Part shown: positions 1 to 64,000 of the stretch, piece after piece
How the letters are laid out: each line of letters begins with the position of its first letter
Position numbering within the stretch: position 1 is the stretch's first letter
Assembly (NCBI GenBank): GCA_015494395.1
Contig: WGBG01000180.1
Coordinates: 10,329-74,328, forward strand
Source: Deltaproteobacteria bacterium
GTDB lineage: Bacteria; Desulfobacterota; Dissulfuribacteria; Dissulfuribacterales; QOAL01
Length of the DNA: 64,000 nucleotides
Direction of reading: 5' to 3'
Made by a program: the position numbers and the translations under genes
The notes under the pieces: model-generated
What the model saw: only the letters and a program-made list of their open reading frames with translations
What the model was told of the DNA's origin: nothing
Database searches by the model: none

Positions 1-100
1 CCCTTGAAAACCGCTCTTCCATGATATCGGCCACAATTTTACCGTTCATAATGAGGGCCGCATTGGCGTCATGGCCCAAGTGGATGCCAAGGACATTCAT
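1..100 (-). CDS. carbamoyltransferase (NodU/CmcH-like), N-terminal fragment; gene runs off the window
   Basis: Reverse complement of 1..100 reads MNVLGIHLGHDANAALIMNGKIVADIMEERFSR, the typical N-terminus of NodU/CmcH carbamoyltransferases. Its ATG (100..98) shares one base with the TGA of the upstream gene (TGATG). Confidence 0.5.
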   Translation of the reverse strand, partial: MNVLGIHLGHDANAALIMNGKIVADIMEERFSR

Positions 101-1920
101 CAGGCCACCATCCTCTGCATGGAAAGGAGGCGTGAGGCTGCCTCATTGATATCCCGGCGGTACTTCCTGTCCAGTTCAGGGTTTATCATGTCAATGGAAC
201 AACTTGTCCACTCAACGGCCTTTTCAAGCAAGGCCCGGTAATGCCCATGGCCGTCTCCCAACTCTTCAGCTGCCCTTAGTGCATGACATCCAAGGGAGGT
301 GCCTCCGGATTTGACCTTAAGAAGTATCTCAGAACACTCCTCCCAGAGCCCCCATCTGTCGCCGAACCAGTTTACGCTCTCAGACAGCCATTCCAGGCTG
401 TCTGTGTGGAAATGGTCAGAGAGGAGGTCAATTAAAAACAACAGGTCGTCAAATCGGCGTGCGCGTAAAAGAGGATAGAAACCTGCGATAATGTCGTGAC
501 GAAAAAGGCTTTTGGGATATTCAACAAGGTCTATCTTTTTTTGCCAACGCGTTGTGGGTATATCACTCAGCTTTAATATGTGGGGATTGGCCCGTCCTGT
601 GTGGAAGGCCGTAATGCGGGATTTTTTTTCTATAAAATCCCTTTTTTCCCGTATGACAGGCTCAAGGTATGGACTTTTCTGCTTTTCATCCCTGGCCCGC
701 TCATAAAGCCTCAGGGCTTCTCTGTAATCCCCGCAGATATCCGCCAGCAATCCGTAATGAAAATCCGAGTAATGGGTTAGGGGGTTGACCCGCCGGATAC
801 GGTCATAGTCGCAAATTACCTGGTGGATAGTGGCACGGAAGTTTGCATCCTTTTTAATGAAGGCCCGGTTGAACTCCCGCCACGCCTTTTTTTTGAAAGG
901 GTCAAGATTGAGGCCATCTGTGAGCTTTTTTGAAAGGTGTTTCAGATTGCGGGTTTTGACCACCAGGCCATTTTGTCCGTCCCTGATCCAGAACTCCACC
1001 TCAGGGGATTCATTGATAAGCACCAGTGCGCCTGCTGCCATTGCCTCAAGCACCGAGGCGGGGTTATGATCATTTGAATGCAGGGAGACCACTATGTCCG
1101 CAGCATGGTAGTAGTGAGACAGCAAGGCCTGGTTATGTATGGTTTCAATGAAACGGACCCTGTGGCGTATGGCACTGCGCTTCACTATCCGTTCAAGGTA
1201 GCGTGTTTCAGGTGGGATCGCATGGCCTGTTACTATGCAGGTGACATCGAATTTTTCATTTACAAGGGTAAGGGCCTGGAGCAGGAGGTCCACGTTTGCC
1301 TGGAGGCTTGGAGTCCTTGGGCTGAATATTAATTTGCTGTCAGGTCCGATTCCGTGGCGCTCTCGAAGCTTTCTTATTTCTTCTCTGTTTCGGGCCTTTG
1401 AAAATCTTTCTAAATCAACGCCCCATGAGTGCCATAGTGCCCTGGATTTTGGAAATCCCTGCTTGATCCATCTCTCCATGACCACTTTGGAGGAGAATGA
1501 GACAAATTCAGAGAGCCTTCCCCTGAGCAGTTCGTCCAGTATGATTTTGTGGTAGAGGGGGGATATGGTGTCTCTGGAGTAAACGAAATCCCATATTGAT
1601 GTAACACGTGGCACGCCCCTTACAAAAAGGCCCAGGGCCGCAGGGAAATGTGTTGAGTGTATATGCAGAACTTCTATGTTGTGAACCCTGAGCCGCTCTT
1701 CCAGCCAGTTAACCAGTTGCCGGGGAAAGCGTACAAATCCCCCTGGCAGGACCTCCACCCTGAATGGAAGGCTCTCCTTCATCAGACGGGATGGAATATG
1801 ATCGGTAAAGACCACGGTTGGCACGCCCTGCCGGGCAAGCTCTCTTGCCCTTCGTTCAAGATGTGAGGATGCCAGCCAGCCAATGTGGGCGACCCTTGGC
1901 AGGTCTGGTGCCCTTAACAT
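100..1920 (-). CDS. glycosyltransferase (GT-B, group 1/GT4-like) with ~230-aa C-terminal extension of unknown function
   Basis: 606-aa ORF. The GT1/GT4-type region includes SVLEAMAAGALVLINES. It overlaps the upstream DegT gene by 7 nt, consistent with an operon. Confidence 0.7.
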   Translation of the reverse strand: MLRAPDLPRVAHIGWLASSHLERRARELARQGVPTVVFTDHIPSRLMKESLPFRVEVLPGGFVRFPRQLVNWLEERLRVHNIEVLHIHSTHFPAALGLFVRGVPRVTSIWDFVYSRDTISPLYHKIILDELLRGRLSEFVSFSSKVVMERWIKQGFPKSRALWHSWGVDLERFSKARNREEIRKLRERHGIGPDSKLIFSPRTPSLQANVDLLLQALTLVNEKFDVTCIVTGHAIPPETRYLERIVKRSAIRHRVRFIETIHNQALLSHYYHAADIVVSLHSNDHNPASVLEAMAAGALVLINESPEVEFWIRDGQNGLVVKTRNLKHLSKKLTDGLNLDPFKKKAWREFNRAFIKKDANFRATIHQVICDYDRIRRVNPLTHYSDFHYGLLADICGDYREALRLYERARDEKQKSPYLEPVIREKRDFIEKKSRITAFHTGRANPHILKLSDIPTTRWQKKIDLVEYPKSLFRHDIIAGFYPLLRARRFDDLLFLIDLLSDHFHTDSLEWLSESVNWFGDRWGLWEECSEILLKVKSGGTSLGCHALRAAEELGDGHGHYRALLEKAVEWTSCSIDMINPELDRKYRRDINEAASRLLSMQRMVA

Positions 1921-3020
1921 GTCACGGCCTCTTTAAGGGCGTTCACCACGCTTTCCTGCTCTTTCCTGGTCATGCCGTTGTAGAGTGGCAGGGCAAGGGA
2001 ATGCTGGTAGGCGTAGAGGCTGCCGGAGAGGGTGCCCTTCCAGTTGCAGCGCGCTTCTCTCTTAAAGGCTGGCTGGGTGTGCAGGCTGTAGCTTCCTATC
2101 TGGGCCTCTATGCCCTGGCGGCGCAAAATCTGCATGACGCGCTCCCTTTGCTCCACGAATACCACGAATGTCTGGTATGAATGGAAGGCGTTATCTGTCT
2201 CGCGTGGAAGGCTGACACCGGAAATTGGTGCTATCATGGCCTTATAACGTTTTGCAAGTGCTGCCCTCTCCTTGAGAAGTTTCTCTATGTCTGTCATCTG
2301 GGCAAGCCCGATTGCAGCCTGGACATTTGAAAGTTTGTAATTGCCCCCGATAGAGTTAAAGAGCCGGCGGTGATCAGCACAATCTGGTTCCATGCCAAAG
2401 TGCCTGTAAGAGTCCATCCACTTGGCCAGAACCCTGTCGTTTGTGGTGATCAAGCCCCCTTCCCCTGTGGTGATGAGCTTTCTGGGGTGCAGGCTGAAGA
2501 CCGTAATGTCCGCAAGGGTCCCCACATGCCTTCCGCCATACATTGCTCCAAGGGAGCAGGCGGCATCTTCAATTATGTAAAATCCGTACCTTTCCTTAAG
2601 CCTTAATAAAAACTCAAAGTCCAGGGGATTGCCAAAGAGGGAAACGGGAAGAACCGCCCTGGTATTATCGGTAATTGCCGCCTCAAGGTCTTTGTGGTCA
2701 ATAAGCATTGTGTGAGGGTTCACATCAACCAGGGTAACGCTTGCGCCGGTTATAAGTGCGGCATTGGCAGTGGCAGGATAGGTGAAATCAGGGACAATCA
2801 CCTGATCACCAGGTCCAACACCTATGGCCCTCAGGGCTATCTCAATGCCGGCTGTGCAGTTGCAAACGGCCAGGACGTATTTGGCCCTCAAGAATTCACT
2901 TATGGATTCTTCAAATTTCCGGGTTGTACGCCCTTCAGTCAGAAAGCCGCTGTCAAGCACCTTCTGTATCTCCTTGCTTATGGTGCCTGGCAGGTAGGGT
3001 TTCATAAGGGGGATCTTCAT
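1914..3020 (-). CDS. DegT/DnrJ/EryC1/StrS-family PLP-dependent sugar aminotransferase (WbpE-like)
   Basis: 368-aa ORF with family-typical blocks (CNCTAGIEIAL, IIEDAACSLGA, FSLHPRKLITTGEGG containing the PLP lysine context). ATGA overlap with the upstream gene. Confidence 0.9.
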   Translation of the reverse strand: MKIPLMKPYLPGTISKEIQKVLDSGFLTEGRTTRKFEESISEFLRAKYVLAVCNCTAGIEIALRAIGVGPGDQVIVPDFTYPATANAALITGASVTLVDVNPHTMLIDHKDLEAAITDNTRAVLPVSLFGNPLDFEFLLRLKERYGFYIIEDAACSLGAMYGGRHVGTLADITVFSLHPRKLITTGEGGLITTNDRVLAKWMDSYRHFGMEPDCADHRRLFNSIGGNYKLSNVQAAIGLAQMTDIEKLLKERAALAKRYKAMIAPISGVSLPRETDNAFHSYQTFVVFVEQRERVMQILRRQGIEAQIGSYSLHTQPAFKREARCNWKGTLSGSLYAYQHSLALPLYNGMTRKEQESVVNALKEAVTC

Positions 3021-3964
3021 CCTGTCTCAACTAGCTCCCCTATTATGGAGTGCCTTTCCGAGTACTGGGGCCAGTGGTCACATGTCCTGCATATGTCGTC
3101 GTGTGTAAATTCCAGTCTCTCCTGCCTGTGGCGGATATCGTTGTACCAACTGCCTTTCCAGACCCCAATTATACCGTTGGTGCCTATATTCGGACTGCCT
3201 TTTCTGTTCCAGTCATGGTTGCATATTGCCACGTTGCCGTGCCAGTAAACGGCCAGCTCCCGGAAGGGTTTAAGGCAGGGTCTGCGTGGCATGGAAGGCC
3301 GGTGATGAAGCCTTCCGAACTTCCCGTCTGAAGAGTGTTGTGGATAAATCCTTACCCTGTCCGCCCTGCCTTTCCAGAAGGACAGGAAACGGGCCTTCTT
3401 TCCCGGATTCATGCCTGTATCTACTGCAGATATCTGTACGGTTGGTAACTTGCTGTGACGCCTCTGCCTTTCTGAGAGCAGCATGTCAACGGCGTTCAGG
3501 AGCGTTTCAAGGCTTCCACCCCTTCGGATTGTCCGATATTCTTCGGCGTTGATGGAATCCACGCTGAAAGATATAAAATCTAGGCCTATATTGATCATGG
3601 TTTCCGCAATGTTTTTTTTAAGCAGTAATCCGTTGGTGGCAAGCTGAATGGTCATGCCCTTATCCTTGGCATAGGTCAATAGTTCAGTGCAACGGGGATG
3701 CATCAAGGGTTCACCGCGGAAAAATGGGACAAGGGTCTTGGTTCCTACGGCAGCAAGTTCGTCAACAAGCCGCCTGAATAGTCGTGGATCCATGTCTCCC
3801 AATGCATCATCCATAAAATGGCGGGGACAGATCGGGCATGAAAGGTTGCACCTGTTTGTAATTTCAAGTGTAACCCTCTGAGGGAATTCGGATACGGAGC
3901 AGAGTTTCACAGTTTGTCTATGCCGGATGGTGTCAGAGCGTAACTGCTGCCGCATGCCTGGCAT
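3017..3964 (-). CDS. radical SAM protein with C-terminal Cys-rich (SPASM/twitch-like) region
   Basis: CxxxCxxC motif in TNRCNLSCPICPRHF, plus C-terminal cysteines (PCLKPF..VAICNHDW, CRTCDHW). The longest ORF overlaps the upstream gene by 58 nt. A GTG at 3910 forms a GTGA start/stop overlap and is an alternative start. Confidence 0.8.
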   Translation of the reverse strand: MPGMRQQLRSDTIRHRQTVKLCSVSEFPQRVTLEITNRCNLSCPICPRHFMDDALGDMDPRLFRRLVDELAAVGTKTLVPFFRGEPLMHPRCTELLTYAKDKGMTIQLATNGLLLKKNIAETMINIGLDFISFSVDSINAEEYRTIRRGGSLETLLNAVDMLLSERQRRHSKLPTVQISAVDTGMNPGKKARFLSFWKGRADRVRIYPQHSSDGKFGRLHHRPSMPRRPCLKPFRELAVYWHGNVAICNHDWNRKGSPNIGTNGIIGVWKGSWYNDIRHRQERLEFTHDDICRTCDHWPQYSERHSIIGELVETG

Positions 3965-5487
3965 GCCAGGAAGTTGTCAAGAGAATGTCCGCACTCGCAT
4001 ATCCATCCGGCCTGTCTTGCTGGATTACCATAGACAACGGCATGGTCCGGCACGTCTCTGGTTACCACTGCCCCGGCCCCTACAAACGCAAAGCGGCCAA
4101 TGGTGTTCCCACACACGATGGTGCTGTTTGCGCCAAGAGTGGCCCCGGTCCTTACTGTAGTCTTTCGTATCTCGTTCATGCGGCCGATGAATGCCCGCGG
4201 GTTATGCACATTGGTAAATACTACGCCAGGCCCGCAAAACACATGGTCTTCCAGGGTAACTCCCTGATAAACTGACACATTGTTCTGAATCTTACAGCCA
4301 TTGCCCACATTGACTTTTGGGCCAATGGCCACATTTTGACCAATTACACACCGGGCCCCTATCTTGGTATCTGGGAGGATATGGCTGAAATGCCATATCT
4401 TGGTTTCTGGCCCTATTTCTACATCTCCGTCAATGACCGCAGTGGGATGGACAAAGTATTTTTCTTTGCCTCTCTGGCCTTCTGGAGTGAATCGTACAGG
4501 GACTCCACCCTGGTCTAATGACCTTTGGCAGGCCTGCAGGACTTGCAGCACCCGCAGGCCTTCGTGTCCGTTGCTTACTGGTTCACATCTTTCTTTTATG
4601 CACTCAAGAAAATGTTCACACTCCATGCGCAGGGGTTCATAGGGTTTCAGCCTCACCGGTTCCGCCTCTTTTTTTGCCAGCACTGGATTTTCTCCTGCCC
4701 ATCCGATTTCATGGGAGTACAGGCATAGTTTGGTCTCCCAGGGCATGGAATCATCGAATACAGCCATTTTCTTGTCACCAATTACCACCAGTTTCTGTTC
4801 CTTGAATGGATGGAGCCAGGAGACAAAGATATGGGCCTTGAGGCCTGAGGGGAAATTGAGATGACTTGTGGTGACATCGGCTATCTTTTTGTGTAGGTAG
4901 TTTCCACCCACTGCAGATACCGACTCAGGGAATTCCTGTGCCATTGCCAGGATCATTGAGATGTCATGGGGGGCAAATGACCAGAGTATATTCTCTTCCC
5001 GCCTTATTTTACCCAGATTGAGTCTGTTGGAGTAAATATAGTTGATACGTCCAAGGTCGCCTTGTCTGATCAGGGTGCTCAGGGTTTTAAATGCCGGGTG
5101 GTAGTGCATTATATGTCCTATCATCAGGACCAGTTCGTTCTTACTGGCAAGCTCTATCAGCTCGTGTCCTTCCTCCTCGCACAGGACAAAGGGTTTTTCA
5201 ATGAATACGTGTTTTCCAGTCAGCAAGGCCTCTCTGGCGATTGCAAAGTGCGTCTCAGCCGGGGTTGCAATGACTATTCCGTCTATTTCCGGGTCCTGAT
5301 AGGCCTGGTGGGGTGAGGTGCACCATCTTATGCCTGGGTACCTCTGGGCAATGGCAGCAGAACGTTTGGGGTCTCGCTCACACACGAGCTTCAATGCTCC
5401 AAGCTTGTGAAAATTACGAACCAGGTTTTTCCCCCAGCATCCAGTTCCAATTATGGCTATGCCAGGCATGTTCTCTTTGATGTCCAT
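3907..5487 (-). CDS. fusion protein: Gfo/Idh/MocA oxidoreductase (WbpB-like) + left-handed beta-helix N-acetyltransferase (WbpD-like)
   Basis: The N-terminus has a Rossmann motif (IAIIGTGCWGKN). The C-terminal ~190 aa carry hexapeptide repeats (IGPETKIWHFSHI.., IGQNVAIGPKVNVGNGCKIQNN..) ending in a Cys-rich tail. Confidence 0.85.
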   Translation of the reverse strand: MDIKENMPGIAIIGTGCWGKNLVRNFHKLGALKLVCERDPKRSAAIAQRYPGIRWCTSPHQAYQDPEIDGIVIATPAETHFAIAREALLTGKHVFIEKPFVLCEEEGHELIELASKNELVLMIGHIMHYHPAFKTLSTLIRQGDLGRINYIYSNRLNLGKIRREENILWSFAPHDISMILAMAQEFPESVSAVGGNYLHKKIADVTTSHLNFPSGLKAHIFVSWLHPFKEQKLVVIGDKKMAVFDDSMPWETKLCLYSHEIGWAGENPVLAKKEAEPVRLKPYEPLRMECEHFLECIKERCEPVSNGHEGLRVLQVLQACQRSLDQGGVPVRFTPEGQRGKEKYFVHPTAVIDGDVEIGPETKIWHFSHILPDTKIGARCVIGQNVAIGPKVNVGNGCKIQNNVSVYQGVTLEDHVFCGPGVVFTNVHNPRAFIGRMNEIRKTTVRTGATLGANSTIVCGNTIGRFAFVGAGAVVTRDVPDHAVVYGNPARQAGWICECGHSLDNFLACQACGSSYALTPSGIDKL

Positions 5488-5579
5488 GCGTGATTGATAA
5501 GATTTTGATAAAAGGCGCAGCTTTTCATCCGAAAGTCTTATTAATTTGAAACGACTTGTCTTCTGCTTTTCTGAAGGCT

Positions 5580-6530
5580 TCAGTACTGGCGAATCAGGTG
5601 ATTAACGATTTTTGATGTGTTCCATGATTGTTCCATGAAGCTTCTGGAGGCCTTGCCTGTAACCGTACGAAAGATTTTCTCTTGGCATAGTTTTTTTAAT
5701 ATCCGCTCCAGTGAATCCGCATCCCTCGCGATTAGCCATGGAAGCTTGTCATAACCAGTAAATTCTTTGATACAACTTATGTTCCAAGCATCAAGCCCTG
5801 CGATTACTGGCTTTCCCTGCGATAGCGCCTCAAGTGAAGAGACACCAAAGTATCCCTGCATGTGATCGAATAACACGTCACATTGCTGTTTTCTGCGCAG
5901 ACACTCCCTGTGTGGGGTGTTTTCAATAATGTCCAGTTTTATTTTCTGAGGCAGTTTTTCCTGAAGGATTTTGGAGACCTGAATGATTTCCTCTGTGTTT
6001 TTTAAATCCTTTCTTGTTGGGGAGTGAGCTATTATAATGTGCTCATTATTATTGTTGCTACAGGGAACAGGCAGGTATAATGGGTCATCAACAGGTACGA
6101 TGTTAGGTTGCCAAACTGCTTCAGGGATCATATGCAGTAAATCCGGGGTGCTTACAAGTACTTTGCGTCGGAGTCTTTTATACTTTTCCCTGTAATACTC
6201 CGGACTTGCTCGGAAATGCGGATGGCCGTGATGATGGTGGATAAGCATTTTGCCCTTGACAAATTCTTTAATTTTTACCGGGCCCAACTCCATGTTTTCG
6301 TCAGCAAGGAGATGAAAGTGTATGATGTCGGCCTGTGAGAGTAGATCCCTGATTTCGTCAAAACCATCCTCGCCAATATCTGGCAGGTGAATATCTTTTT
6401 TGTAATCAAAATTGTACCTGGTCTCCGTTGTAATCAGCCTGCACGAATGCTCCGTGTACCTGTTGATGGCATTGGTAAAGGCGATTGCCATGCCGGCAGG
6501 ATCGTTTTGCGTGATCATCAGGATATTCAT
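5580..6530 (-). CDS. putative glycosyltransferase / hypothetical protein
   Basis: 316-aa ORF in the sugar operon. A GT-B-like C-terminal block (VSSLEALSQGKPVIAG) is the only family signal I can see. Confidence 0.45.
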   Translation of the reverse strand: MNILMITQNDPAGMAIAFTNAINRYTEHSCRLITTETRYNFDYKKDIHLPDIGEDGFDEIRDLLSQADIIHFHLLADENMELGPVKIKEFVKGKMLIHHHHGHPHFRASPEYYREKYKRLRRKVLVSTPDLLHMIPEAVWQPNIVPVDDPLYLPVPCSNNNNEHIIIAHSPTRKDLKNTEEIIQVSKILQEKLPQKIKLDIIENTPHRECLRRKQQCDVLFDHMQGYFGVSSLEALSQGKPVIAGLDAWNISCIKEFTGYDKLPWLIARDADSLERILKKLCQEKIFRTVTGKASRSFMEQSWNTSKIVNHLIRQY

Positions 6531-6538
6531 GGCTTAAT

Positions 6539-8515
6539 TCAGTCCATGTATTTTTCAAGAAAGGCCAGGGCCTGCAGAAATCCCTGCCCCTGGTTCAGGT
6601 GTCCCCTCCAGATTTCCGGAACCCATGTACCCTTAAATCCCTTGAAGAGCGGCAGGATATTGTCAAGGTCAATGTCCCCTTCGCAAAACTGGACGCCTTC
6701 GCCATCAAGACCATAGCCATCTGCCAGGTGCAGGTGACTGGTGAATGGCAGAAGCGTTTTTATTTCATCTGCAAGCTCTTTTTCCTTGGCATTGCAGTAC
6801 AGGGCGGAGTGGGAGAGGTCATAGCAGATATTCATGGTGTGTTCCCTGCAGAAATCGGCAATTTCTGCCGCGTCCATGAAGTAGTTTCCCTTCCACTGTC
6901 CACCAAAGTACCAGGGGTAGGGGGGCAGGTTTTCAAGGAGGAGTTCTATGTCAAAGTCTGATGTCAGCATTCTGATGTCGGTTATTGACCTTGAAAGGTT
7001 TGCAGCAAGTCGGCTGGAGTCAAGTTTTTGGTTTATGCTCATGGCTCCGGGATGTACTATCACCTTTGGCCTGCCCTTGAAAAAGTGAGATATTTCATGG
7101 GCAAGCCTTATTGACCTGACAGCAAGCTCCACCGATGCCTGCCGTGTCTCCTCATGGTATGAACAGAGGTCCAGCAGTCTTTCACCCATGTATTCAGGGG
7201 CATGCACAACGAGCCCCATGTTCAGTGGTTCTTTTATGGAAAAGGGGAGCTGAAAGTCTTTTTCCGCCAGGTGAAATTCTATGATTTTGGGATTGTAATG
7301 CAGCATTGATTCATAGTCACTGAATCTTGCAATGAGTCCCCATTGGCTCTGAAACTTGAATGTCCGTTTTTTCAGGCTGGCTAAACCGATGTCTTCTTCT
7401 GTGAAGAAATCTCCGGCATTTATATTTCTCAATGCCTTTCTGCCTGCCAGCTTGTCCAGATACAGGGGAGTAAGTCCTCTACCTGGACCACGTACAGTTA
7501 TTTTATCCCTGCTTATTATCTCTCCCTTTTTTATGTTACAGGCTGCCACAAGGCTTTTTGCGAAAAGCTCTCTATTAAGTACCTCACCCCTGAGCATAAA
7601 CCGTTTATTTTTCCCAATAGCCTGGTCTGCTATGCGTATGTCTCTCACAAGCCTTTTGAACTCGTATGGTTCAAGGCTTACCTTGTGATCCGGGCCCTCA
7701 AAGTTTTTGTCAAGGGTAAGGTGTTTTTCAATTATGCAGGCCCCCATTGAAGCAGCAACAAGTGAGACGGTAATTCCAAGCTCATGTCCGGAATATCCCA
7801 CTGGCACATTGTATCTTTTTAGCTGGTTAATCATCCGCAGGTTTACTTCTCTAGGCCACACCGGATAAACACTCCGGCAGTGAAGGAGGGCAAAGTCTGA
7901 ACCCAGATCTGAAAGGAGGGAAGCCGTGTATTCAATCTCATCCCATGTTGACATACCAGTTGACACAATCATGGGCTTGTCAAAAGACGCCACAAGTTTT
8001 ATCAAGGGGATGTTTGTTAAATCGGCTGACGCTATCTTGAATGCATCTATGTCCAGTTTTTTAAGGAATTCAGCACTATCCATGTCAAAGGGGGTGCATA
8101 TAAAATCCATTCCAAGATTCCGGGTGAACTCTCTTAAGTCCGTCATATCCTGCCTGGAAAGCTCTACCTTTTTTAAAAGGGGGATCATGTACTGAAAATT
8201 TTGCTCGTAATGCTCGGGATGGTCGAGAACGTCCGGCGGGTAGAGGGCTGGAAGATGGCGTTTCTGGAATTTGACAGCATTTACCCCGCAATTCGCCGCA
8301 GATTCAATAAGTTTCATGGCAGTATCTTTGCTGCCGTTATGGTTGATTCCTATTTCAGCAACGATATAGGTTGGGTGATCAAAGCCAATAGGAGTAGAGT
8401 TTATATAGATGGATAGTGACAATTTAGATGGTGGAGAGCTTGATAATATTGATCTGCTGTTCTGACAGGTGCTTGATAGACTCGAAGATTTCGTCCTGTC
8501 TGGCAAATGAGGCAA
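6539..8515 (-). CDS. fusion protein: NeuB-family sialic/nonulosonic acid synthase (with SAF domain) + xylose-isomerase-like TIM-barrel domain
   Basis: NeuB block TYIVAEIGINHNGS, then an SAF-like region, then a ~260-aa C-terminal sugar-phosphate isomerase/epimerase-like TIM barrel. The longest ORF starts at TTG 8515 and overlaps the upstream gene by 92 nt. The true start may be TTG 8422, just after that gene's stop. Confidence 0.75.
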   Translation of the reverse strand: MPHLPDRTKSSSLSSTCQNSRSILSSSPPSKLSLSIYINSTPIGFDHPTYIVAEIGINHNGSKDTAMKLIESAANCGVNAVKFQKRHLPALYPPDVLDHPEHYEQNFQYMIPLLKKVELSRQDMTDLREFTRNLGMDFICTPFDMDSAEFLKKLDIDAFKIASADLTNIPLIKLVASFDKPMIVSTGMSTWDEIEYTASLLSDLGSDFALLHCRSVYPVWPREVNLRMINQLKRYNVPVGYSGHELGITVSLVAASMGACIIEKHLTLDKNFEGPDHKVSLEPYEFKRLVRDIRIADQAIGKNKRFMLRGEVLNRELFAKSLVAACNIKKGEIISRDKITVRGPGRGLTPLYLDKLAGRKALRNINAGDFFTEEDIGLASLKKRTFKFQSQWGLIARFSDYESMLHYNPKIIEFHLAEKDFQLPFSIKEPLNMGLVVHAPEYMGERLLDLCSYHEETRQASVELAVRSIRLAHEISHFFKGRPKVIVHPGAMSINQKLDSSRLAANLSRSITDIRMLTSDFDIELLLENLPPYPWYFGGQWKGNYFMDAAEIADFCREHTMNICYDLSHSALYCNAKEKELADEIKTLLPFTSHLHLADGYGLDGEGVQFCEGDIDLDNILPLFKGFKGTWVPEIWRGHLNQGQGFLQALAFLEKYMD

Positions 8516-9053
8516 TGATGATGAAGTCAGGCCTGATATCCGAAATACTTTCTGGAGGTGTTATTCTTATACCTTCAAAAATTTTTCCCCATTTGGCAGG
8601 ATCATTGTCAACGATGCCTGCAATAGTCGCATCGGGAAAGTTGTGTATGGCCTGGATAACCATTGCGGCAGTCTCGGAACCTCCAAATAGAACAACTTTG
8701 TAAGATCCTTCAGGTCTGAATACCTTTGCAAATTTTTCTATCAGTTCCTGCCTGGCCTGTGCATAGAGTTGAACGATTTCAGCGGAACAGAGCATCAGGA
8801 GTCTGAAGAGTTTGTCCTGTCCCTTTGGTGTCAGGCTGTACTTTTTGTCTCTCCTGTTACGATTTTCGATATTTATGAGTTTTGCCTCTTCAAGTTCATG
8901 AACATACCGGTTAACCATTCCGCTGCTGAGGTTGGATTGCATTGCCATGGCCTGCTGGCTTATCATGGGAGCATGATAAATTGTTAGCAGAATGGACAAC
9001 TTTCTGAATTCCCTGGTGGGAAGGAAAAAAGATGATTTTTCCAGGTTTATCAT
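8424..9053 (-). CDS. winged-helix transcriptional regulator with C-terminal Rossmann-like domain (Rex-like architecture)
   Basis: 209 aa. The N-terminus is a wHTH (LSILLTIYHAPMISQQAMAMQSNLSSGMVNRYVHELEEAKLI). The C-terminus is a Rossmann-like strand-helix pattern (KVVLFGGSETAAMV..IAGIVDNDPAKWGK) lacking a canonical GxGxxG. ATGA overlap with the NusG-like gene. Confidence 0.55.
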   Translation of the reverse strand: MINLEKSSFFLPTREFRKLSILLTIYHAPMISQQAMAMQSNLSSGMVNRYVHELEEAKLINIENRNRRDKKYSLTPKGQDKLFRLLMLCSAEIVQLYAQARQELIEKFAKVFRPEGSYKVVLFGGSETAAMVIQAIHNFPDATIAGIVDNDPAKWGKIFEGIRITPPESISDIRPDFIIIASFARQDEIFESIKHLSEQQINIIKLSTI

Positions 9054-9643
9054 GCCGCCATTAGTACAGGTGAACTGTCCTCAGGTTTTACATATTTCAT
9101 TGGAACTTCCACCCTGACTCCCTGTCCAATGCACTCCACAGCAAGTTGCAGGTAGAACCTGTTTTTTTGTTTAATGACGGAACCGGAGAGCCCGGCCAGG
9201 GGGCCGTGGGTTATGGTAACTTTCTGGCCAGCAGTGAGAAAATCACATAATTCAACCTGCTTCTCTCTGTCAAGCATCTTTTTTATCATCTGAAGTTCTG
9301 TAGTCAGCCTTGCCTGGCCTGGTACTTCAATGACCTGGGCTACACGCCTGGTTCTTAAAACTGCAAGGCGGGATGCGATGTTGCCACGGAAAAAGATATA
9401 TCCGCTGAACAGAGGAACAACTGAGACACGCATTCTTTTTTTGCTTTTTTGCAGTCTGTGTATCAGAGGTAGGTAATATGGGATATTTTGATTAACAAGA
9501 GTCCAGGCAAGTGCTTTTTCTTGGCGGCTCCTGGTTTTTGCGACCCACCAAACATTTTCTTCATCGGACAGATTGTTGAGCAACAGTTGGAACAGGGCCT
9601 CGGGAAAGCAGGAGGGTGGATTTGCCGATGGATTAAGTGTCAT
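9050..9643 (-). CDS. NusG-like transcription antiterminator paralog (UpxY/RfaH-like, NGN + KOW)
   Basis: 197 aa. NGN-type start (WWVAKTRSRQEKALAWTLVNQNIPYYLPL) and a KOW-like GQKVTITHGPLAGLSGSV. It is the first gene of the polysaccharide operon behind a ~390-bp non-coding leader. Confidence 0.75.
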   Translation of the reverse strand: MTLNPSANPPSCFPEALFQLLLNNLSDEENVWWVAKTRSRQEKALAWTLVNQNIPYYLPLIHRLQKSKKRMRVSVVPLFSGYIFFRGNIASRLAVLRTRRVAQVIEVPGQARLTTELQMIKKMLDREKQVELCDFLTAGQKVTITHGPLAGLSGSVIKQKNRFYLQLAVECIGQGVRVEVPMKYVKPEDSSPVLMAA

Positions 9644-9922
9644 ATTTTAAGCACACTCCGTCCCTTTCGGGGACATATGTCTCCCTAACTATCATAAATG
9701 AACGCAACGGTGCAATTAACTACAGGGGATTGTACTTATCCAACTTGAGCAGCCAATGGGTACAATTTAACCCATTGAGTTTACCGTATTACTGCACCAC
9801 CTTTGCTATCAGAATCGCCACATTCCAGACTGCAGTAGTATATATCCTTAGTACGCTGGTTTGCAGTAAATCTTATTATCACTCAAGTCAGATATTATTC
9901 ATTCAGTAAATGAACGATTTTT

Positions 9923-9952
9923 ATTGTATGTGAGGTGAGTACTGTAGGTCAA
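9923..9952 (-). promoter_or_regulatory. candidate sigma-70 promoter for the NusG-like/sugar operon
   Basis: The minus strand reads TTGACC (9952..9947), an 18-nt spacer, then TACAAT (9928..9923). This implies a ~270-nt 5' leader before ATG 9643. Confidence 0.45.
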
Positions 9953-10033
9953 GGGGTTTTTTCGATGCTCGAAATAATTTTTTATCTTATCACATTGTAA
10001 ATCTCTACGCATACAAGGCTTGAAATGCCATAC

Positions 10034-12145
10034 TCAGGAAGCAGCGATTTCTTGAAGCTGCTGTCTTAACTCAATGGCCTTATTCTTCTCAGGAAACGGG
10101 ACAGGTTGTTCAAGCGCCTTTTTGATTGCCTCAAGCGCAGCACTGTTCCTCCCGCTTTCCTTAAGCAGCACTGCCTGGTGATACAGCAGGGTAGGGTTGT
10201 CAGGGGATGCGGCAAGGGCCTGGTTGATGAGTTCAATAGCCTTTTCAGAATTGCCTGACCTGTATTCTATCCAAGCCAATGTGTCCAGAAATGTTGGTGG
10301 CGGGTTGTTAAGTCCTTTAAGTGCCTTATTTATGAGAGTGCGTGCCTCTTCAATCCTGGCTGGTGCAGAGTCTGCAATGAGAAATGCCAGATTGTTTAAA
10401 AGAATTGCTGAGTCTGGATGTTTTTTAATGAGATTTTCGTAAATTTCAATGGCCTTTTCTGGCTTGCCCGTCTGTTCATATAGGGAAGCCAGGAGGATTT
10501 TGGGGCCTGGCGCATCAGGGTATAGTTTGGCCGCCTCCTTAAATGTCTTTTCCGCCTCTGCAGGATCGCCTGCCTGAAGTTTCAGACTAGCAAGATTTCT
10601 GTAAGGTATGAGCCATTCAGGTTGCAGTTCCATGGCCTTTCTGAAATTTTTTTCCGCACCCTTAATGTCTCCTGCCTTCCACAGCAACATACCATTAAGA
10701 TTATATAGTGCTGCTGAATTTGGAATGTGTCCCATGGCTTCAGACACCACGCCTGATGCAGATGCAAGATCTTTTTGAGCAAGTTTCAGTTTTGTCAGGG
10801 CAATCCAGAGATTTTTATTCTCAGGGTGTTTCTTAATGGTTCTTCGAAGCTGGTCTTCAGCAAGTTTGAACTCGCCATTCATGGCGTGTGCCTGGGCAAG
10901 AAGCATCTGGAATGTGATATTATCAGGTTCTTCTTCAACAAGTCTTCGCAGTATGCTTACTGCCTGCTCACCATCTTTCTCCAAAAGCGCTATTTTTGCC
11001 TGAATGCTTAAAGCGGTAAGATCATTTGGATTTTCCTTAAACACCTCTTCTGTGATTTTAAGGGCCTTGTCCATCTTTCCGAGGCTAAGGTTGATACTTG
11101 CCTCTTCATCTAGCAAAGCTATGCGTTGGGGCTTTTCCAGTGAATCAGAGTAACCTGTTTCTAGAAGTTTTAGTGCTTCATCTCCCCGTCTGGTGCCGGC
11201 AAGAAGTTTTGCAAGGGCAACACGGAGTTTTATATCATCCTTTTTAAGGGTGAGCCTTTCTCTCAAGAATTTTTCAGCCTTCTCAATCTTCTTATTGTCG
11301 GCAAGGAACTGTGCATATCGTAGAAGGATATCTGTGTTCTCAGGAGCTGCTTTAATTGCCTTTTCCCACTGTTTTTCTGCATTTTCCAGGTCTCCCTTTT
11401 TTGCATAGAGCTGCGCAAGGGTGAGATATGAGGCAACAGGTGTGTTAGCGCCGGGTGCAGACTGGTAGTAGAGCTCTGCATAATGAATTGCCTTGTCCCA
11501 ATCGCCGGTAGCCGCATAGATTCCAATAAATGTTTGATATAAAGCGGATTTTTCCCGTACCTTTTTAATACCTGTTTCAAGTAGATGGAGTGCTTCCTGG
11601 TATTTTTTTTCTGATGCAAGGAGCCTTGCAGCCAGTGCGTAACCTTCAGGTTTGTCCGGATGGGAGGAGCGTACTTTTTCAAATTCCCTGTACGCCTCCT
11701 CTTTTTTGTTTTTCTGCATGGCGAGGGAGATGGCAAGTATAACCCTGGCATCAAAGTTGTCAGGCTCTTTCTCGAGGATCTCCCGGGCTATTTCTTCAGC
11801 CTTTTTACCTGCCCTGCCCATGATAAGTATTTTCCCAATCGCAATCTTTATCTCTATGTTATCCGGGGCAAGTTCAGATGCCTTTACAAATGCTGCGTAA
11901 GCGTCTCTGACATTCTTCAGTTCAAGCTCTACATTGCCAAGACGCTTCAGGCATTCAACACATTTTGGATCTACCTGCACAGCATTTTTGTACTCAAGCC
12001 TTGCCTTAATAAGGTCGCCGCTCTGTTCAAATTTCTGTCCATTTTCTAGAAAATTATTGCGTTTCTCTTCCGGGGAAGAACAAGAAGTGAGGCCTATAAC
12101 AGCAACTATGGAAAAAATATATAAAATTTTGGAAAACTTAGTCAT
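10034..12145 (-). CDS. PEP-CTERM system TPR-repeat lipoprotein (PrsT-like)
   Basis: TPR repeats run throughout. From ATG 12145 the N-terminus is MTKFSKILYIFSIVAVIGLTSCSS (lipobox LTSC), preceded by GAGGAGAG. The longer ORF to 12229 would overlap the upstream gene by 92 nt. Confidence 0.8.
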   Translation of the reverse strand: MTKFSKILYIFSIVAVIGLTSCSSPEEKRNNFLENGQKFEQSGDLIKARLEYKNAVQVDPKCVECLKRLGNVELELKNVRDAYAAFVKASELAPDNIEIKIAIGKILIMGRAGKKAEEIAREILEKEPDNFDARVILAISLAMQKNKKEEAYREFEKVRSSHPDKPEGYALAARLLASEKKYQEALHLLETGIKKVREKSALYQTFIGIYAATGDWDKAIHYAELYYQSAPGANTPVASYLTLAQLYAKKGDLENAEKQWEKAIKAAPENTDILLRYAQFLADNKKIEKAEKFLRERLTLKKDDIKLRVALAKLLAGTRRGDEALKLLETGYSDSLEKPQRIALLDEEASINLSLGKMDKALKITEEVFKENPNDLTALSIQAKIALLEKDGEQAVSILRRLVEEEPDNITFQMLLAQAHAMNGEFKLAEDQLRRTIKKHPENKNLWIALTKLKLAQKDLASASGVVSEAMGHIPNSAALYNLNGMLLWKAGDIKGAEKNFRKAMELQPEWLIPYRNLASLKLQAGDPAEAEKTFKEAAKLYPDAPGPKILLASLYEQTGKPEKAIEIYENLIKKHPDSAILLNNLAFLIADSAPARIEEARTLINKALKGLNNPPPTFLDTLAWIEYRSGNSEKAIELINQALAASPDNPTLLYHQAVLLKESGRNSAALEAIKKALEQPVPFPEKNKAIELRQQLQEIAAS

Positions 12146-13451
12146 GGTCTCTCCTCGTACTGAATATTTTTGAAAGAAGGGTCTTTCGTTGTTGGGATGA
12201 TGGCTCTTCCGCAGGGGGATCAAATTCACCTATGCTGTAAGGCTCAGGCTGAGATTCTTGCGCGATCTGCTGCTGTTCCACTTTACTCAGTAGCATTTTA
12301 AGCTTTTTTTGAAGATTTTTTCGGTCTGCCGCAAGGGAAATTACCTTTTTCTGTTCCCGGTCAAGCAGTTCTTTAAGTATCTTCTTGCTGGCAAGTTCTC
12401 TTATTTCCTCATGACTCTTGTCAATAAGCCTTTCGTTTACCAGCCTGCTTAATACCTGAACAGTTTTTTCAAGTTCTGAAACACGGTTTTGAAGATCAGA
12501 CAGCTGATCTGCCGAAAATCCCTGCATGGCAGGTCCTGCTTGATTTGCAGGTGCCTTTGGCGGTGGCACATCTCCAATATTCTCCCTGTTCGTGGCCGGT
12601 TGTTTTGCAAGAGACTGGGATGATGCGATCTGCCAGAAGTTACCAGCTCCGTCACCTTTTATAGTATCTGTCACAATACTCCTGGTTACTGGTTTAACCT
12701 GGTCGGCAAACGCATTTACCAGACACGCGTCACAAAGCAGGTTGATAAGACGCGGGAAACCAAGGGTCTGTGTGTATATCTCTTCCAGGGCATCCTCGGA
12801 AAAACAGGACCCTACGTCATCACAGCCTGAGACCTTTAGGCGGTGGGCAATGTATTCCTCTGTTTCCTTTTCGGTAAGGGGATTGATATGGTAGTGTACG
12901 GAGATTCGCTGTGCTAGCTGTCTTAAGGAGTGGTGAGTTAGTTTGTATTTTAGTTCCGGCTGTCCAACCAGAAAGATATGAACAAGATAGTCCTTGGTGG
13001 TCTGGAAATTTGAGAGCAGTCGTATCTCCTCAAGAGTTTCCATGGAAAGGTTCTGTGCCTCATCAACTATTAGTACCGCCTTTTTCCCCTTGGTATAGAT
13101 GTCGATGAGGAATGACTTGAGCTTATCAAGTTTCTGAGTATGGGTTTCGTTCTCGTTCCACGGAAGTTCATAATCATCAAGGATTAGGTTAAGAAATTCT
13201 TCTGCTCCAACTGTAGTATTGAATATTGATGCGACAACAGTATCCTCTGCCATGCGTCTGAGCATGGTCTTTACAAGAGTGGTTTTGCCTGTACCTATTT
13301 CACCGGTAATAACGATAAAACCTGCCTGGTGGCTAAGGCCATATTCCAGGTGGACAAGGGCAAGTTTGTGCTGCTGGCTTAAAAAGAGAAATTCCGGATC
13401 AGGAGGGAGTTTGAACGGGCACTCCTTGAGTTTGAAAAAAGATTCATACAT
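12138..13451 (-). CDS. PEP-CTERM/EPS-associated AAA ATPase (ExeA/GspA-like)
   Basis: Walker A (GEIGTGKTT) and Walker B (VLIVDEAQ). ExeA-like N-terminus MYESFFKLKECPFKLPPDPEFLFLS. Confidence 0.8.
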   Translation of the reverse strand: MYESFFKLKECPFKLPPDPEFLFLSQQHKLALVHLEYGLSHQAGFIVITGEIGTGKTTLVKTMLRRMAEDTVVASIFNTTVGAEEFLNLILDDYELPWNENETHTQKLDKLKSFLIDIYTKGKKAVLIVDEAQNLSMETLEEIRLLSNFQTTKDYLVHIFLVGQPELKYKLTHHSLRQLAQRISVHYHINPLTEKETEEYIAHRLKVSGCDDVGSCFSEDALEEIYTQTLGFPRLINLLCDACLVNAFADQVKPVTRSIVTDTIKGDGAGNFWQIASSQSLAKQPATNRENIGDVPPPKAPANQAGPAMQGFSADQLSDLQNRVSELEKTVQVLSRLVNERLIDKSHEEIRELASKKILKELLDREQKKVISLAADRKNLQKKLKMLLSKVEQQQIAQESQPEPYSIGEFDPPAEEPSSQQRKTLLSKIFSTRRDHD

Positions 13452-13603
13452 GGATTAATTATTGTTGGCTATATGAGGATTTTGATGGCAAGGGAGGTAC
13501 AGTAAGGCGGCAGTACCGTGAATTTTCAAAATTTGAGAATTCTAATTGCTGTAACTCCCTTTAATTTTAGCAAGAAAACCATGTTTTGAAACGCTGCTAC
13601 AGG
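13452..13603 (+). repeat. family B element, degenerate long-variant copy (B0), abutting the ATPase start codon
   Basis: Shares ttggctatatg..gg.., cagtaa..cggca, taactccctttaattt and gttttgaaacgct with the other B copies. The termini are degraded. Confidence 0.5.
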
Positions 13604-13612
13604 ATAAAGAAA

Positions 13613-13751
13613 CCTAGATTGAGCGATTGTCGGATATGCAGTAAATACGGCAATCCCGAAGGGTTTCAAAACTGGAAAGCTATAATTGACATAACTCCCT
13701 TTAATTTCATTGAAAAAACATTTTTTCAGATTTTGAAACGCTCAATCTAGG
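13613..13751 (+). mobile_element. family B MITE, short form (B1)
   Basis: Perfect 13-bp terminal inverted repeat CCTAGATTGAGCG / CGCTCAATCTAGG. Flanked by the 5-bp direct repeat AGAAA (13608..13612 and 13752..13756). Confidence 0.8.
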
Positions 13752-13782
13752 AGAAAGTTTTTTGATACGAATGCGTTTCAGG

Positions 13783-14667
13783 TCAATAACCCCTGTAATC
13801 ATAAGAAGGGCAGTATCGTGCCGGTACGCGGTTCAGTGCAATACCAAGAAGGTTTGTATGGCTTATCTCCTCCATTGCCTTGTCCAGTTCTTCCTCCTTG
13901 CTCTTGCAGCTTCTTACCACCATAAGGGCAGTATCTGCATAACGGGCAAGATAAAGACCGTCTGAAAAGAGATTAAGCGGCGGGCTGTCAAATATAACCA
14001 GCCGTTCAGGATAGCGGTTTTTTATGTCAGTGACAAAATCATGCATTGCCGGACTACCAAGGAGGTCCGCCGGGTAGTCTGAAGGGGTTCCGGCAGTAAG
14101 AATGGTGAGCCTTGGTATTCCGGGGTTTATAAGCAGCTCGTTTAGAGGTGTGCCCTTTGTGAGATGTTCAAACAATCCTGCCTCTGCCTCAATTCCCATA
14201 TATTTATGAATGGCAGGCTTGCGCATGTCTGCGTCAACCAGAAGGACTGTCCTGGATGTCTCCCTGGCAATACTTATGGCGAGGTTTATCGCAGTTATGG
14301 TCTTTCCCTCCTTGGGGCCAGGGCTGCATACCATAATGGATCTGGCATCATTTTCCTTCATGGCCGTCTCAATTTTCACCCTGAGCAGGTTGTACTGCTC
14401 TATAATTATTTCCGGACAATCTGTAGTGAGTATCCCGTGCTTTTCAAGCACCGCCTTGTCAGCCGGGGTTACCCTGGTCTGGGTGTACACAGGCTCTATG
14501 TGTCCCGGTCTTGCAGCACATGCTGTTTTGACCTTGGGTGTATCTTCAGCCTGTGTTTTCTGAGGCGCAGGTGTAACTGGTGTGGTTTCTTTAGTAGTTT
14601 CTGAAGCAGGGGAGTCCTCGCCGCGCGCCTGCTGTGCCATCTCCAGTGCCTTTTCTAGCTTGCTCAT
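13783..14667 (-). CDS. EPS/PEP-CTERM locus tyrosine autokinase (BY-kinase, CpsD/EpsG-like)
   Basis: Walker A (SPGPKEGKT), Walker A'-like VLLVDADMRKP, and a Tyr-rich C-terminal tail (YCPSYDYRGY). Confidence 0.8.
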   Translation of the reverse strand: MSKLEKALEMAQQARGEDSPASETTKETTPVTPAPQKTQAEDTPKVKTACAARPGHIEPVYTQTRVTPADKAVLEKHGILTTDCPEIIIEQYNLLRVKIETAMKENDARSIMVCSPGPKEGKTITAINLAISIARETSRTVLLVDADMRKPAIHKYMGIEAEAGLFEHLTKGTPLNELLINPGIPRLTILTAGTPSDYPADLLGSPAMHDFVTDIKNRYPERLVIFDSPPLNLFSDGLYLARYADTALMVVRSCKSKEEELDKAMEEISHTNLLGIALNRVPARYCPSYDYRGY

Positions 14668-14668
14668 T

Positions 14669-16300
14669 TTATTTTTTCCCTTTTACTTCGTCTGCATTCA
14701 ATATGGAAACCAGAGGTGACCGGCCAGTTATGCGTTTAATGTCTGCCGGTGTGCGAATGGTGGTGTCTGCCATTTCAACAATGGAGGCGATACCAATTCC
14801 TATGCCAATACCAAGCACCAAACCAATCAGAATAATCGCAATGCGGTTGGGTTTGACCGGTTTTTCAGGAAGCTGAGGAGGATCAATTACAGTGAATTTT
14901 TCACTTGCCTGGCGTTGTTCAAGTGTCTGCCCCTGCTTGGCCTCCATGAGTTTTGCAGTTATCTGCTTGTATTCTGCCTGCGCAGTCTCATAATCCCTGT
15001 TAAGTTCCCGGTATTCCCGCTCCACCTCAGGCATCTTTTCAAGCCGCTTTATGTATTCTTCCCATTTTTGGGTAAGGTCCTTCTTCCTTGCCTCAAGTCC
15101 TGCCAGTTCGATCTTGGCTGCCTTGATCTGTGTCTGAAGGTTGATGTAAGCCGGATTGTCCGGTTTGCCCACATAGGTTGAGCTTGAGGATGCCGAAGCA
15201 GGAAGAGATGCAATTTTTTTCTTAAGCTCGCTAATCTCCTGCTTGAGTTTTACAATGTCCGGATGTTTGTCTTTCAGGTCCGCGGATTTTTTCTTGAGGT
15301 CTTCCTCTTTGAGTTTCAGAAGGTCAATAAGCTCCTGCCTGTTCTGGGTATTTCCGACTTCCTTCTCAAGATTTGCAATTTCCTGCCTCAATTTGATCAG
15401 GTCAGGATGCCTGGGAGACAGGTTCGCCTCCATGCTTATCTCCTGGCTCCTCAGCATCTTTAGCTTTTGTACCGGATCGGTAATAATCTGGCCGGTAGGA
15501 CCCTGTACTGTGATGTCAGGAGACACTGTGGCAAGCTGTCCCTGAAGATAGACAAGGCGGTTCTTTGCCTGTCTGATCTGTGAGTCAATATCGTCAATCT
15601 GCTGCCGTAGCTGCCGTTCTGTCTGGAGGTTCAGCCCCATGAGTTCAGGCAGCTCAGTAATATGCTTTTGCTTGAATGCAGCAATTTTTGTCTCAAGCTC
15701 CTGTGTGCGTTTGCGGTAAACCTTTGCCTGGTCTTCAAGGAAGCTGGTGGCTGTCTGGGCAAGCTCTTCCCTCATCTTGAGGTTGTGTTCAAGGAAGAGA
15801 GAGGTAAGTCTGTTTGTTACCTGCATGACCTTCCTCGGGTCTGTGCCCTCAAAGGAGACTGTAAAGGCAACATTAACCGTAACTGCCCGACCACTTCTTC
15901 TGTCTGGTACTTCCGCACTGATCATCTCAACAGAGATGTCATCGCGCATCTTGTCAATAATTTCCTCTGTGGTGAGTTTTTCGCGTTCTTCCGGGTAGAG
16001 GTTAAAATCCTTGATAATTTTGAGAAGTACCTGTCTGCTAAGAATCTGTGCGCTGATTGCCTTGATGCGTTCTTCTGCAAAACCGGTAACAGTAGTACGA
16101 ACCAGGTCTTGGGGAACCTGCTGTGATTCAATGAGTATGGTGGATGATGAGCGGTAAACCGGCGGAAGGAGATAGGCTATGGCAACGGCTATGCCAACGC
16201 AGATGAAAAGCGGAAGCAGAATGTGCCATTTTCGCCTGTAAAGAAACTGTTTATAATCATCAAGAGTGGAAAAAGCTTCCTGGTTTTGTTCCTGTTTCAT
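14669..16300 (-). CDS. polysaccharide chain-length determinant protein (Wzz/PCP, PEP-CTERM locus subfamily)
   Basis: N- and C-terminal TM helices flank a long coiled-coil periplasmic region. The gene lies immediately upstream of the BY-kinase. Confidence 0.8.
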   Translation of the reverse strand: MKQEQNQEAFSTLDDYKQFLYRRKWHILLPLFICVGIAVAIAYLLPPVYRSSSTILIESQQVPQDLVRTTVTGFAEERIKAISAQILSRQVLLKIIKDFNLYPEEREKLTTEEIIDKMRDDISVEMISAEVPDRRSGRAVTVNVAFTVSFEGTDPRKVMQVTNRLTSLFLEHNLKMREELAQTATSFLEDQAKVYRKRTQELETKIAAFKQKHITELPELMGLNLQTERQLRQQIDDIDSQIRQAKNRLVYLQGQLATVSPDITVQGPTGQIITDPVQKLKMLRSQEISMEANLSPRHPDLIKLRQEIANLEKEVGNTQNRQELIDLLKLKEEDLKKKSADLKDKHPDIVKLKQEISELKKKIASLPASASSSSTYVGKPDNPAYINLQTQIKAAKIELAGLEARKKDLTQKWEEYIKRLEKMPEVEREYRELNRDYETAQAEYKQITAKLMEAKQGQTLEQRQASEKFTVIDPPQLPEKPVKPNRIAIILIGLVLGIGIGIGIASIVEMADTTIRTPADIKRITGRSPLVSILNADEVKGKK

Positions 16301-16331
16301 GATATGGATCCCTTGAACTATAAATGCTTAT

Positions 16332-17591
16332 TTAAAAGTTTAGGTGAAGATTGAAGTCCTTGATGTCTATCCTGAACATGATCCTGTTACGGTCCCTGTT
16401 GTTGTTATCATGTTCATTGTCATCAATATATTGATAGCTGTACTGGATGCCAACATCAATGTACCGGGTCAGTTGATATGTAAGGGTTGGAAAAACCGAG
16501 TACGTGTAGTAATCCTGGTCGTAGGTGAGGTTCTGGGACTTTATGTGGGATATAGCACCCCTGATTCTGCTTCTTAGCCTTTCTGTAAGGCGCCAGTTAA
16601 AAACAGTTGTCAGGTAGGAGCTTACCACAGGCTCTCCATAACTGCTGGGGGTGACTCTACGTTTGAAGTCTGCGTCTATATCTCCTCTGTCAAACAGCCA
16701 TTTCAGTTCAGCCTCGGCCACCCATCCCCAGTAGTGGTCATTTTGAGTTTCCGTGCGTGTATGAAAAAGGTAGTCTGTTCCTGTCCAGATAATTTCATCC
16801 ACCACAACAATATCTGTTTTTGCATCTGTGTAGTTGACCCCCCCAAGGGCCTTGACATACAGGCGTTCTGTGAAATTCCGTTCAAGGCCGAACATCAGGT
16901 CTGCACTGCGGTAGTCCCCTGTGTCAAAATTCATCTTGCCGATGTCAGGGCGTATAAAGAGCCTGGTCTTCTGGTCTGAAAACAGGTATGAGTAGTTTAT
17001 GTAAAAATAGAGGGTGTCATAATCCACGCTGCCGTGATGGTATTTGCCCCAGTCATAGTCAACCTTGTACCATGGTAATGAGGCAGAAACAGTACTTCTT
17101 TCCGTTAACTTCCACTCCACCTCCGGCGAGGCAGCATATACCAGCCGGTCCTGACGCCGTACAAGCTGTCCGGTTTCTGTGAGGGTCTGATCAAGGGTTG
17201 TGTCATCAGCAAATCTGCCAGTAAAAGAAAATGCCAGCCTTTCTGTCTGCTGTCTTCTGGCTGAAAGGTTAACATCCACGTCAAAGGTGTCCAAATCGTT
17301 TTCTGTGTTGTAATGTTGTCCTTGCCCATTGGTTTTGAGGTCAACCGTGTTTCTGGCATCCTGGTACTTTATATCAATGCCTGGGAGAATTTCATAAATC
17401 CAGTCGTCTATGGGCTTGCGTTTGGTGAAGATGATGTTGTCATCATAGGTCAGGCGGGTGCCAAGGGATGGCCTTATGGTGGTAAGCCCGGCCAGTGATA
17501 TCCGAGATTGGCCTGAAACAATCATAAAGGCAATGAAAAAAATTATTAATGTCTGGCTGGCCAAGTATTCTTTGGTGTAGGAATGGCGCAT
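16332..17591 (-). CDS. PEP-CTERM-associated outer-membrane beta-barrel protein
   Basis: Signal peptide, an alternating aromatic/hydrophilic beta-strand pattern rich in Y/D/T, and a terminal F. It sits between the export gene and the chain-length gene. Confidence 0.6.
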   Translation of the reverse strand: MRHSYTKEYLASQTLIIFFIAFMIVSGQSRISLAGLTTIRPSLGTRLTYDDNIIFTKRKPIDDWIYEILPGIDIKYQDARNTVDLKTNGQGQHYNTENDLDTFDVDVNLSARRQQTERLAFSFTGRFADDTTLDQTLTETGQLVRRQDRLVYAASPEVEWKLTERSTVSASLPWYKVDYDWGKYHHGSVDYDTLYFYINYSYLFSDQKTRLFIRPDIGKMNFDTGDYRSADLMFGLERNFTERLYVKALGGVNYTDAKTDIVVVDEIIWTGTDYLFHTRTETQNDHYWGWVAEAELKWLFDRGDIDADFKRRVTPSSYGEPVVSSYLTTVFNWRLTERLRSRIRGAISHIKSQNLTYDQDYYTYSVFPTLTYQLTRYIDVGIQYSYQYIDDNEHDNNNRDRNRIMFRIDIKDFNLHLNF

Positions 17592-17623
17592 GATTATATC
17601 ATCGTGGTAAAAGTTTAGTAAAA

Positions 17624-17642
17624 TCTAAATTGAGCGATTGTG
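17624..17642 (+). repeat. possible solo left terminus of family B (B2)
   Basis: tctaaattgagcgattgtg resembles the B left end cctagattgagcgattgtc. No right end is present. Confidence 0.3.
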
Positions 17643-17655
17643 AAACATACTCTAA

Positions 17656-18240
17656 TTACGGCACCAGAACAACGTCTCCACTTTGTAGTTCGATATTCTG
17701 TTCCAGATTTTTTCCACTTGCTATGTCATTGTAATCAAAATCTATTTTTGTTTCACCAGATGCAGTGTGACGAATTATTACAATGTCACTGAGGTCAGCA
17801 AATGGATTGGTGCCACCTGCCATACTCAGTGCCTGAAGTACGGTAACCCTTGGAAGCACTACGAACATCCCTGGTTTGTTGACCTTGCCTATTACATATA
17901 TCTTGTATGACTCAATTTTGACAGGGGTAACGGTAACAATTGGATTTGACATGTAGTCAGACAGGCGTTTAGTGATTTCCTGTCTTATTTGGGAAACTGA
18001 CTGGCCAGCTGCCTGTATTTCACCTATTAGAGGGAAACTTATGAAACCATCAGGCTGAACAATTATCTGTCTTGTGAGATCCTGATCCTTCCAAACAGAA
18101 ATTTCAATTACATCCCCCGGTCCTAGCTGAAAATCTTCTGTTTTAGAAGCAACTGCAGATGACGATGTTGATAAGACCATGACAGTTGTAAGAAGAAGGA
18201 TAAGTTTCCCAAGCAAGTACGATTGGCTGTTAGTGTTCAT
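17656..18240 (-). CDS. polysaccharide export protein (Wza/EpsE-like, PEP-CTERM-associated)
   Basis: Signal peptide, a poly_export-type block (YQLGPGDVIEISVW), and an SLBB-like C-terminus. A GGAGGG RBS precedes the ATG. Confidence 0.8.
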   Translation of the reverse strand: MNTNSQSYLLGKLILLLTTVMVLSTSSSAVASKTEDFQLGPGDVIEISVWKDQDLTRQIIVQPDGFISFPLIGEIQAAGQSVSQIRQEITKRLSDYMSNPIVTVTPVKIESYKIYVIGKVNKPGMFVVLPRVTVLQALSMAGGTNPFADLSDIVIIRHTASGETKIDFDYNDIASGKNLEQNIELQSGDVVLVP

Positions 18241-18353
18241 TTTATTTAACCCTCCAAGAAGTTAATATTAATGTATAATTATCTTATTATAAATCATAAT
18301 CTTTTTAAAATGAACTTAAAAATCATTCTTATAATTAAAATTCAAAGTAAATC

Positions 18354-18577
18354 GTATCTATTCAGCGTGATAAATGGTCTTGTTTTGGAGTGACTATGAA
18401 GAATCTCGTAGTTTTTATTAGCGAAGCGTAGTCATAAAATCGCGTCTATACTGAGAGTGGAACCAGTGAGTTCCTCGATTTTGGCTTAAGCGAGCCCTGG
18501 AAAATAAGAAATTATTCACTTGAGTGGAAAAACAAGACCTCTTACCAACTTTCGTTATTTATATGCTGAACAATTAC
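18354..18577 (+). mobile_element. family A MITE, full length (A1)
   Basis: Ends are GTATCTATTCAGCG..GGTCTTGTTTT and AAAACAAGACC..GCTGAACAATTAC. Perfect 8-bp target duplication AGTAAATC (18346..18353 and 18578..18585). Confidence 0.85.
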
Positions 18578-18763
18578 AGTAAATCATGGTTAGCTTAACT
18601 GTGACATGATCAAGCGATCATTCATGTTCCCTTTAGATACGAGGTTTGGGGACAGTTCTATTTTTTATACTATCGGAAAATATACTGATGACTGAAATAA
18701 AAATAGCACGAACTAAAATTGATGAGGAAATGGAAGGTAGGGGTGAAGTAAGGTTAGTCTAGA

Positions 18764-18794
18764 TAAAAAAAGGGGGATATAAAATCCCCCTTTT
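18764..18794 (-). terminator. Rho-independent terminator after the PEP-CTERM protein operon
   Basis: AGGGGGAT (18771..18778) pairs with ATCCCCCT (18784..18791) around a 5-nt loop. On the minus strand a 7-T run follows. It lies 20 nt downstream of the stop at 18812. Confidence 0.7.
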
Positions 18795-18811
18795 AGTGTC
18801 ATGTTATGATG

Positions 18812-19390
18812 TTATGCTTTGCTTTTTTTAAATAATGCCAATCCTGCCAGACCAACGCCAAGCAGATAAATCGCTCCCGGAATTGGAACAGGCTGAGCGT
18901 CAACCTGAATCAGAAGGGCATCGAAACCGTACCAGGTTATGGCATGCTGTCCATATGCAGAGTCTAGTCCCAACGCATCGGCTACTGCTGTATTAAAACC
19001 TGGCAGCCAGCAACCACTTACTTTCATCGCAACCTGGAAGCGGTTGGACCCCTCAAGGATAACCCTTGGAGTATTGGGCATCCCTGCACGTCTTATGCCA
19101 AAGTCGTCTCCTACAGGTATTAACTCTATGCTATCCCATACTATGCCAAAGCCTGGATTGCCTTGAAGGATGAAATGGGGGTCGCTGTCCAGCAGGCTGG
19201 CCTGATCATCAAAGATTGCAATTTTGCCGTATATTTCATAGCCAGAATAGTTGATGTCAATGTTACCAGACTCTGTAGGCTCCCAAATGGTCCCTGGGCC
19301 CAATCCACCGCATGACGCAGATGCGCTGACAATCATTCCTGGAATGAGGAACAGCAGAGCTGACAGTACGGCTATACCTTTAATTTTCAT
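18812..19390 (-). CDS. secreted protein with PEP-CTERM-like (VPIPGA variant) C-terminal sorting signal
   Basis: Signal peptide. C-terminus is PVPIPGAIYLLGVGLAGLALFKKSKA (motif, TM helix, basic tail). AAGGAA RBS. Confidence 0.7.
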   Translation of the reverse strand: MKIKGIAVLSALLFLIPGMIVSASASCGGLGPGTIWEPTESGNIDINYSGYEIYGKIAIFDDQASLLDSDPHFILQGNPGFGIVWDSIELIPVGDDFGIRRAGMPNTPRVILEGSNRFQVAMKVSGCWLPGFNTAVADALGLDSAYGQHAITWYGFDALLIQVDAQPVPIPGAIYLLGVGLAGLALFKKSKA

Positions 19391-19422
19391 TTTTGTAATT
19401 CCTTAGTAAATCCATCTGATTC

Positions 19423-20010
19423 TTACTTGGTGGCTCTCTTCCGCGTTATGCCAAACAGCCCCAGAAGACCTGTTCCAAGCAGCCATACTGCGCCTGGGAT
19501 AGGAACGGCATTGCATGAATTTTTCAGGTGCCCTTCCGCGGCCAGATCACGGCCATGCAGCTCGAACACTTCGCTATTCTTTTCTCCCTGTACCATAAAA
19601 CTGTCATATGAGTCATACCATTTAACTTCTGCAGGACCATCAAACTGAAACGACGCTAGGGTTGTATCATCAGTAATGATGGCTGATCCCCATAATGCAG
19701 CCCCAGTGAATGCAACGAAAGGAGTACCTTCAGGTGTAACATCTTCATACATTGGCATTGGGAAAAGAGGGTCAGGAGGAGTTTCAGTCACATTGACTAT
19801 ATTCGCTCCTTCGTATGTAAACGCCAGCGTGTATGCGCCCAGATTCAGTGATTCTCCTGGATCTACACCCATAACAAAATCTACTGAATACTCATCAGCG
19901 CCGGGCATTATGTCAAACCATGAGCTTGCCAGTGCGCTGTTTACAATCATAAAAAGTAATGCTGTTAGAAGTAATGTTCCACTAAAAAATTTGTTAAATA
20001 AGCTTTTCAT
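19423..20010 (-). CDS. secreted protein with PEP-CTERM-like (VPIPGA variant) C-terminal sorting signal
   Basis: Signal peptide (..NSALA). C-terminus is AVPIPGAVWLLGTGLLGLFGITRKRATK. AAGGAGA RBS. Confidence 0.7.
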   Translation of the reverse strand: MKSLFNKFFSGTLLLTALLFMIVNSALASSWFDIMPGADEYSVDFVMGVDPGESLNLGAYTLAFTYEGANIVNVTETPPDPLFPMPMYEDVTPEGTPFVAFTGAALWGSAIITDDTTLASFQFDGPAEVKWYDSYDSFMVQGEKNSEVFELHGRDLAAEGHLKNSCNAVPIPGAVWLLGTGLLGLFGITRKRATK

Positions 20011-20037
20011 GTTAAGTCTCCTTGTTGGATGATATTT

Positions 20038-20805
20038 TTAGTTACAGCTTTGCAACCATTCGGTTTTAAGAATCAGGAAGTCACTCAGGTTGACTGTACC
20101 GTCACCATTTATGTCTCCTTCTTCATAAGTAACGCCTGATTGTAGCCAGTGAGTTTTGATTATCAGGAAGTCACTGAGGTTGACAGTACCGTCACCATTG
20201 ATATCAGCTTGCAGACTGCAAATCACTGCATAGCTTACACCGGAAAAAGTAACTGTAGAGTCCAGATCCTCTCCGGTTGTAGAGGCGAAGTTGACATAGT
20301 TTGGGTATGTCGTACGATCCTTGCCCAAAGATAAAGTTATGCCGAACAGGCTCTCTGGATCACTAACAGGCATGGTATTTGTAGCCCTTGTAAAAGTGAT
20401 TGTGCCAAGGAGAACCTTGTCGCCACTGACACCGGCTGTAGGATCACTGGTGTCAAGCTTTCCCCCGAGGATTACAACAGAATCGGTACTGATTTCAGGG
20501 TCTTTGTATGGATAATTGGTGCTGGAATCACCGAAATACCATACACTCTCATTTTTATCTGCAGATACTATAGATAACTCATCCGGGTTGAATGTTACCT
20601 TGATACATTGACTTACCACTGGCGTATCAAGTTGTGCGTAAATGTTCAGTATAAGTTGATCAGCATCATACGTACCTTCTGCAGAAACCAAGGTGGCGGC
20701 CGATGCAGTAGTTACGGTCCACGCCATCATTAAAGCGGGAATGATTATCGCTTTAAAAAATGACATTATGATTTTTTTTGTAACTTTTAATCCATTCACA
20801 TTCAT
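20038..20805 (-). CDS. secreted protein with two C-terminal dockerin-type repeats
   Basis: Signal peptide. Tandem DINGDGTVNLSDFLI(I/L)KT(H/E)WLQS calcium-binding dockerin repeats at the C-terminus. The N-terminal domain is possibly cohesin-like. Confidence 0.7.
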   Translation of the reverse strand: MNVNGLKVTKKIIMSFFKAIIIPALMMAWTVTTASAATLVSAEGTYDADQLILNIYAQLDTPVVSQCIKVTFNPDELSIVSADKNESVWYFGDSSTNYPYKDPEISTDSVVILGGKLDTSDPTAGVSGDKVLLGTITFTRATNTMPVSDPESLFGITLSLGKDRTTYPNYVNFASTTGEDLDSTVTFSGVSYAVICSLQADINGDGTVNLSDFLIIKTHWLQSGVTYEEGDINGDGTVNLSDFLILKTEWLQSCN

Positions 20806-20919
20806 ATGCCTCCTTATATTAAATTTGATAATTCCCTTTGTCCGTTACTCATGTACCTGAGTATAAACTGGAAACCTCCTTTCCTTAATCTTTAAATATT
20901 ACATTTTTTATCATATACA

Positions 20920-20934
20920 GCAAATAGTGTGCCG
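20920..20934 (-). promoter_or_regulatory. sigma-54 (-24/-12) promoter
   Basis: The minus strand reads tCGGCAC-ACTAT-TTGCTg, against the consensus TGGCAC-N5-TTGCW. It lies ~115 nt upstream of ATG 20805. Confidence 0.65.
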
Positions 20935-21128
20935 ATGAAATATCATAAAAAAACCTTAGTGAGACGTTTATAATATTGTTTTTTTGAAATATCTTTAGTT
21001 TTTATGAAAAAAAATACCCAGTATTTTTTTTCCATTTGCCATATCTTGGCCAGCGTCAATGCTACTTCTTTCTGTTTAGTTGTTGTTATTCCATGCAATA
21101 GGTCATTGTTTATTGAAGAGTACCCAAA

Positions 21129-22526
21129 TTAATTTCCAAATCGGCTGGCTAATAACTGAATATCCTGGTCATTAATTACCCAGTTATGGTCCAAATCGCA
21201 AGACGGATCATACCCATGGGCAGGCTGGGCATAAAACACCATGTTGGCCAGGTCGCTGCCATCAAAGTCCTGATCGTAGTCATGATCACCATTTGTCTCA
21301 ATGGTCCGAACAGCCCTGACAATCAGGTACGTCGTATCGAGTTTGTCAAAACTGCAAATTTGTCCCTTGTAAAGGTCAAGATAGAATGCTGTGGAATAAT
21401 CAATATTGTTATTTGTGTCTAATGAATATATCGTTGAAGATGTCCAAAACAATATAAAGTTGAAGGGGTCGGCCGGGTCATACCAGTAGGGTATGGAAAA
21501 TAGATCAGGGATTGCTGGATTAGTGGTGCTGTAATCAGCCAATGACTGCATCTCATTACGATTTGGTAGCCGCCAGTCAGTGTAGCCAGCTAAGTTTGAA
21601 GTCTCACAATACTCTAATGCTTGTTCCCAGGAATATGTTCCCCACTCCTCGGGTATGTCTTCACACTCACCTGTACTATTATTGTAGGTTTGGCCCATGT
21701 AGCACTTCTGCCACATCAGACTGGTTGAAACATCGGTAATTGTACCATCTCCATTATCAATAAACCTGCTCTGGGGTACAGGTTGTCCGCCGCGAACCGC
21801 CCTTACCCAGTGCCTGTCGGTCTTGAAATAGTTGTCATCAACACACCTGTTGCTGAAACATACATACCATGCCCAGGTAGGCTGATCTGCCGCAGTAGTG
21901 GCAGACCAATAGTTGTCTGATATAGTATTGGGAAAGAAATCTGCGTCCACCGCAGGGGCCTCATCTGATGCGCCAAGGTTTACAAGTGTGGAGAGTTCTT
22001 TGACTGTCGGCATGCGCCAGTCTGAAAAACCGCCGAAATTATCTTGGTTTAGCTTTGCAATAAAGGCTTCAGTGTCATCTTCTGCTGCAGGATCGGCACA
22101 CGCCCCTTGATCTCCGCCATTGGTATCTGGATTTGTATCACACCAGGTAAAGTTGTTGTCCTTGTCATGAATGGAACCGTCATCAGTTTTGACTTCCCAT
22201 ATGAGTCCGGTGACATTGTCCCGGGTCATTACCCAGCCATCTGCCAAAGTTGCATCGTCGGGAAGTTCAACTCCATTATAACCAAGTTTTGTGTAGGAAC
22301 GTAAACCATTATACTGGGCATCCTGTCCATGAAAGGCCTCCCCAGATGCAGGACACTCAATTTCACTTGAGTTGTTGTAACACTTGTTTTGGCCTGTATC
22401 TGGCCAGTAATTGAAGGCTGCCCCCGCGTTGTTTCCGGCAAATGCTGATGCAAAAAGGCCGGTCATGCAAATTGTACATAATAAGGTACATAATCGTAAG
22501 ATTAGCGATATGGTTATATGTCTCAT
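21129..22526 (-). CDS. secreted DUF1566 (Lcl C-terminal domain) repeat protein with dockerin-like C-terminus
   Basis: Two DUF1566-type blocks (DWRMPTVKELSTL, DWRLPNRNEMQSL). The C-terminus DLDHNWVINDQDIQLLASRFGN is dockerin-like. ATG 22526 is preferred because GGGAGGA lies 6 nt upstream; the ORF track starts at TTG 22532. Confidence 0.7.
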   Translation of the reverse strand: MRHITISLILRLCTLLCTICMTGLFASAFAGNNAGAAFNYWPDTGQNKCYNNSSEIECPASGEAFHGQDAQYNGLRSYTKLGYNGVELPDDATLADGWVMTRDNVTGLIWEVKTDDGSIHDKDNNFTWCDTNPDTNGGDQGACADPAAEDDTEAFIAKLNQDNFGGFSDWRMPTVKELSTLVNLGASDEAPAVDADFFPNTISDNYWSATTAADQPTWAWYVCFSNRCVDDNYFKTDRHWVRAVRGGQPVPQSRFIDNGDGTITDVSTSLMWQKCYMGQTYNNSTGECEDIPEEWGTYSWEQALEYCETSNLAGYTDWRLPNRNEMQSLADYSTTNPAIPDLFSIPYWYDPADPFNFILFWTSSTIYSLDTNNNIDYSTAFYLDLYKGQICSFDKLDTTYLIVRAVRTIETNGDHDYDQDFDGSDLANMVFYAQPAHGYDPSCDLDHNWVINDQDIQLLASRFGN

Positions 22527-22602
22527 CTTCAATCCTCCCTGAGCGCTTTTTAGCCGGATGGTTGGGCAATAACAGAAAAATAATACAACGGCAATACATC
22601 AA

Positions 22603-22617
22603 GCAATTAGTGTGCCG
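22603..22617 (-). promoter_or_regulatory. sigma-54 (-24/-12) promoter
   Basis: The minus strand reads CGGCAC-ACTAA-TTGCTt, differing at one position within the 15-bp core from the promoter at 20920..20934 (a second difference lies just downstream of TTGCT). It lies ~77 nt upstream of ATG 22526. Confidence 0.65.
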
Positions 22618-22762
22618 GATGCTAAAATGATAAAAATCACATTAAAAAAAGAAATTGAAGGGTGAGTTCCGTTAAAAAATGTTGAAGTGAAAAAAAAGTC
22701 TCATTGTTTGTGCAATTAATTTCCTATAGGATAATATGGCATACGGGGCATATTGCACAGTG

Positions 22763-25057
22763 TCATATTACGCATAGTTTTGCATATTTCAAGTGGAGGG
22801 TTTTAATCCCACCAACTTCAAACAGCACTTTAACCTTTTCTGTTGAGATTTTTTGTATAATTTTGCCACGTCCAAAGGTTGAATGTCTTACCCGGGTGCC
22901 AGGTGCAAGTGGTATATCCCCCTGTTGGTCCGGTTCAAGCCCGCCACTGCCCTGAGAGGAATTTTTAGAGGTGACTGCAGGAGTTTTAGTACATGCTTCA
23001 AAACCCTGTTCCGCGTGAGTATTCAAGGGATGGGATGCAGGGTCAATTTGATGCAGGAGGCTGGACGGGATTTCCTTCAGAAACCGGCATGGTTCAGCAG
23101 GCGCAAGGCCAGCACCTGCCATGTTGATAAACATGGGATAGCAGAGGCACAGATAGTCCTTGGCCCGGGTAGCTGCTACATAGAACAGCCTGCGTTCTTC
23201 TTCCAGTTCATCTATGCTGTTTTGTGATGCTGGGGATGGAAATCTGCCCTCTGCCATGGAAAGTATATAAACCGCCTTCCACTCAAGGCCCTTTGCCGAG
23301 TGAATGGTGGATAATACCACACGTTTCCTGTTCGAAGAGTCATCCGGGCCTTTTTCCGGGGGATCAAGAGCCAGCTCATCAAGCAACTCCTGAATGGTGC
23401 CATACTTGGATGACATTGCAATAAGCTGGCTTATGTCTTGCTGCCTTTTGGGAAAGTCGTCAATATAGTTTGCCTGAAGAAATGGCCTGTACCATTTTTC
23501 AGCCATGTCCAGGATTTTGCGGAATTTTCCATGGCTGGCAAGATCGTTAATTTCAAGGAGCAGTTTTCCAAGTTCTTGTAACTTTTCAGCCCACCGGGCC
23601 CGGCTTGGATACTTTGCCAGCAGTCTGTGGGGATCACTGCTTTTTACAACTTCCGCAAAGATTTTTCCTGCTGTCTTTATGCCAAGGTGGGGAATAAGGA
23701 GCAGAGCCCGTTCAAGGCTCAACCTGTCAAGGGGATTCTGGGAAATGCGCAGTACGGAAATGAAATCCTTTATGTGGGCTGATTCTATCAGTCTCATTCC
23801 GCCCCGTTTTTCAAAGGGTATTCCTCGGGCGTTAAGTTCTGTTTCAAGCGCAAAGGAGTGAAACCCTGCCCTGAACAGCGCTGCAATCTCGTGTGGCTCT
23901 GTGCCATTATCAATCAGGGAGGCAATGTGGTCTGCCACAAATGCCGCCTGTTCATTCTCGTCCCTTGCCTGGTACAGTGCAGGAGGAACGCCACCTTTCC
24001 TGTGGGCAGTGAGGCGCTTGGAGAATTTCTGGCTGGCATTTGCTATTATGGCGTTGGTGCAGTCAAGGTTGGGTTGGGTTGAACGGTAGTTTTTTTCAAG
24101 TTTTATTATGGTGGTGCCCGGGAACAGGTGAGGAAAATCAAGTATATTGTTGATTGTGGCTCCCCTGAATGAATATATTGACTGTGCATCATCCCCAACC
24201 ACCATGACATTTTCATGTCCGGTGGCCATAAGCCTGACTATTTCAGCCTGGGCAGGATTGGTGTCCTGGTACTCGTCCACCATGATGAACTGGTATCGTG
24301 CTCCCATTTCCTGCCGTACCCTGGGGTTGTCAAGCAGAATGTCACGCCACCTCAACAGCAGATCGTCATAGTCCATTAGACCATGCTTTTTTTTGTAGCG
24401 GGTGTACGCATGGTGCAGCATGGTAATGGACTTCATGTCCCTGGACAGGTGCTGGTAATAGCGTTGTATTATATCCTCAATGGGCTTTGATGCATTTTCA
24501 GCCTTGCTGATAATGGCTGCAAGTGTAGCCTTTCTCGGGAACCGCTTGCCTGGACCTGTAAATTTCATCTCCCTTGCAAGCAGGTGTAGCAGATCCCTGG
24601 TATCCCCTGCATCCATGATTGTAAAGTTTGGAGAATACCCTGCCAGGTGGGCATGGGTTCTGAGCATGCGGTGGGCAAAGGAATGAAATGTCCCGCCGGC
24701 TACCTGGCTGCATGCATGGCCGGTGATCTCTGCTGCACGCTGCAGCATGCCAGAGGCAGCCTTGCGGGTGAAGGTTAACAGAAGGATGGATTCAGGAGGG
24801 ATACCCTCCATGATAAGTCTGGCAACACGATAGACTAGGGTGCGGGTCTTGCCACTTCCTGCACCTGCAATTACCAGCAAAGGGCCTTCAAGGTGTGTAA
24901 CAGCCCGGTACTGTTCAGGGTTTAGATGTGACTTGAAATCTTGCTCGGAAATGAGGGGCATGGGCCTGGCAGATAACCTTCCTGTTGGCGTTGCGGATAT
25001 TGAATCGCTCTGTTTTGTCAAGTGCATTATTTTGATGAAGTTGCTGCACTTTGACAC
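22763..25057 (-). CDS. UvrD/PcrA/Rep-family ATP-dependent DNA helicase
   Basis: Walker A (AGAGSGKT), DEYQDT, and the other helicase superfamily 1 motifs. The start is uncertain (GTG 25057, ATG 25027 or ATG 24961). Confidence 0.9.
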   Translation of the reverse strand: MSKCSNFIKIMHLTKQSDSISATPTGRLSARPMPLISEQDFKSHLNPEQYRAVTHLEGPLLVIAGAGSGKTRTLVYRVARLIMEGIPPESILLLTFTRKAASGMLQRAAEITGHACSQVAGGTFHSFAHRMLRTHAHLAGYSPNFTIMDAGDTRDLLHLLAREMKFTGPGKRFPRKATLAAIISKAENASKPIEDIIQRYYQHLSRDMKSITMLHHAYTRYKKKHGLMDYDDLLLRWRDILLDNPRVRQEMGARYQFIMVDEYQDTNPAQAEIVRLMATGHENVMVVGDDAQSIYSFRGATINNILDFPHLFPGTTIIKLEKNYRSTQPNLDCTNAIIANASQKFSKRLTAHRKGGVPPALYQARDENEQAAFVADHIASLIDNGTEPHEIAALFRAGFHSFALETELNARGIPFEKRGGMRLIESAHIKDFISVLRISQNPLDRLSLERALLLIPHLGIKTAGKIFAEVVKSSDPHRLLAKYPSRARWAEKLQELGKLLLEINDLASHGKFRKILDMAEKWYRPFLQANYIDDFPKRQQDISQLIAMSSKYGTIQELLDELALDPPEKGPDDSSNRKRVVLSTIHSAKGLEWKAVYILSMAEGRFPSPASQNSIDELEEERRLFYVAATRAKDYLCLCYPMFINMAGAGLAPAEPCRFLKEIPSSLLHQIDPASHPLNTHAEQGFEACTKTPAVTSKNSSQGSGGLEPDQQGDIPLAPGTRVRHSTFGRGKIIQKISTEKVKVLFEVGGIKTLHLKYAKLCVI

Positions 25058-25089
25058 ACCAGCCCTTTTGTTTCAAGAAGGAATATCAG

Positions 25090-26112
25090 TCATACCCCGT
25101 AGTATTCCCTGTACCACTCTACAAAACGTGGAATACCCTCTTCAAGGGTGGTGGATGGGTGGAAGCCCGTATCTCTTACAAGATCGTCTATATCAGCGTA
25201 GGTTGCAGGAACATCCCCTGGCTGCATGGGAAGCAGGTGCTTTTCCGCCTTTTTCCCAATGCACTCTTCCAGGACCTCAATGTACCTCATCAGTTCAACA
25301 GGCTTGTTGTTTCCAATGTTGTAAATCTTCCATGGGGCATAACTGGAAGAAGGGTCAGGATTGTCACCATCCCATGCAGGATCAGGCTTTGCCGGCATAT
25401 CAAGCACCCTGATCACTCCCTCAACTATATCATCAATGTATGTGAAATCCCGTTTCATCCTACCATAGTTGAATACATCAATGGGCCTTCCTTCAAATAT
25501 CGCTTTGGTGAACAGAAAAAGCGCCATATCCGGCCTGCCCCATGGTCCATAAACAGTAAAAAAACGCAGTCCTGTGCATGGAAGACCAAACAGGTGGCTG
25601 TAGGTGTGTGCCATAAGTTCATTTGCCTTTTTGCTTGCGGCATAAAGGGAGACAGGGTGGTCAACATTGTGATGGACGCTGAATGGCATTTTTGTATTAG
25701 AGCCATAGACAGAGCTTGATGATGCAAAGACCAGGTGCTTCACGCCGCCATGCCTGCAACCCTCAAGGATGTTCACAAATCCCAGCAGGTTGGTGTCAGC
25801 ATAGGAGTGAGGATTAATCAGGGAATACCGCACTCCTGCCTGGGCTGCCAGGTTTACAACTCCGTCAAAATTTTCAGATGCAAAGAGTTCTTTCATTGCA
25901 CCACGGTCAGCCATGTCCTTTCTTATCATCTGAAAGCCGGACTCTTTTTCCAGAATGGCGGCCCTTGCCTCCTTCAGGGAAGGGTCATAGTAGTCGTTAA
26001 AAATATCAAGGCCAATGACCTCCCTGCCCTGGGAAAGAAGTTTTGAGCAGAGATGAAAGCCTATGAAACCCGCGGCGCCTGTTATGAGAATTTTTTTAAT
26101 TTCAGTGTTCAT
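25090..26112 (-). CDS. NAD-dependent UDP-sugar epimerase (UDP-glucuronate 4-epimerase-like)
   Basis: From ATG 26112: [21 protein letters not shown] (GxxGxxG) and the YAASK catalytic motif. The ORF track starts at TTG 26127. Confidence 0.85.
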
Positions 26113-26131
26113 AATATCTTGCCTCAATCGG

Positions 26132-27973
26132 TTATTCCACTGTTACACTCTTTGCCAGATTCCGTGGCTGATCAACGTCACACCCCCTGGCAAACGCAAT
26201 CTCATAGGCAATAAGCTGAAGCGGGATGGTGAAGATAAAGGGTTTGATTGCAGGATCTTTTGTGGCAGGCACCCTGATTACATGCTGGGCAACCCTTGAG
26301 ATATCATTATCACCATCCTCTGCCACGGCAATTATGATGCCCCGGCGTGAACGTACCTCTTCCACGTTGCTGACCATTTTTTCATATACATGGTCCCTTG
26401 GAACAAGGGCAACAACGGGCATGTTTCGGTCAATAAGGGCAATTGGGCCGTGCTTCATTTCACCAGCCGCATAACCCTCTGCATGAATATAGGAGATCTC
26501 CTTGAGTTTTAATGCCCCTTCAAGGGCTATGGGAAAATGCAGGTGCCTGCCAAGGTATAGAAAATCCCTGTACTGGTAAAACTCATCAGACAGCTCTGTG
26601 CATGCCTGGTGCATCTCCTCAAGCCGTTTTTCAATTATCCTGGGCACTTCAGAAAGGGCACGGATCTTCTCTGCCCGGGCTGCTGGATCCATGGTGTTTC
26701 TTGTCTGGGCAAGGAAAAGTGCCAGGATGTAAAGGGCCGTAAGCTGGCTGGTAAATGCCTTTGTTGAAGCCACGCCAATTTCCGGACCTGCATGGGTGTA
26801 GATGGTTCCGTCAGACTCTCTTGTTATGGTGCTCCCCACCACATTACATATGGCAATCACAGGGGATCCATGTTTTCTTGCAATACGAAGTCCTGCAAGG
26901 GTATCGGCTGTCTCTCCTGACTGGGATATCGGGACCACAAGCACTGTTTCATTTACAAGCAGACGGCGGTAGCGAAACTCTGATGCCAGCTCAACCTCCA
27001 CAGGTATTCCTGCCCACTCCTCAATCCAGTACTTTGCCACAAGCCCGGCATGCCAGGAGGTTCCGCAGGCAAGCAGCACTATCCTGCTGATTTTTGCAAG
27101 TTCTTCATTGGACAGTTTTATTTCAGGCAGATCAACATGGCCTGTTTCGGGAATTATCCTGCCCCTGAAGGTGTTAAGCACAGACTGGGGCTGTTCGTAA
27201 ATTTCCTTCAGCATGAAATGCCTGTACCCTGCCTTTTCTGCAGCGGTTGCATCCCATGATATGGTCTTTGCCTCGCGCTCCACAGACTCTCCTGTGTCAA
27301 TGCGGGAAATTTCAATGCTGTCTTTGGTAAGAACTGCCAGATCCCCATCTTCAAGGAATATGATTTCCCTGGTGTATGGAAGCAGTGCGGGAATATCAGA
27401 GGCCATGAAATTTTCGCCTTTTCCTGCACCCAGCACAAGCGGGCTTTCCTTTCTGGCAGCCACAAGTTTGTCAGGGGCACCCTTCCACAGGACACCCATT
27501 GCAAAGGCACCCTCAACTTCAGCAAGGCACCTCCTCACTGCCTCAACTATGTCATTTTCAAGGTATTTTTCAATAAGGTGAGCCAGGACCTCTGTATCTG
27601 TCTCTGAAACAAAGGTATGGCCTTCTTCGCGAAGTTGGTTCCTCAGGGTGAAGTAGTTTTCAATGATTCCGTTGTGTACGACCACCAGTTTGCCCTTGCA
27701 GTCGGTATGAGGATGTGCATTTTCTTCTGTTGGTGCACCGTGGGTTGCCCATCTGGTGTGACCAATGCCTATTGGGCAGTCACTTATCTTGCCGCCCTGA
27801 ACCATGTCACGAAGCCCCACCAGTTTGCCCTGGCATCGCATGCGCTGGACCTCTCCATCTTTAAGCCACGCAACACCGGCTGAATCATATCCGCGGTATT
27901 CAAGCCTTGCCAGGCCGTCTAGCAGCACCGGAAGTGCCGGTTTGGAACCCACATAACCAACTATGCCGCACAT
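26132..27973 (-). CDS. glmS: glutamine--fructose-6-phosphate aminotransferase
   Basis: The [10 protein letters not shown]-terminal nucleophile, two SIS domains, and the C-terminal ..LAKSVTVE. Confidence 0.95.
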
Positions 27974-27979
27974 GATGTT

Positions 27980-28294
27980 TTACCCCTTTTGCAGTTGTGT
28001 CAGATACTCTTCCCATTCCATGGGAAGCAGATTTTTCTTCTTGTTGTTGCACTCCTTGCAGGCAGGGACCAGGTTTCCCCTGGTGCTCTTGCCGCCACGT
28101 GAAAGAGGAACCAGATGATCCATAGTTAGCATATCGCTACCCACCTGGCTATTGCAGTAATGGCAGACCCCTTTGGCGCATTTTTTTCTCCACCATGAGG
28201 TTTTCCTGAGCTGCCGCGCCCGCTGTTTTTCTCTTCTTATCTCTTCATCGTCAACAAAGGAGAAATTAAAAAATGTTTTTTGTGCCGTGGTCAT
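27980..28294 (-). CDS. small HNH endonuclease-domain protein
   Basis: 104 aa with CHYC..DHLVPLSRGG..NLVPACKECNNKK (HNH with two CxxC pairs). Confidence 0.8.
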   Translation of the reverse strand: MTTAQKTFFNFSFVDDEEIRREKQRARQLRKTSWWRKKCAKGVCHYCNSQVGSDMLTMDHLVPLSRGGKSTRGNLVPACKECNNKKKNLLPMEWEEYLTQLQKG

Positions 28295-28315
28295 TTCCTC
28301 CCTGGCTGGTGTTTT

Positions 28316-29035
28316 TTATGGTTCCTCCCCGTCCAGACGAAACCTGTAGCCTACTCCTGAATGGGTGATGATCAGACGGGGGCTTGATGGGTTGTCTTCT
28401 ATCTTCTGGCGAAGCCTTCTTATGTGTACGTCAATTGCCCGGCTCCACGGGTAAACCTCCTTGTCTTTCCAGAGTCTGTTACACAACTCTTCACGTTTAA
28501 CTACCTTGTTACAGTTTTCTACAAGGGTCAGCAGCAGCTCGAACTCCTTACGGGTGAGATTCACATGCTCTCCCCTGGCAGTCACTGTCCTCTGTTCAGG
28601 ATAGATGGTTATGTCACCTGCCTTTATCACCTGTTCTGTACGGGTTGTCTTGTCCCTGCGCCTGATACACGCCTTTATGCGTGCTGCAAGTTCCAGGAAT
28701 TCAAAGGGCTTGGTCATGTAGTCGTCAGCCCCCAGGTCAAGCCCCCGTATCTTGTCAGCAAGGCTCTCCCGTGCACTGAGGATTATAATCGGGATGTCAG
28801 ACAGCTTCCTCAAATGCTGGCATATTATCAGGCCATCAATGTCTGGCAGGGTGAGATCAAGAATGACAAGGTCCGGCTTAAAACTATCAAAAGCCTCCAT
28901 AGCCTCCTTGCCGGTTGACACACCCTTTGCCTCATAACCGTCCAGTGCAAGCTGATCCACAAGGACCTTTTGAATGTCCTGATCGTCCTCAACCACAAGT
29001 ATTTTCATTCCTTCCCTAGGTTCTCCCTCAATCAT
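28316..29035 (-). CDS. OmpR-family response regulator
   Basis: Receiver domain (KILVVEDD..DLVILDLTLPD) plus a winged-helix output domain (GVGYRF). Start is ATG 29035 (GGGGGA 8 nt upstream) or ATG 29008. The 29134 extension is rejected. Confidence 0.9.
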   Translation of the reverse strand: MIEGEPREGMKILVVEDDQDIQKVLVDQLALDGYEAKGVSTGKEAMEAFDSFKPDLVILDLTLPDIDGLIICQHLRKLSDIPIIILSARESLADKIRGLDLGADDYMTKPFEFLELAARIKACIRRRDKTTRTEQVIKAGDITIYPEQRTVTARGEHVNLTRKEFELLLTLVENCNKVVKREELCNRLWKDKEVYPWSRAIDVHIRRLRQKIEDNPSSPRLIITHSGVGYRFRLDGEEP

Positions 29036-30620
29036 TGAGATTGTCCCCCTGTTTGAAAACTGGTACAGTGAAATAAAAAATCGCCCCTTTGTCACCAACG
29101 ATTTTAAGGCCTGCTTCGCCTCTGTGAAGTTCAACTATTCCCTTGACTATTGAGAGGCCAAGCCCTAGTCCTTCCGGCCCCTTATACCGTCTGGACTGAT
29201 AAAATTTGTCAAAAATCGCCTCCCGCTCTGCCTCTGGAACTCCTTGTCCCTGGTCTGTTACGGATATGAGCCAGAAGGATGCATCTTCTGGTGTGGAAGA
29301 ATTGTCACCATGAATGTCTGTACAGGGCTCAAGCCGCACATTTATTGAAGAGTGCTCAGGAGAAAATTTTATTGCATTTGAAAGCAGGTTTGACATTACC
29401 TGTTCCATTCTTGCAGGGTCAATCATAGCCGGACAGTGATACTCAGGAACCTGGTAGTTTATTTCTATTTTTTTCTCCCAGGCCAGGGGCATGGCCATGA
29501 GGATGGTGTTTTCAATAAGTTCAGCTAGATCTATGGGCCTTAAGTCAAATTCCATTGAACCGCTGTCAAGCCTTGTACAGTCAAGCACGTCCTGAACCAT
29601 ACCTGCAAGTTTGGTGCAGTTTCGTTCAAGTATTTCTAGGTAAGGGTTGTCTTTGCAGAATTCAGTGTTTTTAAGGAGACTCAGGGCCCCTTTCATGGCT
29701 GTTATGGGGGTCTTGAGGTCATGGGTTATGTTGGTAAAAAAATCAGCCTTGTACTGCTCGGTTCGTTTAAGCTCATCGTACGCCTGTTTCATGCTTGAAA
29801 CAGCCTTTTCCACTTCTTCCTGTAAAACTGCCTGCTGTCTTGCAAGTTCCCGCACCATGGAGTTAAAGTTTTTTCCCACGGCCTTCCATTCTACTGAGCC
29901 CTGAAGATCAAGCCGCACATCAAGGTCCCCCTGCTGAACTCTGCTGGCTGCGGCATCAAGCTTCCCAAGTGGTTTGAGCACGAACCGGTTTAAGAGTATC
30001 CAGAGGATAACCATAAGTAGCCCGAATGCGCCTGTCAGGTAGAGGGCGGCATAGAGGCTTTTTTGTTTAAGGGTACTGAAAAAACGCTCTGCGTCATGAA
30101 GGCTTACAGTTATGCAGCCTATGATTCCTGTTTTTTTCTTTTCAGCGTGGCAGGATGTGCAACCTGCATCAAATACAAGCGGGCCGGCATATCTGAATAC
30201 AGGCCTGCCATCTGCTTCGGTAACATCCCAGAGTTCCCGGACACCCTTGTTTTTCATAAGGCTGATGGCCTTTTGTTCAAATGGATCAGGTGCATGATCC
30301 GGGTCAACATTGCCATCCAGTGCCAGTTTTATGGAAAATGGTGCGTGTTTTTTCTGGCCCAGGTCTGCAAGTGCCTTGGTAAAGCCTGAGGGGGTCTTGC
30401 GCTGGAATTGATTGTCCTTACGAACATACACCCCCTTCCACTGGGAGATTAACTGCCGGGTCAGCACGATGTAGTGATAAATCCCCCTGGCCTCAAGCTT
30501 CATCTGTTCCATCACCGCCCTCTTTTCATGATGGTTTTGCCATGCCATGAATATTCCTGCAAAGATCAGGTTTAGTAAGAGCAGGATTAAGAAAAGTTGT
30601 CTGTTAAGGCTTGAGGGCAT
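29028..30620 (-). CDS. sensor histidine kinase with periplasmic CXXCH-containing (DUF3365/Tll0287-like) domain and HAMP
   Basis: Two TM helices bracket a ~160-aa periplasmic domain containing CTSCH (30147..30161). These are followed by a HAMP domain, the H-box FFTNITHDLKTP, and the HATPase N/G boxes. Confidence 0.85.
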   Translation of the reverse strand: MPSSLNRQLFLILLLLNLIFAGIFMAWQNHHEKRAVMEQMKLEARGIYHYIVLTRQLISQWKGVYVRKDNQFQRKTPSGFTKALADLGQKKHAPFSIKLALDGNVDPDHAPDPFEQKAISLMKNKGVRELWDVTEADGRPVFRYAGPLVFDAGCTSCHAEKKKTGIIGCITVSLHDAERFFSTLKQKSLYAALYLTGAFGLLMVILWILLNRFVLKPLGKLDAAASRVQQGDLDVRLDLQGSVEWKAVGKNFNSMVRELARQQAVLQEEVEKAVSSMKQAYDELKRTEQYKADFFTNITHDLKTPITAMKGALSLLKNTEFCKDNPYLEILERNCTKLAGMVQDVLDCTRLDSGSMEFDLRPIDLAELIENTILMAMPLAWEKKIEINYQVPEYHCPAMIDPARMEQVMSNLLSNAIKFSPEHSSINVRLEPCTDIHGDNSSTPEDASFWLISVTDQGQGVPEAEREAIFDKFYQSRRYKGPEGLGLGLSIVKGIVELHRGEAGLKIVGDKGAIFYFTVPVFKQGDNLND

Positions 30621-30700
30621 AGTATATGAATGAGAAAGTTTATTGTGATAGGCATGTATTATGAATGTAACATATATGAAACCTTGGCGCTAATGTTACA

Positions 30701-31050
30701 GTGGAAATAGCTCAAAGCTGAAAGCTCAAGGCTCAAAGTAAAAGAAGCCTATTTGCTTCCAGCTTCCGCTTTGGGTTAACTTTCATGTATCTATTCAGCG
30801 TGATAATTGGTCTTGTTTTGGAGTGACTTTGAAGAATTTCGTAGTTTTTCTTGGAGAAGCGCAGCCAGAAAATCGCGTCTGTCTGAGCGAGGCACGAGCG
30901 AGTTTCGCGATTTTGGCGTAGCGAGCCTTAGAAAAACAAGGAATTGTTCTCCGGAACGGAAAAACAAGACCAATTATCAACCTTATAATATCAATACGCT
31001 GAACAGTTACACTTTCATATCATGGGATGACAAACCCCATGTCATGAAAA
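30701..31050 (+). repeat. family C palindromic composite element (C1), interrupted by family A copy A2
   Basis: 30701..30786 matches the left ~90 bp of the intact copy at 49084..49205. 31011..31050 matches its right hairpin (..gatgacaaaccccatgtcatgaaa). Confidence 0.7.
30787..31010 (+). mobile_element. family A MITE, full length (A2)
   Basis: Canonical ends. Perfect 8-bp duplication ACTTTCAT (30779..30786 and 31011..31018), which is sequence belonging to family C. Confidence 0.9.
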
Positions 31051-31099
31051 TTTAGTATGAATTTGTGTAAGAAAACATTTTTAGAGTGTAAAAAACAAC

Positions 31100-31822
31100 A
31101 TGGCAGTGTTAAAGGCAGATGGCTTGGAAAAATCATACCGTGGCAGGCAGGTCGTAAAGGGGGTGAAGATTAAGATAAAAACCCGAGAGGTTGCAGGGCT
31201 CCTGGGCCCCAATGGAGCAGGCAAGACCACGGTATTTTATATGCTTGCCGGGATAATAAGGGCAGATGCAGGCAGTGTATCACTGAACGGAAAAGACATA
31301 ACAGCCCTGCCTCTTTCAGCCCGGGTTAAACATGGCCTGACCTACCTTCCCCAGGAGAGGTCTGTTTTTCAGGGACTCAGTGTGAAGAAGAATCTGTCTG
31401 CAGTCCTTGAGATGCTTGATATAAGCAAGGCTGAGATAGAAAGGAGAACTGAAAAGTATCTTGCCGAGTTTGATTTGGAACACGTGGAATCCTCTCTAGC
31501 GAGAGAGCTTTCAGGAGGTGAGGCAAGGCGGCTTGAGATTGCACGTGCCATTGCAGTTGAGCCTGATTTTTTGCTCATGGATGAGCCCTTTGCTGGGGTG
31601 GATCCAATGGCAGTCAGTATGATTCAGGACATAATCAGGAGGCTTAAAGGCCTTGGTATGGGGATTTTAATATCTGATCACAACGTAAAGGAAACACTCA
31701 AGGTCTGTGATCACGCGTTTATTATGAATGAAGGAGAAGTGCTGGTTTCAGGGGCTCCGGATGAGCTAGCAAAGAGTCCCGAGGCAAGGGCAGTTTATCT
31801 GGGGGAACGGTTCAGGCTGTAA
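31100..31822 (+). CDS. lptB: LPS export ABC transporter ATP-binding protein
   Basis: Walker A (GPNGAGKTT), signature LSGGEARRLEIARA, Walker B (FLLMDEPFAGVDP), and a length (240 aa) typical of LptB. Confidence 0.9.
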   Translation: MAVLKADGLEKSYRGRQVVKGVKIKIKTREVAGLLGPNGAGKTTVFYMLAGIIRADAGSVSLNGKDITALPLSARVKHGLTYLPQERSVFQGLSVKKNLSAVLEMLDISKAEIERRTEKYLAEFDLEHVESSLARELSGGEARRLEIARAIAVEPDFLLMDEPFAGVDPMAVSMIQDIIRRLKGLGMGILISDHNVKETLKVCDHAFIMNEGEVLVSGAPDELAKSPEARAVYLGERFRL

Positions 31823-31829
31823 AAAACAG

Positions 31830-31900
31830 GTATCTATGCACCGGGGCGGAAAAACAAGACCATTTACCAACCTTATAACACCCATACGCTGAACGGCTGC
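31830..31900 (+). mobile_element. family A MITE, internally deleted short form (A3)
   Basis: GTATCTA..ggcggAAAAACAAGACCATTTACCAACCTTATAA..ACGCTGAACGGCTGC. The flanks AAAAACAG / AAAAATAT match at 6 of 8. Confidence 0.6.
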
Positions 31901-31911
31901 AAAAATATACG

Positions 31912-33630
31912 TTATCGGGAAATCGGCTCAAGTACACCGTTATTCAGGATAAATGCCATGTCTGCTGCATCTATCATTCTGTCATGGTGTGATATGGCAA
32001 ATATGGTGAGGTCTCCGGCAAGGTTTTTCAAGGTCTCACATATCTCCTTTTCACTTGCGGGATCAAGGGCGCTTGTAGCCTCATCCAGAATTAGTATTTG
32101 TGGCCTGTGAATAAGCGCCCTGGCAATGGTAATACGCTGCCTCTGGCCACCTGAAAGCCTGCTTCCCCTTTCTCCTGTAACCGTATGGATGCCATCAGGA
32201 AGCCTTGAGACAAATTCCCATGCTCCTGCTCTCTTTAATGCATATTCTACATCGGCTTCAGTAAAGCTCTTGTCTCCAAGTGTTATGTTTACCATTATGC
32301 TGTCATGGAGCAGCATGGTTTCCTGCGCCACATAGCCGATCATCTTACGCCATTTTTTGATATCAAATTCGCTAAGTGAGGTGTGGTCAATCAGTATGTC
32401 ACCGCTTGATGGCACCATAAGCCCGCAGATCAGATCAGCCAGAGTCGTTTTGCCAACACCTGATGGCCCTGCCAGTGTGATAAACCTGCCCTTGGGAAAT
32501 GTTACACTGATGTTATTAAGAATGGATTTGCTGTCGTATGAAAAGCTTACATTGTGCAGACGAATTGCCTGCGTAAAAAACGGAAGTTTGGTTCCTTTCC
32601 ACTGCTCATACCATTTTTGAGCCTCCTGTATCCTGCTTTGCATGGACCAGTAGGCACTTTCGGCAATTACCATGGATTGATGTTGCCGCTGTGCCCTCTG
32701 AAGGGTCTTTAGAATCTTGTTAAGCATGTACACCATGACCAGGACGCTTGAAATAGAAAGATTGAAGGTTACCAGGGCAATGTACAGACCTGCTGAGAAA
32801 AATATGGTCATAAGTGGTTCCTGCATTGCCCTCAGTGCCTCCCGGCTGAATACCTGCATCCTTAACGCATGGTTTAAATTAAGTGTTTCCTGTTCAAGCA
32901 TTGTCTGGGTGGTCTGTTCCCTTGCCATTGCCTTCAGGGGCTTTATGGACTGAAGGGTGTCAGTCATTAGTGAAATCAGAGATTTAAGCTTGTCTGTCTG
33001 GTTTTTTCCTGCCTGTTTGGCCTTTATGACAAGCTGTTTCAGCAGGTAAAGAATTAATGATCCTACTACCAGTGCAAGGAGTGTGATACGCCAGGTCACC
33101 ATCATGGCAACTGATATATAGACAATGCAGTTTAAGAGCAGTGCAATTATCCTCATGCCAAAGAGGTAGGCGCTTGCAGAGCGTTGTGCCTCGGTTGCAA
33201 ATGAGTTTGTGAATGCACCGGCAGACTGATGTACAAAATATTCCCATCGGCTTGCAAATATGGCGCGTATCAGGTCAAGCCTCAGGTCTGTTGCAACCCT
33301 TGCAACCATGTATCCAACCTGTCTGTTGGCAATCAGAACCAGGCTGACTTTGATAATAATGCTCATTACAAAAAGGATGAGCAGAAGGCCAACTGTTGGG
33401 TGAATATGAAGGAACGCGAAAAGATTGCTTACTGCAATTTCCAGTGAGGAAGGGGAGTGGTTGGAGCCTGGCTGCTGCATGGCTGATCCGGAACTGTCAA
33501 AGGAAAGCGTGAGTAGCGGAAGGAGCATTGACATCCCAAAACCCTCGGCAATGCCGGCAAAGAGCATGGCAAAGAGGGTTACTACGCTTTGGGACGGATA
33601 GCGTTTCAGAAATGTGAGGACGAGATTCAT
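31912..33630 (-). CDS. ABC transporter, fused permease/ATPase (MsbA/lipid exporter-like)
   Basis: Six-TM N-terminal half, then Walker A (GPSGVGKTT), LSGGQRQR and ILILDEATSALD. Confidence 0.85.
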   Translation of the reverse strand: MNLVLTFLKRYPSQSVVTLFAMLFAGIAEGFGMSMLLPLLTLSFDSSGSAMQQPGSNHSPSSLEIAVSNLFAFLHIHPTVGLLLILFVMSIIIKVSLVLIANRQVGYMVARVATDLRLDLIRAIFASRWEYFVHQSAGAFTNSFATEAQRSASAYLFGMRIIALLLNCIVYISVAMMVTWRITLLALVVGSLILYLLKQLVIKAKQAGKNQTDKLKSLISLMTDTLQSIKPLKAMAREQTTQTMLEQETLNLNHALRMQVFSREALRAMQEPLMTIFFSAGLYIALVTFNLSISSVLVMVYMLNKILKTLQRAQRQHQSMVIAESAYWSMQSRIQEAQKWYEQWKGTKLPFFTQAIRLHNVSFSYDSKSILNNISVTFPKGRFITLAGPSGVGKTTLADLICGLMVPSSGDILIDHTSLSEFDIKKWRKMIGYVAQETMLLHDSIMVNITLGDKSFTEADVEYALKRAGAWEFVSRLPDGIHTVTGERGSRLSGGQRQRITIARALIHRPQILILDEATSALDPASEKEICETLKNLAGDLTIFAISHHDRMIDAADMAFILNNGVLEPISR

Positions 33631-33727
33631 TGTCCGGATCTGGCAAGGGGCTGCAACAATTTATATAGCCAGCTTTAAGAGAGGGTAATGAATGGAAATA
33701 ACCTTTATGCTGGCATTTAGAGCGGTG

Positions 33728-34906
33728 TTATTCAGAGGTAAGGGCTTCAAATGCATCACCAATGGTGGATACCTGCTCAGGTGTGTGAGATGCGCTCATA
33801 CTGCAGCGCAAAAATGCACTTCCATCTGGTGTGGCAGGTGGCAGTACCATGTTTACATAAACACCTTTAGCAAGCAGTCCCTTCCACACTCTCAAGGCTT
33901 CATGCGGATCAGTGAATCTTACAGGAATAATGGGAGTGGGTTCAGGGCCAAGGTTCAGCTTGAGTGAGGACAGCCTGTCATAGAGTGCATTTGTGTTTTG
34001 CCATAGCCTTGTTCTAAGCTCAGGACGTGTGGCGATTATCTCAAGTGCCTTTCTTGCAGATGCTATGTTGGAAGGGGAGGGGGAGGCAGTAAAAATATAT
34101 GGCCTGCTTGCGTAGCGCAGAATTTCAAGCTGCTGGTGGTTGCTTGAACAAAAGCCCCCGGTTGCACCAAGGCTCTTGCTGAACGTACCGGTGATAAAGT
34201 CAACCTTGTCTGAAACCCCTGCCTCTTCGGCAAGTCCCCTGCCATTTTCTCCCAATACTCCCAGTGAGTGTGCCTCATCTACCAGGAGATAAGCCCCGTA
34301 TTTTTCTTTCAGTTCAACTATTTCTCTTATGCATGCCCGATCCCCCAGCATGCTGTAAAGCCCTTCTATGATAATCAGAATGTTTGTTTTGCGTTTCTGC
34401 AGACGGGAGAGCCTTTTTTCAAGGTCTTCCATATTGTTGTGCTTGAAACGGAACATCTCAGCCCCGCCCATGCGGCAGCCGTCATATATGCTGGCATGAC
34501 AGTCAGCGTCAAGCAGAGCGATGTCGCCGGGGCCAGCCAGGGATGAGAGCACAGCCAGGTTTGCACCATATCCTGTGGTGAAAACGATCGTGTTTGAGCA
34601 GCCAAGAAAATTTGAAAGGGCCTCTTCAAGCTGGACATGACCTGAAAAAGTCCCGTTTGCCATGCGGGAACCAGTGGTTCCTGTACCGTTTTGTCTGGTT
34701 GCCTGGCACGCTGCCTCTATGCATTCAGGGTCCATTGAAAGGCCCAGGTAGTTGTTGGTTCCGGCCAGAATTACCTTTTTGCCATTTATAACAGCCTCGG
34801 TGCTGGACAGGATTTCATCCATTACCACCTGAAAGAAGGCGCCAAATTCCTGTTCAAGTTTCTGGCCTGCCTGGACAAGTTTGTCAAATTTGTCAAAGAT
34901 GTTCAT
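33728..34906 (-). CDS. spt: serine palmitoyltransferase-like alpha-oxoamine synthase
   Basis: Blocks closely resemble bacterial Spt as I recall it: GSRMANGTF, DADCHASIYDGC, EGLYSMLGD, LVDEAHSLG, GTFSKSLGATGGF (PLP Lys), RPYIFTAS, YVNMVLPPATP, FLRCSMSASHT. Confidence 0.8.
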   Translation of the reverse strand: MNIFDKFDKLVQAGQKLEQEFGAFFQVVMDEILSSTEAVINGKKVILAGTNNYLGLSMDPECIEAACQATRQNGTGTTGSRMANGTFSGHVQLEEALSNFLGCSNTIVFTTGYGANLAVLSSLAGPGDIALLDADCHASIYDGCRMGGAEMFRFKHNNMEDLEKRLSRLQKRKTNILIIIEGLYSMLGDRACIREIVELKEKYGAYLLVDEAHSLGVLGENGRGLAEEAGVSDKVDFITGTFSKSLGATGGFCSSNHQQLEILRYASRPYIFTASPSPSNIASARKALEIIATRPELRTRLWQNTNALYDRLSSLKLNLGPEPTPIIPVRFTDPHEALRVWKGLLAKGVYVNMVLPPATPDGSAFLRCSMSASHTPEQVSTIGDAFEALTSE

Positions 34907-34919
34907 TGAGATGGATATG

Positions 34920-35159
34920 TCAGATAAGTTTTTTTATTTGCGTAGCAAGATCTTCCACTGTGCGAACTTCAGCAAGTACATTTATGGGGATGGAGATGTC
35001 AAAGGTATCCTCAATCTGGGCAAGGATCTCCATGGATTTCAAGGAATCAATTGAGAGATCTGTAGCCAAATCTGTTTCAGGGGTAATCTCCGTATCTTCA
35101 GGCACCATTGGTTTGAGTATTTGGATGATTTTTCCAAGAACTTCCCTTTCCTCTCCCAT
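34920..35159 (-). CDS. acyl carrier protein
   Basis: 79 aa and acidic, with the phosphopantetheine attachment motif LSIDSLKSMEI. Confidence 0.8.
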   Translation of the reverse strand: MGEEREVLGKIIQILKPMVPEDTEITPETDLATDLSIDSLKSMEILAQIEDTFDISIPINVLAEVRTVEDLATQIKKLI

Positions 35160-35211
35160 GAGACCAACACCTTTCTGTAGAATTTGAAACTCTGTTCATT
35201 CCAGGTTTATT

Positions 35212-36150
35212 TCACGCTGCTAAAAGTTCCCTCAGCCCCTTCTTCAAACTTATAACAGGAGACCAATGATAATCCTGGGAAATAGGGCCGTTCTCAGCGG
35301 TCCAGTCAGGATGTAAAAGCTCATTTGCCTTGCCTAGAGTCAGCATTGGAGCATTTCCTGTTATTCTTGAAACACAAATATTAACCAATCCAAGAAACTT
35401 TACAATAGTTGCAGGTATTTTAATCCTGTTTATTTTTTTGCCTGTGATTATTGAGACTGTATCAATAATATCATGCCATGTATATCCCCCCTCCATTCCA
35501 TCGTGGATCTCATAAATCCCTGCATCCCTTGCAATCCCTGTTTTTATGACGGTTTTGATGGCATTTGCAAGGTCATGGACATTTATCAATGACAGTCTCT
35601 GGGTTGTGCTGCCAATTACCGGACAAATGCCCATGGCCATGACCTTGAAAAGCGGCAAAAGTTCCCTGTCACCAGGTCCGTACACAGCAGTTGGACGGAG
35701 TATAACCAGCTTTTCAGGGTAATATTTTTTAATTAAAGCAATTTCTCCAGCTCTTTTGCTTGCGGCATAATGAGACAGGTGAGGTTCCCGTGCTGCAAGT
35801 GATGAGATATGTATTAATATGGGAGGCTTTTGGCACCTGGAGCAGATTTCTGCAATGGTTGATGTGCCATGCACGTTGACTGCCTCAAAATCTTTTAAGG
35901 CACGCCCTCTAACTGTGCCGGCACAGTGGACAACAGCATCAGCACCGGCTACCAGTTTTTCAATGCTATCGATGTCATTGAGATCGCCAGTTATCCAGGT
36001 GAGATTTTTTCTTTGAGGAAGGACCCTGTTTTTTTTCTTTCTTGTCAGGGCATTGATGTGCCAGCCCGATTCCCAAAGCACTTTTAGCAAAGCAGAACCA
36101 ATGAAGCCTGTTGCACCTGTGACAGCTACACGGGGAAAATGGTCATTCAT
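35212..36150 (-). CDS. NAD(P)-dependent epimerase/dehydratase-family reductase (CerR-like candidate)
   Basis: Extended-SDR fold with VAVTGATGFIGSAL. It lies between the FAAL and acp genes, as in bacterial ceramide clusters. Confidence 0.75.
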   Translation of the reverse strand: MNDHFPRVAVTGATGFIGSALLKVLWESGWHINALTRKKKNRVLPQRKNLTWITGDLNDIDSIEKLVAGADAVVHCAGTVRGRALKDFEAVNVHGTSTIAEICSRCQKPPILIHISSLAAREPHLSHYAASKRAGEIALIKKYYPEKLVILRPTAVYGPGDRELLPLFKVMAMGICPVIGSTTQRLSLINVHDLANAIKTVIKTGIARDAGIYEIHDGMEGGYTWHDIIDTVSIITGKKINRIKIPATIVKFLGLVNICVSRITGNAPMLTLGKANELLHPDWTAENGPISQDYHWSPVISLKKGLRELLAA

Positions 36151-36187
36151 TGGGGATGGGGCTTAATCTGGTACGGGCACAAAGGTA

Positions 36188-37924
36188 TCAGGCAGCTGCT
36201 TTCTCACCGTTCATTGCAAGATAGACCTTGCGACTTCCGCTGCGGCTGGGTTTCCCTGACGTGGTTCGTACCAGTGTATTCTTGGGGACAATTTCAACAA
36301 TGCATTCAATTCCTAACTCCTGGCGCACCAGACGTTTTAGCTCTTCTACCCGGCGCGCCTTTTCAGCAACATCGGTTATCTTGCTTTGTACCAGCAGGAC
36401 CGCCTCCTCAAGGCCGTTACTGTCAGTGCATGAGAAGGCACAGGCGTCTCCAGCCCGTATTCCGTCAATGCTTTCAGCAAGGTATTCGATGTCCTGTGGC
36501 CATATATTCCTGCCGTTTATTATGATAAGGTCTTTTGAACGGCCTGTAATAACTATCTCTCCATCTGACCAGTAGGCCATGTCACCGGTATTAAGCCACC
36601 CGTTTTTTGAGAGCACTTCTGCTGTTGCCTCAGCATCTGCAAAATATCCGGTCATTATGCTTGGTCCCCTGAGAAAAAGGGTGCCGCATTTACCTTCTGA
36701 AAGAATTTTTCCTTCTGCGTCTCTGATTTCAACCTCAAAGGTTGGCAGGGGCCTTCCACATCTGACAAAGGTATTTGCCCTTACTGCCTCATGTTGTTCA
36801 TCATTTTCGTTCAGGTAAACAACATCATTGGTCTCTGCAAGTCGTTCTGCATCTATTGTGTCCGTGGTTATTCCGGAATTTACAGGGGCAAAGGTAACGG
36901 CCAGGGAACATTCAGCCATGCCATAACACGGTATGAATGCCTTTGGACTGAAACCGGCAGGCTTCAGACATTTTGCAAATTTGTCCAGAGACTGTTTTCT
37001 TATCATCTCCGCTCCTATGCCGGCAATGCGCCAGGAACTCAGATCAAGACCTTCTATTTCATGGGGCTTGAGGCGCATGGCTGAAAGCTCGTATGAAAAT
37101 GGCGGTCCAAATGATATGGATGCCCTGTTGTCTGATATTAGCTTAAGCCACAGGCGAGGACGCATTACAAAATCTATTGTGCTGAAAAAATCCACAGAGA
37201 GCTGGCTTGCCATGCTTGCCAGCAGGAGTCCAACAAGGCCCATATCGTGGTAAAAGGGAAGCCATGATACTGCTCTGTCACCCTCCCTGACCTTGATTCC
37301 TGGCCCGGCTATTGCAGACAAGTTGTTCATCACTGCTGCCTGTGTAATCATCACTCCCTTTGGGAAGCGTGTGCTGCCGGATGTAAACTGCAGATATGCC
37401 AGTTCGTGCGGTTCCAGCGGGTGAAGTTTTTGGGTTGAGGTCGGGAGAGCATGAAAATCTTCTGGCGGACCTGTCATCTTCATGCCCAGGCCATCGGATG
37501 CCTTTAGCAGAAAGTCAAGGAAGTCGGGTGTGGATACTGCAATATCAGCCCCGCAAATGGTAAGAAGTCTTCTTAATTGGCCAATGTATGCCTCTGATCC
37601 GTTCAGATGAGTTCCTAATGGAAGAGGTACTGGAATAAGTCCTGCATACTGGCAGGCAAAGAAAAAACGCACGAACTCAGGGTGGGTTGTAGCAACCAGT
37701 GCGACCCGGGAGTTTCTTTCAAGGTCAAGGGAGAGCAGACGGGATGCCAGCTCCATTGCCTCAGCTTTGAGCCTGCTGTAGGGCAGCACATCATACAGTT
37801 CACCCCTGCGTGAGTAAAAATTAAAGCCCGTTTCTCCTGTTGCTGCATAATCCAGTGCAAGGGCAAGGGTATCGAAAGTTCCGGTTTTAAGGGGGACTGT
37901 ATTGAGTGTAGGGGTAGGATCCAT
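36188..37924 (-). CDS. fatty acyl-AMP ligase / acyl-ACP synthetase-like adenylating enzyme
   Basis: AMP-binding motifs (YLQFTSGSTRFPKGV, TGD..Y). FAAL-like architecture. Confidence 0.85.
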   Translation of the reverse strand: MDPTPTLNTVPLKTGTFDTLALALDYAATGETGFNFYSRRGELYDVLPYSRLKAEAMELASRLLSLDLERNSRVALVATTHPEFVRFFFACQYAGLIPVPLPLGTHLNGSEAYIGQLRRLLTICGADIAVSTPDFLDFLLKASDGLGMKMTGPPEDFHALPTSTQKLHPLEPHELAYLQFTSGSTRFPKGVMITQAAVMNNLSAIAGPGIKVREGDRAVSWLPFYHDMGLVGLLLASMASQLSVDFFSTIDFVMRPRLWLKLISDNRASISFGPPFSYELSAMRLKPHEIEGLDLSSWRIAGIGAEMIRKQSLDKFAKCLKPAGFSPKAFIPCYGMAECSLAVTFAPVNSGITTDTIDAERLAETNDVVYLNENDEQHEAVRANTFVRCGRPLPTFEVEIRDAEGKILSEGKCGTLFLRGPSIMTGYFADAEATAEVLSKNGWLNTGDMAYWSDGEIVITGRSKDLIIINGRNIWPQDIEYLAESIDGIRAGDACAFSCTDSNGLEEAVLLVQSKITDVAEKARRVEELKRLVRQELGIECIVEIVPKNTLVRTTSGKPSRSGSRKVYLAMNGEKAAA

Positions 37925-38113
37925 TTATATTTAAAAAAAATGCCATTATTTAAGCAAAACGATTACAGACACATCGCTTAATTGGGCATATGCTTGGCTA
38001 TTTGGTTATATTTGTAAAAAAAAGGAAAAACACAGGTAATATAGCGGCGGTAAACATAACATCACCTTTTCAATGAATCAACTGTGAAAAGGGTAAGGAG
38101 TGGAGAAATCGGG

Positions 38114-38989
38114 ATGCTTTTATCAGGCAATACAGGTTATCGAAAAGTTTTTCTGGCAGTTTTTGTAGCCATATTCATACAGCTTTCTTCGTGCCCGTGC
38201 GTTGCTGACGACGGCCAAATGCGCTCGTGTCAGGAATTGCCCGTTTTGATTTTTGAGGCTACAAGGACAGGGGTGCATCTCTCTGTAACTGTTGAGCCTC
38301 TGGCACCCGGCAAATCACTTTTCAGTAACATGGCCGGTTTTTCAGATGTTTTGTTTGAGTCAGATTTAATTACTCCTCAAATCAGGAGATTGCCAGCGAT
38401 ATATATAAAACGGGTTCTGGAAGGGTTCCTTGTGCCTGATATGGTATCAGAACGTATTGTGTGGTTTGTGCCTGAGACTATGGAGGCTGTGTCGCGGCTC
38501 CGCTGGAAAAGTAACCGTCCTGAAGTATTGAAGGTGTACAGATGGGAAGAGGGAGGGGTAAGAAGATGGAAGATTAAGAAAGACCCCAAGACCGGGAATG
38601 TGGTAAGGGTTAAGGAAGAATTTTATGATTTTATCAAACAGAAAGAGACGTGCAGCAGGGTTTCTGACCCTGCCCTTCTTCCTTATATGGTATCCCTCTG
38701 TGGAGTAAGTGCGGGTAATAAATTTGAGCCTTCCATCTGTGTCTTTGGCAAGAAGGCCCTGCATCAGGTTAGTCTGAAGTGTGTTGAAAATAATAAAAAG
38801 CACTGTGTAATCAGTCTGTCTCAGAGAAAAACAGTTGGTTCATCTGAACACTTTTCCATGCTTGGACTTGAAGACGATATCTTGATACAGGTAGATGAAA
38901 CCTCCAGGCTGCCGGTAATTATCAAGGGAAATAATGCCGTTGCCGGTGATGTTACGCTTAGGCTTACGCAGGTATCCTGGCAGAAGTAA
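38114..38989 (+). CDS. hypothetical secreted protein
   Basis: From ATG 38114 (GGAG upstream) the N-terminus MLLSGNTGYRKVFLAVFVAIFIQLSSCPCVA looks like a signal peptide. I recognise no family. Confidence 0.45.
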   Translation: MLLSGNTGYRKVFLAVFVAIFIQLSSCPCVADDGQMRSCQELPVLIFEATRTGVHLSVTVEPLAPGKSLFSNMAGFSDVLFESDLITPQIRRLPAIYIKRVLEGFLVPDMVSERIVWFVPETMEAVSRLRWKSNRPEVLKVYRWEEGGVRRWKIKKDPKTGNVVRVKEEFYDFIKQKETCSRVSDPALLPYMVSLCGVSAGNKFEPSICVFGKKALHQVSLKCVENNKKHCVISLSQRKTVGSSEHFSMLGLEDDILIQVDETSRLPVIIKGNNAVAGDVTLRLTQVSWQK

Positions 38990-39001
38990 GCTGTATCACG
39001 C

Positions 39002-39220
39002 GTAACTGTTCAGCGTACTTAAAAGGTTGGTAAATGCCCTTGTTTTCCGTTCCAGAGAACAATTTCTTGTTTTTCTAAGGCTTGCTTAAGCCAAAATCGC
39101 GAAACTCGCTCGTGCCTCCCTCAGACATACGCGATTTTATGGCTGCGCTTCGCCAAGAAAAACTACGAAATTGTTCAAAGTCACTCCAAAATAAGACCAT
39201 TTACCACGCAGAATAGATAC
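39002..39220 (-). mobile_element. family A MITE, full length (A4)
   Basis: Reverse orientation: GTAACTGTTCAGCG..GGTAAATGCCCTTGTTTT...AAAATAAGACCATTTACCACGCAGAATAGATAC. The flanking 8-mers match at only 5 of 8. Confidence 0.8.
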
Positions 39221-39228
39221 CATCATAC

Positions 39229-40035
39229 TTAAGTTTTTTCAGAACAGCGCCTGGAAATTTCGTCCACCATCTCAAGGTCAGCAGGTGTATCCACGTCAAC
39301 TGCAGCCTCTGGCCAGGGCATTATAACAACATCTGCCCTGCATCCAAGGCATGACGATATGCGCTTAAGCCCCTCTTTCAAGGTGAGTATTCCAAAAATA
39401 TATTTAAATGCTGCAAGCCATCCAAAGGAGTTCACCACGTAAAGCGGTTTTTTGCGTTTTGCCTCAACACTTTGCCAGAATTGTGCAGCATTACCAGCTT
39501 TGGGCGTAAGGAATCCGAAGAGATTACAGGAGCAGAAACCGCCGTCCTTTAGTTTGTACACAGTGCGCCGGGTCCTTGGAAATGCCTGGTTGACTTTATC
39601 AGCTCTTGCAAGGGCTGCTGTTACATCACATCCTTTCGCAGCAGATGTGTTACAGAAGTAGTCAATCATTTCAGGGGTTATTAATGCGTGGTCTCCTGTT
39701 GTTACAAGTACAGGCCGGTTGGGATCGCTGTTTTCGGAAAGGTGTTTCATGGCCTGCCATGCACTGCTGCTGGGGGAGATTCCCGGTTCAATCCAGTCAA
39801 TGTTTTCTTGTGCGCAGAGCTTTCCCAAAACATCTGATTTTTCAAATGTGGATCTTTTGGGGCCGCATATAATAATGTTTTCAACAGATTCTGCCTTATC
39901 AAGTGCGGCTGTGACCCTGCTTATCATAGGTACCCCGTTAACAGGTGCCAGGACTTTGCACTCCACTCCTGCTGTCCTTGCAACCGGGTTCTCTGCTTCT
40001 CTGTCTCCTGCCAGTATAATTGCTGAAAATTTCAT
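39229..40035 (-). CDS. MobA-like nucleotidyltransferase family protein
   Basis: N-terminus MKFSAIILAGDRE..KVLAPVNGVPMI is typical of NTP_transf_3 / MobA-like enzymes. Confidence 0.6.
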   Translation of the reverse strand: MKFSAIILAGDREAENPVARTAGVECKVLAPVNGVPMISRVTAALDKAESVENIIICGPKRSTFEKSDVLGKLCAQENIDWIEPGISPSSSAWQAMKHLSENSDPNRPVLVTTGDHALITPEMIDYFCNTSAAKGCDVTAALARADKVNQAFPRTRRTVYKLKDGGFCSCNLFGFLTPKAGNAAQFWQSVEAKRKKPLYVVNSFGWLAAFKYIFGILTLKEGLKRISSCLGCRADVVIMPWPEAAVDVDTPADLEMVDEISRRCSEKT

Positions 40036-40051
40036 GCTGTTAAGCCTGAAT

Positions 40052-41200
40052 TTATGATATCCGTTTTCCGTAAATCCTGTACCGCTTGTACTCCCTTCCC
40101 CCCAGGGATTCTATTATCCTCCTCATGATTGTGTTATCTTCCAGTATCCATGACAGCTCAAGACTCTTTATGCCAAGCTCTCTTACCGCAATGCTTATAT
40201 CACTAAAGAGGTTGTAGGCAAGGGCAGCACCGGTAAGGGTGTCTCTGTATTTCTTTATAACTCCCATGAGAAGAACGCGCCCTGTAGAAGGATGCCTCAC
40301 CTTTAACCTCCAAAGCAGTTTAAGCCACCCGAAGGGCAGCAGCCTTCCATTGAGGTCACAGATGGCTTCATTGATGTTTGGAAGCACCACGATAAATGCA
40401 GCAGGTTCATCATCTATCTCTGCTATTCTTACAAGCCGGTTGTCAGCGATAAATTTCATGGTCTGGCCTATTTCCAGATACTCTTCCCTGGTAAACGGCA
40501 CAAATCCCCAGTTTTCAGACCATGCATCATTGAAAATGCCAAAGATTATATCCATCTCACCGGCAAGTTGTGATCTGTCAATTCCTCTTGTCCGCATGCC
40601 TGTTGCGGTTTTTTCAAGAATACGTGTGATTGCCGGAGGCTGTTCCTGGTCAGTGTCCATTGTGTAGGCAAGAAGGTCCTTTTCTTTTTCATAGCCGCAT
40701 GCTTCAACTGCCTGGGGGTACCACGGTTTTGTATGGGCCATCATCATGGATGGCGGTGTGTCAAAGCCTTCTACAAGCATACCGCACTCCTGATTTATGG
40801 AGAGATTAAACGGTCCCATGACCTTGGTCATTCCCATGTTTTTTAACCAGTCTTCCGCAGTTTTAAGAAGCATGCCCACTGTTTCATCGTTCTTTTCAGC
40901 CTCCAGCATGCCAAAAAAACCTGTGTTTTCACCATAACGGTGGATATAAAGCTCGTCAATTTGAGCACTTATGCGTCCAACAGGCCTTCCTTTCCTGTAG
41001 GCTACCCAGAATTTACATTTGGCATGTCTGAAATATGGATTTTCAGGAGATAGGTGTATTCTCCGCTCTAATTCAAGGGGAGGTATCCACGTGGGATCGT
41101 CCCTGTAAACAGAGTATTGGAGCCTGATAAAATCTGAAAGCAGCCTGGATTTACGTAGATTTGTAATGGGGTTTATTTGCAGGGTTGAGGAGGCTGACAT
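40052..41200 (-). CDS. large GNAT-like acyltransferase of unknown specificity
   Basis: 382 aa. The central and C-terminal regions have an acyl-CoA N-acyltransferase-like pattern (..WVAYRKGRPVGRISAQ.., GFFGMLEA..). The assignment is weak. Confidence 0.45.
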   Translation of the reverse strand: MSASSTLQINPITNLRKSRLLSDFIRLQYSVYRDDPTWIPPLELERRIHLSPENPYFRHAKCKFWVAYRKGRPVGRISAQIDELYIHRYGENTGFFGMLEAEKNDETVGMLLKTAEDWLKNMGMTKVMGPFNLSINQECGMLVEGFDTPPSMMMAHTKPWYPQAVEACGYEKEKDLLAYTMDTDQEQPPAITRILEKTATGMRTRGIDRSQLAGEMDIIFGIFNDAWSENWGFVPFTREEYLEIGQTMKFIADNRLVRIAEIDDEPAAFIVVLPNINEAICDLNGRLLPFGWLKLLWRLKVRHPSTGRVLLMGVIKKYRDTLTGAALAYNLFSDISIAVRELGIKSLELSWILEDNTIMRRIIESLGGREYKRYRIYGKRIS

Positions 41201-41249
41201 GGTTGTTTTAAGGATTCCTGCTTGTTGCTCAATTCGGGAAAAGTTTAAA

Positions 41250-41457
41250 CCTGGATTGAGCGATTGCCGGATTTGCTACAGATCCGCGAAAGGGGAATTC
41301 CCATAATAGTTGGCTATATGGGAATTCCCCTGACAAAGGAGATGCAGTAAATACGGCAATCCCGAAGGGTTTCAAAATTGGGAAGCTATTATTGACATAA
41401 CTCTTTTTAATATCGGTGAAAAAACAATTTTCCATATTTTGAAACGCTCAATCTAGG
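41250..41457 (+). mobile_element. family B MITE, long variant (B3)
   Basis: TIR is CCTGGATTGAGCG / CGCTCAATCTAGG. 5-bp duplication TTAAA (41245..41249 and 41458..41462). It carries ~70 extra bp, including the hairpin GGGGAATTCCCA-N15-TGGGAATTCCCC (41292..41330). Confidence 0.8.
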
Positions 41458-41468
41458 TTAAAAATGCC

Positions 41469-41547
41469 TTAACTGTTAAGCGTACTAATAATAAAGGTTG
41501 GTAAATGGTCTTGTTTTTACGCTCCGGTTACCACGCTGAATAGATAC
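41469..41547 (-). mobile_element. family A MITE, short hairpin form (A5)
   Basis: ttAACTGTTAAGCG..GGTAAATGGTCTTGTTTTT..CCACGCTGAATAGATAC. The 8-bp flanks AAAATGCC / AAAATACC match at 7 of 8. Confidence 0.7.
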
Positions 41548-41734
41548 AAAATACCAAATGTTACCGGTGGAGTGGACATGCGATAAAAAACAATATATAG
41601 ATTGTGACCGGATTTGCATGGATAGTGAATGCCCTGGCATGGTGATGACAAGCATTAACGTCAACTGTGACCATGAAACCGGCTATGCTAATGTTTAGGT
41701 GAATACAACCATAAAACCGTAGTGGAGTAAACTT

Positions 41735-42502
41735 TTGAAGGCAATAATATTAAGCGCAGGGCAGGGGAAACGCCTTTTGCCCATGACTGCTGACATGCCC
41801 AAGTGTATGCTTGATGTTGGCAGTGGTACTATTCTTGAGTGGCAGATCAATACGCTTCTTGGTATGGGCGTTAATGAAATAGTAATCGTCACCGGTTACG
41901 GGGCATCCAAGGTGGACAGGCTGATATCAGAAACCTATGCTGATAATGGAGTAAGGACTCTTTATAATCCTCATTATGCCACTTCTGACAACCTTGTGAG
42001 CTGCTGGTGGGCAAGCAGTGAGATGGATAAGGATTTCTTGCTGCTTAATGGAGACACGCTGTTTGAGCCTGCTGTGGCCAGTACCCTTATGAACTGTCCG
42101 CCTTCTTCAATAACCATGGCAATAAATGTCAAGGATAACTATGACAGCGATGACATGAAGGTTGTGGTTGATAAGGGGCGGCTTTTACATGTTGGCAAGC
42201 AGCTGCCGGTTGAAAGTGTTGACGGGGAATCAATTGGTTTTATCCGTTTTCTGGGAGAGGGGCCAGATATTTTCAAAAAGGCACTTGCCGAAGCTGTTGA
42301 GAACCCTTCGAGTAAAGGAAGATGGTACCTGTCTGTAATTGACAAGATTGCAGGAGAAATGCCAATAAGTACATGTCCAATCACCGGTTATTCATGGTGT
42401 GAAGTGGATTATCCTGAGGACCTTGATAATGCACGCAGGATGATTGCATCGCTTTCTGTTGCCAAAAAAACTGAGGGCAAGGGCATTTGCCAACCTTATT
42501 AA
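41735..42502 (+). CDS. NTP-transferase domain protein (LicC/IPCT-like cytidylyltransferase candidate)
   Basis: TTG start with GGAG 8 nt upstream. N-terminus is (M)KAIILSAGQGKRLLPMT. The last codons and the stop lie in a family A end fragment. Confidence 0.7.
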   Translation: MKAIILSAGQGKRLLPMTADMPKCMLDVGSGTILEWQINTLLGMGVNEIVIVTGYGASKVDRLISETYADNGVRTLYNPHYATSDNLVSCWWASSEMDKDFLLLNGDTLFEPAVASTLMNCPPSSITMAINVKDNYDSDDMKVVVDKGRLLHVGKQLPVESVDGESIGFIRFLGEGPDIFKKALAEAVENPSSKGRWYLSVIDKIAGEMPISTCPITGYSWCEVDYPEDLDNARRMIASLSVAKKTEGKGICQPY

Positions 42503-42524
42503 GGTGAATGCGCTTAACAGTTAC
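42478..42524 (+). repeat. solo right-end fragment of family A (A11)
   Basis: caagggcatttgccaaccttattaaggtgaatgcgcttaacagttac aligns to the right ends of A2, A3 and A5 (caagaccatttaccaacctt..acgct(g/t)aacagtta). Confidence 0.6.
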
Positions 42525-42681
42525 ATAATTTCTTCTTTATCAATGTTAGTACTTTTCCACGGTAATATTACCCTATCCTGACTTTAGACTTCGCCGGCTC
42601 AGCCTGATATCCGCTAAGCAAAAGACCGGCATCAGTCCGGCATTTTTTCTGAGTATTAGCCTGGCTGCCCATTATAGCGTT

Positions 42682-43746
42682 ATGATTCTTGAACGATATC
42701 TCATCAGGGAGATTGTCAGGCCTGCTGTTGCAACATGTGGTCTGCTGGTATTTATGTTCGGCTGTTACATGGCAACAAGATACTGGGCTGATGCGGCGCA
42801 GGGGGAGCTGCCAGGCTTTACGGTCATGGTCCTTATCCTGCTTCGCGTGGTAATTGCCCTGGAGGTCCTTATTCCCACCACGCTGTTCCTTTCAGTGGTA
42901 ATAGCTCTTAACCGGCTCTACAGAAACTCAGAGATTACAGCCCTTGCCGCCTGTGGCATAGGTCCCGGGCGGATCTTTAAGTCAGTTGCAATTGCCTCAG
43001 CCCTGGCAGCAGCTTTGGTTGCCATTCTATCATTATATATAAGACCCTGGGCCTGGAACCAGTTTTTCACACTAAAGACAGAGGAGAGAGCAAGGTTTGA
43101 TCTTACCCGCATGAAAGGCGGAATCTTTTATGAGATATGGCACGGCAATAGGGTTATGTTTGCCCAGAGTGTGGATCTGCATAACAAAACCGCCAGTAAC
43201 GTATTTATCTATACGAATAAGGATGATGAAAGGGAACTGATCTCAGCCAGCAGTGCCAAACAGTATGCTGGCCCTGATGGAAGGCCGTACCTCATGCTGT
43301 TAAATGGCTGCCAATATGAGTATGCTTATGATGGCAGCCGCTCCATGATGATTGAGTTTGAACGTTCCAGGATGATTCTTGAACCGCCGGTCATAGAGAA
43401 GGAGGACAAGATAAAGGCAGTTCCCCTGCTGCACCTCTTGGGCGGCTCTTCACTTGAAGAAATTGCCGAACTGCAGTGGCGGTTTATAACCCCGCTGTCA
43501 ACCCTGCTCCTTGCCCTCCTTGGTGTGCCGCTTGGGGTTTCAACCCCCAGGCAGACAAAGTCAGCGTCTGTTCCGGTGGCAATTACTGTTTTTGCTCTCT
43601 ACTATCTTTTGGCAGCTCTTCTGAAAAAGTGGGTTGCACAGGGCCAAATACCTTCTGTCCCCGGAATTTGGTGGAGCCAGGTTTTTCTTGTGGTGCTGTT
43701 GGCGCTGTTTCTTAAAAAGACCGGGATGTTCGGTGCTCGTACATGA
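42682..43746 (+). CDS. lptF: LPS export ABC transporter permease
   Basis: YjgP/YjgQ-family N-terminus (MILERYLIREI), 6 TM helices and a periplasmic domain. It is followed by its paralog with an ATGA overlap. Confidence 0.8.
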   Translation: MILERYLIREIVRPAVATCGLLVFMFGCYMATRYWADAAQGELPGFTVMVLILLRVVIALEVLIPTTLFLSVVIALNRLYRNSEITALAACGIGPGRIFKSVAIASALAAALVAILSLYIRPWAWNQFFTLKTEERARFDLTRMKGGIFYEIWHGNRVMFAQSVDLHNKTASNVFIYTNKDDERELISASSAKQYAGPDGRPYLMLLNGCQYEYAYDGSRSMMIEFERSRMILEPPVIEKEDKIKAVPLLHLLGGSSLEEIAELQWRFITPLSTLLLALLGVPLGVSTPRQTKSASVPVAITVFALYYLLAALLKKWVAQGQIPSVPGIWWSQVFLVVLLALFLKKTGMFGART

Positions 43747-44807
43747 AAACCCTGGACCTTTACATAGCAGGATTCTTTTTTAAGGCATTTATTGCAGTGC
43801 TTGCTGTGCCAGGTGTGCTCTTCAGCTTTTTTGAGCTCATGGCCCAGCTTGAGAGTGTAGGGTGCGGCAGTTACACCAATTTCCATGCGTTACTCTACGT
43901 GCTTTATACACTGCCCGGTCGTCTTTCAGACCTTGTTCCAATGGTTGTGCTTCTTGCAGGCATAATTTCACTTGGTGCCCTGTCAGACAGGCATGAACTT
44001 GTGGCAATGCAGGCATCAGGAATGTCTGTTTTAAGAATCAGTATGCCGGTAATGAGTATGTGTCTTGTAATTATGCTCATCTCTTCGCTTGCAGGGGAAA
44101 CAATGATTCCATACCTTGAGAAGAAGGCGCGTAATATGCGTTTCCAGAAGCTTTCAGGAAGGGCAGTGACACCTGTAAGTCATGGTTTCTGGGCAAGATT
44201 CAAGGGTTCTATTATCCACGTGGAAAATGTAGTAAATGATGGCACAGTAAGCGGTATAGAGATATTTGAGTTTACAAGGCCCGGGAAGTTAAGCAGGGTT
44301 ATCAGGGCGCAGAGTGCTGAGATACTGAAGGACAGATGGGTCCTGCACAACGTCACAGGCACCAGCATGATGACCATGAAAAAACACCAGGTCCCGGAGA
44401 TTACCCTGGGGGATTTTCTGAATCCTGAGCAGGTAAGTGCCCTGGAGTTGCCCCCCTCAAGTTTCACAATCCCTGAGCTTATGGGATATATTGACGCCCT
44501 TGAAAAGAGTGGACAGAATCCGGATCATTACTCAATGGCACTGTGGCGCAAACTTGCCAATCCCCTCACCACTGCAGCAATGGCCCTTCTGTCTTTATCA
44601 TTTGTCTTTGGCTCTGTGCGTGAAATTGGAGCAGGGTTCAGGATTGTTGCCGGGGCATTTGCAGGGCTTGCGCTCCACTTTGGGCAGCAGCTTGTGATAA
44701 ACATAGGGACATATCTTGCACTTCCGCCATTTCTGTCAGTGATGATCCCGGTTGTAATTGTCTGGGGGCTGGCAGGGATTACCTGGAGGAATTTAAGGGT
44801 TGGATAA
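43743..44807 (+). CDS. lptG: LPS export ABC transporter permease
   Basis: YjgP/YjgQ family (LDLYIAGFFFKAF..). Same size and architecture as the preceding gene. Confidence 0.8.
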   Translation: MKTLDLYIAGFFFKAFIAVLAVPGVLFSFFELMAQLESVGCGSYTNFHALLYVLYTLPGRLSDLVPMVVLLAGIISLGALSDRHELVAMQASGMSVLRISMPVMSMCLVIMLISSLAGETMIPYLEKKARNMRFQKLSGRAVTPVSHGFWARFKGSIIHVENVVNDGTVSGIEIFEFTRPGKLSRVIRAQSAEILKDRWVLHNVTGTSMMTMKKHQVPEITLGDFLNPEQVSALELPPSSFTIPELMGYIDALEKSGQNPDHYSMALWRKLANPLTTAAMALLSLSFVFGSVREIGAGFRIVAGAFAGLALHFGQQLVINIGTYLALPPFLSVMIPVVIVWGLAGITWRNLRVG

Positions 44808-44845
44808 AAAATGCCCAGACAGGGTGTCGGGCCTGCTGTCCGGGC
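44805..44845 (-). terminator. candidate Rho-independent terminator for the mcp gene
   Basis: GCCCAGACAG (44813..44822) pairs with CTGTCCGGGC (44836..44845) with one mismatch. On the minus strand ATTTTTTA follows. It lies 36 nt after the mcp stop. Confidence 0.5.
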
Positions 44846-44880
44846 GAAATCGACTAATCTGAAATTGGCACCTGGCCGCT

Positions 44881-47256
44881 TTATCCTATGGCAGAGATCT
44901 TGAACCTCCGCAGTGTCTTTTCCATCTCTCTTGCCTTTTTCTCAAGAGCTTCCATGTCAGCAAGAGCAGTTTCCGCACCTTTGGCGTTATTGATTGCAAT
45001 GGCTGCCATCTGATCCATTATCTGGCGCAGGGCAGCGCTTCGTTCACGTTGCTTGGTTGTCCTGGAGGTAATGCCCTCGGAGTTTGTGATAACCTTGTCA
45101 ACAGTCTCCACCGCTGTCTTGGTGGTAAGGGTACTGGAGTTGGCTGCAGCCGCAATGTCATCACTAAGGGCCATGAGTTTTTTAATGGACTCTTCTGCCT
45201 GTTTCCTTCGTTCTGCCTGGCGGTTGGTCATCTGAACAATAGTGGAGGCAAGGTCTTCAAGTTTTGAGGTTGAGTCAAGGAGTCCCTCAACGGATTCTGC
45301 CTCCTGCTGTGTAACTTCTGAAATCTTGAAGGTAACTTCACTGCCTGATTCAACGGTTTCAACAAGTGTTTCAAGTGCATTTGCACTCTCTGCGGCAAGT
45401 TTCATTCCCTGTTCAACATTTTCAGCACTCTCGGCAATAAGGGTTTCAATCTCCCTGGTAGATTCTGCTGTCCTGTCAGCAAGTTTTCTGATTTCCTCGG
45501 CAACTACCGCGAATCCCCGGCCATGTTCCCCTGCCCTTGCAGCCTCAATTGCAGCGTTTAGAGCCAGCAGGTTTGTCTGTTCAGCAATGTCAGAAATAAG
45601 GTCAACAATATCACGAACCTGTTCGGAACTGGTTGCAATTGCCTCCATACCCTTAACAGTCTGTTCCATTGCCTCTCTGCCTTGGCGGGCACTATCCAGG
45701 GTCTCCTTGGCCTGAACCGCTGCTTTCTGGGACTCATCAGCCATCCTCTGGAGTTTTGAAGCCATATCTTTAAGTGATTCTGCTGTCTCCAGTGCTGCCT
45801 CTGACTGTTTGATAGCCGTAGCCTGAACCTGTTTGGCTGTTTCACCCATGTTGGCAACCGTTCCAGCAGCCCATGATGCTCCTTCCTTGTTCTCGGAAGA
45901 GATTTCGGTGATACGTGTTGCTGTCCTTGCCATATCCTGGATGACCTGGGCTGCATCCCTGGCAAGTTTTGCAGAGGAGTCAGCATGTTCTGCAACTTCC
46001 TGGGCGGTCTGACCCATTATTTCAACCCTTTTCTGGACCTCCTGTGCCCTTTTTGCCTGGGATTCTGCATTTGATGTAATGCTGGAGGCAACCTCGTTAA
46101 CGTGCATGCTTGCCTTTGCAAAATCAGCACTGGTCTGGATGAGTTCACGGAAGGTTGACTGCAATGCATCAAGGAAATGGTTTACTGCCTCTGCCATCCT
46201 TCCAATTTCATCATTGCTGGTTGCTTCAATTCGCCTGGTAAGGTCAAGGTCTTCTGCTGTCTGTTTGAGAAGCTGAGATGTCCTTACAATGGGATTAACA
46301 ACATTGGTGTTGATAAAATGGGCAAGAAGCATAAGAAGGAGGAAGATTATACCGTTGCCGATAAATCCGTGCTGAATCACCCCTTCAAGTGAGGCTGCCA
46401 GGTTTGATTCCGGTATTTCAGCAACTGCAACCCATTCAGGGAGAATTACGTTGGACGCGGCTGATAATTTGTAAAATCCGGCAACAGATTCACCCGAAGA
46501 ACCGATTCCCTCCCTGATTCCTTTTGGCTTTTTTTCAGAGCTGATCCACTTTGCATATGCTCTTCCTGAAAGTGCCTGGTCAGCAGATATGACCACCCTT
46601 CCCATACTGTCTGTGATATAAACTGTTCCCTTTTTTGACTTTATCATATTAAGAGTGCGGCCAAGTACAGAACCAAATGCCTCTGGGGCAATGATTCCCA
46701 GCACGGTTCCTGTTCTGATTCCGTTTTCAAAGACAGGCGCTGAGATACCAAAACCCCTCTCCTGCTTGGTTCCAGGCAGAGTGACAGGGCCTGCAAGTGC
46801 TGCCTGTCCCTTGGAAAGGTCAACAAAGCCCCATTCTGCGGGTTTGAAATTTTTTCCTCTAAGCCTGTTCAACCCGGAGGCAACCGAATTTCCCCATTTG
46901 TCAAGGATTACAAAGGCGGTAAAGTCAGCACTCTGTTTTGCCAGGTCCTGCAGAAAACTGTCCTGGGATATATGATCGCCTGTTGGGGCAAGGGCATTAC
47001 GGGTTACATCCAGCAGGGCGATGGTTTTGACCTCCTGTGCCATTGATTCAATATAGGTCTGGAGATTTACAGCAAGCTGTCTTGCCTCTTCCGCCAGGTT
47101 CTTCTCACCTGTTTTTATCAAAATGTTCCGCTGTGCAAAATATATGTAAGCCTGGACCGCAACAACTGCAGCCATAACTATGGAGATCATAATGAGAACT
47201 TTACTCTGAAGTCTCATGCCTTTAAGAAAACTTATGCCTCCCGTTTTGCCTTTCAT
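44881..47256 (-). CDS. methyl-accepting chemotaxis protein (Cache-like sensor, HAMP, MA domain)
   Basis: TM helix, periplasmic domain, TM helix, HAMP, then the conserved signalling hairpin (..[35 protein letters not shown]..). Confidence 0.9.
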
Positions 47257-47750
47257 TCCGTAGCCTCCTTAAGATGAGGGAAATTTTTATTTATGTGTTT
47301 CAAAAGTGCTGGTATATCCAGCAGCGGAGTCCTGCTGCCTTCGAATATGGTGATCCCTGAAATGTATTCAGGCGGGATTCCGTGTTTTTCGTCGTCGTCA
47401 GCAGTGGTAAATGATTCAGGCAGAACTGAATGGACTGCAGAAACATTATCAACTGCAAGCCCAAGGGGTGCATCCCTGGTGTCAAGGAGTATGATGCGTG
47501 AGTGATTTTGACTTTTTCTGCCAAAGCAGAGAGCAGATGTGTCCAGAACTGAAATAACCTCTCCCCTTATGTTTACCACCCCTGAGACAAAATCGTTGGC
47601 ATTTGGCACCTGGGTCAGTCTGTGTGCCGTAACTATCTCTCTGATCCAGCTTAGTTCCGAGCCTGCAGTAACACCTGATATGGTAAAAAACAGTATAGGT
47701 ACTGCATAACCTGGCATTTTGCTGCTGGATTCCTGTGCTGACTGTATCAT
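47253..47750 (-). CDS. cheW: chemotaxis coupling protein CheW
   Basis: 165 aa CheW-like domain (..[13 protein letters not shown]..). ATGA overlap with the mcp gene. Confidence 0.85.
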
Positions 47751-47909
47751 AGGCTGCTCACGTGTCAGATTTGGCTAACAAACGCATGATGAGGTTTTTA
47801 ACAAGGTCGTCTTGTGTTTAGAGGTTTTGTTAAACAAGCCAAAATTTCAACCAGATAGACTGAAGTAACTGTTTGCCGCAGGCTACAGCTTGAATTTCAT
47901 TATTATTAC

Positions 47910-47936
47910 TTATCGTCCCAGCCACAGGAAACTTTA
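47910..47936 (-). promoter_or_regulatory. sigma-28 (FliA)-type promoter upstream of cheW-mcp
   Basis: The minus strand reads TAAA-N15-GACGATAA, against the consensus TAAA-N15-GCCGATAA (one mismatch, exact spacing). It lies ~160 nt upstream of the cheW ATG. Confidence 0.6.
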
Positions 47937-48106
47937 GCTCATCAGGTGTTTTATATATCTTCCTGCTTTTTAACAAAAAGACAGGATGATTTTGTTTGTC
48001 ACTGATTCTCTGTTCAGGTGCGGTGAAAAAATCCTTTCCTGTACCTCTGTGTTACACTAAGATTAATCATGGCCTTAATGTTTTATCAGCGTGCAGGAGG
48101 CGGCTT

Positions 48107-48541
48107 ATGAGATCATTCATAAGATTGATTTTTGTGTTTACCGTGGCTGCAATGTTGTTTTCTGTTCTGGGAGGGTGTGCCTCCTCAAAACGGCCTGTCC
48201 TGTATCCTAACCGGCACCTTGCCCAGGTTGGGCAGATGCAGGCACAGCGTGATATTGATGCATGTATTGCCCTTGCAGAGTCAAGCGGTGTAAGCCGTCA
48301 TAAAGACGGTGAAATTTTCAAGAAGAGTGTAACCGGGAGCGCAGTAGGGGCTGCCGGTGCCGGAACTGCTGCTTTGATACTCGGACGTGATACAGACTAT
48401 ATACTTGCTGGTGCTGCTGGTGGTGCTGCGGCAGGTGCAGTCAAAGGCGGAATAGATTCAACAGATATGAACCCGCTGTTTATGAACTTCGTACAGAGAT
48501 GCCTCAGGGAGAAAGGCTATGAGGTTATAGGATGGGAGTAA
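48107..48541 (+). CDS. glycine-zipper lipoprotein
   Basis: ATG 48107 is preceded by AGGAGG. The signal/lipobox is ..VLGGCASS. Gly/Ala zipper: GSAVGAAGAGTAAL..AGAAGGAAAGAVKGG. Confidence 0.6.
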   Translation: MRSFIRLIFVFTVAAMLFSVLGGCASSKRPVLYPNRHLAQVGQMQAQRDIDACIALAESSGVSRHKDGEIFKKSVTGSAVGAAGAGTAALILGRDTDYILAGAAGGAAAGAVKGGIDSTDMNPLFMNFVQRCLREKGYEVIGWE

Positions 48542-48550
48542 GGTGTCAGG

Positions 48551-49081
48551 TTGAAAGATTATCCGGATTTTCCAGAGCTCGTGATTGAAGATGAACAGTT
48601 TTACCGAGATGAGTGTGTTGAGCTTTCAAGGTTCTTTACCCAGCACCAAAAAGAACTGGCAGAGATACATGCCCTTGGCAGGCGCATAATAAAATTTTAT
48701 CAGGTTCTTGAGCCCTTTTTTCACGATTTTACCGAGTCGGTATGTCACTGCTGTGCTGTGCCCTGTTGCGTAAACAGGCATGGCTTTCCTGATTTTGAGG
48801 ACCTGGTTCTGTTTCTTGCAATGGGCCAGGGCCTGCCAGACTATAATTTTAATGTTATAGACACTGACAAATGCCAGTTCCTTGGCCCAAACGGCTGCAG
48901 CCTTCCCAGGCAGGCAAGGTCATACCGTTGTACATGGTACTTCTGTGACCATGTTCTGGATGAGTTTGAGCATATTAACAGTAAAAGATTCCACCGTTTT
49001 GATGTTGAGCTTGGAAGGCTTGGCAGGTGCCGAAGCGTGCTTCTTGAACGGTTCAGTGAATTATGGTTTATCAGTCATTAA
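48551..49081 (+). CDS. Cys-rich hypothetical protein (YkgJ/UPF0153-like cluster-binding candidate)
   Basis: TTG start. Cysteine clusters are CHCCAVPCCVN, CQFLGPNGC and CTWYFC. The family assignment is uncertain. Confidence 0.4.
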   Translation: MKDYPDFPELVIEDEQFYRDECVELSRFFTQHQKELAEIHALGRRIIKFYQVLEPFFHDFTESVCHCCAVPCCVNRHGFPDFEDLVLFLAMGQGLPDYNFNVIDTDKCQFLGPNGCSLPRQARSYRCTWYFCDHVLDEFEHINSKRFHRFDVELGRLGRCRSVLLERFSELWFISH

Positions 49082-49083
49082 GC

Positions 49084-49205
49084 GTGAAAATAGCTCAAGG
49101 CTCAAAGTTGAAAGTCAAAGAAACCATGTTGGTTTTCAGCTTCCGACTTTGAGCTTTCAGATAACTTTCATGTCAGGGGGTGACAAACCCCATGTCATGA
49201 AAGTT
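49084..49205 (+). repeat. family C palindromic composite element, intact reference copy (C2)
   Basis: It contains two hairpin modules (gctcaaggctcaaagttgaaag..cttccgactttgagctttcag and tttcatgtcagggggtgacaaaccccatgtcatgaaa). It fills the gap between two convergent genes. Confidence 0.7.
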
Positions 49206-49215
49206 AAGGCAGGCA

Positions 49216-50538
49216 TCAGGTAATGTGGTGTCCGGCAATAAAGTCCCGTACGGTCTCAAACAGGAATTTTTCTCCAAGATAGAAGAGAATCATTGAGATA
49301 ATAGCTGCTGCAGGAACTGTAATAAACCAGGACCCAAATATCTTTTTGGTTACAGTTCTGTCAATTCCACCCAGTCCCCTGGCAAGTCCGATTCCGAGTA
49401 TTGCGCCAACAAGTGTATGGGTCGTGGAGATGGGAAGTTTCATCCTGGTGCATATCAGGACAACTGTTGTGGCGGCAATGTCTGCTGCGACGCCGCGGGA
49501 CGGGGTGATTTCTGTAATTTTGGTTCCAACCGTATCCATCACCCTGTAACCATAGGTTGCAAGGCCGATTACAATACCCGTGCCTCCAAGGGCAAGAACC
49601 CAGAATGGCACGCCAACCTTCATGGCAATATTGCCGGTTTCGGCAATGTTGACTATTGCAGCAAGGGGGCCTACGGCATTGGCAACATCATTGGCGCCGT
49701 GGGCAAATGCAACTGAGCACGAGCTGATGATAACCAGAGGGGTAAAAACCTTTTCTACCTCCTCAAGCTGCTGTGAAATTCTAAGTTTTTCCTTGCCATG
49801 AAGGTAGCTGTTGGCAAGTTTCCGGGAGATCACCGCAGCAGTGATGCTGATAATGCCGGTAATAACAAAGGACATATAGCCGGACAGCCACTCAATTTCG
49901 CCTATTACATGTTTAAGCCCTTTGTATATGGTGGCAAGGGTTACAACGGCAAACACCAGGAAGACTATGTATGGAATATATTTTTTCGCTGCAACAACCG
50001 GCCTGTTATGACCAAGGATCACACGGGAGATAAATTTGAACAGTACAAATGCCATTATCCCCCCTGCTACTGGAGAAATAAACCAGCTTGCCACAATCTG
50101 TCCCATCTTTCCCCAGTTTACAGCATCGTGTCCTGCAGCAATAATGCCGAATCCCGCCACAGCACCAACTATTGAGTGGGTAGTAGATACAGGCATTCCT
50201 GCCCATGACGAGTAGTTAAGCCAGATTGCAGCAGAAAACAGTGAAACTGTCATGCCAATGACCATCAGAGCTGCTGCATCAGTGGGAGAAATGCCTGGAA
50301 GGGCGGAGAGGATTGAAGGGTCAACTATTCCCTTTCTCACGGTATCTGTAACATGAGCGCCAACCAGTACAGCACCCGCAAATTCACATAACCCTGCAAG
50401 AATAACTGCTTTTTTGATTGAAAGCGCCCGGGAGCCAACTGCATCTGCCATTGAGTTGGCAACGTCATTAGCGCCAATATTCCACGCCATGTACAGGCCC
50501 AGGATGGCTGCCAGCCCGATAATTATCACAATATCCAT
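49216..50538 (-). CDS. inorganic phosphate transporter, PiT family
   Basis: Duplicated GANDVAN motifs (IGANDVANSM, HGANDVANAV), multi-TM. GGAGGGG RBS. Confidence 0.9.
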   Translation of the reverse strand: MDIVIIIGLAAILGLYMAWNIGANDVANSMADAVGSRALSIKKAVILAGLCEFAGAVLVGAHVTDTVRKGIVDPSILSALPGISPTDAAALMVIGMTVSLFSAAIWLNYSSWAGMPVSTTHSIVGAVAGFGIIAAGHDAVNWGKMGQIVASWFISPVAGGIMAFVLFKFISRVILGHNRPVVAAKKYIPYIVFLVFAVVTLATIYKGLKHVIGEIEWLSGYMSFVITGIISITAAVISRKLANSYLHGKEKLRISQQLEEVEKVFTPLVIISSCSVAFAHGANDVANAVGPLAAIVNIAETGNIAMKVGVPFWVLALGGTGIVIGLATYGYRVMDTVGTKITEITPSRGVAADIAATTVVLICTRMKLPISTTHTLVGAILGIGLARGLGGIDRTVTKKIFGSWFITVPAAAIISMILFYLGEKFLFETVRDFIAGHHIT

Positions 50539-50612
50539 ATCCCCTCCGGCTGTTATCTTTTGTGGCTTATAAATCTGTTTGGTACTTGTTGATTGCAGAA
50601 AATCCCCACCAG

Positions 50613-51284
50613 TTATCTGACAATCATTGTCCTGAGCATGTCACCGGCGTTTTCAGCCTCATTGGCAATGGCACTCAAGGCAAGGAGCATTTTTTCATAG
50701 AACATGATGGTTATTGGATCAAGTTCGTTTTCAAGCGAGTAAATGTCCTTGCTGAGTTGGCGCGCTATTCTGTCAGCCTTCCACTCTTCTTCGCCGATTC
50801 CCTCAAGAAACTCAAGTACCCTTTGTGCCTCAGCGCCGCCAAAGGATACCTCGGCCAGGTTCTCAAGCTCCACTGCGGCTGTAAGCAGTGTGCCTGTGAC
50901 CTGCAGCACCTGGTTAACCAGGTTGCGGAACTTGTCCTGCAGCTCATGATGCACCCTGGTCTTTCTGATGGTGAGAATGATGGAGAAATCCTCAACATAA
51001 TCTGCTATCTTGTCCTGGCGGTTCAGGAAGTTGTCAAGCTCTATACGTTCAACAGGCAGGAAGTAGCGTCTGGGAAGCTGGACACGAATGGCATGTTTCA
51101 GGCGGTCTGCTTCGTACTCGAGTTTTGATACCTTGTTCTGCAGTGCTTCAAGCTCGTCATACTGTTCATTTATTACTGCATCAATAAGTGGCTGGATAAG
51201 CTCGATGCATTCATGAACCTTTTTTGTATGTTCCACCAAGGGTCCAAAGGGAGATTTGCCAAAAAGATCCTGAATAAGTCCCAT
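50613..51284 (-). CDS. DUF47/TIGR00153-family (PhoU-like) phosphate transport accessory protein
   Basis: 223-aa helical protein upstream of the PiT gene, a typical pairing. GGAGG RBS. Confidence 0.8.
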   Translation of the reverse strand: MGLIQDLFGKSPFGPLVEHTKKVHECIELIQPLIDAVINEQYDELEALQNKVSKLEYEADRLKHAIRVQLPRRYFLPVERIELDNFLNRQDKIADYVEDFSIILTIRKTRVHHELQDKFRNLVNQVLQVTGTLLTAAVELENLAEVSFGGAEAQRVLEFLEGIGEEEWKADRIARQLSKDIYSLENELDPITIMFYEKMLLALSAIANEAENAGDMLRTMIVR

Positions 51285-51432
51285 GTCTGCCTCCTGAGCG
51301 ATGGTTGTTTGTTAAAAAATATTAGGTTAACCTGCCTATATTTTCAGGTTCTTATACCATGTCCTGATTGCAAGCCTTAAATACGCTGTTTCCCCTCTAA
51401 ATGCAAGCTATTTTGTTTAGAAATGACACTGT

Positions 51433-51571
51433 CCTGAATTGAGCGTTTCAAAAGTTTGAAGAAATGATTTTATACGATATTAAAAGGACTTAAATTTATC
51501 ATACTCTTAAACTTTTGAAACCCTTCGGGATTGCCGGATCTGCAGCAAATCCGACAATCGCTAAATCCAGG
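51433..51571 (-). mobile_element. family B MITE, short form (B4)
   Basis: Reverse orientation with ends CCTGAATTGAGCG / CGCTAAATCCAGG. 5-bp duplication ACTGT (51428..51432 and 51572..51576). Confidence 0.8.
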
Positions 51572-51599
51572 ACTGTGTCAGTAAACCAAAAATATTTAA

Positions 51600-52364
51600 T
51601 TGGTGGCTGCTTTTGACCTAATGGATTTTGTTTTTACATCCCAAACAGTTCATAACTGCATATTGCCTGCACTGATATGCATGTTCGCTGCATTTGTACA
51701 GGGCACGAGCGGGTTTGGCTCTGCCCTTGTTGCAATGCCTCTGCTGGTCATGATCATGCCTGCAAAGGTAGCTACACCGCTTTGTGTCCTTATGGGTACA
51801 ATTATTACAACTGACCTTACAATAAGGCTGAGGCATCACGTTGACATAAAGACCGTTGGAGTCTTTACCGCAGGCTGCCTCCCGGGCATTGCAACAGGGG
51901 TTTACCTTCTGGGAAATTTTGATGACGTGCTTATGAGAAGGCTTTTGGGGATCGTCCTTGCCTCATTTGCATTCTGGGCGCTTTTTATCAAACTTCCTGT
52001 GTTGAATCTTTCTAAGGTATGGGGCGGGTTTGCTGGTTTTGCAGCAGGAGTGCTTGGAGCCTCACTCAGTACCGGCGGGCCTCCGGTAATCGTTTACTGC
52101 TCCCTCCTTGGCTGGAGCAGGGATCGCATGAAGGCCACACTTTCAGCCTTTTTTCTGGTTGCCAGCATTATAATAGTAACAGCCCATTTTTTTGGAGGTT
52201 TTATAACAGGAGAGATGCTTGAGATTTTTGCAGTAAGTGCCCTGCCTGTTCTTGCCGGAACATGGGCAGGCACAGCACTCTATAACCGTATGTCACACCA
52301 CACCTACATAAGGTTGCTGCTGACTCTTCTGCTCATGGCAGGTTTGCTCCTTGTAATTTCATGA
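51600..52364 (+). CDS. TauE/SafE-family anion exporter
   Basis: Multi-TM 4-toluene sulfonate uptake/TauE-like pattern. Start is TTG 51600 or ATG 51621. Confidence 0.75.
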   Translation: MVAAFDLMDFVFTSQTVHNCILPALICMFAAFVQGTSGFGSALVAMPLLVMIMPAKVATPLCVLMGTIITTDLTIRLRHHVDIKTVGVFTAGCLPGIATGVYLLGNFDDVLMRRLLGIVLASFAFWALFIKLPVLNLSKVWGGFAGFAAGVLGASLSTGGPPVIVYCSLLGWSRDRMKATLSAFFLVASIIIVTAHFFGGFITGEMLEIFAVSALPVLAGTWAGTALYNRMSHHTYIRLLLTLLLMAGLLLVIS

Positions 52365-52452
52365 TATTGGTGGAAGAATAGGTTACAGTATCTTAAGTTT
52401 TGACTGATCCCACAGTTTTATTAAACAACTATAAATCACTGGAGGATTCAAT

Positions 52453-52797
52453 ATGTCTGACTGTCTGTTTTGCAAGATGGTTTCAGGTGAGATCAAGCCT
52501 GATGTTGTTTATGAAGATGATGATGTCCTGGCATTTCGTGACATAAATCCCCAGGGGCCAACCCATGTGCTGGTTATTCCAAAGGAGCATATTGCCACCA
52601 TTAACGACCTTCAGGAGCATCATGCCGAACTTATGGGAAAGATCTATCTCACTGCTGCCAAGGTCGCAGCACAGGAGGGTATTGCAGAAAAAGGCTACCG
52701 CACGGTTATGAACTGCAACAGGGATGGAGGCCAGGAGGTGTATCATATCCACCTTCACGTAATTGGCGGCAGGGGCATGACCTGGCCTCCAGGCTAA
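52453..52797 (+). CDS. HIT-family (histidine triad) nucleotide-binding protein
   Basis: 114 aa with the HIHLHVIGG triad. GGAGG RBS. Confidence 0.9.
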   Translation: MSDCLFCKMVSGEIKPDVVYEDDDVLAFRDINPQGPTHVLVIPKEHIATINDLQEHHAELMGKIYLTAAKVAAQEGIAEKGYRTVMNCNRDGGQEVYHIHLHVIGGRGMTWPPG

Positions 52798-53022
52798 ACT
52801 TTCGTGGTAGGGGCGCTGTCACTCCCCTGATATGAAAGTTAGCTCTAAGCTCAAAGTCGGAAGCTGAAAGCAGACAGGGTTTTTTTTGTAACTGTTCAGC
52901 GCATTTATTCAACGAGGTTGGTAAATGGTCTTGTTTTTCCGTTCCCAGGACCATTTACCACGCTATATAGATACGTTTTTTTACTTTGAGCCTTGAGCTT
53001 TCAGCTTTGAGCTATTTTAGGA
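52797..53022 (-). repeat. family C palindromic composite element (C3), interrupted by family A short copy A6
   Basis: 52797..52887 and 52975..53022 together align to the reverse complement of C2. The element begins at the HIT stop codon. Confidence 0.7.
52888..52974 (-). mobile_element. family A MITE, short hairpin form (A6)
   Basis: GTAACTGTTCAGCG..GGTAAATGGTCTTGTTTTTCCGTTCCCAGGACCATTTACCACGCTATATAGATAC. It is flanked by G+T-run repeats (gtttttttt / gttttttt), consistent with an 8-bp duplication. Confidence 0.75.
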
Positions 53023-53036
53023 TAAAAAATTCAGGC

Positions 53037-53849
53037 ATGTCAGCAGAGATAAAAATCTATCAGCGGCGTTTCGGTGCATACGTCAGGAACTATTTATCAG
53101 GATTGATACCGCCTGAACTTCGGGGTATGGCCGCTTTGAAAGTTGTCCATACCCAGAGGGTAAGGGCTGAGATGAAGCGGCTGGGGGGGCGAATAGGCCT
53201 TGATAAAAGGCCGCTTTTCCTTGCAGAGCTTGCAGGGCTCTTTCATGACATTGGCAGGTTTGAACAGCTCAGGCGTTTTGGCACCTTTGAAGACGCCCGT
53301 TCTGTGGATCATGCAGCCTTCAGTGCGGAAGTATGTCTTGAAAACAGCTTCTTGAAAGAGCTTGCAGGTGGTGAGTGCCGGCTTGTGATAACTGCCATTC
53401 GCAGGCACAACATGAAGACAGTGCCACCTGCTTCAAGCTTTCTTGAGAGCACTTTGACCATGCTGCTCAGGGATGCTGACAAGCTTGATATATGGCGGGT
53501 GTTTAATGACCATTACTGCAGGCAGGGCAGGGAATCGGAACAGGACGATTCTGTTCTTGTGCTTGGACGCCCTGACACCCCGGGTATATCTCCGCAGGTT
53601 GCCGCAGATATCATGGCAGGCCGCATCGTTGACATTGCCAGTGTGAAGAATCGGAATGATTTTGCCCTGGCAAGGCTTGCATGGGTGTTTGATATCAACT
53701 TTGTGCCAACCCTTGAGGAGATGAGCAGACGTGGGTATGTCCAGTCGTTAAGGGATTCTCTGCCTGAATTTGATGAAAAGGATCAGCTTTTTCAAAGGGT
53801 GGGGCAGTACATTGATGACATGATTGCCACCAAAACCCCTGCGTGTTAA
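53037..53849 (+). CDS. HD-domain phosphohydrolase
   Basis: HD motif in LAGLFHDIGRFEQ. ATG 53037 is preferred because the TTG 52986 extension lies inside repeat C3. Confidence 0.7.
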   Translation: MSAEIKIYQRRFGAYVRNYLSGLIPPELRGMAALKVVHTQRVRAEMKRLGGRIGLDKRPLFLAELAGLFHDIGRFEQLRRFGTFEDARSVDHAAFSAEVCLENSFLKELAGGECRLVITAIRRHNMKTVPPASSFLESTLTMLLRDADKLDIWRVFNDHYCRQGRESEQDDSVLVLGRPDTPGISPQVAADIMAGRIVDIASVKNRNDFALARLAWVFDINFVPTLEEMSRRGYVQSLRDSLPEFDEKDQLFQRVGQYIDDMIATKTPAC

Positions 53850-53900
53850 ATACCTGAGCATGCCCGTAATTTTGGTAATTTGAAGGGAGTTTAATCTTTT

Positions 53901-55331
53901 ATGAACTATGAAGCTGTTATAGGTCTTGAGGTGCATGTCCAGCTCAAGACCAGTAGCAAGATATTCTGTTCCTGTGTAAACAAATTCGGGTCTTCACCCA
54001 ATACCCAGACCTGTCCTGTATGTCTTGGCATGCCTGGTGTGCTTCCGGTGCTTAACCGCAGGGTGGTTGAGTATGCCCTGAGGATGGGCATGGCCACAAA
54101 CTGCAAGATTCCAAAATACAGTCAGCTTGCAAGAAAGCACTACTTCTATCCTGATCTTCCAAAGGGCTATCAGATTTCACAGTATGAACTTCCCCTGGTT
54201 GAACACGGCTGGGTTGATATAGATGTTGAGGGCAAGACCAGGCGTATTGGGATTACGAGGATTCATATTGAAGATGATGCAGGCAAACTTGTTCATGATG
54301 AGTCACGGCCTGTAAGTTACGTTGATCTTAACAGGACAGGGACCCCTCTTATAGAGATAGTAAGTGAGCCGGACATAAGAAGCCCTGAGGAGGCTGCTGC
54401 CTATGTAAGGAAGATACGGCAGCTTGTGCGTTATCTGGGAATCAGTGACGGCAACATGGAGGAGGGAAGCCTCAGGTGTGATGCAAATATCTCCCTTCGT
54501 CCAGAGGGGCAGAAAGAGTTTGGCACCAAGTCCGAGTTAAAGAACATGAACTCCTTCAGGAACGTGCAGAAGGCACTTGAATATGAAATCAGGCGTCAGA
54601 CTGCGCTGCTGCTTGACGGGCAGGAGATAGTGCAGGAGACCAGACTCTGGGATGCCGGTAAAGGTGTTACCCACTCCATGAGAGGCAAGGAGGAGGCACA
54701 CGACTACCGCTACTTCCCGGATCCTGATCTTGTCCCCATTGAGATAAGTGACCAGTGGATGGAGGAGATAAGGGCAGATTTGCCCGAGCTTCCTGATGAG
54801 AAGCGCAGGCGCTTTATGGAACAGTACGGGCTTCCTGAATACGATGCCTCGGTTCTGACGGTTTCAAGGGAGACAGGGGATTATTTTGAAGAGGCGGTAA
54901 GGCTCTTTGATAATCCAAAAAGCGTGTCAAACTGGATAATGGTGGAGCTCATGAAGCTACTTAAACAGACCGATGTCTCCATTGAACAGTGCAATGTTAC
55001 CCCGGCATATCTGGCTGAGATACTAGCCCTTGTGGACAAGGGGACAATCAGTGCGCAGATGGGCAAGGAGGTGTTGCAGGACTGTTTCGGGACCGGCAAG
55101 TCCCCTGCGTCAATAGTTGAGGAAAAGGGGCTTTCCCAGGTCAGTGACGAGTCAGAGCTTGAGGCAGTTGTTGCAAAGGTGATGGAGGCAAATCCCAAGG
55201 AAGTTGAGCTGTACCGTGGTGGCAAGAAAAAGGTTCTTAGTTTCCTCATGGGACAGGTTATGAGGGAGACGAGGGGCAAGGCAAATCCCAAAAAGGTGAA
55301 TGAGATTTTCAGAAAAATGCTTGAGGGATAA
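53901..55331 (+). CDS. gatB: Asp-tRNA(Asn)/Glu-tRNA(Gln) amidotransferase subunit B
   Basis: [15 protein letters not shown].., [15 protein letters not shown], and a full-length 476 aa. Confidence 0.95.
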
Positions 55332-55332
55332 T

Positions 55333-55552
55333 TATACAGCGTATTAACAGTAATGAGGGTTCGTAAATGGTCTTGTTTTTCCGTTCCGGAGAACAATTTC
55401 TTGTTTTTCTAAGGCTTGCTTAAGCCAAAATCGCGAAACTCGCTCGTGCCTCGCTCAGACAGACGCGATTTTATGGCTCCGCTTCGCCAAGAAAAACTAC
55501 GAAATTCTTCAGAGTCACTCCAAAACAAGACCATTTACTGTGCTGATCATTC
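55333..55552 (-). mobile_element. family A MITE, full length with degraded outer ends (A7)
   Basis: It starts 1-2 nt after the gatB stop. The interior is near-identical to A4 and A9. The outer repeats diverge (atacagcgt.., ..tgtgctgatcattc). Confidence 0.75.
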
Positions 55553-55614
55553 ATTACGTTTTAGAGATGCTTGAGGCATAGGTCAGGGATACAGGTCAGG
55601 GAGTCTGTTAAACA

Positions 55615-56700
55615 GTGGACGACACAAGAATATTTGAGATTGCCAGGGAGGCAGGGTCAACGGTAATTCCCATGCGCTGGTCAGGGGGGCGTTTTTCTCT
55701 CCTTGACCAGAGGCTGCTTCCAGCAGAGGAGAAGTGGAACTTTTATGAAAATGCTGAACAGGTTGCCGAAGCCATAAGGGATATGGTGGTGCGTGGAGCA
55801 CCTGCCATCGGTATTACTGCGGCTTTTGGAATGGTTCTTGCCGCAAGGGAGGCAGGCTCGCTTTCTGGCCGGGAATTTCTTTCCAGATGGGATCAGCAGG
55901 CAGCCAACATGATTGATGCCCGCCCTACTGCTGTTAACCTCAAATGGGCAGTTGACAGGCTTTCCAGGGTCGCCGCCGTAGCAGTTCAGACCGGAAGCTC
56001 TGGCAGAGAGGTAGCGGAGATTCTGGAAGAGGAGGCAATGGCAATCTGGGAGGAGGATATCCGGGGCAATTTGGAAATGGGACGCCTTGGAGCAGGGCTT
56101 CTTCCAAAAGAGGGCGGTGTGCTTACCCACTGCAATGCAGGTGCGCTTGCAACAGGCGGATATGGTACAGCACTCGGAGTTATCAGGGCAGCGGTATCCT
56201 CGGGCAGGAATCTTGAAATTTATGCAGATGAGACAAGGCCGTGGTTTCAGGGTTCACGCCTTACTGCCTGGGAGCTTATAAAAGATGGAATGGATGTGAC
56301 TCTTATTGTGGACAATGCTGCCGGGCTGATGATGAAACTTGGAAAGGTTAATGCTGTTGTTGTGGGTTCCGACAGGATAGCAGCCAATGGGGATGTGGCA
56401 AACAAGATAGGAACCTATCAGGTAGCAGTGCTTGCCAGGCGGCACAATATTCCATTCATAGTTGCAGCACCTGTTTCAACCATTGATCCTGACATGCCCT
56501 CAGGTGATGCCATCTCCATCGAGGAACGCCAGGGAGACGAGATAGTTTCCGTTGCAGGCACGCGTATCGCTGCACAGGGCGTCAAGACTGTCAATATGGT
56601 TTTTGATGTGACTCCAGCAGAACTTGTCACAGCCATTGTCACCGAACGGGAAGTGCTAAGGCCGCCATATGGACCGTCTATACAGAAACTCTTCTCTTGA
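55615..56700 (+). CDS. mtnA: S-methyl-5-thioribose-1-phosphate isomerase
   Basis: eIF-2B/MtnA family blocks (LLDQRLLP, VRGAPAIGITAAFG, THCNAGALAT, GSDRIAANGDVANKIGTY). Start is GTG 55615; ATG 55672 is an alternative. Confidence 0.85.
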   Translation: MDDTRIFEIAREAGSTVIPMRWSGGRFSLLDQRLLPAEEKWNFYENAEQVAEAIRDMVVRGAPAIGITAAFGMVLAAREAGSLSGREFLSRWDQQAANMIDARPTAVNLKWAVDRLSRVAAVAVQTGSSGREVAEILEEEAMAIWEEDIRGNLEMGRLGAGLLPKEGGVLTHCNAGALATGGYGTALGVIRAAVSSGRNLEIYADETRPWFQGSRLTAWELIKDGMDVTLIVDNAAGLMMKLGKVNAVVVGSDRIAANGDVANKIGTYQVAVLARRHNIPFIVAAPVSTIDPDMPSGDAISIEERQGDEIVSVAGTRIAAQGVKTVNMVFDVTPAELVTAIVTEREVLRPPYGPSIQKLFS

Positions 56701-57565
56701 TAATCACATCCGGCTGGTGGCAAATGTCTATGATGCCCATACTGCAGCCCTGTTTGTCCGCCCGCCCCACAGCACAGTCATGGAGCTTGCTGCAAGAGAG
56801 AGCCTGAGCCGCCAGTTTATCCCTGACTGCTGTATTGAGCCTGGTCATGGTCTCCTTGGCTGGGTGGCGAAGGAGAACAGAAGACTTCACGTTACCAGCT
56901 TTGACAGGGATACCCGCACACTGGGCATATATGCCACTGACGTAAAGATAAAGGCGCTCCTTGCATCTCCGCTTCCTGGAGGACGGGGAGTGCTCATGGT
57001 TGACAGCCGGAATCGTCACGCATTTCCTGAAAAAAAACAGAAGATACTGGACGATTTCGCAGCGTCTGCACTTGACCTCTGGGATGCTGCTGTTTGTGTC
57101 AAGCACCTTGAGTTTCACCGCAAATTCTGCAGCACCGTTCTTGTAAAGCGTCAGGGCATGATGGCGTGCATTCAGAGTCTTGCCAAACTGCTTGGGCTTG
57201 ATACCGTGCTTGCGGCCACAAGGCTTAAGGGTGAGGAACTATATACCCTGGAGCGCCTGTGGAGAAATGGGCGTGAGGATGACAGGCTCCGTGGCAAGCA
57301 GTTCAGCCTTGACTCCGGCTATACAGGATGGTTTTTCAGAAAGGGCTTGAGCCTTGTGATGAAGGAGTTCAGGGGAGATGTTAATAAAAGTTATCTCCTG
57401 GGAGAAGAAGAGATGCTTATCCGGGGCGAAGTCCTTGTGGGCATAGTTATACCAGGCTCTACCATGAGTGTTGTGGTGATTTTTACAGGTAACGCCCGGG
57501 TGTCAGACTGGCCGGAGGAGCTTATTGATATGTTGACAGGGGCCTTGCGGGTTCATGCCGGCTGA
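56669..57565 (+). CDS. GAF-domain-like hypothetical protein
   Basis: The N-terminal ~150 aa have a GAF-like pattern (..GHGLLGWVAKENRRLHV..GVLMVDSRN..). It overlaps the mtnA end by 32 nt. Confidence 0.45.
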   Translation: MDRLYRNSSLDNHIRLVANVYDAHTAALFVRPPHSTVMELAARESLSRQFIPDCCIEPGHGLLGWVAKENRRLHVTSFDRDTRTLGIYATDVKIKALLASPLPGGRGVLMVDSRNRHAFPEKKQKILDDFAASALDLWDAAVCVKHLEFHRKFCSTVLVKRQGMMACIQSLAKLLGLDTVLAATRLKGEELYTLERLWRNGREDDRLRGKQFSLDSGYTGWFFRKGLSLVMKEFRGDVNKSYLLGEEEMLIRGEVLVGIVIPGSTMSVVVIFTGNARVSDWPEELIDMLTGALRVHAG

Positions 57566-57596
57566 TGAGCCTGCGGTTGGTTTCCTTTATTATTTA

Positions 57597-57823
57597 ATAT
57601 CTATTAAGCGTGGTAAATGGTCTTGTTTTGGAGTGACTTTGAACAATTTCGTAGTTTTTCTTGGCGAAGCGAAGCCACAAAAATCGCGTCTGTTTGAGCG
57701 AGGCACGAGCGAGTTTCGCGATTTTGGCGTAGTAAGCCTTAGAAAAACAAGAAATTGTTCACCGGAACGGAAAAACAAGGCCATTTTCCAACCTTTATTC
57801 ACATCAGTACGCTGAATAGTGAC
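57597..57823 (+). mobile_element. family A MITE, full length (A8)
   Basis: ataTCTATTAAGCGTGGTAAATGGTCTTGTTTT...AAAACAAGGCCATTTTCCAACC..ACGCTGAATAGTGAC. No clear flanking duplication. Confidence 0.8.
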
Positions 57824-57846
57824 GTGAAAGTTTAGTTGAGGACCCA

Positions 57847-58869
57847 TTGCTTAAAGGTTTACGGAAAGTTTTCAGAAAAAATCTGGGCATCGACCTGGGT
57901 ACTGCCAATACCCTTATCTATCTTGAGGATGTGGGGATTGTGTTTAACGAGCCTACTGCAGTTGCAAGGTCTGATGCTGGAAAACTGCTTGCTGTTGGAA
58001 GTCAGGCGTGCAGTTATCTTGGGCGGACCCCTGAGGGCATTGAGGCATTAAGGCCAATGGCCCGCGGTGTTATCAGTGATTATGATGCTGTATCCTCCTT
58101 TCTTCATGCCATACTTGATGAGGTAAGAGACAGGCAGGCGCTGTTATCACCGGATGTTGTGGTGTGTGTGCCCTCCAACATAACCCGGACTGAGCAGAGG
58201 ACTGTCCTTGAGGCAGTCATGGAGGCTGATGTCCACAGGGCATGGCTCATGGAGGAGGTTATGGCAGCAGCAGTTGGTGCAGGTGTTGCAGGCCCTGATG
58301 AGCCGCCGGCAATGGTGCTTGACATGGGCGGTGGGACTTCAGAGGCTGCAATAATAAGTGACATGGCATATCTCGCCTGTGAGACCCTGCGTGTTGCAGG
58401 TGATGATATGAATGAACAGGTGGCCCGGTACATGAAGCGGCAAAGGGGGCTTGTCATGAGTATTTCCGGTGCTGAAAAGCTTAAATGGGATGCCGGATGC
58501 GTGCCCGGCTGGAAAGGCGGCCCGCTTACTGCCCAGGCAGGAGGAAAGGATATTGTGACCGGTCTTCCCACTACCTGTGAAGTTACCTCAACCGAGCTTG
58601 CCCCTGTGTTTGAAGAGATAGTGGAAAATATCGTTGATCTTGTGAAGGAAGTTATGCGCCAGGTTGATGTTGAAGTGTTGCATCATGTGGTCTCAAAGGG
58701 TGCCCTGCTTACCGGAGGAGGTTCCATGCTGCGGGGCCTGGCATCGTATCTTTCAGCTCGTTGCGGTATCAGGTTCCATCCTGCAGAAAACCCTCTTGAA
58801 ACGGTTATAGCCGGAGCAGGAACTGTGGTTCAGGATATTCCTGCGTGGCGTTCCGTATTTGTAAATTAA
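57847..58869 (+). CDS. mreB: MreB/Mbl-family actin-like protein
   Basis: GIDLGTANTLIY, LRPMARGVISDYD and DMGGGTSEAA. TTG start with GAGGA 4 nt upstream. No mreCD follows. Confidence 0.8.
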   Translation: MLKGLRKVFRKNLGIDLGTANTLIYLEDVGIVFNEPTAVARSDAGKLLAVGSQACSYLGRTPEGIEALRPMARGVISDYDAVSSFLHAILDEVRDRQALLSPDVVVCVPSNITRTEQRTVLEAVMEADVHRAWLMEEVMAAAVGAGVAGPDEPPAMVLDMGGGTSEAAIISDMAYLACETLRVAGDDMNEQVARYMKRQRGLVMSISGAEKLKWDAGCVPGWKGGPLTAQAGGKDIVTGLPTTCEVTSTELAPVFEEIVENIVDLVKEVMRQVDVEVLHHVVSKGALLTGGGSMLRGLASYLSARCGIRFHPAENPLETVIAGAGTVVQDIPAWRSVFVN

Positions 58870-59087
58870 AAACTATTCAGCGTGGTAAATGGTCTTGTTT
58901 TTCCGTTCCGATGAACAATTTCTTGTTTTTCTAAGGCTTGCTCCACCAAAATCGCGAAACTCGCTCGGGCCTCGCTCAGACAGACGCGATTTTTTTTGGC
59001 TCCGCTTCGCCAAGAAAAACTACGAAATTATTCAAAGTCACTCCAAAACAAGACCATTTACCAACTTTAATTCAAGGCGATAGTGGA
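58870..59087. mobile_element. family A MITE, chimeric copy with core inverted relative to its ends (A9)
   Basis: The left end is the spacer-less type (CTATTCAGCGTGGTAAATGG). The right end is the spacer type (CCATTTACCAACTTTAATTC..). The interior reads in the orientation seen in the minus-strand copies. Confidence 0.7.
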
Positions 59088-59948
59088 ATGAAATACCTCC
59101 CGGAGTTTTCACCTGATGTTTCACCAGAACATCAGCACATTATCACCACTGCTGTAAATGCAGCTCTTAAGGCAGGCAGTGTACTCATGGAACTTTACTC
59201 TCAGCCTCATGACATCAAGTACAAGGGTGATATTGACCTTGTAACAGAGGCGGATGTAGCCTCGGAAAAGGCTGTTAAGGAGATATTGAGCACCGAGAGC
59301 AGTGCGCCAATAATGGCAGAGGAGTCTGCCACTGATATTTCCTGCCCTCAGGGAGCGGTCTGGATTATTGACCCCCTTGACGGCACCACCAACTATGCCC
59401 ACGGCTTCCCATTTTTCTGCGTCTCTGTCTGTTACTATCTTGGCAGTCCGGTTGATGGCATGGAGGCAGGCCCGCTTGCAGGTGCTGTGTACTGCCCGGT
59501 GCTTGATGAGATGTTTGCTGCCTTAAGGGGTCATGGGGCATGGCTTAACTCCGTCATTATCAGAACCACGTCTGAACATAATCTTGGCAGGGGGCTTATG
59601 GCAACCGGGTTTCCGTACACCATCAGGCAGGAATCACAGTGGGTCATTGATGCCCTCAAGCGGGTAATTGTAAAGGCGCAGGGCATCAGGCGGGCAGGGG
59701 CGGCAGCCCTTGACCTTGCATGGCTTGCAGCCGGCAGGGTTGATGGTTTCTGGGAGGCCGGGCTAAAGCCCTGGGATACTGCTGCAGCCCAGCTCCTTGT
59801 AACAGAGGCAGGTGGAACGGTTACAGATTTTGCAGGAGGGGAGTATAATCCCTTTATGAAGGAGATATTGGCATCTAATGGTCCGCTTCATTCATCTCTT
59901 GTGGAGATATTGTCAGATTTCAGCGGAAAAAAGGGCAGCACACTCTGA
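59088..59948 (+). CDS. inositol monophosphatase-family protein (SuhB-like)
   Basis: WIIDPLDGTTNYAHG and WDTAAA motifs. ATG 59088 is preferred because the upstream extension to 58938 is MITE sequence. Confidence 0.85.
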   Translation: MKYLPEFSPDVSPEHQHIITTAVNAALKAGSVLMELYSQPHDIKYKGDIDLVTEADVASEKAVKEILSTESSAPIMAEESATDISCPQGAVWIIDPLDGTTNYAHGFPFFCVSVCYYLGSPVDGMEAGPLAGAVYCPVLDEMFAALRGHGAWLNSVIIRTTSEHNLGRGLMATGFPYTIRQESQWVIDALKRVIVKAQGIRRAGAAALDLAWLAAGRVDGFWEAGLKPWDTAAAQLLVTEAGGTVTDFAGGEYNPFMKEILASNGPLHSSLVEILSDFSGKKGSTL

Positions 59949-59951
59949 GTT

Positions 59952-60431
59952 ATGACATCATGGCGATATAAAAAATGCCCGGTTTGCGGGGCTGAGATCG
60001 AGGTCTATGCAAATCCTGTACCCACTGTAGATATTATCATCGAAGTCAAGGGGAGTGGTATTGTCCTCATAGAGAGAAAAAATGCGCCTCATGGCTGGGC
60101 GATTCCAGGCGGGTTTGTAGATTACGGTGAAAGTGTGGAAACTGCGGCAGTGCGGGAGGCAAAGGAGGAGACCGGGCTTGATGTAATGCTTAAAGGTCTG
60201 CTTGGTGTCTATTCAAATCCCCAAAGAGACTGCCGCGTTCATACTGTCAGCACAGTGTTTGTTGCAGAGGCCCAGGGAAATCCCAATGCAGGAGATGACG
60301 CAGCAAATGCAAGGTGTTTTTCAAGTGATAACCTGCCGAATGAGCTTGCCTTTGATCATGGGCTGATTCTGGCACACTACATAAAATACCTTGAGGGCGC
60401 CAGGTGTCTTTGTACTGTCCAGCATGGGTAA
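59952..60431 (+). CDS. NUDIX hydrolase with N-terminal zinc-ribbon
   Basis: Nudix box [25 protein letters not shown]-terminal CPVCG. Confidence 0.8.
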
Positions 60432-60461
60432 CGCAGCGGCCTGAAATTAAGTTTTATCAAT

Positions 60462-61949
60462 ATGGGAAATAAGAGGATAACCAGAAAAGACCTGGATGTG
60501 GTCATATCACGTCTTTTCAGTAATGAAAAGGGCGAGATACCCTGCATGTCAGATACTGTCCGCAGGCTCATGGCACTGGATCCGGACAGTGATGTCTCCA
60601 TGCAGGAACTTGCCGAGGTTATTCTTGAGGATTACGGGCTTATCAACAAGGTTCTCATAGTTGTAAATTCTTCTTATTACAGGCGGTTAAATACAGAGAT
60701 CACCACTGTTACCCAGGCGGTAGTAATGCTTGGCTTTAACACTGTGAGAAGTATTGCGGTGGACATGGCCATGCTTGATCTGCTTGCAGATAACAGCAAC
60801 CCCATTGCACTTAATGTGCTGGCCGAGACATTCTTTGCAGCAAATTTTGCCCAGATCATCCAGTCTGAATTAAAAATCGGCTCTTCAGAGGCAATTTTTG
60901 TTGCCTCTCTTTACAGGCCAATCGCACGCATTGTAACGGTCCTTTATGACCCTGAACTTTATTCCACCTTGGTCGAAATGGAAAATGCCTCCAACTCGTC
61001 TGAAAGACAGATAGCCAGGGATTTTTTCAGGGAAACCGGCTACAGGCTTGCAGAACTCTGGAGTGTACCGGCAAGCCTCTCCGGTTTCATGGAGGGATGC
61101 AAGCAGCATGCATCTTCCGTGGAGCCGAAATATCTTGAACTTGTTAGGGCCGCAGCACGCGTGAGCTCCATGCTGTTTGGAGGTGGAGATGGAGAGCAGA
61201 TAGCAGCACTTCTGAAGAAGTTTCAGAAGAATTTTAATCTTGACAGGGATGTTGTTCAAAGAAGCCTTGAAAAGGCCGTGTCGCTTACCTCGGACAAGAG
61301 AACTGAATTTTGTAAATTGCTCAAAAATGTCAGTGTGGGCGGGGTATTAAGCCAGTCTGAGACATCTCCCCAGATTCAGCAAGATCAGGAAGAACATGAC
61401 CAAATCGTCCAGGATGAGGAGAGGGGAAAAGAATCAGATGATCGAGATGAACTATTTCTTGATCTCCTTAATCAGATTACCAGTGCCATACTTGAGAATA
61501 AGTTTACTTTGGACCAGGTACTGCTTTTGGCTGTGGAGGTGATACGCCGCGGTTTTGATCCTCTCAATATCGCTCTCTGTCTGTTTACTCCTGACAGAAA
61601 AAGGCTCGTAGTGCGATATTCGCTTGGAAAACAGGCGGGAATAATTAAAAAATATCTTGATGTTCAGGATCCTTTGAATAATCCACCTTTAAAAGCGGCA
61701 TTTCAGAAGGACTGCGAGGTGATGGGTACATGGAGGCAGCTTCTTCCTGAACTGGTACCTAATGATGCAGGAGGGCTTTTGACCAACCAGGTGTGTGCAA
61801 GTCCTGTTCAAGTCAAAGGCAGGCCCGTTGGTTGTATTCTGTGCGACTTCAGTTCCTCAAGAAAAATCAATGGAAAAGAGCTTAAGAAAATAGCCCAGGT
61901 AAGAAAGCTTGTGGTGCTTTCTGCCATGCAGAGGGTGTCTGGGCGTTAA
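60462..61949 (+). CDS. HDOD-domain signalling protein with C-terminal GAF-like domain
   Basis: HDOD pattern (ELAEVILEDYGLINKVLIVVNSSYY..ITTVTQAVVMLGFNTVRSIA). GAF-like C-terminus. Confidence 0.7.
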   Translation: MGNKRITRKDLDVVISRLFSNEKGEIPCMSDTVRRLMALDPDSDVSMQELAEVILEDYGLINKVLIVVNSSYYRRLNTEITTVTQAVVMLGFNTVRSIAVDMAMLDLLADNSNPIALNVLAETFFAANFAQIIQSELKIGSSEAIFVASLYRPIARIVTVLYDPELYSTLVEMENASNSSERQIARDFFRETGYRLAELWSVPASLSGFMEGCKQHASSVEPKYLELVRAAARVSSMLFGGGDGEQIAALLKKFQKNFNLDRDVVQRSLEKAVSLTSDKRTEFCKLLKNVSVGGVLSQSETSPQIQQDQEEHDQIVQDEERGKESDDRDELFLDLLNQITSAILENKFTLDQVLLLAVEVIRRGFDPLNIALCLFTPDRKRLVVRYSLGKQAGIIKKYLDVQDPLNNPPLKAAFQKDCEVMGTWRQLLPELVPNDAGGLLTNQVCASPVQVKGRPVGCILCDFSSSRKINGKELKKIAQVRKLVVLSAMQRVSGR

Positions 61950-61958
61950 GCACTGCTT

Positions 61959-62156
61959 GTAACTGTTCATCGGGCTTATGTTAATAAAGGTTGGTAAATG
62001 GTCTTGTTTTTCTAAGGCTTGCTACGCCAAAATCGCAAAACTCGCTGGTCCCTTGCTCAGACAGACGCGATTTTTGTGGCTGCGCTTCGCCAAAAAAACT
62101 ACGAAATTGTTCAAAGTCACTCCAAAACAAGACCATTTACCACGCTGAATAGATAC
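61959..62156 (-). mobile_element. family A MITE (A10), with ~28-bp internal deletion
   Basis: Canonical ends. Perfect 8-bp duplication CACTGCTT (61951..61958 and 62157..62164). It lacks ccgttccggagaacaatttcttgttttt, a segment bounded by the direct repeat cttgttttt in other copies. Confidence 0.9.
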
Positions 62157-62270
62157 CACTGCTTTAACCTACTCCTGACATTATAGCCTGCCGCATTAGT
62201 GGAATGGCCGTAAGTCAGAAACCGGAGAACAAGCAGGTTCGTAAAGTTTATTCATACGGAAACAAATATT

Positions 62271-62696
62271 ATGGAAACATCAATTTGTCCTGTTGATGCC
62301 GGTTCGCAATCGGCGGTACCTTCGCGTTTTCCAGCGTGGGTAACATGGCTTGCCTTTGCTGTGGGCCTTACAGGGGCAATTTCACTTCGCCTTATCCTGA
62401 TAGCCAAGGCCTACAGGCCGGAACTGGTTCGCCTCCTATGGTATGTGGGGGTGTGCGGAAACATGATTTTTTTCATGTTCCGGGCATTTATAACCCAGAG
62501 GCGCCGGCATTTGATTGCCTCGCTGCGTCTCAGGGAAAAACTTCGTGAGGAAGACAGCCTGTGCCCTGCAGATTATGAGGCGTTAAGATATCTGGTTGAA
62601 AGCCTTTATATATCAAAGGAGAGATGGAACTACCTAATCATTTTTGTATGTTCTGTGCTTGCCATAGCCTGGGATGTATTTGTCGTGGGGTTCTGA
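62271..62696 (+). CDS. hypothetical membrane protein
   Basis: 141 aa with three or four predicted hydrophobic helices. I recognise no family. Confidence 0.4.
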   Translation: METSICPVDAGSQSAVPSRFPAWVTWLAFAVGLTGAISLRLILIAKAYRPELVRLLWYVGVCGNMIFFMFRAFITQRRRHLIASLRLREKLREEDSLCPADYEALRYLVESLYISKERWNYLIIFVCSVLAIAWDVFVVGF

Positions 62697-63457
62697 TTTT
62701 TCCTGTTAAACTGTACCACCTCTTCAAATTTAACACCTGTTCCGCCAAAGATGTCCAGTGCGCTTCCAATGGTAAGGTCTATGCGGTCTTTGCCAAGTTT
62801 CTTTACAAGGTAAAGGTCATTCATGTCCTTTGCGCCCCCTGCGTAGGTGGTGGGGATTGGTGACCACTCTCCAAGCATTTGAACAAGCTCTGTCTCTATT
62901 CCTCGGCACTTGCCCTCTACATCTGCAGCATGGATAAGAAATTCCGAGCAGTATTCTGAAAGGTCCTCCAAGGTTTCCCTGGAAATGGTTACATTGGTAA
63001 AATTCTGCCACCTGTCTGTAACTATAAAAAAATCATCCCCCCGTTTTCGGCAGCTTAAATCCAGGACCAGGCCCTCTCTGCCAACAATGTTTTTAAGGTT
63101 TTTTATTCTGTCATGCAGTATCTCTCCATCTCTGAAACACCAGGAGGTCACAATAACCGCCTCAGCCCCTGCCTCCATCCACATTGCGGCATTTGTGTCA
63201 TTTATGCCCCCACCGATCTGAAGTCCCCCGGGCCAGGCAGACAGTGCATCCCTGGCAGCCTCTTCATTTCCCGGTCCAAGCATTATCACATGGCCACCCC
63301 GCATGTCATGTTTTCTGAAGAGTTTGGCAAACCATGACGGTGGGTGTTCTGAAACGAAATTTTCTTTAAGGGTGGCCGGAGATGAATCACTGAGCGTTGA
63401 GCCGATTATCTGTTTGACCTTTCCATTGTGAAGGTCTATGCATGGTCGGAATTTCAT
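62630..63457 (-). CDS. HisA/His6-type phosphoribosylformimino-AICAR-ribotide isomerase homolog
   Basis: From ATG 63457: MKFRPCIDLHNGKVKQIIG.., GGLQIGGGIND. The C-terminal tail overlaps the convergent gene by ~67 nt. Confidence 0.75.
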   Translation of the reverse strand: MKFRPCIDLHNGKVKQIIGSTLSDSSPATLKENFVSEHPPSWFAKLFRKHDMRGGHVIMLGPGNEEAARDALSAWPGGLQIGGGINDTNAAMWMEAGAEAVIVTSWCFRDGEILHDRIKNLKNIVGREGLVLDLSCRKRGDDFFIVTDRWQNFTNVTISRETLEDLSEYCSEFLIHAADVEGKCRGIETELVQMLGEWSPIPTTYAGGAKDMNDLYLVKKLGKDRIDLTIGSALDIFGGTGVKFEEVVQFNRKNQNPTTNTSQAMASTEHTKMIR

Positions 63458-63495
63458 TTTTTCCCCTAAACAGATAGTAAACATGAACAGTATGA

Positions 63496-63948
63496 TTACT
63501 GTTTGCGGTTGAGACGCACACAGAAAAATTTTGGTGTTTTTCGCATATATGCTTTGTATTTTTCCCCCAGCCTCTGAACCAGCTCCTTCTCCTCAAGAGG
63601 AATAATAATAAAATATGTCAGGATAAAGTCCAACACCGCCACAAGAAACAGGGCAATATATCCTGTAAGAATGGCAACGCCAAAAAACATAAGTGCGTGG
63701 GAAAAATACGTGGGATGCCTGCAGCAGTTAAAGGGCGGTGCAGTTACATGGGTACTTTTAACAGAATCCGTAACCTCAGGAACCCCGATGATTATGTGCC
63801 CCATTACCTTTGCTGTCCAAGCCTGAAGAATTAGTCCAGCAATAAAGAGAATCATACCACTCATTGCAACAGGCAGGGGGAAATCTATCTGAAATTGTAA
63901 AATGAAACACCTGAATTTTATCACTATAAAAAGCCACGGAATCCACAT
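63496..63948 (-). CDS. isoprenylcysteine carboxyl methyltransferase (ICMT/PEMT)-family membrane protein
   Basis: Multi-TM with the family motif RHPTYFSHALMFFG. Confidence 0.6.
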   Translation of the reverse strand: MWIPWLFIVIKFRCFILQFQIDFPLPVAMSGMILFIAGLILQAWTAKVMGHIIIGVPEVTDSVKSTHVTAPPFNCCRHPTYFSHALMFFGVAILTGYIALFLVAVLDFILTYFIIIPLEEKELVQRLGEKYKAYMRKTPKFFCVRLNRKQ

Positions 63949-64000
63949 AAGGGCAGTAAATATATAGGCTCCAATACCTGCGTGTCTTTTGCCTGAGCAG

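Follow-up and report, generated by a model that had tools for sequence, protein, structure and literature searches.

The secreted-protein genes in the 64-kb window (i.e., the whole stretch of DNA that was analyzed) are very probably served by two genuine sigma-54 promoters, P1 and P2, with nearly identical −24/−12 cores on the minus strand. We consider it probable that both are functional bipartite, enhancer-dependent sigma-54 (RpoN) promoters with an activator placed at ~100 bp upstream, and we infer from the sequence their sigma-54 dependence, their start sites, the extent of the operon, and the role of an upstream T-run as activator site. Under this model, sigma-54 holoenzyme would form a closed complex on the P1 and P2 cores that is opened by an ATP-dependent enhancer-binding protein (EBP), encoded elsewhere in the genome and acting ~100 bp upstream, with a T8-C(C/A) element 70 to 72 nt before the core as its binding site or as an element that positions it. 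P2 would then give rise to a transcript of a DUF1566/dockerin-like gene starting at ~22591, and P1 would drive a cohesin-dockerin gene and two VPIP-CTERM cargo genes from ~20908 to a terminator at 18794–18768. In this way, a group of secreted surface or matrix proteins would be tightly co-regulated in an on/off manner.

The cores of P1 (CGGCACACTATTTGCT; 20934–20919, minus strand, with GG at 20933–20932 and GC at 20921–20920) and P2 (CGGCACACTAATTGCT; 22617–22602, minus strand, with GG at 22616–22615 and GC at 22604–22603) differ at a single base, T at 20924 versus A at 22607. A preliminary description of this DNA, whose ranges (20920–20934 and 22603–22617) comprise the first 15 bases of each 16-mer, had already reported this one-base difference as well as two minus-strand fits to TGGCAC-N5-TTGCW with correct GG/GC spacing, and both statements hold: GG and GC lie 10 nt apart in P1 and P2, as in that pattern. 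Each core fits 10 of the 12 scored positions of YTGGCACG-N4-TTGCW, deviating from it by C for T at −26 (the first base of the core) and A for G at −20. The count of GGCAC-N5-TTGC is by itself not significant, given that 2 occurrences in 64 kb compare to 0.99 expected. The 16-mer common to P1 and P2 was found twice in the window when up to 2 mismatches were allowed, versus 0.08 expected, and none of 100 shuffles gave two copies. A consensus-score scan of the window returned 6 sites of at least 10/12 versus ~3 expected; among these 6 best sites only P1 and P2 are intergenic (with an intergenic share of the window of ~11%), and each of the two has the orientation of the gene that follows it.

From the predicted start of P1 at ~20908, the leader would extend over ~104 nt to the ATG at 20805, and from that of P2 at ~22591 over ~66 nt to the ATG at 22526; counted from the end of the core, the ATG lies 113 nt (P1) or 75 nt (P2) downstream. 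No Rfam family was detected in a scan of the whole window, which therefore contains no known leader RNA. Outside three small islands, the intergenic regions of P1 and P2 show 29.5% identity versus 27.7% by chance, which rules out a recent duplication of the promoter segment and indicates that the resemblance of the two promoters is selective.

Syntenic orthologous loci from two relatives, L055 (77% protein identity) and L056 (59%), keep both cores in intergenic DNA with only 38% and 28% invariant columns. At P2, GGCACA.TAATTGCTTG is invariant in both of them, and the P1 orthologs read CGGCATAATACTTGCT and GGGCACATTTTTTGCT, with GG, GC, and TTGCT kept and a variable spacer. The P2 core is also identical in the 96% relative L010, but L010 and L005 (96% amino acid identity) were discarded for footprinting because their intergenic DNA is 98–99% identical and thus too close. 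Across 15 independent loci with cohesin-dockerin homologs, 10.5 kb of sense-strand upstream DNA contained 6 sites of at least 10/12 versus 0.27 expected, a ~20-fold enrichment (P = 4e-7); a strong site within 700 nt is present at just 5 of these 15 distant loci. Cores that are kept while their flanks diverge and that are enriched upstream of distant homologs thus support the initial assignment of sigma-54 promoters to the secreted-protein genes. They also weigh against the reading that P1 and P2 are non-functional look-alikes, with sigma-70-type promoters driving the genes instead. In favor of such a reading, the count of the generic pattern does not exceed chance in the window, the AT-rich leaders are rich in −10-like hexamers, and a weak sigma-70-like site lies at the end of the helicase gene (TTGAAA-16-TAATAT, 22792–22765). 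Yet scanning for the sigma-70 consensus gave no match inside either the P1 or the P2 intergenic region, leaders included, and the two cores are both intergenic, co-oriented, near-identical, and matching in architecture, so that we find the look-alike reading extremely improbable.

The gene behind P2 (21129–22526, minus strand) is, as originally proposed, the DUF1566/Lcl_C gene. Its product, a secreted protein 465 aa in length, has a signal peptide, two DUF1566/Lcl_C domains (Pfam Lcl_C match at 3e-52), and a degenerate dockerin-like C-terminus, and homologs of this protein carry Dockerin_1. The transcription unit behind P1 is most likely an operon of three genes that extends to the terminator at 18794–18768, in agreement with the previously described order of dockerin gene, two cargo genes, and terminator. 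Its first gene (20038–20805, minus strand) encodes a secreted protein of 255 aa with an N-terminal cohesin and a C-terminal type I dockerin. Dockerin_1 is matched at 3e-12 and the Cohesin match is weak, and a Foldseek search with the AlphaFold model (pLDDT 80) gave cohesin modules as matches, with E = 2e-8 and TM values of at most 0.70. Exact-sequence look-up of this protein and of the XrtA-associated ATPase (see below) returned no database record.

The second and third genes of the P1 operon follow after gaps of 27 nt and 32 nt and encode secreted proteins of 195 aa (19423–20010, minus strand; tail AVPIPGAVWLLGTGLLGLFGITRKR) and 192 aa (18812–19390, minus strand; tail PVPIPGAIYLLGVGLAGLALFKKSK). 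Both tails consist of VPIPGA, ~15 hydrophobic residues, and then RKR or KKSK, i.e., a VPIP variant of the PEP-CTERM signal, which is also found on the gene after every dockerin homolog. Referring to these as PEP-CTERM genes was therefore right about the PEP-CTERM-like C-termini but not about family membership by score, as the tails remain below the curated thresholds of the PEP-CTERM models (TIGR02595/PF07589) and reach 16–17 bits versus 25.35 for VPLPA-CTERM. The implied control of PEP-CTERM genes also needs to be amended, since the genes directly behind P1 and P2 (cohesin-dockerin and DUF1566) have no PEP-CTERM tail. Homology among the two cargo proteins and the cohesin protein was considered and rejected, with only the signal peptide and the sorting tail in common between them. 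The operon is closed by an intrinsic terminator (18794–18758, minus strand) with an 11-bp stem including 5 GC pairs, followed by the T-tract TTTTTTTAT (−17.2 kcal/mol, z = −3.75). After the DUF1566 gene, no convincing terminator was found, so that some read-through into the next unit is possible.

Conserved sites upstream of both promoters, which the preliminary description had suggested looking for, are present in the form of the T8-C(C/A) element. At P2, this element (TGAGACTTTTTTTTCA, T8-CA; 22688–22703, minus strand) ends 70–71 nt before the core, at ~−97 to −112 from the predicted start. At P1, it is part of a palindrome with perfect 12-nt arms, GAAAAAAAATAC-TGG-GTATTTTTTTTC (21006–21032), of which the 3′ half is the T8-CA element TGGGTATTTTTTTTCA (21020–21005), also ending 70–71 nt before the core, and both elements have an equal offset from their cores in an ungapped comparison. 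Taking the window, L055, and L056 together, each of the six orthologous promoters has T8-C(C/A) ending 70–72 nt before its core. A search of 662 kb for the full architecture of T-run, 70-nt gap, and core retrieved only the orthologous promoters, two tandem sites in locus L012, and one match in a coding region, with gaps of 69–71 nt at the promoter matches. Homopolymer tracts are frequent in AT-rich intergenic DNA, and the interval for a cross-family positional test of the T-run was picked after the data had been seen. T8-C(C/A) is the best candidate for the site of an EBP or for an element that positions it.

Instead of being a regulatory DNA site, the A8/T8 palindrome at P1 might terminate transcription of the DUF1566 gene. 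In line with this, it is located past the DUF1566 stop codon, no other terminator follows this gene, and as RNA it would fold into a hairpin of −9.3 kcal/mol (z = −4.4). This hairpin has no trailing U-tract, however, and its stem is almost purely A-U with the U-run inside the stem. Moreover, GGAAAAAAA and ATTTTTTTT of the palindrome are invariant in L055 and L056, and the inner arms (TAC, G.A) are conserved there in sequence but have lost their complementarity, which argues for a DNA-level site instead of an RNA hairpin. With T8-C(C/A) also placed at equal distance from P2, where neither the A-run half of the palindrome nor a hairpin is present, we think it quite unlikely that the palindrome serves as a terminator.

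The T-tract could also be an intrinsic bend instead of a protein site. Tracts of A/T introduce bends into DNA, and at sigma-54 promoters the enhancer often has to be brought to the core by such a bend. The T8 tract would then be merely architectural (an A-tract bend or an IHF/HU-type site) and the activator site would be located elsewhere, e.g., at GCAATATGCCCC upstream of P2. Located ~130–140 nt upstream of the P2 core and directly after the uvrD-like stop codon, this invariant 12-mer (22745–22756, minus strand) occurs only once in the window, and when the window, L055, and L056 are aligned at P2, no other fully conserved run is as long. No conserved hairpin was found at this position, and the 12-mer could be a second upstream site or a 3′-end element of the helicase gene. 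A rigid spacing is what would be expected of a bend, and P2 has this additional element farther upstream while lacking the A-run half of the palindrome. Against a purely architectural role, GCAATATGCCCC has no counterpart at P1, where no upstream element other than the palindrome is conserved (in L056, only ~45 nt lie between it and the preceding stop codon). In addition, the non-T positions GGA and TAC are conserved, too, and the location at ~−97 to −124 is typical of an enhancer and farther upstream than a typical bend. All in all, we view the architectural role as a minor possibility and continue to favor T8-C(C/A) as an activator site or as an element positioning the activator.

The preliminary description had argued that a shared promoter implies a common regulator. 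This does not follow from the core by itself, which is recognized by sigma-54 but not by the EBP; what points to a common activator is instead an element that had gone unnoticed, T8-C(C/A), ending 70–72 nt upstream of both cores. No such regulator is encoded in the window, just as had been noted: neither a Sigma54_activat domain in window ORFs of 150 aa or more nor a GAFTGA motif in any of the six frames of the window was found. GAFTGA/Walker-A scans for EBPs in the window and the other loci were negative except for one unrelated metagenome locus, and neither rpoN nor an EBP gene turned up in the window, the adjoining 10 kb beyond its start, or the fetched homologous loci. Members of this phylum usually have sigma-54 together with many EBPs. 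D. vulgaris has 37 EBPs (PMC4641369).

As candidate regulator, PrsR had been put forward, and one may thus read P1 and P2 as part of a canonical PrsK/PrsR regulon, activated by a PrsR encoded elsewhere as in Proteobacteria and Desulfovibrio. The genomic neighborhood fits this idea. The secreted-protein genes lie beside an XrtA-type exopolysaccharide (EPS) export operon (with chain-length determinant, tyrosine autokinase, ATPase, and export protein), though they appear to be transcribed separately, and this locus includes a PrsT-like TPR protein (10034–12229; 276.9 bits versus a cut-off of 312.2). The phylogenetic profile of PrsT matches those of PrsK, PrsR, and the cis site (PMC1569441). The layout of an upstream motif, a spacer of ~60–70 nt, and a sigma-54 motif matches as well, and the upstream element ends in TTTTCA compared to TTTACA in Haft motif 1. 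However, PrsK and PrsR are found neither in the window nor adjoining the PrsT-like gene. No exosortase gene was detected in the window or in a 10-kb extension, which we obtained by locating the glycosyltransferase at the window start by exact sequence and which contains no EBP gene either.

The cis evidence does not support PrsR. With a PrsR-box matrix derived from 28 published sites of DVUA0057, the ortholog of PrsR (training minimum 12.6 bits), no match of at least 5 bits was obtained within 300 nt upstream of P1 or P2, and the T8CA 17-mers score −12 to −13 bits on it. Nothing was found with this matrix upstream of the EPS leader or of homolog promoters, the best match at ten of which reached 7.3 bits. 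TGT-N11-ACA is absent from all leaders of the locus (P1, P2, EPS, and UpxY) and from the homolog promoters. We therefore deem activation by PrsR unlikely.

Sigma-54 control of exosortase cargo genes is already established (Haft 2006, Rajeev 2011, Xia 2023), and the promoters described here are a lineage-specific variant of this known scheme, so that they represent a modest conceptual advance. In Proteobacteria, the PEP-CTERM cis region described by Haft 2006 consists of motif 1 (the predicted PrsR site), a spacer of 62.8 ± 10.6 nt, and motif 2 (the sigma-54 −24/−12 element), followed by a leader of 71 ± 38.5 nt (PMC1569441). Our locus resembles this arrangement in having a sigma-54 core ahead of secreted-protein genes of the exosortase system, with an EPS locus alongside that includes a PrsT-like TPR gene, in its large intergenic regions, and in a second conserved motif ~60–70 nt upstream (here 70–72 nt), though its sequence is not that of motif 1. 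The 75- and 113-nt leaders are within the published range, and this fit of leader lengths and upstream spacing supports our explanation (PMC1569441). Unlike in that work, T8-C(C/A), or GGAAAAAAA...TTTTTTTTCC, takes the place of a 17-mer ending in TTTACA as upstream motif, the first gene behind P1 and P2 lacks a PEP-CTERM tail, the sorting signal is of the VPIP instead of the PEP type, and the cargo genes are second and third in an operon, whereas Haft 2006 described mostly single-gene units.

In D. vulgaris, the EBP DVUA0057 binds upstream of PEP-CTERM genes by DAP-chip (Rajeev 2011, PMC3333781) at a consensus, TGTCGGA-N4-YTTACA, that is the same as Haft motif 1 ending in TTTACA (Kazakov 2015, PMC4641369). 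That regulon likewise belongs to a sulfate-reducer lineage with sigma-54 promoters ahead of PEP-CTERM and EPS genes, but TGTCGGA-N4-YTTACA is absent here. In addition, the PrsT/EPS export operon is itself a target in D. vulgaris, whereas sigma-54 core and PrsR box are both missing from the EPS leader of our locus. The pepA gene of Aquincola tertiaricarbonis is RpoN1-dependent with a mapped −24/−12 start (Xia 2023, PMC9850573). Like the genes studied here, it encodes a secreted matrix protein near prsT and an EPS cluster, and the EPS biosynthesis genes of Aquincola are not RpoN-dependent. Unlike here, it is a single PEP-CTERM gene of a betaproteobacterium with a predicted canonical enhancer upstream.

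Sigma-54 promoters are silent without an activator, and P1 and P2 would hence indicate that a set of secreted surface or matrix proteins is switched on and off, with a probable influence on how an uncultured bacterium of the sulfate-reducer type aggregates or forms biofilms. It is tempting to speculate that in this Desulfobacterales-type lineage a non-PrsR sigma-54 activator recognizes the A-run/T-run palindrome (GGAAAAAAA-N-TTTTTTTTCC) 70 nt from the core and switches on a conserved cassette composed of the cohesin-dockerin protein and VPIP-CTERM cargo together with the DUF1566/dockerin protein, a proposal that we put forward only tentatively. If true, this would be a second, previously undescribed enhancer/activator pair for exosortase-system matrix proteins. 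Our case extends the link of sigma-54 and exosortase cargo to a lineage without canonical PrsR box, and the precisely defined, conserved bipartite motif of T8-C(C/A), a 70-nt gap, and GGCAYA-N4-TTGCT could serve genome-wide regulon prediction and, combined with phylogenetic profiling, identification of the cognate activator.

A metagenome scan with TTTTTCA-N60-80-GGCACACTANTTGCT yielded 30 loci and is uninformative on the regulon, because none of them comes from the source lineage and several lie upstream of pilin or response-regulator genes. Promoters of other bacterial EBPs (glnAp2/NtrC or pilA/PilR) share the GG-N10-GC core and an inverted-repeat enhancer at ~−100, for which we have a candidate here, but this candidate differs from them in being an unusual homopolymeric A/T palindrome. 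The core sequence GGCACACTANTTGCT is also found upstream of type IV pilin genes in metagenomes.

P1 and P2 are real and conserved sigma-54 motifs, very probably promoters of an already known regulatory type, and a lineage-specific upstream element stands where the canonical box for the classical activator PrsR would be. Both cores were read from the window sequence on the minus strand (P1, CGGCACACTATTTGCT, 20934-20919; P2, CGGCACACTAATTGCT, 22617-22602), which confirms the two near-identical sigma-54-type motifs of the preliminary description: they are one base apart and have a GG-to-GC spacing of 10 nt, agreeing with the consensus TGGCACG-N4-TTGCW. They are the sole matches to GGCAC-N5-TTGC in the window, where around one is expected by chance, and their common 16-mer (up to 2 mismatches) was found 2 times versus 0.08 expected. 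A consensus-score scan of the window gave 6 sites of at least 10/12 compared with about 3 expected; among these, only P1 and P2 are intergenic (intergenic DNA makes up about 11% of the window), and both are oriented toward the next gene.

P1 is followed by the gene of a 255-aa cohesin-dockerin protein (20038-20805, minus; model pLDDT 80, Foldseek matches to cohesin modules with E = 2e-8), by two genes whose products have about 190 aa each (19423-20010 and 18812-19390, minus), and by a strong terminator (18794-18768, minus). P2 precedes the gene of a DUF1566/Lcl_C protein (21129-22526, minus), downstream of that of a UvrD-like helicase (22763-25057, minus). This gene content is as originally described, with one qualification regarding the two “PEP-CTERM” genes: their products, which have only a signal peptide and a VPIPGA/hydrophobic/basic tail in common, do carry a PEP-CTERM-like sorting signal, but it reads VPIP instead of PEP and scores below the family thresholds, likewise missing the VPLPA-CTERM cut-off. 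The tail of window genes and homologues (L001-L008 and L056) has the form AVPIP[GS]A, hydrophobic helix, RR(K/R) and may represent an undescribed sorting-signal subclass for this lineage’s exosortase. Since the gene after each cohesin-dockerin homologue encodes a tail of this kind, the cassette of cohesin-dockerin and VPIP-CTERM cargo is conserved, and across Desulfobacterales MAGs (L001, L003, L004, L006, L008, and L056) a small cargo gene always comes next. The cohesin and dockerin modules, a degenerate dockerin-like repeat at the C-terminus of the DUF1566 protein (21129-21300, minus), and this constant downstream gene together suggest a non-cellulosomal cohesin-dockerin assembly anchored via the exosortase pathway.

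The cohesin-dockerin homologues come from Desulfobacterales/Thermodesulfobacteriota MAGs, and 10.5 kb of sense-strand DNA upstream of them at 15 independent loci contained 6 sigma-54 sites of at least 10/12 versus 0.27 expected from the remaining sequence of these loci (Poisson P = 4e-7). Both cores and both T-run elements (see below) are intact in the closest relative, a “Deltaproteobacteria bacterium” MAG (L010) that at 96% protein identity is too close for an informative comparison. The most informative loci were found via DUF1566 homologues at 77% (L055) and 59% protein identity (L056/L057, NCBI JBPLOL010000052), and L056 is fully syntenic, with a two-component system, glmS, epimerase, uvrD, DUF1566, cohesin-dockerin, two VPIP-CTERM genes, and the EPS export operon. 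Over three lineages, invariant positions make up just 38% of the intergenic columns at P2 and 28% at P1; the P2 core is kept as GGCACA.TAATTGCTTG and the P1 core as GGCA[CT]A-N4-TTGCT with a variable spacer, the pattern that would be expected of a sigma-54 site. Tandem sigma-54-like cores precede the cohesin-dockerin gene in L001 (9821 and 9892, 71 nt apart) and L012 (5381 and 5565, 184 nt apart), in the latter each with its own T-run at 69-71 nt.

Outside the 16-mer, the P1 and P2 leaders are 29.5% identical (ungapped, core-anchored) versus 27.7% expected from composition, so that only discrete elements are common to them and a recent duplication is ruled out. Two more islands occur at identical offsets, a small T-rich stretch immediately preceding the -24 element and TG(G/A)G..TTTTTTTTCA, whose end lies 70-71 nt before both cores. 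Across the three lineages, this T8-C(C/A) element is kept in 6/6 promoters with its end 70-72 nt from the core. When 662 kb (window plus loci) were searched for T6+C[CAT], a 62-80 nt gap, and a sigma-54-like core, the matches comprised only these promoters, the two tandem sites of L012, and one site in a coding region, with gaps of 69-71 nt at promoters. In 5/10 independent homologue promoters, a looser T5+C[AT] element has its end 70-100 nt upstream, compared with 3% of 30-nt intergenic intervals containing one, although this interval was picked post hoc and the P value is hence optimistic. At P1, a perfect inverted repeat of 12 nt (GAAAAAAAATAC-TGG-GTATTTTTTTTC) has the T-run element as its 3' half; orthologues keep the A-run, TAC, G.A, and T-run while inner-arm complementarity is lost, and the RNA hairpin would be weak with no trailing U-tract, which is why we read this palindrome as a putative DNA-level site.

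Sigma-54 control of exosortase cargo genes is an established principle. Upstream of proteobacterial PEP-CTERM genes, including those of Geobacter and Desulfovibrio, Haft et al. 2006 (PMC1569441) described a 17-nt motif 1 ending in TTTACA (the predicted PrsR site), a spacer of 62.8 +/- 10.6 nt, and the sigma-54 motif 2, with the start codon 71 +/- 38.5 nt further on; the architecture here is of the same type, with leaders of 75 and 113 nt and upstream-element spacing within the published ranges. In D. vulgaris, DAP-chip detected binding of DVUA0057, a PrsR orthologue, upstream of the PEP-CTERM genes (Rajeev et al. 2011, PMC3333781); the sites predicted for it have the consensus TGTCGGA-N4-YTTACA (Kazakov et al. 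2015, PMC4641369). The pepA gene of Aquincola tertiaricarbonis depends on RpoN1 and has a mapped -24/-12 start (Xia et al. 2023, PMC9850573). A matrix built from 28 published DVUA0057 sites (training minimum 12.6 bits) found nothing of at least 5 bits upstream of P1 or P2; at ten homologue promoters, too, it gave no convincing match. Because TGT-N11-ACA is also missing from the P1, P2, EPS, and UpxY leaders, the canonical box is absent, and the cis evidence lends no support to PrsR, the activator originally favored; a diverged orthologue with altered specificity could still act here. Deducing a shared activator from a shared core is unsound in itself, and it is the common upstream element that suggests one activator for P1 and P2.

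In the proposed mechanism, sigma-54 holoenzyme would sit on both cores, and an enhancer-binding protein encoded outside the window would act through the conserved element, which lies at about -97 to -124 when counted from the predicted starts (near 20908 for P1 and 22591 for P2). The P1 transcript would begin with the cohesin-dockerin gene, continue across gaps of 27 and 32 nt into the two cargo genes, and stop at the terminator; that of P2 would cover the DUF1566/dockerin-like gene, with possible read-through since no good terminator follows. As previously noted, the window encodes no such activator: no ORF contains a sigma-54 activator domain or RpoN, and GAFTGA is absent from all frames.

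The XrtA-type exopolysaccharide locus (100-18240, minus) encodes an export protein (TIGR03027), outer-membrane protein (TIGR03016), chain-length determinant (TIGR03007), tyrosine autokinase (TIGR03018), ATPase (TIGR03015), a PrsT-like TPR protein scoring just below cut-off, a UpxY/LoaP-type NusG paralogue (UpxY-type antiterminator, 9050-9643), sugar-modification enzymes, and a small MarR-EPS-like ORF. It extends at least 10 kb past the window start (carbamoyltransferase, XrtA-type amidotransferase-like AsnB, radical SAM enzymes, and glycosyltransferases; L022-L024), and no exosortase gene was seen in the locus including these 10 kb. Its operon leader has neither sigma-54 core nor T-run, paralleling Aquincola, where EPS genes are not RpoN-dependent (Xia et al., PMC9850573).

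Several smaller features accompany the promoters. A 13-nt inverted repeat (TTTTTTATGATAT ... ATATGATAAAAAA, 20904-20916 and 20940-20952, 12/13 complementary) exactly flanks the P1 core and could be a repressor operator occluding the promoter or an AT-rich coincidence; P2 has the left arm alone. The P1 leader contains a 5-bp hairpin (GGAAAGGAGGTTTCC, 20870-20884, minus) whose loop displays GGAGG, resembling a Shine-Dalgarno sequence, about 65 nt before the actual start, and GAGGAAAGGAGG recurs in the 59% orthologue L056. Directly past the uvrD-like stop codon, the 12-mer GCAATATGCCCC (22745-22756, minus), unique in the window and with no conserved hairpin found, is kept unchanged in the lineages whose proteins are 77% and 59% identical, despite diverged flanking DNA. 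An OmpR-type response regulator and Tll0287-like/HAMP histidine kinase (28316-30620, minus), syntenic in L056 (1860-4171), may regulate neighboring envelope genes, direct sigma-54 activation being impossible for this pair. In many Proteobacteria rpoN comes after the LptB-type ATPase gene; here, the LptB-like gene (31100-31822, plus) is followed by a convergent ABC exporter, not rpoN. A metagenome pattern scan gave matches solely from unrelated organisms, and the core GGCACACTA(T/A)TTGCT precedes type IV pilin genes, a classical sigma-54 target, on three such contigs (L028, L030, and L043).

Follow-up and report, generated by a model that had tools for sequence, protein, structure and literature searches.

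A stretch of DNA 64,000 nucleotides long, called the window below, was analysed around positions 30701 to 31050, where a full-length copy of one short repeat, family A, is nested inside a copy of another, the palindromic repeat C, in the spacer before an lptB-like gene. A is a miniature inverted-repeat transposable element (MITE), that is, a non-autonomous DNA transposon, and C is an older, already decayed palindromic repeat of REP/BIME-like type. The whole account, in which A, a MITE with ends of the IS66 family, ISBst12 group, transposed into a C element that was already in place and generated an 8-bp duplication, is very probably correct. An ISBst12-type IS66 transposase, supplied in trans, would act on A; a staggered 8-bp cut would be made at ACTTTCAT, within hairpin 2 of C, on its 5' arm; the 224-bp A would be joined at the cut, and gap repair would duplicate the 8-mer.

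The two junctions can be read directly. ACTTTCAT occurs at 30779-30786 and again at 31011-31018, flush with both ends of the 224-bp A (30787-31010). At the left junction, ...gggttaACTTTCAT (30779-30786) is followed by the start of A, GTATCTATTCAGCG; at the right junction, the end of A, CGCTGAACAGTTAC, is followed by ACTTTCAT (31011-31018) and then by atcatgggatgacaaaccccatgtcatgaaa, which runs to 31049. The intact C copy of the window reads ...gataACTTTCATgtcagggggtgacaaaccccatgtcatgaaa; here ACTTTCAT is present once, at 49164-49171, with gtcagggggtgacaaaccccatgtcatgaaa after it. The repeat search found another exact 8-mer repeat, TATATGAA, in the same ~550 bp. An 8-mer repeated anywhere in 550 bp is unremarkable, and the weight of the observation therefore comes from the position of the pair, abutting both termini of A; the odds of such an arrangement are about 1 in 65,000 for one fixed position.

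For excision in silico, four C copies went into a profile of the repeat, and the focal copy was left out to avoid circularity. Against the native sequence, the profile matched in two pieces, one covering model positions 6-96 at 30707-30788 (53.7 bits) and the other covering 87-132 at 31011-31055 (26.4 bits), and the overlap of the two pieces in the model corresponds to the duplicated bases. When 30787-31018 was excised, these were replaced by a single match spanning model positions 6-132, with a score of 84.1 bits; when A was excised but both 8-mers were kept, the score was 78.6 bits. Pairwise and multiple alignments agree: once 30787-31018 is taken out, the remaining sequence aligns collinearly to the other two C copies of the window, 49084-49205 and 52794-53018.

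An earlier note on this DNA had proposed that A is nested inside C, and had named excision as the way to check it; the claim stands, as the excised sequence is once more one contiguous C, colinear with the other copies. Its interpretation of the 8-mer on both sides as an 8-bp target-site duplication is likewise upheld, both by the position next to A and by the recurrence of such duplications across the family (34 of 47 bounded copies; see below). For the relative age that it proposed, with C older than the focal A insertion, the split C, the duplication and the excision result all agree. The sequence that it quoted for the intact copy is correct; the coordinates that it gave, 49161-49200, are off by about 2 bases, which is immaterial. 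The features of the locus and the other copies in the window are collected in Table 1.

Table 1. Coordinates of the nested insertion, its neighbouring genes and further A and C copies in the window
Feature	Position	Strand	Evidence or remark
C left piece	30704..30786	+	hairpin 1 and 5' arm of hairpin 2 ending in ACTTTCAT; profile match 30707-30788
Target-site duplication copy 1, ACTTTCAT	30779..30786	.	sequence read, repeat search, flank comparison
Family A MITE, full length, 224 bp	30787..31010	+	94.2% to consensus of 38 full-length copies
A left terminal inverted repeat, GTATCTATTCAGCG	30787..30800	+	13/14 against left end of pHTA426 IS
A right terminal inverted repeat, GTAACTGTTCAGCG read inwards	30997..31010	-	12/14 against right end of pHTA426 IS
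Target-site duplication copy 2, ACTTTCAT	31011..31018	.	sequence read, repeat search, flank comparison
C right piece (hairpin 2)	31011..31055	+	profile model 87-132; 88.9% to 49164-49208
Weak candidate sigma-70-like motif AAAACA-17-TATAAT, A right arm, towards lptB-like gene	30961..30989	+	relaxed scan
LptB-like ABC ATPase gene	31100..31822	+	TIGR04406, 324.5 bits, cut-off 240
Miniature A, 71 bp	31830..31900	+	starts 8 bp past lptB-like stop; flanks AAAAACAG / AAAAATAT match 6/8
Sensor histidine-kinase gene, divergent	29028..30620	-	Pfam domains
Response-regulator gene, after histidine kinase	28316-29134		Pfam domains
Intact reference C	49084..49205	+	exactly fills gap between convergent genes
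Second C copy	52794..53018	-	87-bp miniature A (52888-52974) in hairpin 1 loop
A full or near-full copies	18354-18577, 39002-39220, 55329-55537		BLAST with 224-bp block
A full or near-full copies	57597-57823, 58869-59077, 61959-62156		BLAST with 224-bp block
A short derivatives or fragments	31830-31900, 41469-41547, 42478-42525, 52888-52974		BLAST with 224-bp block

The inserted element, A, has imperfect terminal inverted repeats of 14 bp. In the focal copy, inverted-repeat arms of 16 nt, 88% complementary, are found at 30786-30801 and 30996-31011, and conservation of these arms extends over 38 copies; the repeat search also reported, for the focal copy, a subterminal inverted repeat of 48 nt. 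The window contains 11 A-derived segments (full, partial or miniature), and an 18-mer from the subterminal arm of A has 17 matches in it, against 0.02 expected. In a scan of one genome per species, the same 18-mer was found in at least 55 contigs or loci of MAG JALWJV01 (‘Deltaproteobacteria bacterium M17_metabat1_scaf2bin.112’), which shares about 96% DNA identity with the window where the two overlap (locus L063) and so belongs to the same or a sister species. Outside JALWJV01, the matches listed include scattered single occurrences of the 18-mer, none of which resembles A as a whole, and viral contigs scanned with the A arm gave no match. Among 38 full-length copies, the mean column identity is 92%; the nearest relative of the focal copy is at L017:5298-5521, with 96%.

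Two other identities were considered for A and rejected. The copies differ by a length-variable run of adenines and by indels of 1-2 bp, so that every reading frame is broken, which rules out A as coding sequence. As single-stranded DNA, A folds back over its whole length (MFE -44.5 kcal/mol, z = -5.9), and the consensus fold is one long foldback of 64 pairs. A selected structured RNA was rejected, since compensatory double changes are seen in only 3 of the 64 pairs; the pairing thus reflects conservation of the inverted-repeat sequence and not a selected RNA structure. Rfam had no match at the locus even under permissive thresholds, nor any across the window under gathering thresholds, and no tRNA genes were found in the window.

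The behaviour of the family at its insertion sites was followed in 47 A elements bounded by terminal repeats, by comparing the 8 bases on either side. These flanking 8-mers are identical (8/8) in 26 of the 47 and match at 7/8 in 8 more, giving a total of 34; for control 8-mers, placed 20 bp farther from the element, the best agreement is 5/8. The flanks of the remaining 13 copies match at 6 positions or fewer; age, rearrangement or wrongly set boundaries may account for these. Derivatives shortened to 69-87 bp by internal deletion have kept both the termini and the duplication. A family-wide 8-bp duplication together with retained termini is the signature of a DDE transposase that makes 8-bp staggered cuts.

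Some smaller features of the family can be recorded here. In the subfamily of the focal copy, which also includes L017:5298-5521, GATAATTGG / CCAATTATC replace GGTAAATGG / CCATTTACC in the two subterminal arms (30801-30809 and 30971-30979), a matched change, and partly matched arm changes are found in a few other copies (L049:2971 and L062:5347). Matched changes of this kind could reflect symmetry for transposase binding or correction of one arm by the other. Copies of A also meet the ends of genes: the stop codon of a nucleotidyl-transferase-like ORF (41735-42502) falls inside a solo A right end (42478-42525), and a 5'-truncated A (55329-55537) begins at the stop codon of gatB (53901-55331).

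The ends of A point to its parentage. ISDge4 of Deinococcus geothermalis (IS66 family, ISBst12 group) has the published ends GTGACTACTCAGCA / GTAACTGCTCAGCA and the 8-bp direct repeat CCTCGATG (PMC12898284), and the ends of A match those of ISDge4 at 10/14 positions on the left and 12/14 on the right. An IS at 14107-15741 of Geobacillus kaustophilus plasmid pHTA426 (NC_006509) was read directly. Its ends are GTATCTATTCAGCC at 14107 and GTAACTATTCAGCC (reverse strand) at 15741, with the duplication GACGAGTT on both sides, and its gene (14182-15639) encodes a single protein of 485 aa with the domains DDE_Tnp_IS66 (PF03050, 218 bits) and zf-IS66. The ends of A, GTATCTATTCAGCG / GTAACTGTTCAGCG, agree with those of the pHTA426 IS in 13/14 bases on the left and 12/14 on the right; both elements have T in one end and A in the other at base 4, with the same asymmetry, and the characteristic IS66 single-ORF termini, GTA[A/T]CT..T[T/C]CAGC, are present in A. 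The similarity to the pHTA426 IS stops after the terminal 13-14 bp, and the subterminal sequence is unlike. A thereby resembles the single-ORF IS66 elements ISDge4 and the pHTA426 IS in its ends (GTATCTATTCAGCc / GTAACTaTTCAGCc are nearly those of A) and in the 8-bp duplication that both of them make, and differs from them in its length of 224 bp and in having no transposase gene.

Names for the pHTA426 element are in conflict. The NCBI label of its protein is ‘IS66-like element ISGka4 family’, whereas Suzuki et al. assign the element that they call ISGka4 to the ISLre2 family and give it a duplication of 9 bp (PMC8024623). The element was therefore assigned by its Pfam domains and by the ends read from the sequence, not by either name.

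An autonomous partner for A was sought in several ways. No IS66 transposase was matched by tblastn, either in the window or in about 0.5 Mb of DNA from this species (65 loci), though IS copies are commonly lost from short-read MAGs; and no terminal-repeat pair longer than 438 bp was found in any analysed locus. Ten large ORFs of the window, some of them adjoining A copies, are all housekeeping genes, with no transposase among them. As no such partner was found, the driver of A is read from its ends alone, which suggest mobilisation by an IS66-type transposase.

The host element, C, is of a different kind. The intact reference copy folds as RNA into two hairpins (-54.3 kcal/mol, z = -7.2); hairpin 1 has arms of AGCTSAA 7-mers and a variable loop, and hairpin 2 is ACTTTCATGTCAGGGG...CCCCATGTCATGAAAGT. 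In the analysed DNA, the right half of C is present in seven copies and the left arm is found by itself several times, all of them between ORFs. Neither terminal inverted repeats nor duplications were seen at the extremities of these seven copies and in their flanks, a small sample with fuzzy boundaries. With double hairpins and no terminal repeats or duplications seen, C thus looks more like a REP/BIME mosaic than like a DDE MITE. The hairpin 1 loop sometimes carries AAGGACGC-like 8-mers in inverted arms (L048:2392-2535, L035:2030-2075 and L040), and left arms occur alone, as arrays of AGCTSAA 7-mers without the rest of C, at L010, L040 and L045; C looks like a mosaic of smaller modules.

The focal C copy is decayed: its hairpin 1 has lost 8 bp from the right arm, and its folds are weaker. 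Its left piece folds at -26.6 kcal/mol (z = -2.6), and its left arm is 97.6% identical to 52976-53017. The focal hairpin 2 folds at -13.8 kcal/mol, compared with -25.7 for the intact copy (49161-49208). Because A landed in the 5' arm of hairpin 2 and the duplication regenerates this arm, hairpin 2 can still be folded downstream of A.

A chromosome lacking the insertion was looked for in other assemblies. The insertion is common to all five assemblies that reach the site, and the same junction is found in L001 and L002 (99.7-100% identity) and in L150 and L151. Three to five of the seven public contigs (L003, L004 and L152; L150 and L151) end inside A or C at this point. The reconstructed empty-site 24-mer had no match in JGI metagenome contigs, and relatives of LptB in metagenome contigs are at most 55% identical, with no close relative among them. 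Exact-protein look-ups with LptB and the histidine kinase returned seven contigs, each of which carries the insertion or ends inside A or C. No empty allele having been found, the state before insertion is known only from the paralogous C copies.

Nesting is seen at other sites as well. The 87-bp A derivative within C at 52888-52974 has flanking 8-mers that match at 7/8; the A copy at L017:5298-5521 lies within another A (L017:5254-5560), and its duplication, AAATGGTC, is part of A's own subterminal arm; and a 209-bp MITE with a 5-bp duplication is nested in A at L032:5758-5966. This third family, with ends CCTAGATTGAGCG...CGCTCAATCTAGG, is present in the window at 41249-41458 (minus strand) and in partial form at 13632-13751 and 51438-51571, and its 5-bp duplications, copy by copy, are TACGA, TTGAA, AGTTA, TTTAA and TTTAC. 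A and at least two other small repeat families appear to crowd the short intergenic spaces, and repeats would therefore often land in one another.

Such nesting could also be programmed, if the transposase of A prefers C for its hairpins or its sequence. IS1397 and ISKpn1 insert into REP/BIME palindromes, of the three C copies in the window, two have A-derived sequence inserted in them, and in the sister MAG, A abuts or sits inside C left arms at L036, L054 and L069; moreover, when 33 A target sites were reconstructed, about 9 proved to be within another repeat. The MAG loci, however, were fetched for containing A, so that the co-occurrence of A and C in them is biased, and a rough estimate for the window, with ~10 A copies in ~8 kb of intergenic DNA, gives roughly 0.5 expected hits in C against the 2 seen. 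The points of insertion in C also differ, being in the 5' arm of hairpin 2 at the focal site, in the loop of hairpin 1 at 52888 and at the outer edge of the left arm at L036, and the fixed position in a palindromic target that is typical of IS1397 and ISKpn1 is not found for A. The A target sites, and with them the duplicated 8-mers, are AT-rich and have a weak A-N8-T frame but no other shared sequence, and the empty sites, as reconstructed, have on average no more structure than shuffled sequence (mean z = -0.46), the two in C being the only ones to stand out. Targeted insertion is thus quite improbable. As A enters C at varying positions and its targets mostly lack structure, the nesting points to survival in dispensable DNA; we infer tolerance of insertions in junk DNA, not targeting.

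Transposition itself could be doubted if recombination between dispersed A and C copies had joined unrelated C fragments around A, the 8-mer being then merely part of C. The genome is full of near-identical repeats that are able to recombine, and the left arm of the focal C is closest to 52976-53017 while its right hairpin is closest to 49164-49208. Against this, both C pieces keep the order and orientation of an intact copy, their overlap is precisely the 8 bases duplicated family-wide, ACTTTCAT occurs once at that position in intact C copies, and the flanking gene order is the same in all assemblies. A rearrangement of this kind is hardly credible, and insertion of A into a pre-existing C is the explanation that we adopt.

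The composite of A and C lies in a divergent intergenic region of 479 bp, from the histidine-kinase start at 30620 to the lptB-like ATG at 31100. It occupies 350 of these bases; the unique sequence that is left amounts to 80 bp at one end of the region and 49 bp before the ATG. The remark of the earlier note, that the promoter of lptB would be expected here, is one of position only. The lptB-like gene is monocistronic and divergent from the pair of histidine-kinase and response-regulator genes. The label lptB used in the note needs qualification: the protein passes the LptB equivalog model, but the gene is a stand-alone paralogue and not a member of a canonical lptA-lptB pair. Such a pair is present in the sister MAG at L020:1080-2361 (LptA, TIGR03002, 87.5 bits; LptB, TIGR04406, 355 bits), and the window protein has only 54% identity with this LptB; as the canonical LptB is this distant and also scores higher, the gene in the window is taken to be the paralogue. 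A full A copy is found at L020:828-1051, between pstA and lptA and directly upstream of lptA. With A upstream and a miniature A downstream, the lptB-like gene of the window is bracketed by A-derived sequence in the same orientation.

Beyond the miniature A, the region 31912-37924 beside the lptB-like gene encodes an MsbA/HepA-like ABC exporter, a serine palmitoyltransferase (NF047599, 590 bits), an ACP, an epimerase/dehydratase-type reductase and an AMP-binding enzyme, a layout that looks like a cluster for synthesis and export of a sphingolipid-type lipid. On the other side, an HNH-endonuclease gene (104 aa, Pfam HNH) lies at 27980-28294, between the response-regulator gene and glmS.

Given this position, the composite might be a domesticated cassette, maintained because A supplies a promoter or a processing/attenuation signal for the lptB paralogue. 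Only 49 bp of unique DNA separate the composite from the ATG, and a strict promoter scan of the 479-bp spacer gave no sigma-70-like site on the strand of the gene. The best match of the relaxed scan, AAAACA-17-TATAAT, points at the gene, and its perfect -10 hexamer is specific to the focal subfamily, TATAAT being found only in the focal copy and in L017:5298-5521. The duplication regenerates hairpin 2 between this candidate site and the ATG, the insertion is fixed across the five assemblies that extend to it, and in the sister MAG another A copy stands directly upstream of lptA. The motif, however, is weak, agreeing with the -35 hexamer at 3/6 positions, and chance should produce matches of this quality; shuffled sequence yields 1.6 strict sites per region. 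The other copy with TATAAT is nested in another A, copies of A adjoin many unrelated genes, and the assemblies are all near-identical (99-100%), so that a shared insertion says little about selection. A role as a maintained cassette is therefore unlikely, and it is equally doubtful that the right arm of A with its TATAAT would be the promoter of the stand-alone LptB paralogue. If it were, a hyper-abundant IS66-type MITE would have rewired the expression of an envelope-lipid export ATPase, and the same might hold for further A copies, for example the one that precedes lptA in the sister MAG. The insertion of A into C is probably neutral, or nearly so, for the lptB-like gene.

Bacterial MITEs, the subject of PMC6382973 and PMC5896051 among other papers, are in general small, non-coding elements bounded by terminal inverted repeats, with a duplication of fixed length and often an intergenic location. 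A is like the bacterial MITEs Correia/NEMIS of Neisseria, RUP of Streptococcus pneumoniae, ERIC/IRU, MITEAba12 of Acinetobacter and the MITEs of Coxiella, with which it shares foldback, high copy number and an intergenic location, often abutting or overlapping the ends of genes. Correia elements make a TA duplication, RUP is derived from IS630 and MITEAba12 makes a 9-bp duplication; A differs from all three in its parental IS family. With 11 segments in 64 kb, it reaches a density near the top of the bacterial range. C, for its part, is like gamma-proteobacterial REP/BIME in being a multi-copy intergenic mosaic of hairpins with a mobile element inserted in one of them, and one copy lies between convergent genes, like a terminator-type REP. 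It is unlike REP/BIME in that its sequence is unrelated and in that its hairpin 1 has arms of 7-mer repeats and a variable loop holding further repeats. The insertion of A in C is also unlike that of IS1397 and ISKpn1 in REP/BIME, in having no fixed position.

The finding is real but ordinary: a nested MITE insertion in a repeat-packed genome. The locus itself is a textbook nested insertion, and its main use is as a clean relative-age marker. Among the papers searched, none mentions ISBst12 together with MITE, and a family with IS66/ISBst12-type ends, very dense in an uncultured deltaproteobacterial lineage, is apparently undescribed. The new points are modest: a dense MITE family, a BIME-like double-hairpin repeat, and a neighbouring gene corrected to an LptB paralogue. 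For this lineage, the A and C repeats are a systematic cause of breaks in metagenome assemblies, and since they both break assemblies and abut or overlap the ends of genes, knowledge of their boundaries helps the assembly and annotation of its MAGs.

Follow-up and report, generated by a model that had tools for sequence, protein, structure and literature searches.

A probable Caulobacter-type sphingolipid synthesis and export locus in a Desulfobacterota genome

Described sphingolipid loci

A described bacterial sphingolipid locus of this type is the CC_1152-CC_1168 region of Caulobacter crescentus (CCNA_01210-01226), which has been the subject of several studies (Stankeviciute 2022; Olea-Ozuna 2021, 2024; Zik 2022; Uchendu 2024, 2026). 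This region encodes a ceramide module (aasR, cerR, acpR and spt), and the bacterial ceramide synthase bCerS (CC_1154; PMC11324152) with a CofC-like nucleotidyltransferase directly after it; another nucleotidyltransferase and homologues of lptF and lptG are present as well. It also carries lptC2 and genes for a kinase, a Tam41-like protein, a CDP-alcohol transferase and a phosphoesterase, together with a Wzx/MOP-type flippase candidate (CC_1166). It contains no lptB, the organism using its sole LptB.

Related arrangements have been tabulated in other Proteobacteria (PMC11324152, S2 Table). In Nitrosomonas eutropha C91 the genes are split between Neut_0458-0461, Neut_1100-1106 and Neut_0267-0268, whereas Azotobacter vinelandii and Pseudomonas luteola present contiguous clusters; all three combine a bCerS-nucleotidyltransferase-lptF-lptG block with an spt operon. 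According to the published tables, the LptF and LptG proteins of these loci weakly resemble CC_1156/CC_1155 (E-values of 1e-6 to 1e-15). An E. coli yghO-spt locus (e.g. NZ_CP031215.1) and plasmid pBYT5-2 of Pseudomonas sp. BYT-5 likewise encode a bCerS (YghO), a FAAL-epimerase-ACP-spt set and an accessory lptF-lptG pair that is certainly a second copy in these hosts. The E. coli locus carries a Wzx-like "lipopolysaccharide biosynthesis protein", while pBYT5-2 presents an ABC exporter directly downstream of spt, the first nucleotidyltransferase, a kinase, a phosphoesterase, a CDP-alcohol transferase and the second nucleotidyltransferase.

Organization of the locus

The 64-kb stretch of DNA analyzed here (the window), from an uncultured bacterium, contains a 13.7-kb island whose gene content and order indicate that it is probably a sphingolipid synthesis-and-export locus of the type described in Caulobacter and Rhodobacteria. 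An aasR-cerR-acpR-spt operon is accompanied by a bCerS gene with a CofC/MobA-like nucleotidyltransferase gene (NT1), and by a second nucleotidyltransferase gene (NT2) with lptF-lptG. All the open reading frames proposed in an earlier, sequence-only reading for lptB, the half-transporter, the GNAT protein, the two nucleotidyltransferases and lptFG were recovered at their coordinates. The existence of such a locus in bacteria is not new, having been published for Caulobacter (Olea-Ozuna 2024; Uchendu 2026). What goes beyond those papers is the ABC half-transporter gene closing the spt operon, the presence of lptB within the locus and a gene for a secreted protein of an unnamed family. The island differs from the Caulobacter locus in having lptB, in carrying an ABC exporter instead of a Wzx/MOP-type protein and in lacking, across the window, any lptC2, kinase, Tam41-like, CDP-alcohol transferase or phosphoesterase gene. 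It differs from Nitrosomonas in that its spt operon adjoins the bCerS/lptFG block, and in that the window has no homologues of CC_1159-1161, which in Nitrosomonas come after lptG. Neither the E. coli locus nor pBYT5-2 contains lptB, and the published comparison of Nitrosomonas, Azotobacter and P. luteola left out both lptB and the ABC exporter.

The ceramide module and the ceramide synthase

The ceramide module is encoded on the minus strand, with intergenic gaps of 14-98 bp separating aasR, cerR, acp, spt and the ABC transporter gene. The aasR-like gene (36188-37924) encodes a fatty acyl-AMP ligase/acyl-ACP synthetase (NF006624, 751.8 bits against a cut-off of 600) and is syntenic with CC_1165/Neut_0458. 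The cerR-like gene (35212-36150), syntenic with CC_1164/Neut_0459, encodes an NAD(P)-dependent reductase of the SDR type predicted to reduce the 3-oxo group (PF01370 Epimerase, E=4.6e-27). It precedes an acpR-like gene (34920-35159) occupying the position of CC_1163/Neut_0460, the product of which is a dedicated 79-aa acyl carrier protein that matches ACP models and presents the phosphopantetheine site LSIDSL (DSL motif). The spt gene (33728-34906) encodes a serine palmitoyltransferase (NF047599, 590 bits against a cut-off of 500).

The earlier reading had proposed the 382-aa GNAT protein encoded at 40052-41200 (minus strand) as a candidate ceramide synthase and suggested comparing it with characterized enzymes; the comparison, made through intermediates, supports a relationship to them. 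The protein matches PF00583 weakly (E=4.5e-5), and its AF2 model presents a tandem GNAT fold, with 5kf1, 7q3a, 2wpw and MshD as best structural matches (TM about 0.58/0.69). It belongs to a family of at least 8000 members (56-93% identity), and shares 47-51% full-length identity with Nitrosomonas and Nitrosospira proteins heading GNAT-NT-lptF-lptG-CDP-OH-PT-kinase-Tam41-like clusters, which correspond to Neut_1100-1106 in N. eutropha. Neut_1100 has in turn been reported as the orthologue of the characterized CC_1154 (41% identity, 100% coverage, E=5e-105; Olea-Ozuna 2024, PMC11324152, S2D). The island protein is also 49% identical to E. coli YghO, the gene for which adjoins FAAL-epimerase-ACP-spt-lptG-lptF. 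Connected to the Caulobacter enzyme through these intermediates and the published table rather than by direct alignment, the sequence data support its assignment to the bCerS family as an N-acyltransferase.

Homology and published genetics thus outline a pathway in which AasR would charge the dedicated AcpR with a fatty acid, Spt would condense it with serine, bCerS would add the N-acyl chain and CerR would reduce the 3-oxo group to yield dihydroceramide. The island as a whole likely directs the production of a ceramide-based membrane lipid and its subsequent transfer to the outer membrane.

Conservation of the gene neighbourhood

Co-conservation with spt, the second check proposed in the earlier reading, was examined in 80 GNAT loci from Desulfobacterota, Nitrospirota, Beta- and Gammaproteobacteria, Acidobacteriota and Gemmatimonadota genomes. 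NT1 was detected in 64 of these loci, in every case directly downstream of the GNAT gene, lptF in 51, FAAL in 46 and spt in 32-33. Among the 43 loci with full 10-kb flanks, NT1 was present in 35, lptF in 30, lptG in 29, the cerR-like gene in 25, spt in 24 and NT2 in 20. The nearest syntenic relatives are Desulfobulbaceae-like MAGs. Gene order is identical in two loci (L003 and L039), and a third (L085) preserves the whole uvrD-epimerase-glmS-RR-HK|lptB|ABC…NT2 neighbourhood with 67-87% identity.

These data bear on the possibility that the island is a chance juxtaposition of functionally unlinked spt and lpt genes, brought together by rearrangements involving MITE-like elements. Repeats of this kind do occupy four of its intergenic regions, and lptC and the cpg-like genes, located at the island's edges in relatives, have been lost from the window. 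The partners of the GNAT gene, however, surround it in varied orders in dozens of genomes belonging to several phyla, and single operons elsewhere mix lptF, lptG and lptB with head-group genes. Because the neighbourhood is found in many unrelated genomes, a coincidental origin is already contradicted by the co-occurrence data and must be considered highly improbable.

The Lpt components

The lptB gene (31100-31822, plus strand) is monocistronic and convergent with the spt operon. Its product scores above the cut-off for LptB (TIGR04406, 324.5 bits against 240), the ATPase that powers lipid extraction by LptB2FG. It can be aligned from end to end with the K. pneumoniae and E. coli proteins (262 bits; ~52% identity to enterobacterial LptB) and contains the Walker A, Q-loop, LSGGE, Walker B and H-loop motifs as well as the C-terminal VYLGExFRL. 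In agreement with the earlier description of this gene as standing alone, profile and tblastn searches of the whole window found no LptC, LptA or RpoN. The lptF-type (42682-43746; TIGR04407, 301 bits) and lptG-type (43743-44807; TIGR04408, 327 bits) permease genes, both on the plus strand, overlap by 4 bp. Like LptB, their products fit the models for the canonical LptB2FGC extractor over their full length, but the genetic context consists of sphingolipid genes, not of the kdsD-kdsC-lptC-lptA-lptB-rpoN operon or pepA.

The conservation of these proteins raises the question of whether they simply constitute the cell's single housekeeping LPS exporter, either placed beside sphingolipid genes through the clustering of envelope-lipid functions or serving as one Lpt machine for both LPS and sphingolipid; there would then be no transporter dedicated to sphingolipid. 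All three score above the NCBIfam LPS-exporter equivalog cut-offs and could be the only Lpt set of the cell; LptB presents complete motifs and ~52% identity to its enterobacterial counterparts. Similarity among the locus-linked LptB and LptC proteins does not exceed their similarity to canonical lptCAB-rpoN proteins found in Desulfuromonadia-like genomes, and in a crude LptB tree the locus-linked proteins do not form a clade apart from canonical ones. Bacteroidetes and Myxococcus, furthermore, make sphingolipids with a single lptFG (Uchendu 2026, 10.64898/2026.04.12.717747), and Sphingomonas has only the locus-linked pair. The cut-offs, however, do not discriminate between the two roles, since PGAP assigns identical names to the accessory lptF and lptG of E. 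coli and the Pseudomonas plasmid. In a neighbour-joining tree with canonical controls drawn from outside the island's phylum, locus-linked LptF, including the island protein and these accessory copies, separated from pepA-linked canonical LptF in 196 of 200 bootstraps, with the equivalent split for LptG recovered in 144 of 200.

The distribution of lptB points in the same direction. Eight of the eleven top LptB homologues examined are located in sphingolipid loci, where three arrangements were observed: an lptC-lptB pair convergent with ABC-spt, a single NT2-lptF-lptG-…-lptB operon, and lptB on its own. In some relatives lptC lies directly 5' of lptB, but lptA and rpoN never accompany the locus lptB, in contrast with the canonical operon containing lptA, kdsC/D and rpoN seen in three loci (L094, L097 and L099). 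The single-exporter reading appears somewhat less plausible than not, but retains appreciable weight. Sphingolipid export in Caulobacter requires LptF2/G2, which also bind LptB (Uchendu 2026, bioRxiv 10.64898/2026.04.12.717747). By homology, a dedicated sphingolipid transporter could operate here in which LptF-LptG, powered by the adjacent LptB, draw the completed lipid out of the inner membrane and pass it to the Lpt bridge for transfer to the outer membrane.

The ABC half-transporter

The last gene of the aasR-cerR-acpR-spt operon (31912-33630, minus strand) encodes an ABC half-transporter with a type IV exporter fold, comprising transmembrane and nucleotide-binding domains (PF00664 and PF00005). 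The label "MsbA-like" previously given to this protein holds at the superfamily level but not as an identification of MsbA itself, since it reaches 240 bits against a cut-off of 602. It also falls below the HepA and PglK equivalog cut-offs, HepA being its best NCBIfam match (303 bits against 725). It shares the TMD-NBD half-transporter architecture of PglK, MsbA and the phosphatidylcholine translocator ABCB4, and its best full-length bacterial PDB matches are PglK (6e-55), Sav1866 and MsbA (3e-44), with E-values for PglK and MsbA spanning 1e-44 to 1e-55.

No sphingolipid flippase has yet been reported in the literature (PMC11087976), and the ABC half-transporter could be the one acting at the inner membrane. 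Of 45 spt loci, 18 (~40%) have a homologue no more than 4 kb away from spt, among them the one on the conjugative plasmid pBYT5-2 (43% identity), and such homologues end the spt operon in Desulfobacterota, Betaproteobacteria, Nitrospirota and the Pseudomonas plasmid (43-76% identity). None of the 45 loci combines the ABC exporter with the Wzx-like gene that is the flippase candidate in Caulobacter and E. coli, and three carry the Wzx-like gene instead. It is nevertheless conceivable, though unlikely, that this protein is a frequent neighbour of spt that exports some other substrate, for example a peptide, a drug or, in the manner of HepA, a polysaccharide. The HepA match, even if far under its cut-off, and the lack of matches to any characterized lipid-flippase equivalog are in line with this alternative, as are the more than half of the spt loci without a nearby homologue and one locus (L101) in which a different ABC exporter, only 31% identical, occupies another position. 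Against it stand the terminal position in the spt operon across distant lineages, the absence of co-occurrence with the Wzx-like gene and the presence of two lipid flippases, PglK and MsbA, among the closest solved bacterial relatives. As a flippase, the half-transporter, presumably co-transcribed with spt, would move the lipid across the inner membrane.

Nucleotidyltransferases and head group

NT1 (39229-40035, minus strand; PF12804 and a weak CofC C-terminal match) lies 17 bp downstream of bCerS and is the counterpart of Caulobacter CC_1153, sharing position and domain with CC_1153/Neut_1101. NT2 (41735-42502, plus strand; PF00483/PF12804), a nucleotidyltransferase of the sugar-phosphate/phosphocholine type, lies upstream of lptF-lptG, an association (NT2-lptF-lptG) that accounts for most of its occurrences; it is the counterpart of CC_1152, with the same Pfam domains. 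Both Caulobacter genes are required for the conversion of CPG to CPG2, the second head-group step (PMC11324152), and by analogy the suggestion that the island enzymes activate a head group fits the genetics of their homologues.

The window contains no homologue of the ceramide kinase, Tam41-like, CDP-alcohol transferase or metallophosphoesterase genes that syntenic relatives carry, so the decoration pathway is incomplete locally. NT1 and NT2 may help to build a CPG2-type anionic phospho head group, in which case the kinase, Tam41-like protein, CDP-alcohol transferase and phosphoesterase would be encoded elsewhere in the genome. The earlier view of an island that makes, decorates and exports a sphingolipid is supported overall, with transport roles for the ABC protein and LptB as predictions.

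A secreted protein and intergenic repeats

Between aasR and the bCerS operon, an open reading frame at 38084-38989 (plus strand), probably starting at the ATG at 38114, encodes a protein with a signal peptide and a lipobox-like LSSC that is not kept in the L003 homologue. Sequence searches against Pfam, NCBIfam and PDB returned no match, but the family comprises 124 cluster representatives in a library of 1.8 billion proteins. Among the compared loci, homologues occur solely beside the bCerS-NT1 operon (L003, L013, L021 and L085). The AF2 model (pLDDT 85.8) is an all-beta fold with weak Foldseek matches to EipB/DUF1849 (TM 0.41/0.48) and LolA, faintly suggesting a possible role in periplasmic lipid handling.

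The repeats previously noted as punctuating the island are real, intergenic and MITE-like, and were resolved into direct-repeat families D1-D8 and terminal inverted repeats, with no match in Rfam. MITE-like family 1, with terminal inverted repeats TGGTAAATGGTCTTGTTTT, is found at 30776-31011 (upstream of lptB), 31822-31901 (partial), 39025-39206 and 41496-41536, and in at least six further copies outside the island. Repeat family 2 is located at 41244-41463, with a copy at 13458-13756. The MITE-like repeats would be passive intergenic insertions, probably marking the rearrangements that split the locus relative to its relatives.

A Caulobacter-type sphingolipid locus in the window

The map of open reading frames and the family scans reproduced every gene coordinate of an earlier sequence-only reading of this region, and outlined a complete Rhodobacteria-type ceramide module, made up of four adjacent genes in a single strand-consistent block (33728-37924, minus strand). 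These encode a fatty acyl-AMP ligase (aasR, 36188-37924; NF006624, 752 bits against a cut-off of 600), an epimerase-family SDR (cerR, 35212-36150; PF01370), a 79-aa acyl carrier protein with a DSL site (acpR, 34920-35159) and serine palmitoyltransferase (spt, 33728-34906; NF047599, 590 bits against a cut-off of 500), for which the best-scoring model was the 'betaproteobacterial' one. An ABC half-transporter gene (31912-33630, minus strand; PF00664 and PF00005) follows spt, with spacings of 14-98 bp between the five genes. The remainder of the island comprises lptB (31100-31822, plus strand), a 301-aa reading frame with no family match (38084-38989, plus strand), the MobA/CofC-like nucleotidyltransferase NT1 (39229-40035, minus strand), a 382-aa GNAT protein (40052-41200, minus strand; weak PF00583 match, E=4.5e-5) separated from NT1 by 17 bp, the PF00483-type nucleotidyltransferase NT2 (41735-42502, plus strand), and lptF (42682-43746) and lptG (43743-44807), which overlap by 4 bp. 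The NT2-lptF-lptG genes lie inside the sphingolipid locus, 535 bp from the GNAT gene. A promoter and terminator scan of the island returned counts close to those of shuffled sequence and was set aside, and a tRNA scan of the window gave no match.

This gene content corresponds to the Caulobacter region CC_1168-CC_1152, which comprises 17 genes (Olea-Ozuna et al. 2024, PMC11324152). The region holds aasR, cerR, acpR, spt, the bacterial ceramide synthase gene bCerS (CC_1154) and two nucleotidyltransferase genes. It also has lptC, lptF and lptG as second copies, a gene for a Wzx-like flippase candidate, and genes for a ceramide kinase, a phosphoesterase, a CDP-alcohol transferase and a Tam41-like protein (PMC11324152). 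Orthologues have been described in Nitrosomonas eutropha (Neut_1100-1106, Neut_0458-0461 and Neut_0267-0268), Azotobacter vinelandii and Pseudomonas luteola (PMC11324152). The proposal that the island makes, decorates and exports a sphingolipid is supported, and its core has been published before, directly for Caulobacter and through homology for Nitrosomonas. In this respect the annotation of bCerS, the nucleotidyltransferases and lptFG is confirmatory. What is distinct in this locus is the ABC exporter gene ending the spt operon, the lptB gene and a secreted protein without Pfam or PDB match, as well as the absence of a local head-group kinase/transferase set and of lptC.

The GNAT protein as a putative ceramide synthase

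The GNAT protein had been put forward as a ceramide synthase candidate, and several lines of evidence are consistent with this role. It belongs to a family with at least 8000 matches, of which most among the matches listed are 56-60% identical to it, and one source names its family member 'hypothetical protein associated with serine palmitoyltransferase'. The window protein aligns end to end (residues 2-381) with Nitrosomonas and Nitrosospira proteins at 47-51% identity, and the genes for these proteins head clusters that continue with NT1, lptF, lptG and genes for a CDP-alcohol transferase, a DAG-kinase-like protein and a Tam41-like protein, as in the published Neut_1100-1106 arrangement. Neut_1100 is in turn an orthologue of CC_1154 (41% identity, 100% coverage, E=5e-105; PMC11324152). 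The window protein also shares 49% identity with E. coli YghO, whose gene adjoins FAAL (fatty acyl-AMP ligase)-epimerase-ACP-spt-lptG-lptF in spt-bearing E. coli genomes, which are a minority. A PDB sequence search returned no solved relative. The AlphaFold2 model (pLDDT 74) presents a tandem-GNAT fold, with glucosamine N-acetyltransferase 5kf1, the tandem GNATs 7q3a and 2wpw and mycothiol synthase MshD as top Foldseek matches. Orthologue homology, fold and the spt/cerR/acpR/aasR neighbourhood point to a probable ceramide synthase, the Caulobacter enzyme being reached via intermediates and a published table and not by direct alignment.

A GNAT-anchored scan of 185,579 species genomes yielded 80 loci with flanks of up to 10 kb, spanning the Desulfobacterota, Nitrospirota, Beta- and Gammaproteobacteria, Acidobacteriota, Gemmatimonadota and Methylomirabilota. 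Among the 43 loci with full flanks, the genes located within 10 kb of the GNAT gene included NT1 (35/43), the DAG-kinase-like and Tam41-like genes (31/43 each), lptF (30/43, the same linkage as in the window), lptG (29/43), FAAL (27/43), the CDP-alcohol transferase gene (26/43), cerR (25/43), spt (24/43), NT2 (20/43), the phosphoesterase gene (18/43) and the ABC exporter gene (11/43); lptB (3/43) and lptC (2/43) were present in few of them. The association of the GNAT gene with spt, NT1 and lptF/lptG hence recurs in several phyla, in agreement with the co-conservation expected by the sequence-only reading.

The 'betaproteobacterial' spt model had hinted at a Nitrosomonas origin of the window, which was discarded: Nitrosomonas proteins share only about 50% identity with the window GNAT, and exact synteny was found with Desulfobulbaceae-like metagenome-assembled genomes (MAGs). 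Two of their loci (L003 and L039; homologous loci in other genomes are numbered with the prefix L) present exactly the gene order of the window, with lptC in addition upstream of lptB, and with genes for the phosphoesterase, the CDP-alcohol transferase, the kinase and the Tam41-like protein on the far side of lptG. L085 is more closely related (67-87% identity) and also has the uvrD-epimerase-glmS-response regulator-histidine kinase flank in common with the window.

Head-group genes and trimming of the locus

The domains and positions of NT1 and NT2 agree with those of their published counterparts CC_1153 (CofC-like) and CC_1152, both of which are needed for the conversion of ceramide phosphoglycerate (CPG) to CPG2 (PMC11324152). 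Searches of the 64-kb window with tblastn, using the Nitrosospira and Desulfobulbaceae versions as queries, gave no match for the ceramide kinase, the Tam41-like protein, the CDP-alcohol phosphatidyltransferase or the phosphoesterase. These head-group genes are present in the syntenic relatives L002, L003, L005, L007, L008 and L039. The absence of these four head-group genes and of lptC shows that the locus was trimmed at either end in the lineage of the window. The missing head-group genes may be located elsewhere in the genome, and the repeats that populate the island are plausible agents of the trimming.

Additional putative modification genes were observed in relatives. In L003, a sulfotransferase-domain gene (421-1284, plus strand) adjoins the Tam41-like gene at the edge of the sphingolipid locus, and may be relevant to sulfonated ceramides described in Black Sea water rich in Desulfobacterota (PMC11334938). 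In several other relatives, lptB is separated from spt, or from the ABC gene, by an unannotated gene encoding 377-401 aa and a GT4 glycosyltransferase gene (L090 6780-9126; L092 6734-9095; L095 7713-10038; L101 10696-13043). Both are missing from the window, and their location suggests that these lineages may produce glycosylated sphingolipids.

Association of lptB with sphingolipid genes

The observation that lptB stands alone was upheld, with tblastn and custom HMM searches for LptC, LptA and RpoN finding none of them in the window. Neither the canonical lptC-lptA-lptB-rpoN context nor the pepA-lptF-lptG context occurs there. The encoded protein scores well above the TIGR04406 cut-off (324.5 bits against 240) and is a bona fide LptB.

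The genomic context of 11 of the best LptB homologues was looked up, and 8 of them mapped within sphingolipid loci, while 3 showed a canonical context. Besides the window itself and L085, sphingolipid-locus lptB genes were found in L088 and L089 (62-63% identical) as an lptC-lptB pair with overlapping reading frames, convergent with ABC-spt-acp; in L090 and L092 (57-59%) as lptC-lptB beside the unannotated gene, the GT4 glycosyltransferase, ABC and spt; and in the Thermodesulfatator-like L095/L096 and in L101 (55-57%) as the last gene of a single NT2-lptF-lptG-CDP-alcohol transferase-kinase-Tam41-like-lptB operon. The canonical homologues (L094, L097 and L099; 55-59%) belong to kdsB-pyrG-kdsA-kdsD-kdsC-lptC-lptA-lptB-rpoN-hpf-ptsN operons. 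No lptA accompanies any of the lptC-lptB pairs in these sphingolipid loci. Among GNAT loci, the only lptA-like signals near the GNAT gene are weak, namely one in L055 and marginal ones in L044 and L048. The L055 locus, from a Lysobacterales MAG, has a canonical-looking lptC-lptA-lptB set (2668-4550) about 6 kb from the GNAT gene, with lptF-lptG and the head-group genes on the other side of it.

The gene is thus tied to sphingolipid genes in three different arrangements, which argues for a functional tie. This linkage is new relative to both Olea-Ozuna et al. 2024 and a recent study of Caulobacter sphingolipid export (Uchendu, Isom, Klein 2026, bioRxiv 10.64898/2026.04.12.717747). The latter reports that LptF2, LptG2 and LptC2 are deletable only when anionic sphingolipids are not synthesized, that the LptF2-LptG2 complex binds the sole cellular LptB, that the sphingolipid locus has no lptB homologue and that lptC2 is apparently restricted to Caulobacter (bioRxiv 10.64898/2026.04.12.717747). 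Caulobacter hence shares its LPS LptB with sphingolipid export, whereas in the window lptB lies inside the locus. Should this lptB be a paralogue, sphingolipids would have an Lpt inner-membrane complex entirely of their own; should the genome have no other copy, a single Lpt machine would serve two lipid classes and be genetically organized with the sphingolipid genes. A neighbor-joining tree of the 120 best LptB matches is equally compatible with species phylogeny and with paralogy, and locus-linked LptC proteins are no closer to each other than to canonical LptC.

The LptF-LptG pair

LptF (301 bits, cut-off 230) and LptG (327 bits, cut-off 240) also exceed their NCBIfam equivalog cut-offs. 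Such scores were discarded as proof of a housekeeping Lpt set, because accessory copies in E. coli and on a plasmid are named alike. The cut-offs are passed by LptB, LptF and LptG, yet do not separate LPS from sphingolipid copies, given that the accessory copies of E. coli and of the Pseudomonas plasmid pBYT5-2 receive the same PGAP names. In a tblastn search of one E. coli chromosome, the sole match to the window LptF was the copy located 6 kb from yghO (144 bits); the canonical E. coli gene was not matched, and the canonical Klebsiella LptF scores 71 bits.

Neighbor-joining trees were constructed with 23 locus-linked LptF/LptG pairs and, as the canonical reference, four pairs linked to pepA (from Klebsiella, P. 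aeruginosa, Legionella and Ralstonia). The canonical proteins split from all locus-linked ones in 196/200 bootstraps for LptF and 144/200 for LptG, in a comparison whose canonical set is all proteobacterial and from outside the phylum of the window. With canonical controls of this composition, the split suggests that the window LptF-LptG pair is of the sphingolipid-locus type. The canonical, pepA-linked lptFG context was seen in L104, L105 and L107.

The ABC exporter of the spt operon

The description of the half-transporter as MsbA-like was borne out in part. The protein has the architecture of a standard ABC type IV exporter half-transporter and, among solved bacterial structures, finds its best full-length matches in Sav1866, MsbA and PglK, a flippase of lipid-linked oligosaccharides, but it falls short of the MsbA equivalog models (TIGR02203, 240 bits against a cut-off of 602; NF008381, 191 against 867). 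Assignment as an MsbA, HepA or PglK equivalog was ruled out by the family-model scores.

In 18 of the 45 spt-containing loci compared, a homologue of this gene was detected no more than 4 kb from spt. Instead of the ABC exporter, 3 loci have a Wzx-like protein such as that of Caulobacter and E. coli, and both occur together in 0/45. Location at the end of the spt operon is found in several phyla and on a conjugative plasmid, pBYT5-2, which has the FAAL-epimerase-ACP-spt-ABC order of the window and an ABC protein 43% identical to that of the window. Published comparisons missed the gene because their queries were Caulobacter genes only, and a full-text literature search returned no paper tying an ABC transporter to a bacterial spt operon, mention of LptB2FGC aside. 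In Caulobacter, Spt and bCerS have been assigned to the cytoplasm and CerR to the periplasm, and no flippase was identified (Uchendu 2024, PMC11087976). By guilt of association only, the ABC protein is a reasonable candidate for the missing sphingolipid flippase.

A secreted protein of the locus and a possible export machine

The product of the plus-strand gene at 38084-38989 (291-301 aa) carries a signal peptide with a lipobox-like LSSC, which is not conserved in L003. Profile searches yielded no Pfam, NCBIfam or PDB sequence match, and a word-indexed homologue search returned only its own cluster. The protein defines an unnamed family with 124 cluster representatives in a library of 1.8 billion proteins. 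Its AlphaFold2 model (pLDDT 85.8) is all-beta, with weak fold likeness to EipB/DUF1849 (TM 0.41/0.48) and, at lower scores, to LolA. Among the compared loci, the gene occurs only between NT1 and aasR, in the sphingolipid loci L003, L013, L021 and L085. A role in periplasmic lipid handling would be a guess.

Concrete candidates for two open steps in the export of bacterial sphingolipids are the ABC exporter and the lptB embedded in the locus, which in relatives is often joined by lptC; the secreted protein is a further candidate. A more extensive reading, which we regard as possible but rather unlikely, is that sphingolipid loci of the Desulfobacterota type, including that of the window, encode a second, complete machine for lipid export at the inner membrane that serves sphingolipids alone. 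Such a machine would consist of an ABCB-type flippase, an LptB paralogue of its own that drives LptF2G2 and is joined in relatives by a paralogue of LptC, and possibly a LolA/EipB-like periplasmic helper.

Flanking regions, repeats and mobility

The flanks of the island contain unrelated genes, with a histidine kinase, a response regulator, glmS and a uvrD-like gene upstream and a chemoreceptor gene and cheW downstream. At a larger scale, the first 20 kb of the window (1-20 kb) correspond to a polysaccharide export cluster and the 47-64 kb segment to housekeeping genes. The former is a large exopolysaccharide-type cluster (100-20805) encoding GT4 glycosyltransferases, a DegT aminotransferase, a radical SAM protein, a NeuB fusion, Wzz/GNVR, Poly_export and BBP2 porin proteins, a 731-aa TPR protein, an AAA_22 ATPase and a dockerin-domain protein, and no lpt genes. 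The envelope theme proposed for the island therefore reaches past it.

Directly upstream of lptB, and divergent from it, lies a gene pair for an OmpR-type response regulator and a histidine kinase (28316-30620, minus strand). The pair is kept in the same place in L085 (7562-9873; 72-80% identity), where the histidine kinase orthologue carries a Tll0287-like sensor domain, and may regulate the sphingolipid locus.

The repeats said to punctuate the island are real, and comprise a MITE-like family in four of its intergenic regions and a second family between bCerS and NT2. The MITE-like element spans about 180-230 bp, is bounded by the terminal inverted repeats TGGTAAATGGTCTTGTTTT / AAAACAAGACCATTTACCA and has at least 10 copies in the window, located within the island at 30776-31011, 31822-31901, 39025-39206 and 41496-41536, and outside it at 18343-18552, 52916-52956, 55336-55538, 57586-57822, 58858-59061 and 61979-62140. 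An Rfam scan of the window was empty, leaving this element unmatched. The second family has 22-nt terminal inverted repeats (TTTAAACCTGGATTGAGCGATT) and two copies with cores 89% identical over 125 nt. One sits between bCerS and NT2 (41244-41463) and the other upstream of the AAA_22 ATPase gene in the polysaccharide cluster (13458-13756). This family could be a MITE or a shared regulatory element.

A complete sphingolipid locus was also identified on the conjugative MOBP plasmid pBYT5-2 of Pseudomonas sp. BYT-5 (L103, 93984-123099), beside an IS481 transposase gene, which is direct evidence of horizontal movement of the sphingolipid locus. The plasmid locus includes genes for the ABC exporter, an accessory LptFG pair, a kinase, a phosphoesterase, a CDP-alcohol transferase, an ELM1/GtrOC1-type glycosyltransferase and an aspartyl beta-hydroxylase.

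Follow-up and report, generated by a model that had tools for sequence, protein, structure and literature searches.

An internally deleted MITE nested within a two-hairpin repeat in an intergenic spacer of an uncultured deltaproteobacterial lineage

Bacterial MITEs that derive from DDE insertion sequences include the Correia elements of Neisseria, RUP of Streptococcus pneumoniae, Nezha of cyanobacteria, Chunjie of Geobacter, and MITEAba12. REP/BIME elements are mobilised by RAYT transposases, palindrome-associated elements are found in the IS200/IS605 family, and members of the IS66 family have ends that start GTAA and produce 8-bp duplications. In plants, nested MITEs of maize and rice were reportedly used by Jiang and Wessler (Plant Cell, 2001) to infer target preference. 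We describe here a nested pair of repeats in a 64,000-nt stretch of DNA (the window) from an organism labelled Deltaproteobacteria in public records, in which a short copy of one repeat family (A6, of family A) interrupts a copy of another (family C) between two housekeeping genes, a HIT-family gene and an HD-domain gene. The term MITE is used throughout in its general sense, as given in PMC5896051 and PMC6382973.

Family A, including A6, resembles the bacterial MITEs in being short and non-coding, in having terminal and subterminal inverted repeats together with a fixed 8-bp duplication, in its many dispersed intergenic copies, in its presence or absence between close relatives, and in giving rise to internally deleted derivatives. 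It differs from the named MITEs in its very high density and in having no sequence similarity in Rfam, plasmids, or viral contigs. Family A may also resemble IS66, in that its right end starts GTAACTGTTCAGCG, its left end starts GTA(T/A)CTATTCAGCG, and its duplication is 8 bp long, but an IS66-type transposase bounded by such ends was not found. Our search of the literature for IS66 end sequences returned nothing usable, and the possible relation of family A to IS66 is a lead only. Family C appears to resemble REP/BIME and IS200/IS605 elements in being a small palindromic hairpin structure that lacks terminal inverted repeats and a clear duplication, in filling tiny intergenic gaps, and in a presence that varies between lineages. 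Unlike them, however, it is a unit of about 128 nt with two hairpins, the first of which has arms made of 7-nt tandem units, its copy number is modest, no conserved tetranucleotide flanks it at the two sites for which an empty allele is available, and neither a RAYT nor a TnpA gene was seen. The nest itself is like the nested MITEs of plants in that the interrupted element doubles as an internal empty site from which both the duplication and the target can be read. It differs from the plant case in lying within a bacterial genome that has little non-coding DNA, where the frequency of nesting would reflect a shortage of space rather than preference.

The gap between the HIT-family and HD-domain genes is 240 nt long in the window and consists of three pieces, C, A6, and C, whereas the HD-domain gene of a sister lineage starts 10 nt past the HIT stop codon. 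The features of this locus, together with the two other C copies in the window, are as follows.

30701..31056, + strand: nest 1, a C element cut by a full-length A (30787-31010), identified by BLAST, comparison of ends and duplications, and an empty-site allele
49083..49210, + strand: intact family C copy, used as reference, which occupies the space separating two convergent genes and has no counterpart in the sister lineage
52453..52797, + strand: HIT-family gene (context), from the ORF list and Pfam HIT/DcpS_C in the gene tables
52794..52840, - strand: family C hairpin 2, from nhmmer match, fold, and alignment
52844..52879, - strand: family C hairpin 1, right arm and proximal half of the loop, from BLAST, nhmmer, and alignment
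52880..52887: left copy of the 8-bp target-site duplication of A6, T8 in the window
52888..52974, - strand: A6, an internally deleted family A MITE of 87 nt, from BLAST, ends and duplication, and fold
52975..52982: right copy of the target-site duplication of A6, GTTTTTTT
52983..53022, - strand: family C hairpin 1, left arm and left end AAATAGC, from BLAST, nhmmer, and alignment
53037..53849, + strand: HD-domain gene (context), from gene tables and sequences

The junction sequence of the 87-nt short form is GGTAAATGGTC joined to CTGGGAACGG, a further junction is AAAAAAAC joined to GTATCTATATAGCG, and the excised allele reconstructed in silico at this locus contains CAGACAGGGTTTTTTTACTTTGAGCC.

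Both outer pieces of the spacer match the intact C copy at 49083-49210 in BLAST comparisons, with 80.6% identity over 93 nt for 52794-52886 (E=3e-19) and 81.6% over 38 nt for 52981-53018 (E=5e-4), and both are in reverse orientation. Searches with nhmmer gave E-values of 2.5e-26 (model positions 40-132) and 8.5e-09 (positions 2-46), again on the minus strand, although these two values are partly circular because the four copies from which the C profile was built include the excised copy (Cn2) itself, and the BLAST values therefore constitute the independent evidence. The initial annotation, made from the letters of the window, was right to read 52797-52887 and 52975-53022 as the reverse complement of a C element split by A6, and the flanks that it described, T8 at 52880-52887 and GTTTTTTT at 52975-52982, are indeed present. 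The TAA stop codon of the HIT-family gene adjoins the end of the C element. Hairpin 2, a palindrome of ~43 nt, is degenerate at this locus, with pairing on the + strand kept via G-U pairs. The right arm of hairpin 1 is made of the 7-nt units TTTCAGC, TTCCGAC, and TTTGAGC, and pairs with 52985-53017 in the predicted fold; the left arm carries the units GCTCAAA, GCTGAAA, and GCTCAAG. As a whole, the composite folds as a hairpin inside a hairpin, with a predicted energy of -84.3 kcal/mol (z=-6.7).

Two other readings of this spacer were discarded. Chance resemblance of the pieces to C is rejected by the E-values and by the restoration of C on excision (see below), and an intrinsic terminator is rejected because no T run follows a stem, the scan having returned no terminator-like sites within 52797-53036. 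Rfam gave 0 matches over the whole window at gathering scores, and only chance-level matches for the two nests at permissive thresholds (E of 0.19-0.78).

Although it is much reduced, A6 keeps 58 nt of the right end and 26 nt of the left end of family A, and its remaining 15-nt arms make a hairpin. Its right end is 84.7% identical to family A over 59 nt (E=1.6e-13), and its left end is 86-90% identical over 26-29 nt. Both termini are present (GTAACTGTTCAGCG...GCTATATAGATAC), the left one with two changes relative to the family consensus, and the terminal inverted repeats, GTAACTGTTCAGCG and the reverse complement of GTATCTATATAGC, match at 9/13 positions. The duplication flanking A6 is 7/8 in the window (T8 versus GT7), with one T extra on the left. 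In the REYS20-1 assembly (L088), however, T7 is found on the left with G at 52879, giving an 8/8 duplication of GTTTTTTT and GTTTTTTT, and the mismatch in the window is therefore a homopolymer slip. Two further assemblies of the strain, L102 and L104, probably also carry T7, and hence a perfect duplication, as they share the nhmmer score of L088 rather than that of the window. The insertion lies in the apical loop of C hairpin 1, which is rich in A. Excision in silico of A6 with one 8-nt duplication, which the initial annotation had proposed as a check, leaves a collinear C element that aligns over its whole length with A-free C copies, among them the orthologue of nest 1, with no gap at the junction; the loop reads AAAGTAAAAAAACCCTGTCTGC after excision and AAAGTAAAAGAAACCATGTTTGC in the A-free C. 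Taken together, the C homology, the A termini, the duplication, and the outcome of the excision bear out the nested insertion of an A derivative into C.

Assemblies suited to comparison were found by exact-protein look-up and fall into two groups. The same-strain group is 99.9% identical to the window (WFZQ01000130.1, REYS20-1, JALUCQ01, and JALUIT01), and the sister-lineage group is 91-97% identical (JOHN19-1, JBPMXD01, JBPNIL01, and Logan contigs). At nest 1, A was inserted at the base of C hairpin 2 and is flanked by the duplication ACTTTCAT at 30779-30786 and 31011-31018, whereas in the ~95%-identical sister lineage (L115, L116, and L117) C is intact and ACTTTCAT is present as a single copy. 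The intact C with its single ACTTTCAT is direct proof that A entered an existing C element at nest 1. The nest at the HIT-HD spacer is independent of this one, as the initial annotation had held, given that the position within C and the duplication both differ. At the HIT-HD spacer, an allele with C alone was not found: the sister lineage, with a 10-nt spacer (GGCTAATATTTCAGGCATG), lacks both elements, and every same-strain assembly has both. The sister contigs L115 and L117 both carry ~85-95 nt more than the window at about window position 28316, and a 107-aa HNH-domain ORF is called there in L115 (7026-7349) but not in L117. The nearest homologue of LptB (window 31100-31822) beyond its 90% cluster is only 67% identical, implying that the organism belongs to a poorly sampled lineage, with public records labelled Deltaproteobacteria. 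Our search for literature on the accession numbers found nothing.

Family A is a MITE by every feature that can be tested, with inverted repeats, a fixed 8-bp duplication, empty sites, and small, non-coding, multicopy elements. A full copy is ~225 nt long, with 16-nt terminal inverted repeats of 88% complementarity (GTATCTATTCAGCG and GTAACTGTTCAGCG; 14-16 nt in the family) and 48-nt subterminal repeats, so that the whole element is one long imperfect palindrome. Copies range from 45 to 228 nt and are non-coding. The window holds about 10 A loci, or about one copy per 6 kb: seven near full-length copies (18354-18578, 30787-31010, 39002-39220, 55329-55546, 57598-57823, 58858-59075, and 61958-62156), two short forms (41469-41547 and A6, 52888-52974), and two solo right-end fragments (31822-31894 and 42478-42525). 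The first of these fragments begins right after the LptB stop codon, and is present in L115 and absent in L117. A scan with the A core over one genome per species gave, among the matches listed, mostly chance 18-mers except for one MAG, JALWJV01 ("Deltaproteobacteria bacterium M17"), a related MAG rich in A copies with 38 loci in 174 kb. All well-preserved copies are flanked by 8-bp target-site duplications, including those of JALWJV01; 25 were collected, many of which are 8/8, as exemplified by AGTAAATC, ACTTTCAT, and AAGCAGTG.

The mobility of family A, also put forward in the initial annotation, is confirmed by empty-site alleles. The sister lineage lacks A at 39002-39220 and 41469-41547, and carries a private full copy, flanked by the duplication ACATTAGG, near window position 48055 (L100/L103), while the copies at 57598 and 58858 are common to the window and the sister lineage. 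These lineage-specific differences in presence indicate that A has been moving since the two lineages split. No transposase was identified in the window from Pfam searches of ten large ORFs between 100 and 16300 and from the gene tables, and none flanked by A ends was present in the fetched loci, in which unpaired A ends proved to be contig-end truncations, N gaps, or nested repeats only, so that no autonomous A was seen. A full A copy had no BLAST match among plasmids, and the A and C cores gave chance matches only, or none, in viral contigs. The chemistry of A transposition and the type of transposase can be suggested only provisionally, being read from the duplication and inverted repeats alone.

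Nesting is general among these repeats: one A lies inside another in L032, a B lies inside an A in L081, and A and B are neighbours at window 41247-41547 and in L003 and L078. In the case of self-nesting (L032, 5254-5560 of JALWJV010000096.1), a full A lies within the end of another A with the duplication AAATGGTC. Family B is a third MITE of about 205 nt, with ends CCTRGATTGAGCG...CGCTCAATCYAGG and 5-bp duplications (TTAAA, TTGAA, and TCGTA). Its copies were observed in the window (13458-13763, 41247-41462, and 51421-51571) and in L081 (5640-5850), L089/L091 (near 4204-4271), and L115 (16738-16946); its presence varies between the two lineages, and one B copy is nested in an A copy. Several public contigs end in or beside A copies (window about 30860 and 30982; L113, L114, and WFZQ01000130.1).

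The window contains exactly three C copies on the basis of a profile search, and two of these carry A, at different positions. The element is about 128-131 nt long and consists of two adjacent hairpins (predicted fold of -54.1 kcal/mol, z=-8.0), the arms of hairpin 1 being runs of 7-nt units (GCTCAAA, GCTGAAA, and GCTCAAG) and hairpin 2 being a 43-nt palindrome. C lacks terminal inverted repeats. The three copies (49083-49210, 30701-31056, and 52794-53022) differ by whole arm units, giving 7- and 8-nt gaps in the alignment, and these differences in unit number suggest slippage in the hairpin 1 arms. Two C loci within 4 kb differ in C presence between the lineages, and neither locus shows a clean duplication: at the first site the sister sequence CATTAA-CA-GCAGGC corresponds to CATTAA-[127 nt]-GCAGGC in the window, and at the HIT-HD site, which also holds A6, GGCTAA-TAT-TTCAGG corresponds to GGCTAA-[232 nt]-TTCAGG, with CA and TAT replaced. 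The C left end abuts a TAA stop codon at one of these sites, and the right end does so at the other. The C core matched three loci in a metagenome scan, one being a palindrome like C hairpin 1 in a kinase gene and the other two being chance matches. The former (L108, 336-403 of LGOV01139531.1) falls within an ORF for a 299-aa histidine kinase, which reads through it in frame (...LKSSKIEAQRKSGSFQLSASDFEL...), and recalls the palindromic elements of Rickettsia. It is conceivable, albeit improbable in our judgement, that C represents an undescribed kind of small mobile element, having two hairpins, neither inverted termini nor duplication, and expandable 7-nt units, that would insert as a single strand, in a hairpin-dependent manner, into intergenic gaps of a few bases. 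Hairpin-dependent movement of the REP or IS200/IS605 type is a guess.

We consider that the 240-nt HIT-HD spacer very probably consists of two non-coding mobile repeats, with a shortened A nested in C through crowding and not through affinity. In the sequence of events that we infer, the order of which is taken from the structure, a C element of ~131 nt would have come to lie in reverse orientation where the sister lineage has its 10-nt spacer. An A copy, mobilised in trans by a transposase that cuts with an 8-bp stagger, would then have integrated into the A-rich apical loop of C hairpin 1 at this place, duplicating GTTTTTTT. The centre of the long A palindrome would have been lost to leave 87 nt, most likely by palindrome-stimulated deletion (replication slippage) at this site or already in the donor copy. 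The nesting would have arisen from the build-up of repeats in scarce non-coding DNA, where such insertions are presumed harmless, with no affinity of A for C.

The last step may be set against the target preference for C, or for AT-rich structured sites, that the initial annotation had entertained. Two of the three C copies in the window have been struck, and in L087 a third A, flanked by the duplication CCTTAAAT, is found at the left end of a C arm; the 25 duplications of A are also AT-rich (33% GC versus 40% for intergenic DNA) and show a weak AA....T pattern without a strict consensus. It nevertheless seems very improbable that A genuinely favours C elements or AT-rich hairpin DNA and that this accounts for the two hits in three C copies. 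A loci touching a C-profile match number 2/10 in the window and 1/38 in JALWJV01, or 3/48 in total, whereas, of the non-coding DNA outside A, C makes up 394 of about 3,300-5,800 nt for the window, the range reflecting different definitions of intergenic DNA, and 456 of about 14,200 nt for JALWJV01, so that 1.4-2.4 insertions are expected; the excess is not significant (binomial and Poisson P about 0.15-0.3) in this sample of about 240 kb with a crude definition of intergenic DNA. Moreover, the three insertions are at three different positions in C, A also lands within A and beside B, and the pre-insertion sites rebuilt for 19 copies are no more structured than random intergenic windows (mean MFE of -15.0 versus -18.0 kcal/mol for 400 such windows; one-sided p=0.97) and only slightly more AT-rich. 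On this limited sample, then, A insertions in C are no commoner than the available intergenic space would give, which the initial annotation had named as the finding that would speak against preference, and its alternative of safe-haven accumulation is favoured. Crowding of repeats in scarce harmless non-coding DNA is the simplest reading of the nesting.

The history of A6 and of its host element admits other versions of the earlier steps. The initial annotation had left it open whether the short form of A is itself mobile or was deleted after insertion, and we regard arrival of A already as the 87-nt form, short hairpin derivatives with both termini having been mobilised, as a serious possibility that falls short of being probable. 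None of the short copies (45, 69, 79, 84, 87, and 123 nt) has lost a terminus or its duplication, A6 with its intact duplication included, and 3/6 of the lineage-specific insertions are short (41469-41547, A6, and a 45-nt copy in L115/L117), a proportion that slow deletion in place does not predict and that fits either mobile short forms or deletion at insertion. On the other hand, the breakpoints differ among all short forms, with no deletion junction shared in about 50 copies and hence nothing pointing to a short master copy, and the left terminus of A6 carries its two changes from the consensus. Furthermore, the A at 55329-55546, 218 nt long in the window, is without its central 123 nt in every sister-lineage contig, at an unchanged site (L100, 12703-12708; L101; L103; L105); this difference in a single orthologous copy, long here and short in the sister lineage, establishes that internal deletion in place occurs, as a long palindrome would lead one to expect. 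The deletion half of the earlier claim is thus documented for at least this copy, while mobility of the short forms is best described as quite possible.

Other versions concern the arrival of C. Entry of A6 into a C element elsewhere in the genome, followed by movement of the C::A6 composite as one unit into the HIT-HD spacer, would explain why the sister lineage lacks both repeats and why no intermediate allele was found, and it accords with the variable presence of C at two sites within 4 kb; as no second C::A6 copy exists in the window or in any fetched locus, however, we consider such a transfer decidedly unlikely. The perfect duplication of A6 in most assemblies suggests a recent event, although it is compatible with movement of the composite as well. 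It is also unlikely, though somewhat less so, that C was ancestral at the HIT-HD spacer and was lost by the sister lineage, in which case the copy here would be a decaying relic and not a recent arrival. In keeping with this history, the copy is about 15-20% diverged from the other C copies, far above the ~5% that separates the lineages, its hairpin 2 is degenerate, and the comparison, of one lineage with the other, is unrooted, no outgroup that would polarise gain versus loss of C having been found (the next LptB relative is 67% identical). Ancestral presence would, however, need the near-exact loss of about 230 nt and about 127 nt at two loci, leaving spacers of 10 nt and 9 nt with the flanking genes intact in every sister sub-lineage, and in this unrooted comparison loss of C at two loci in the sister lineage is less likely than gain here. 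Arrival of C in this lineage, followed by insertion of A into its loop, remains our preferred account.

The nested insertion is real but ordinary, being the work of a new MITE family in an uncultured lineage, and the only part of these results that might open a new question is how family C moves. Were C a novel kind of mobile element, the nested A copies would be natural markers with which to date and trace C copies. For annotation, the composite explains how 10 nt between two genes of a likely operon became a 240-nt spacer that forms a very stable hairpin (-84 kcal/mol), and A copies fragment the metagenome assemblies of this organism. The locus is also a worked example of a seeming nesting preference that vanishes once the scarcity of non-coding DNA is counted. 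For transposon biology, family A adds a MITE family of very high density and recent activity, for which natural populations of an uncultured deltaproteobacterial lineage offer clean empty sites.
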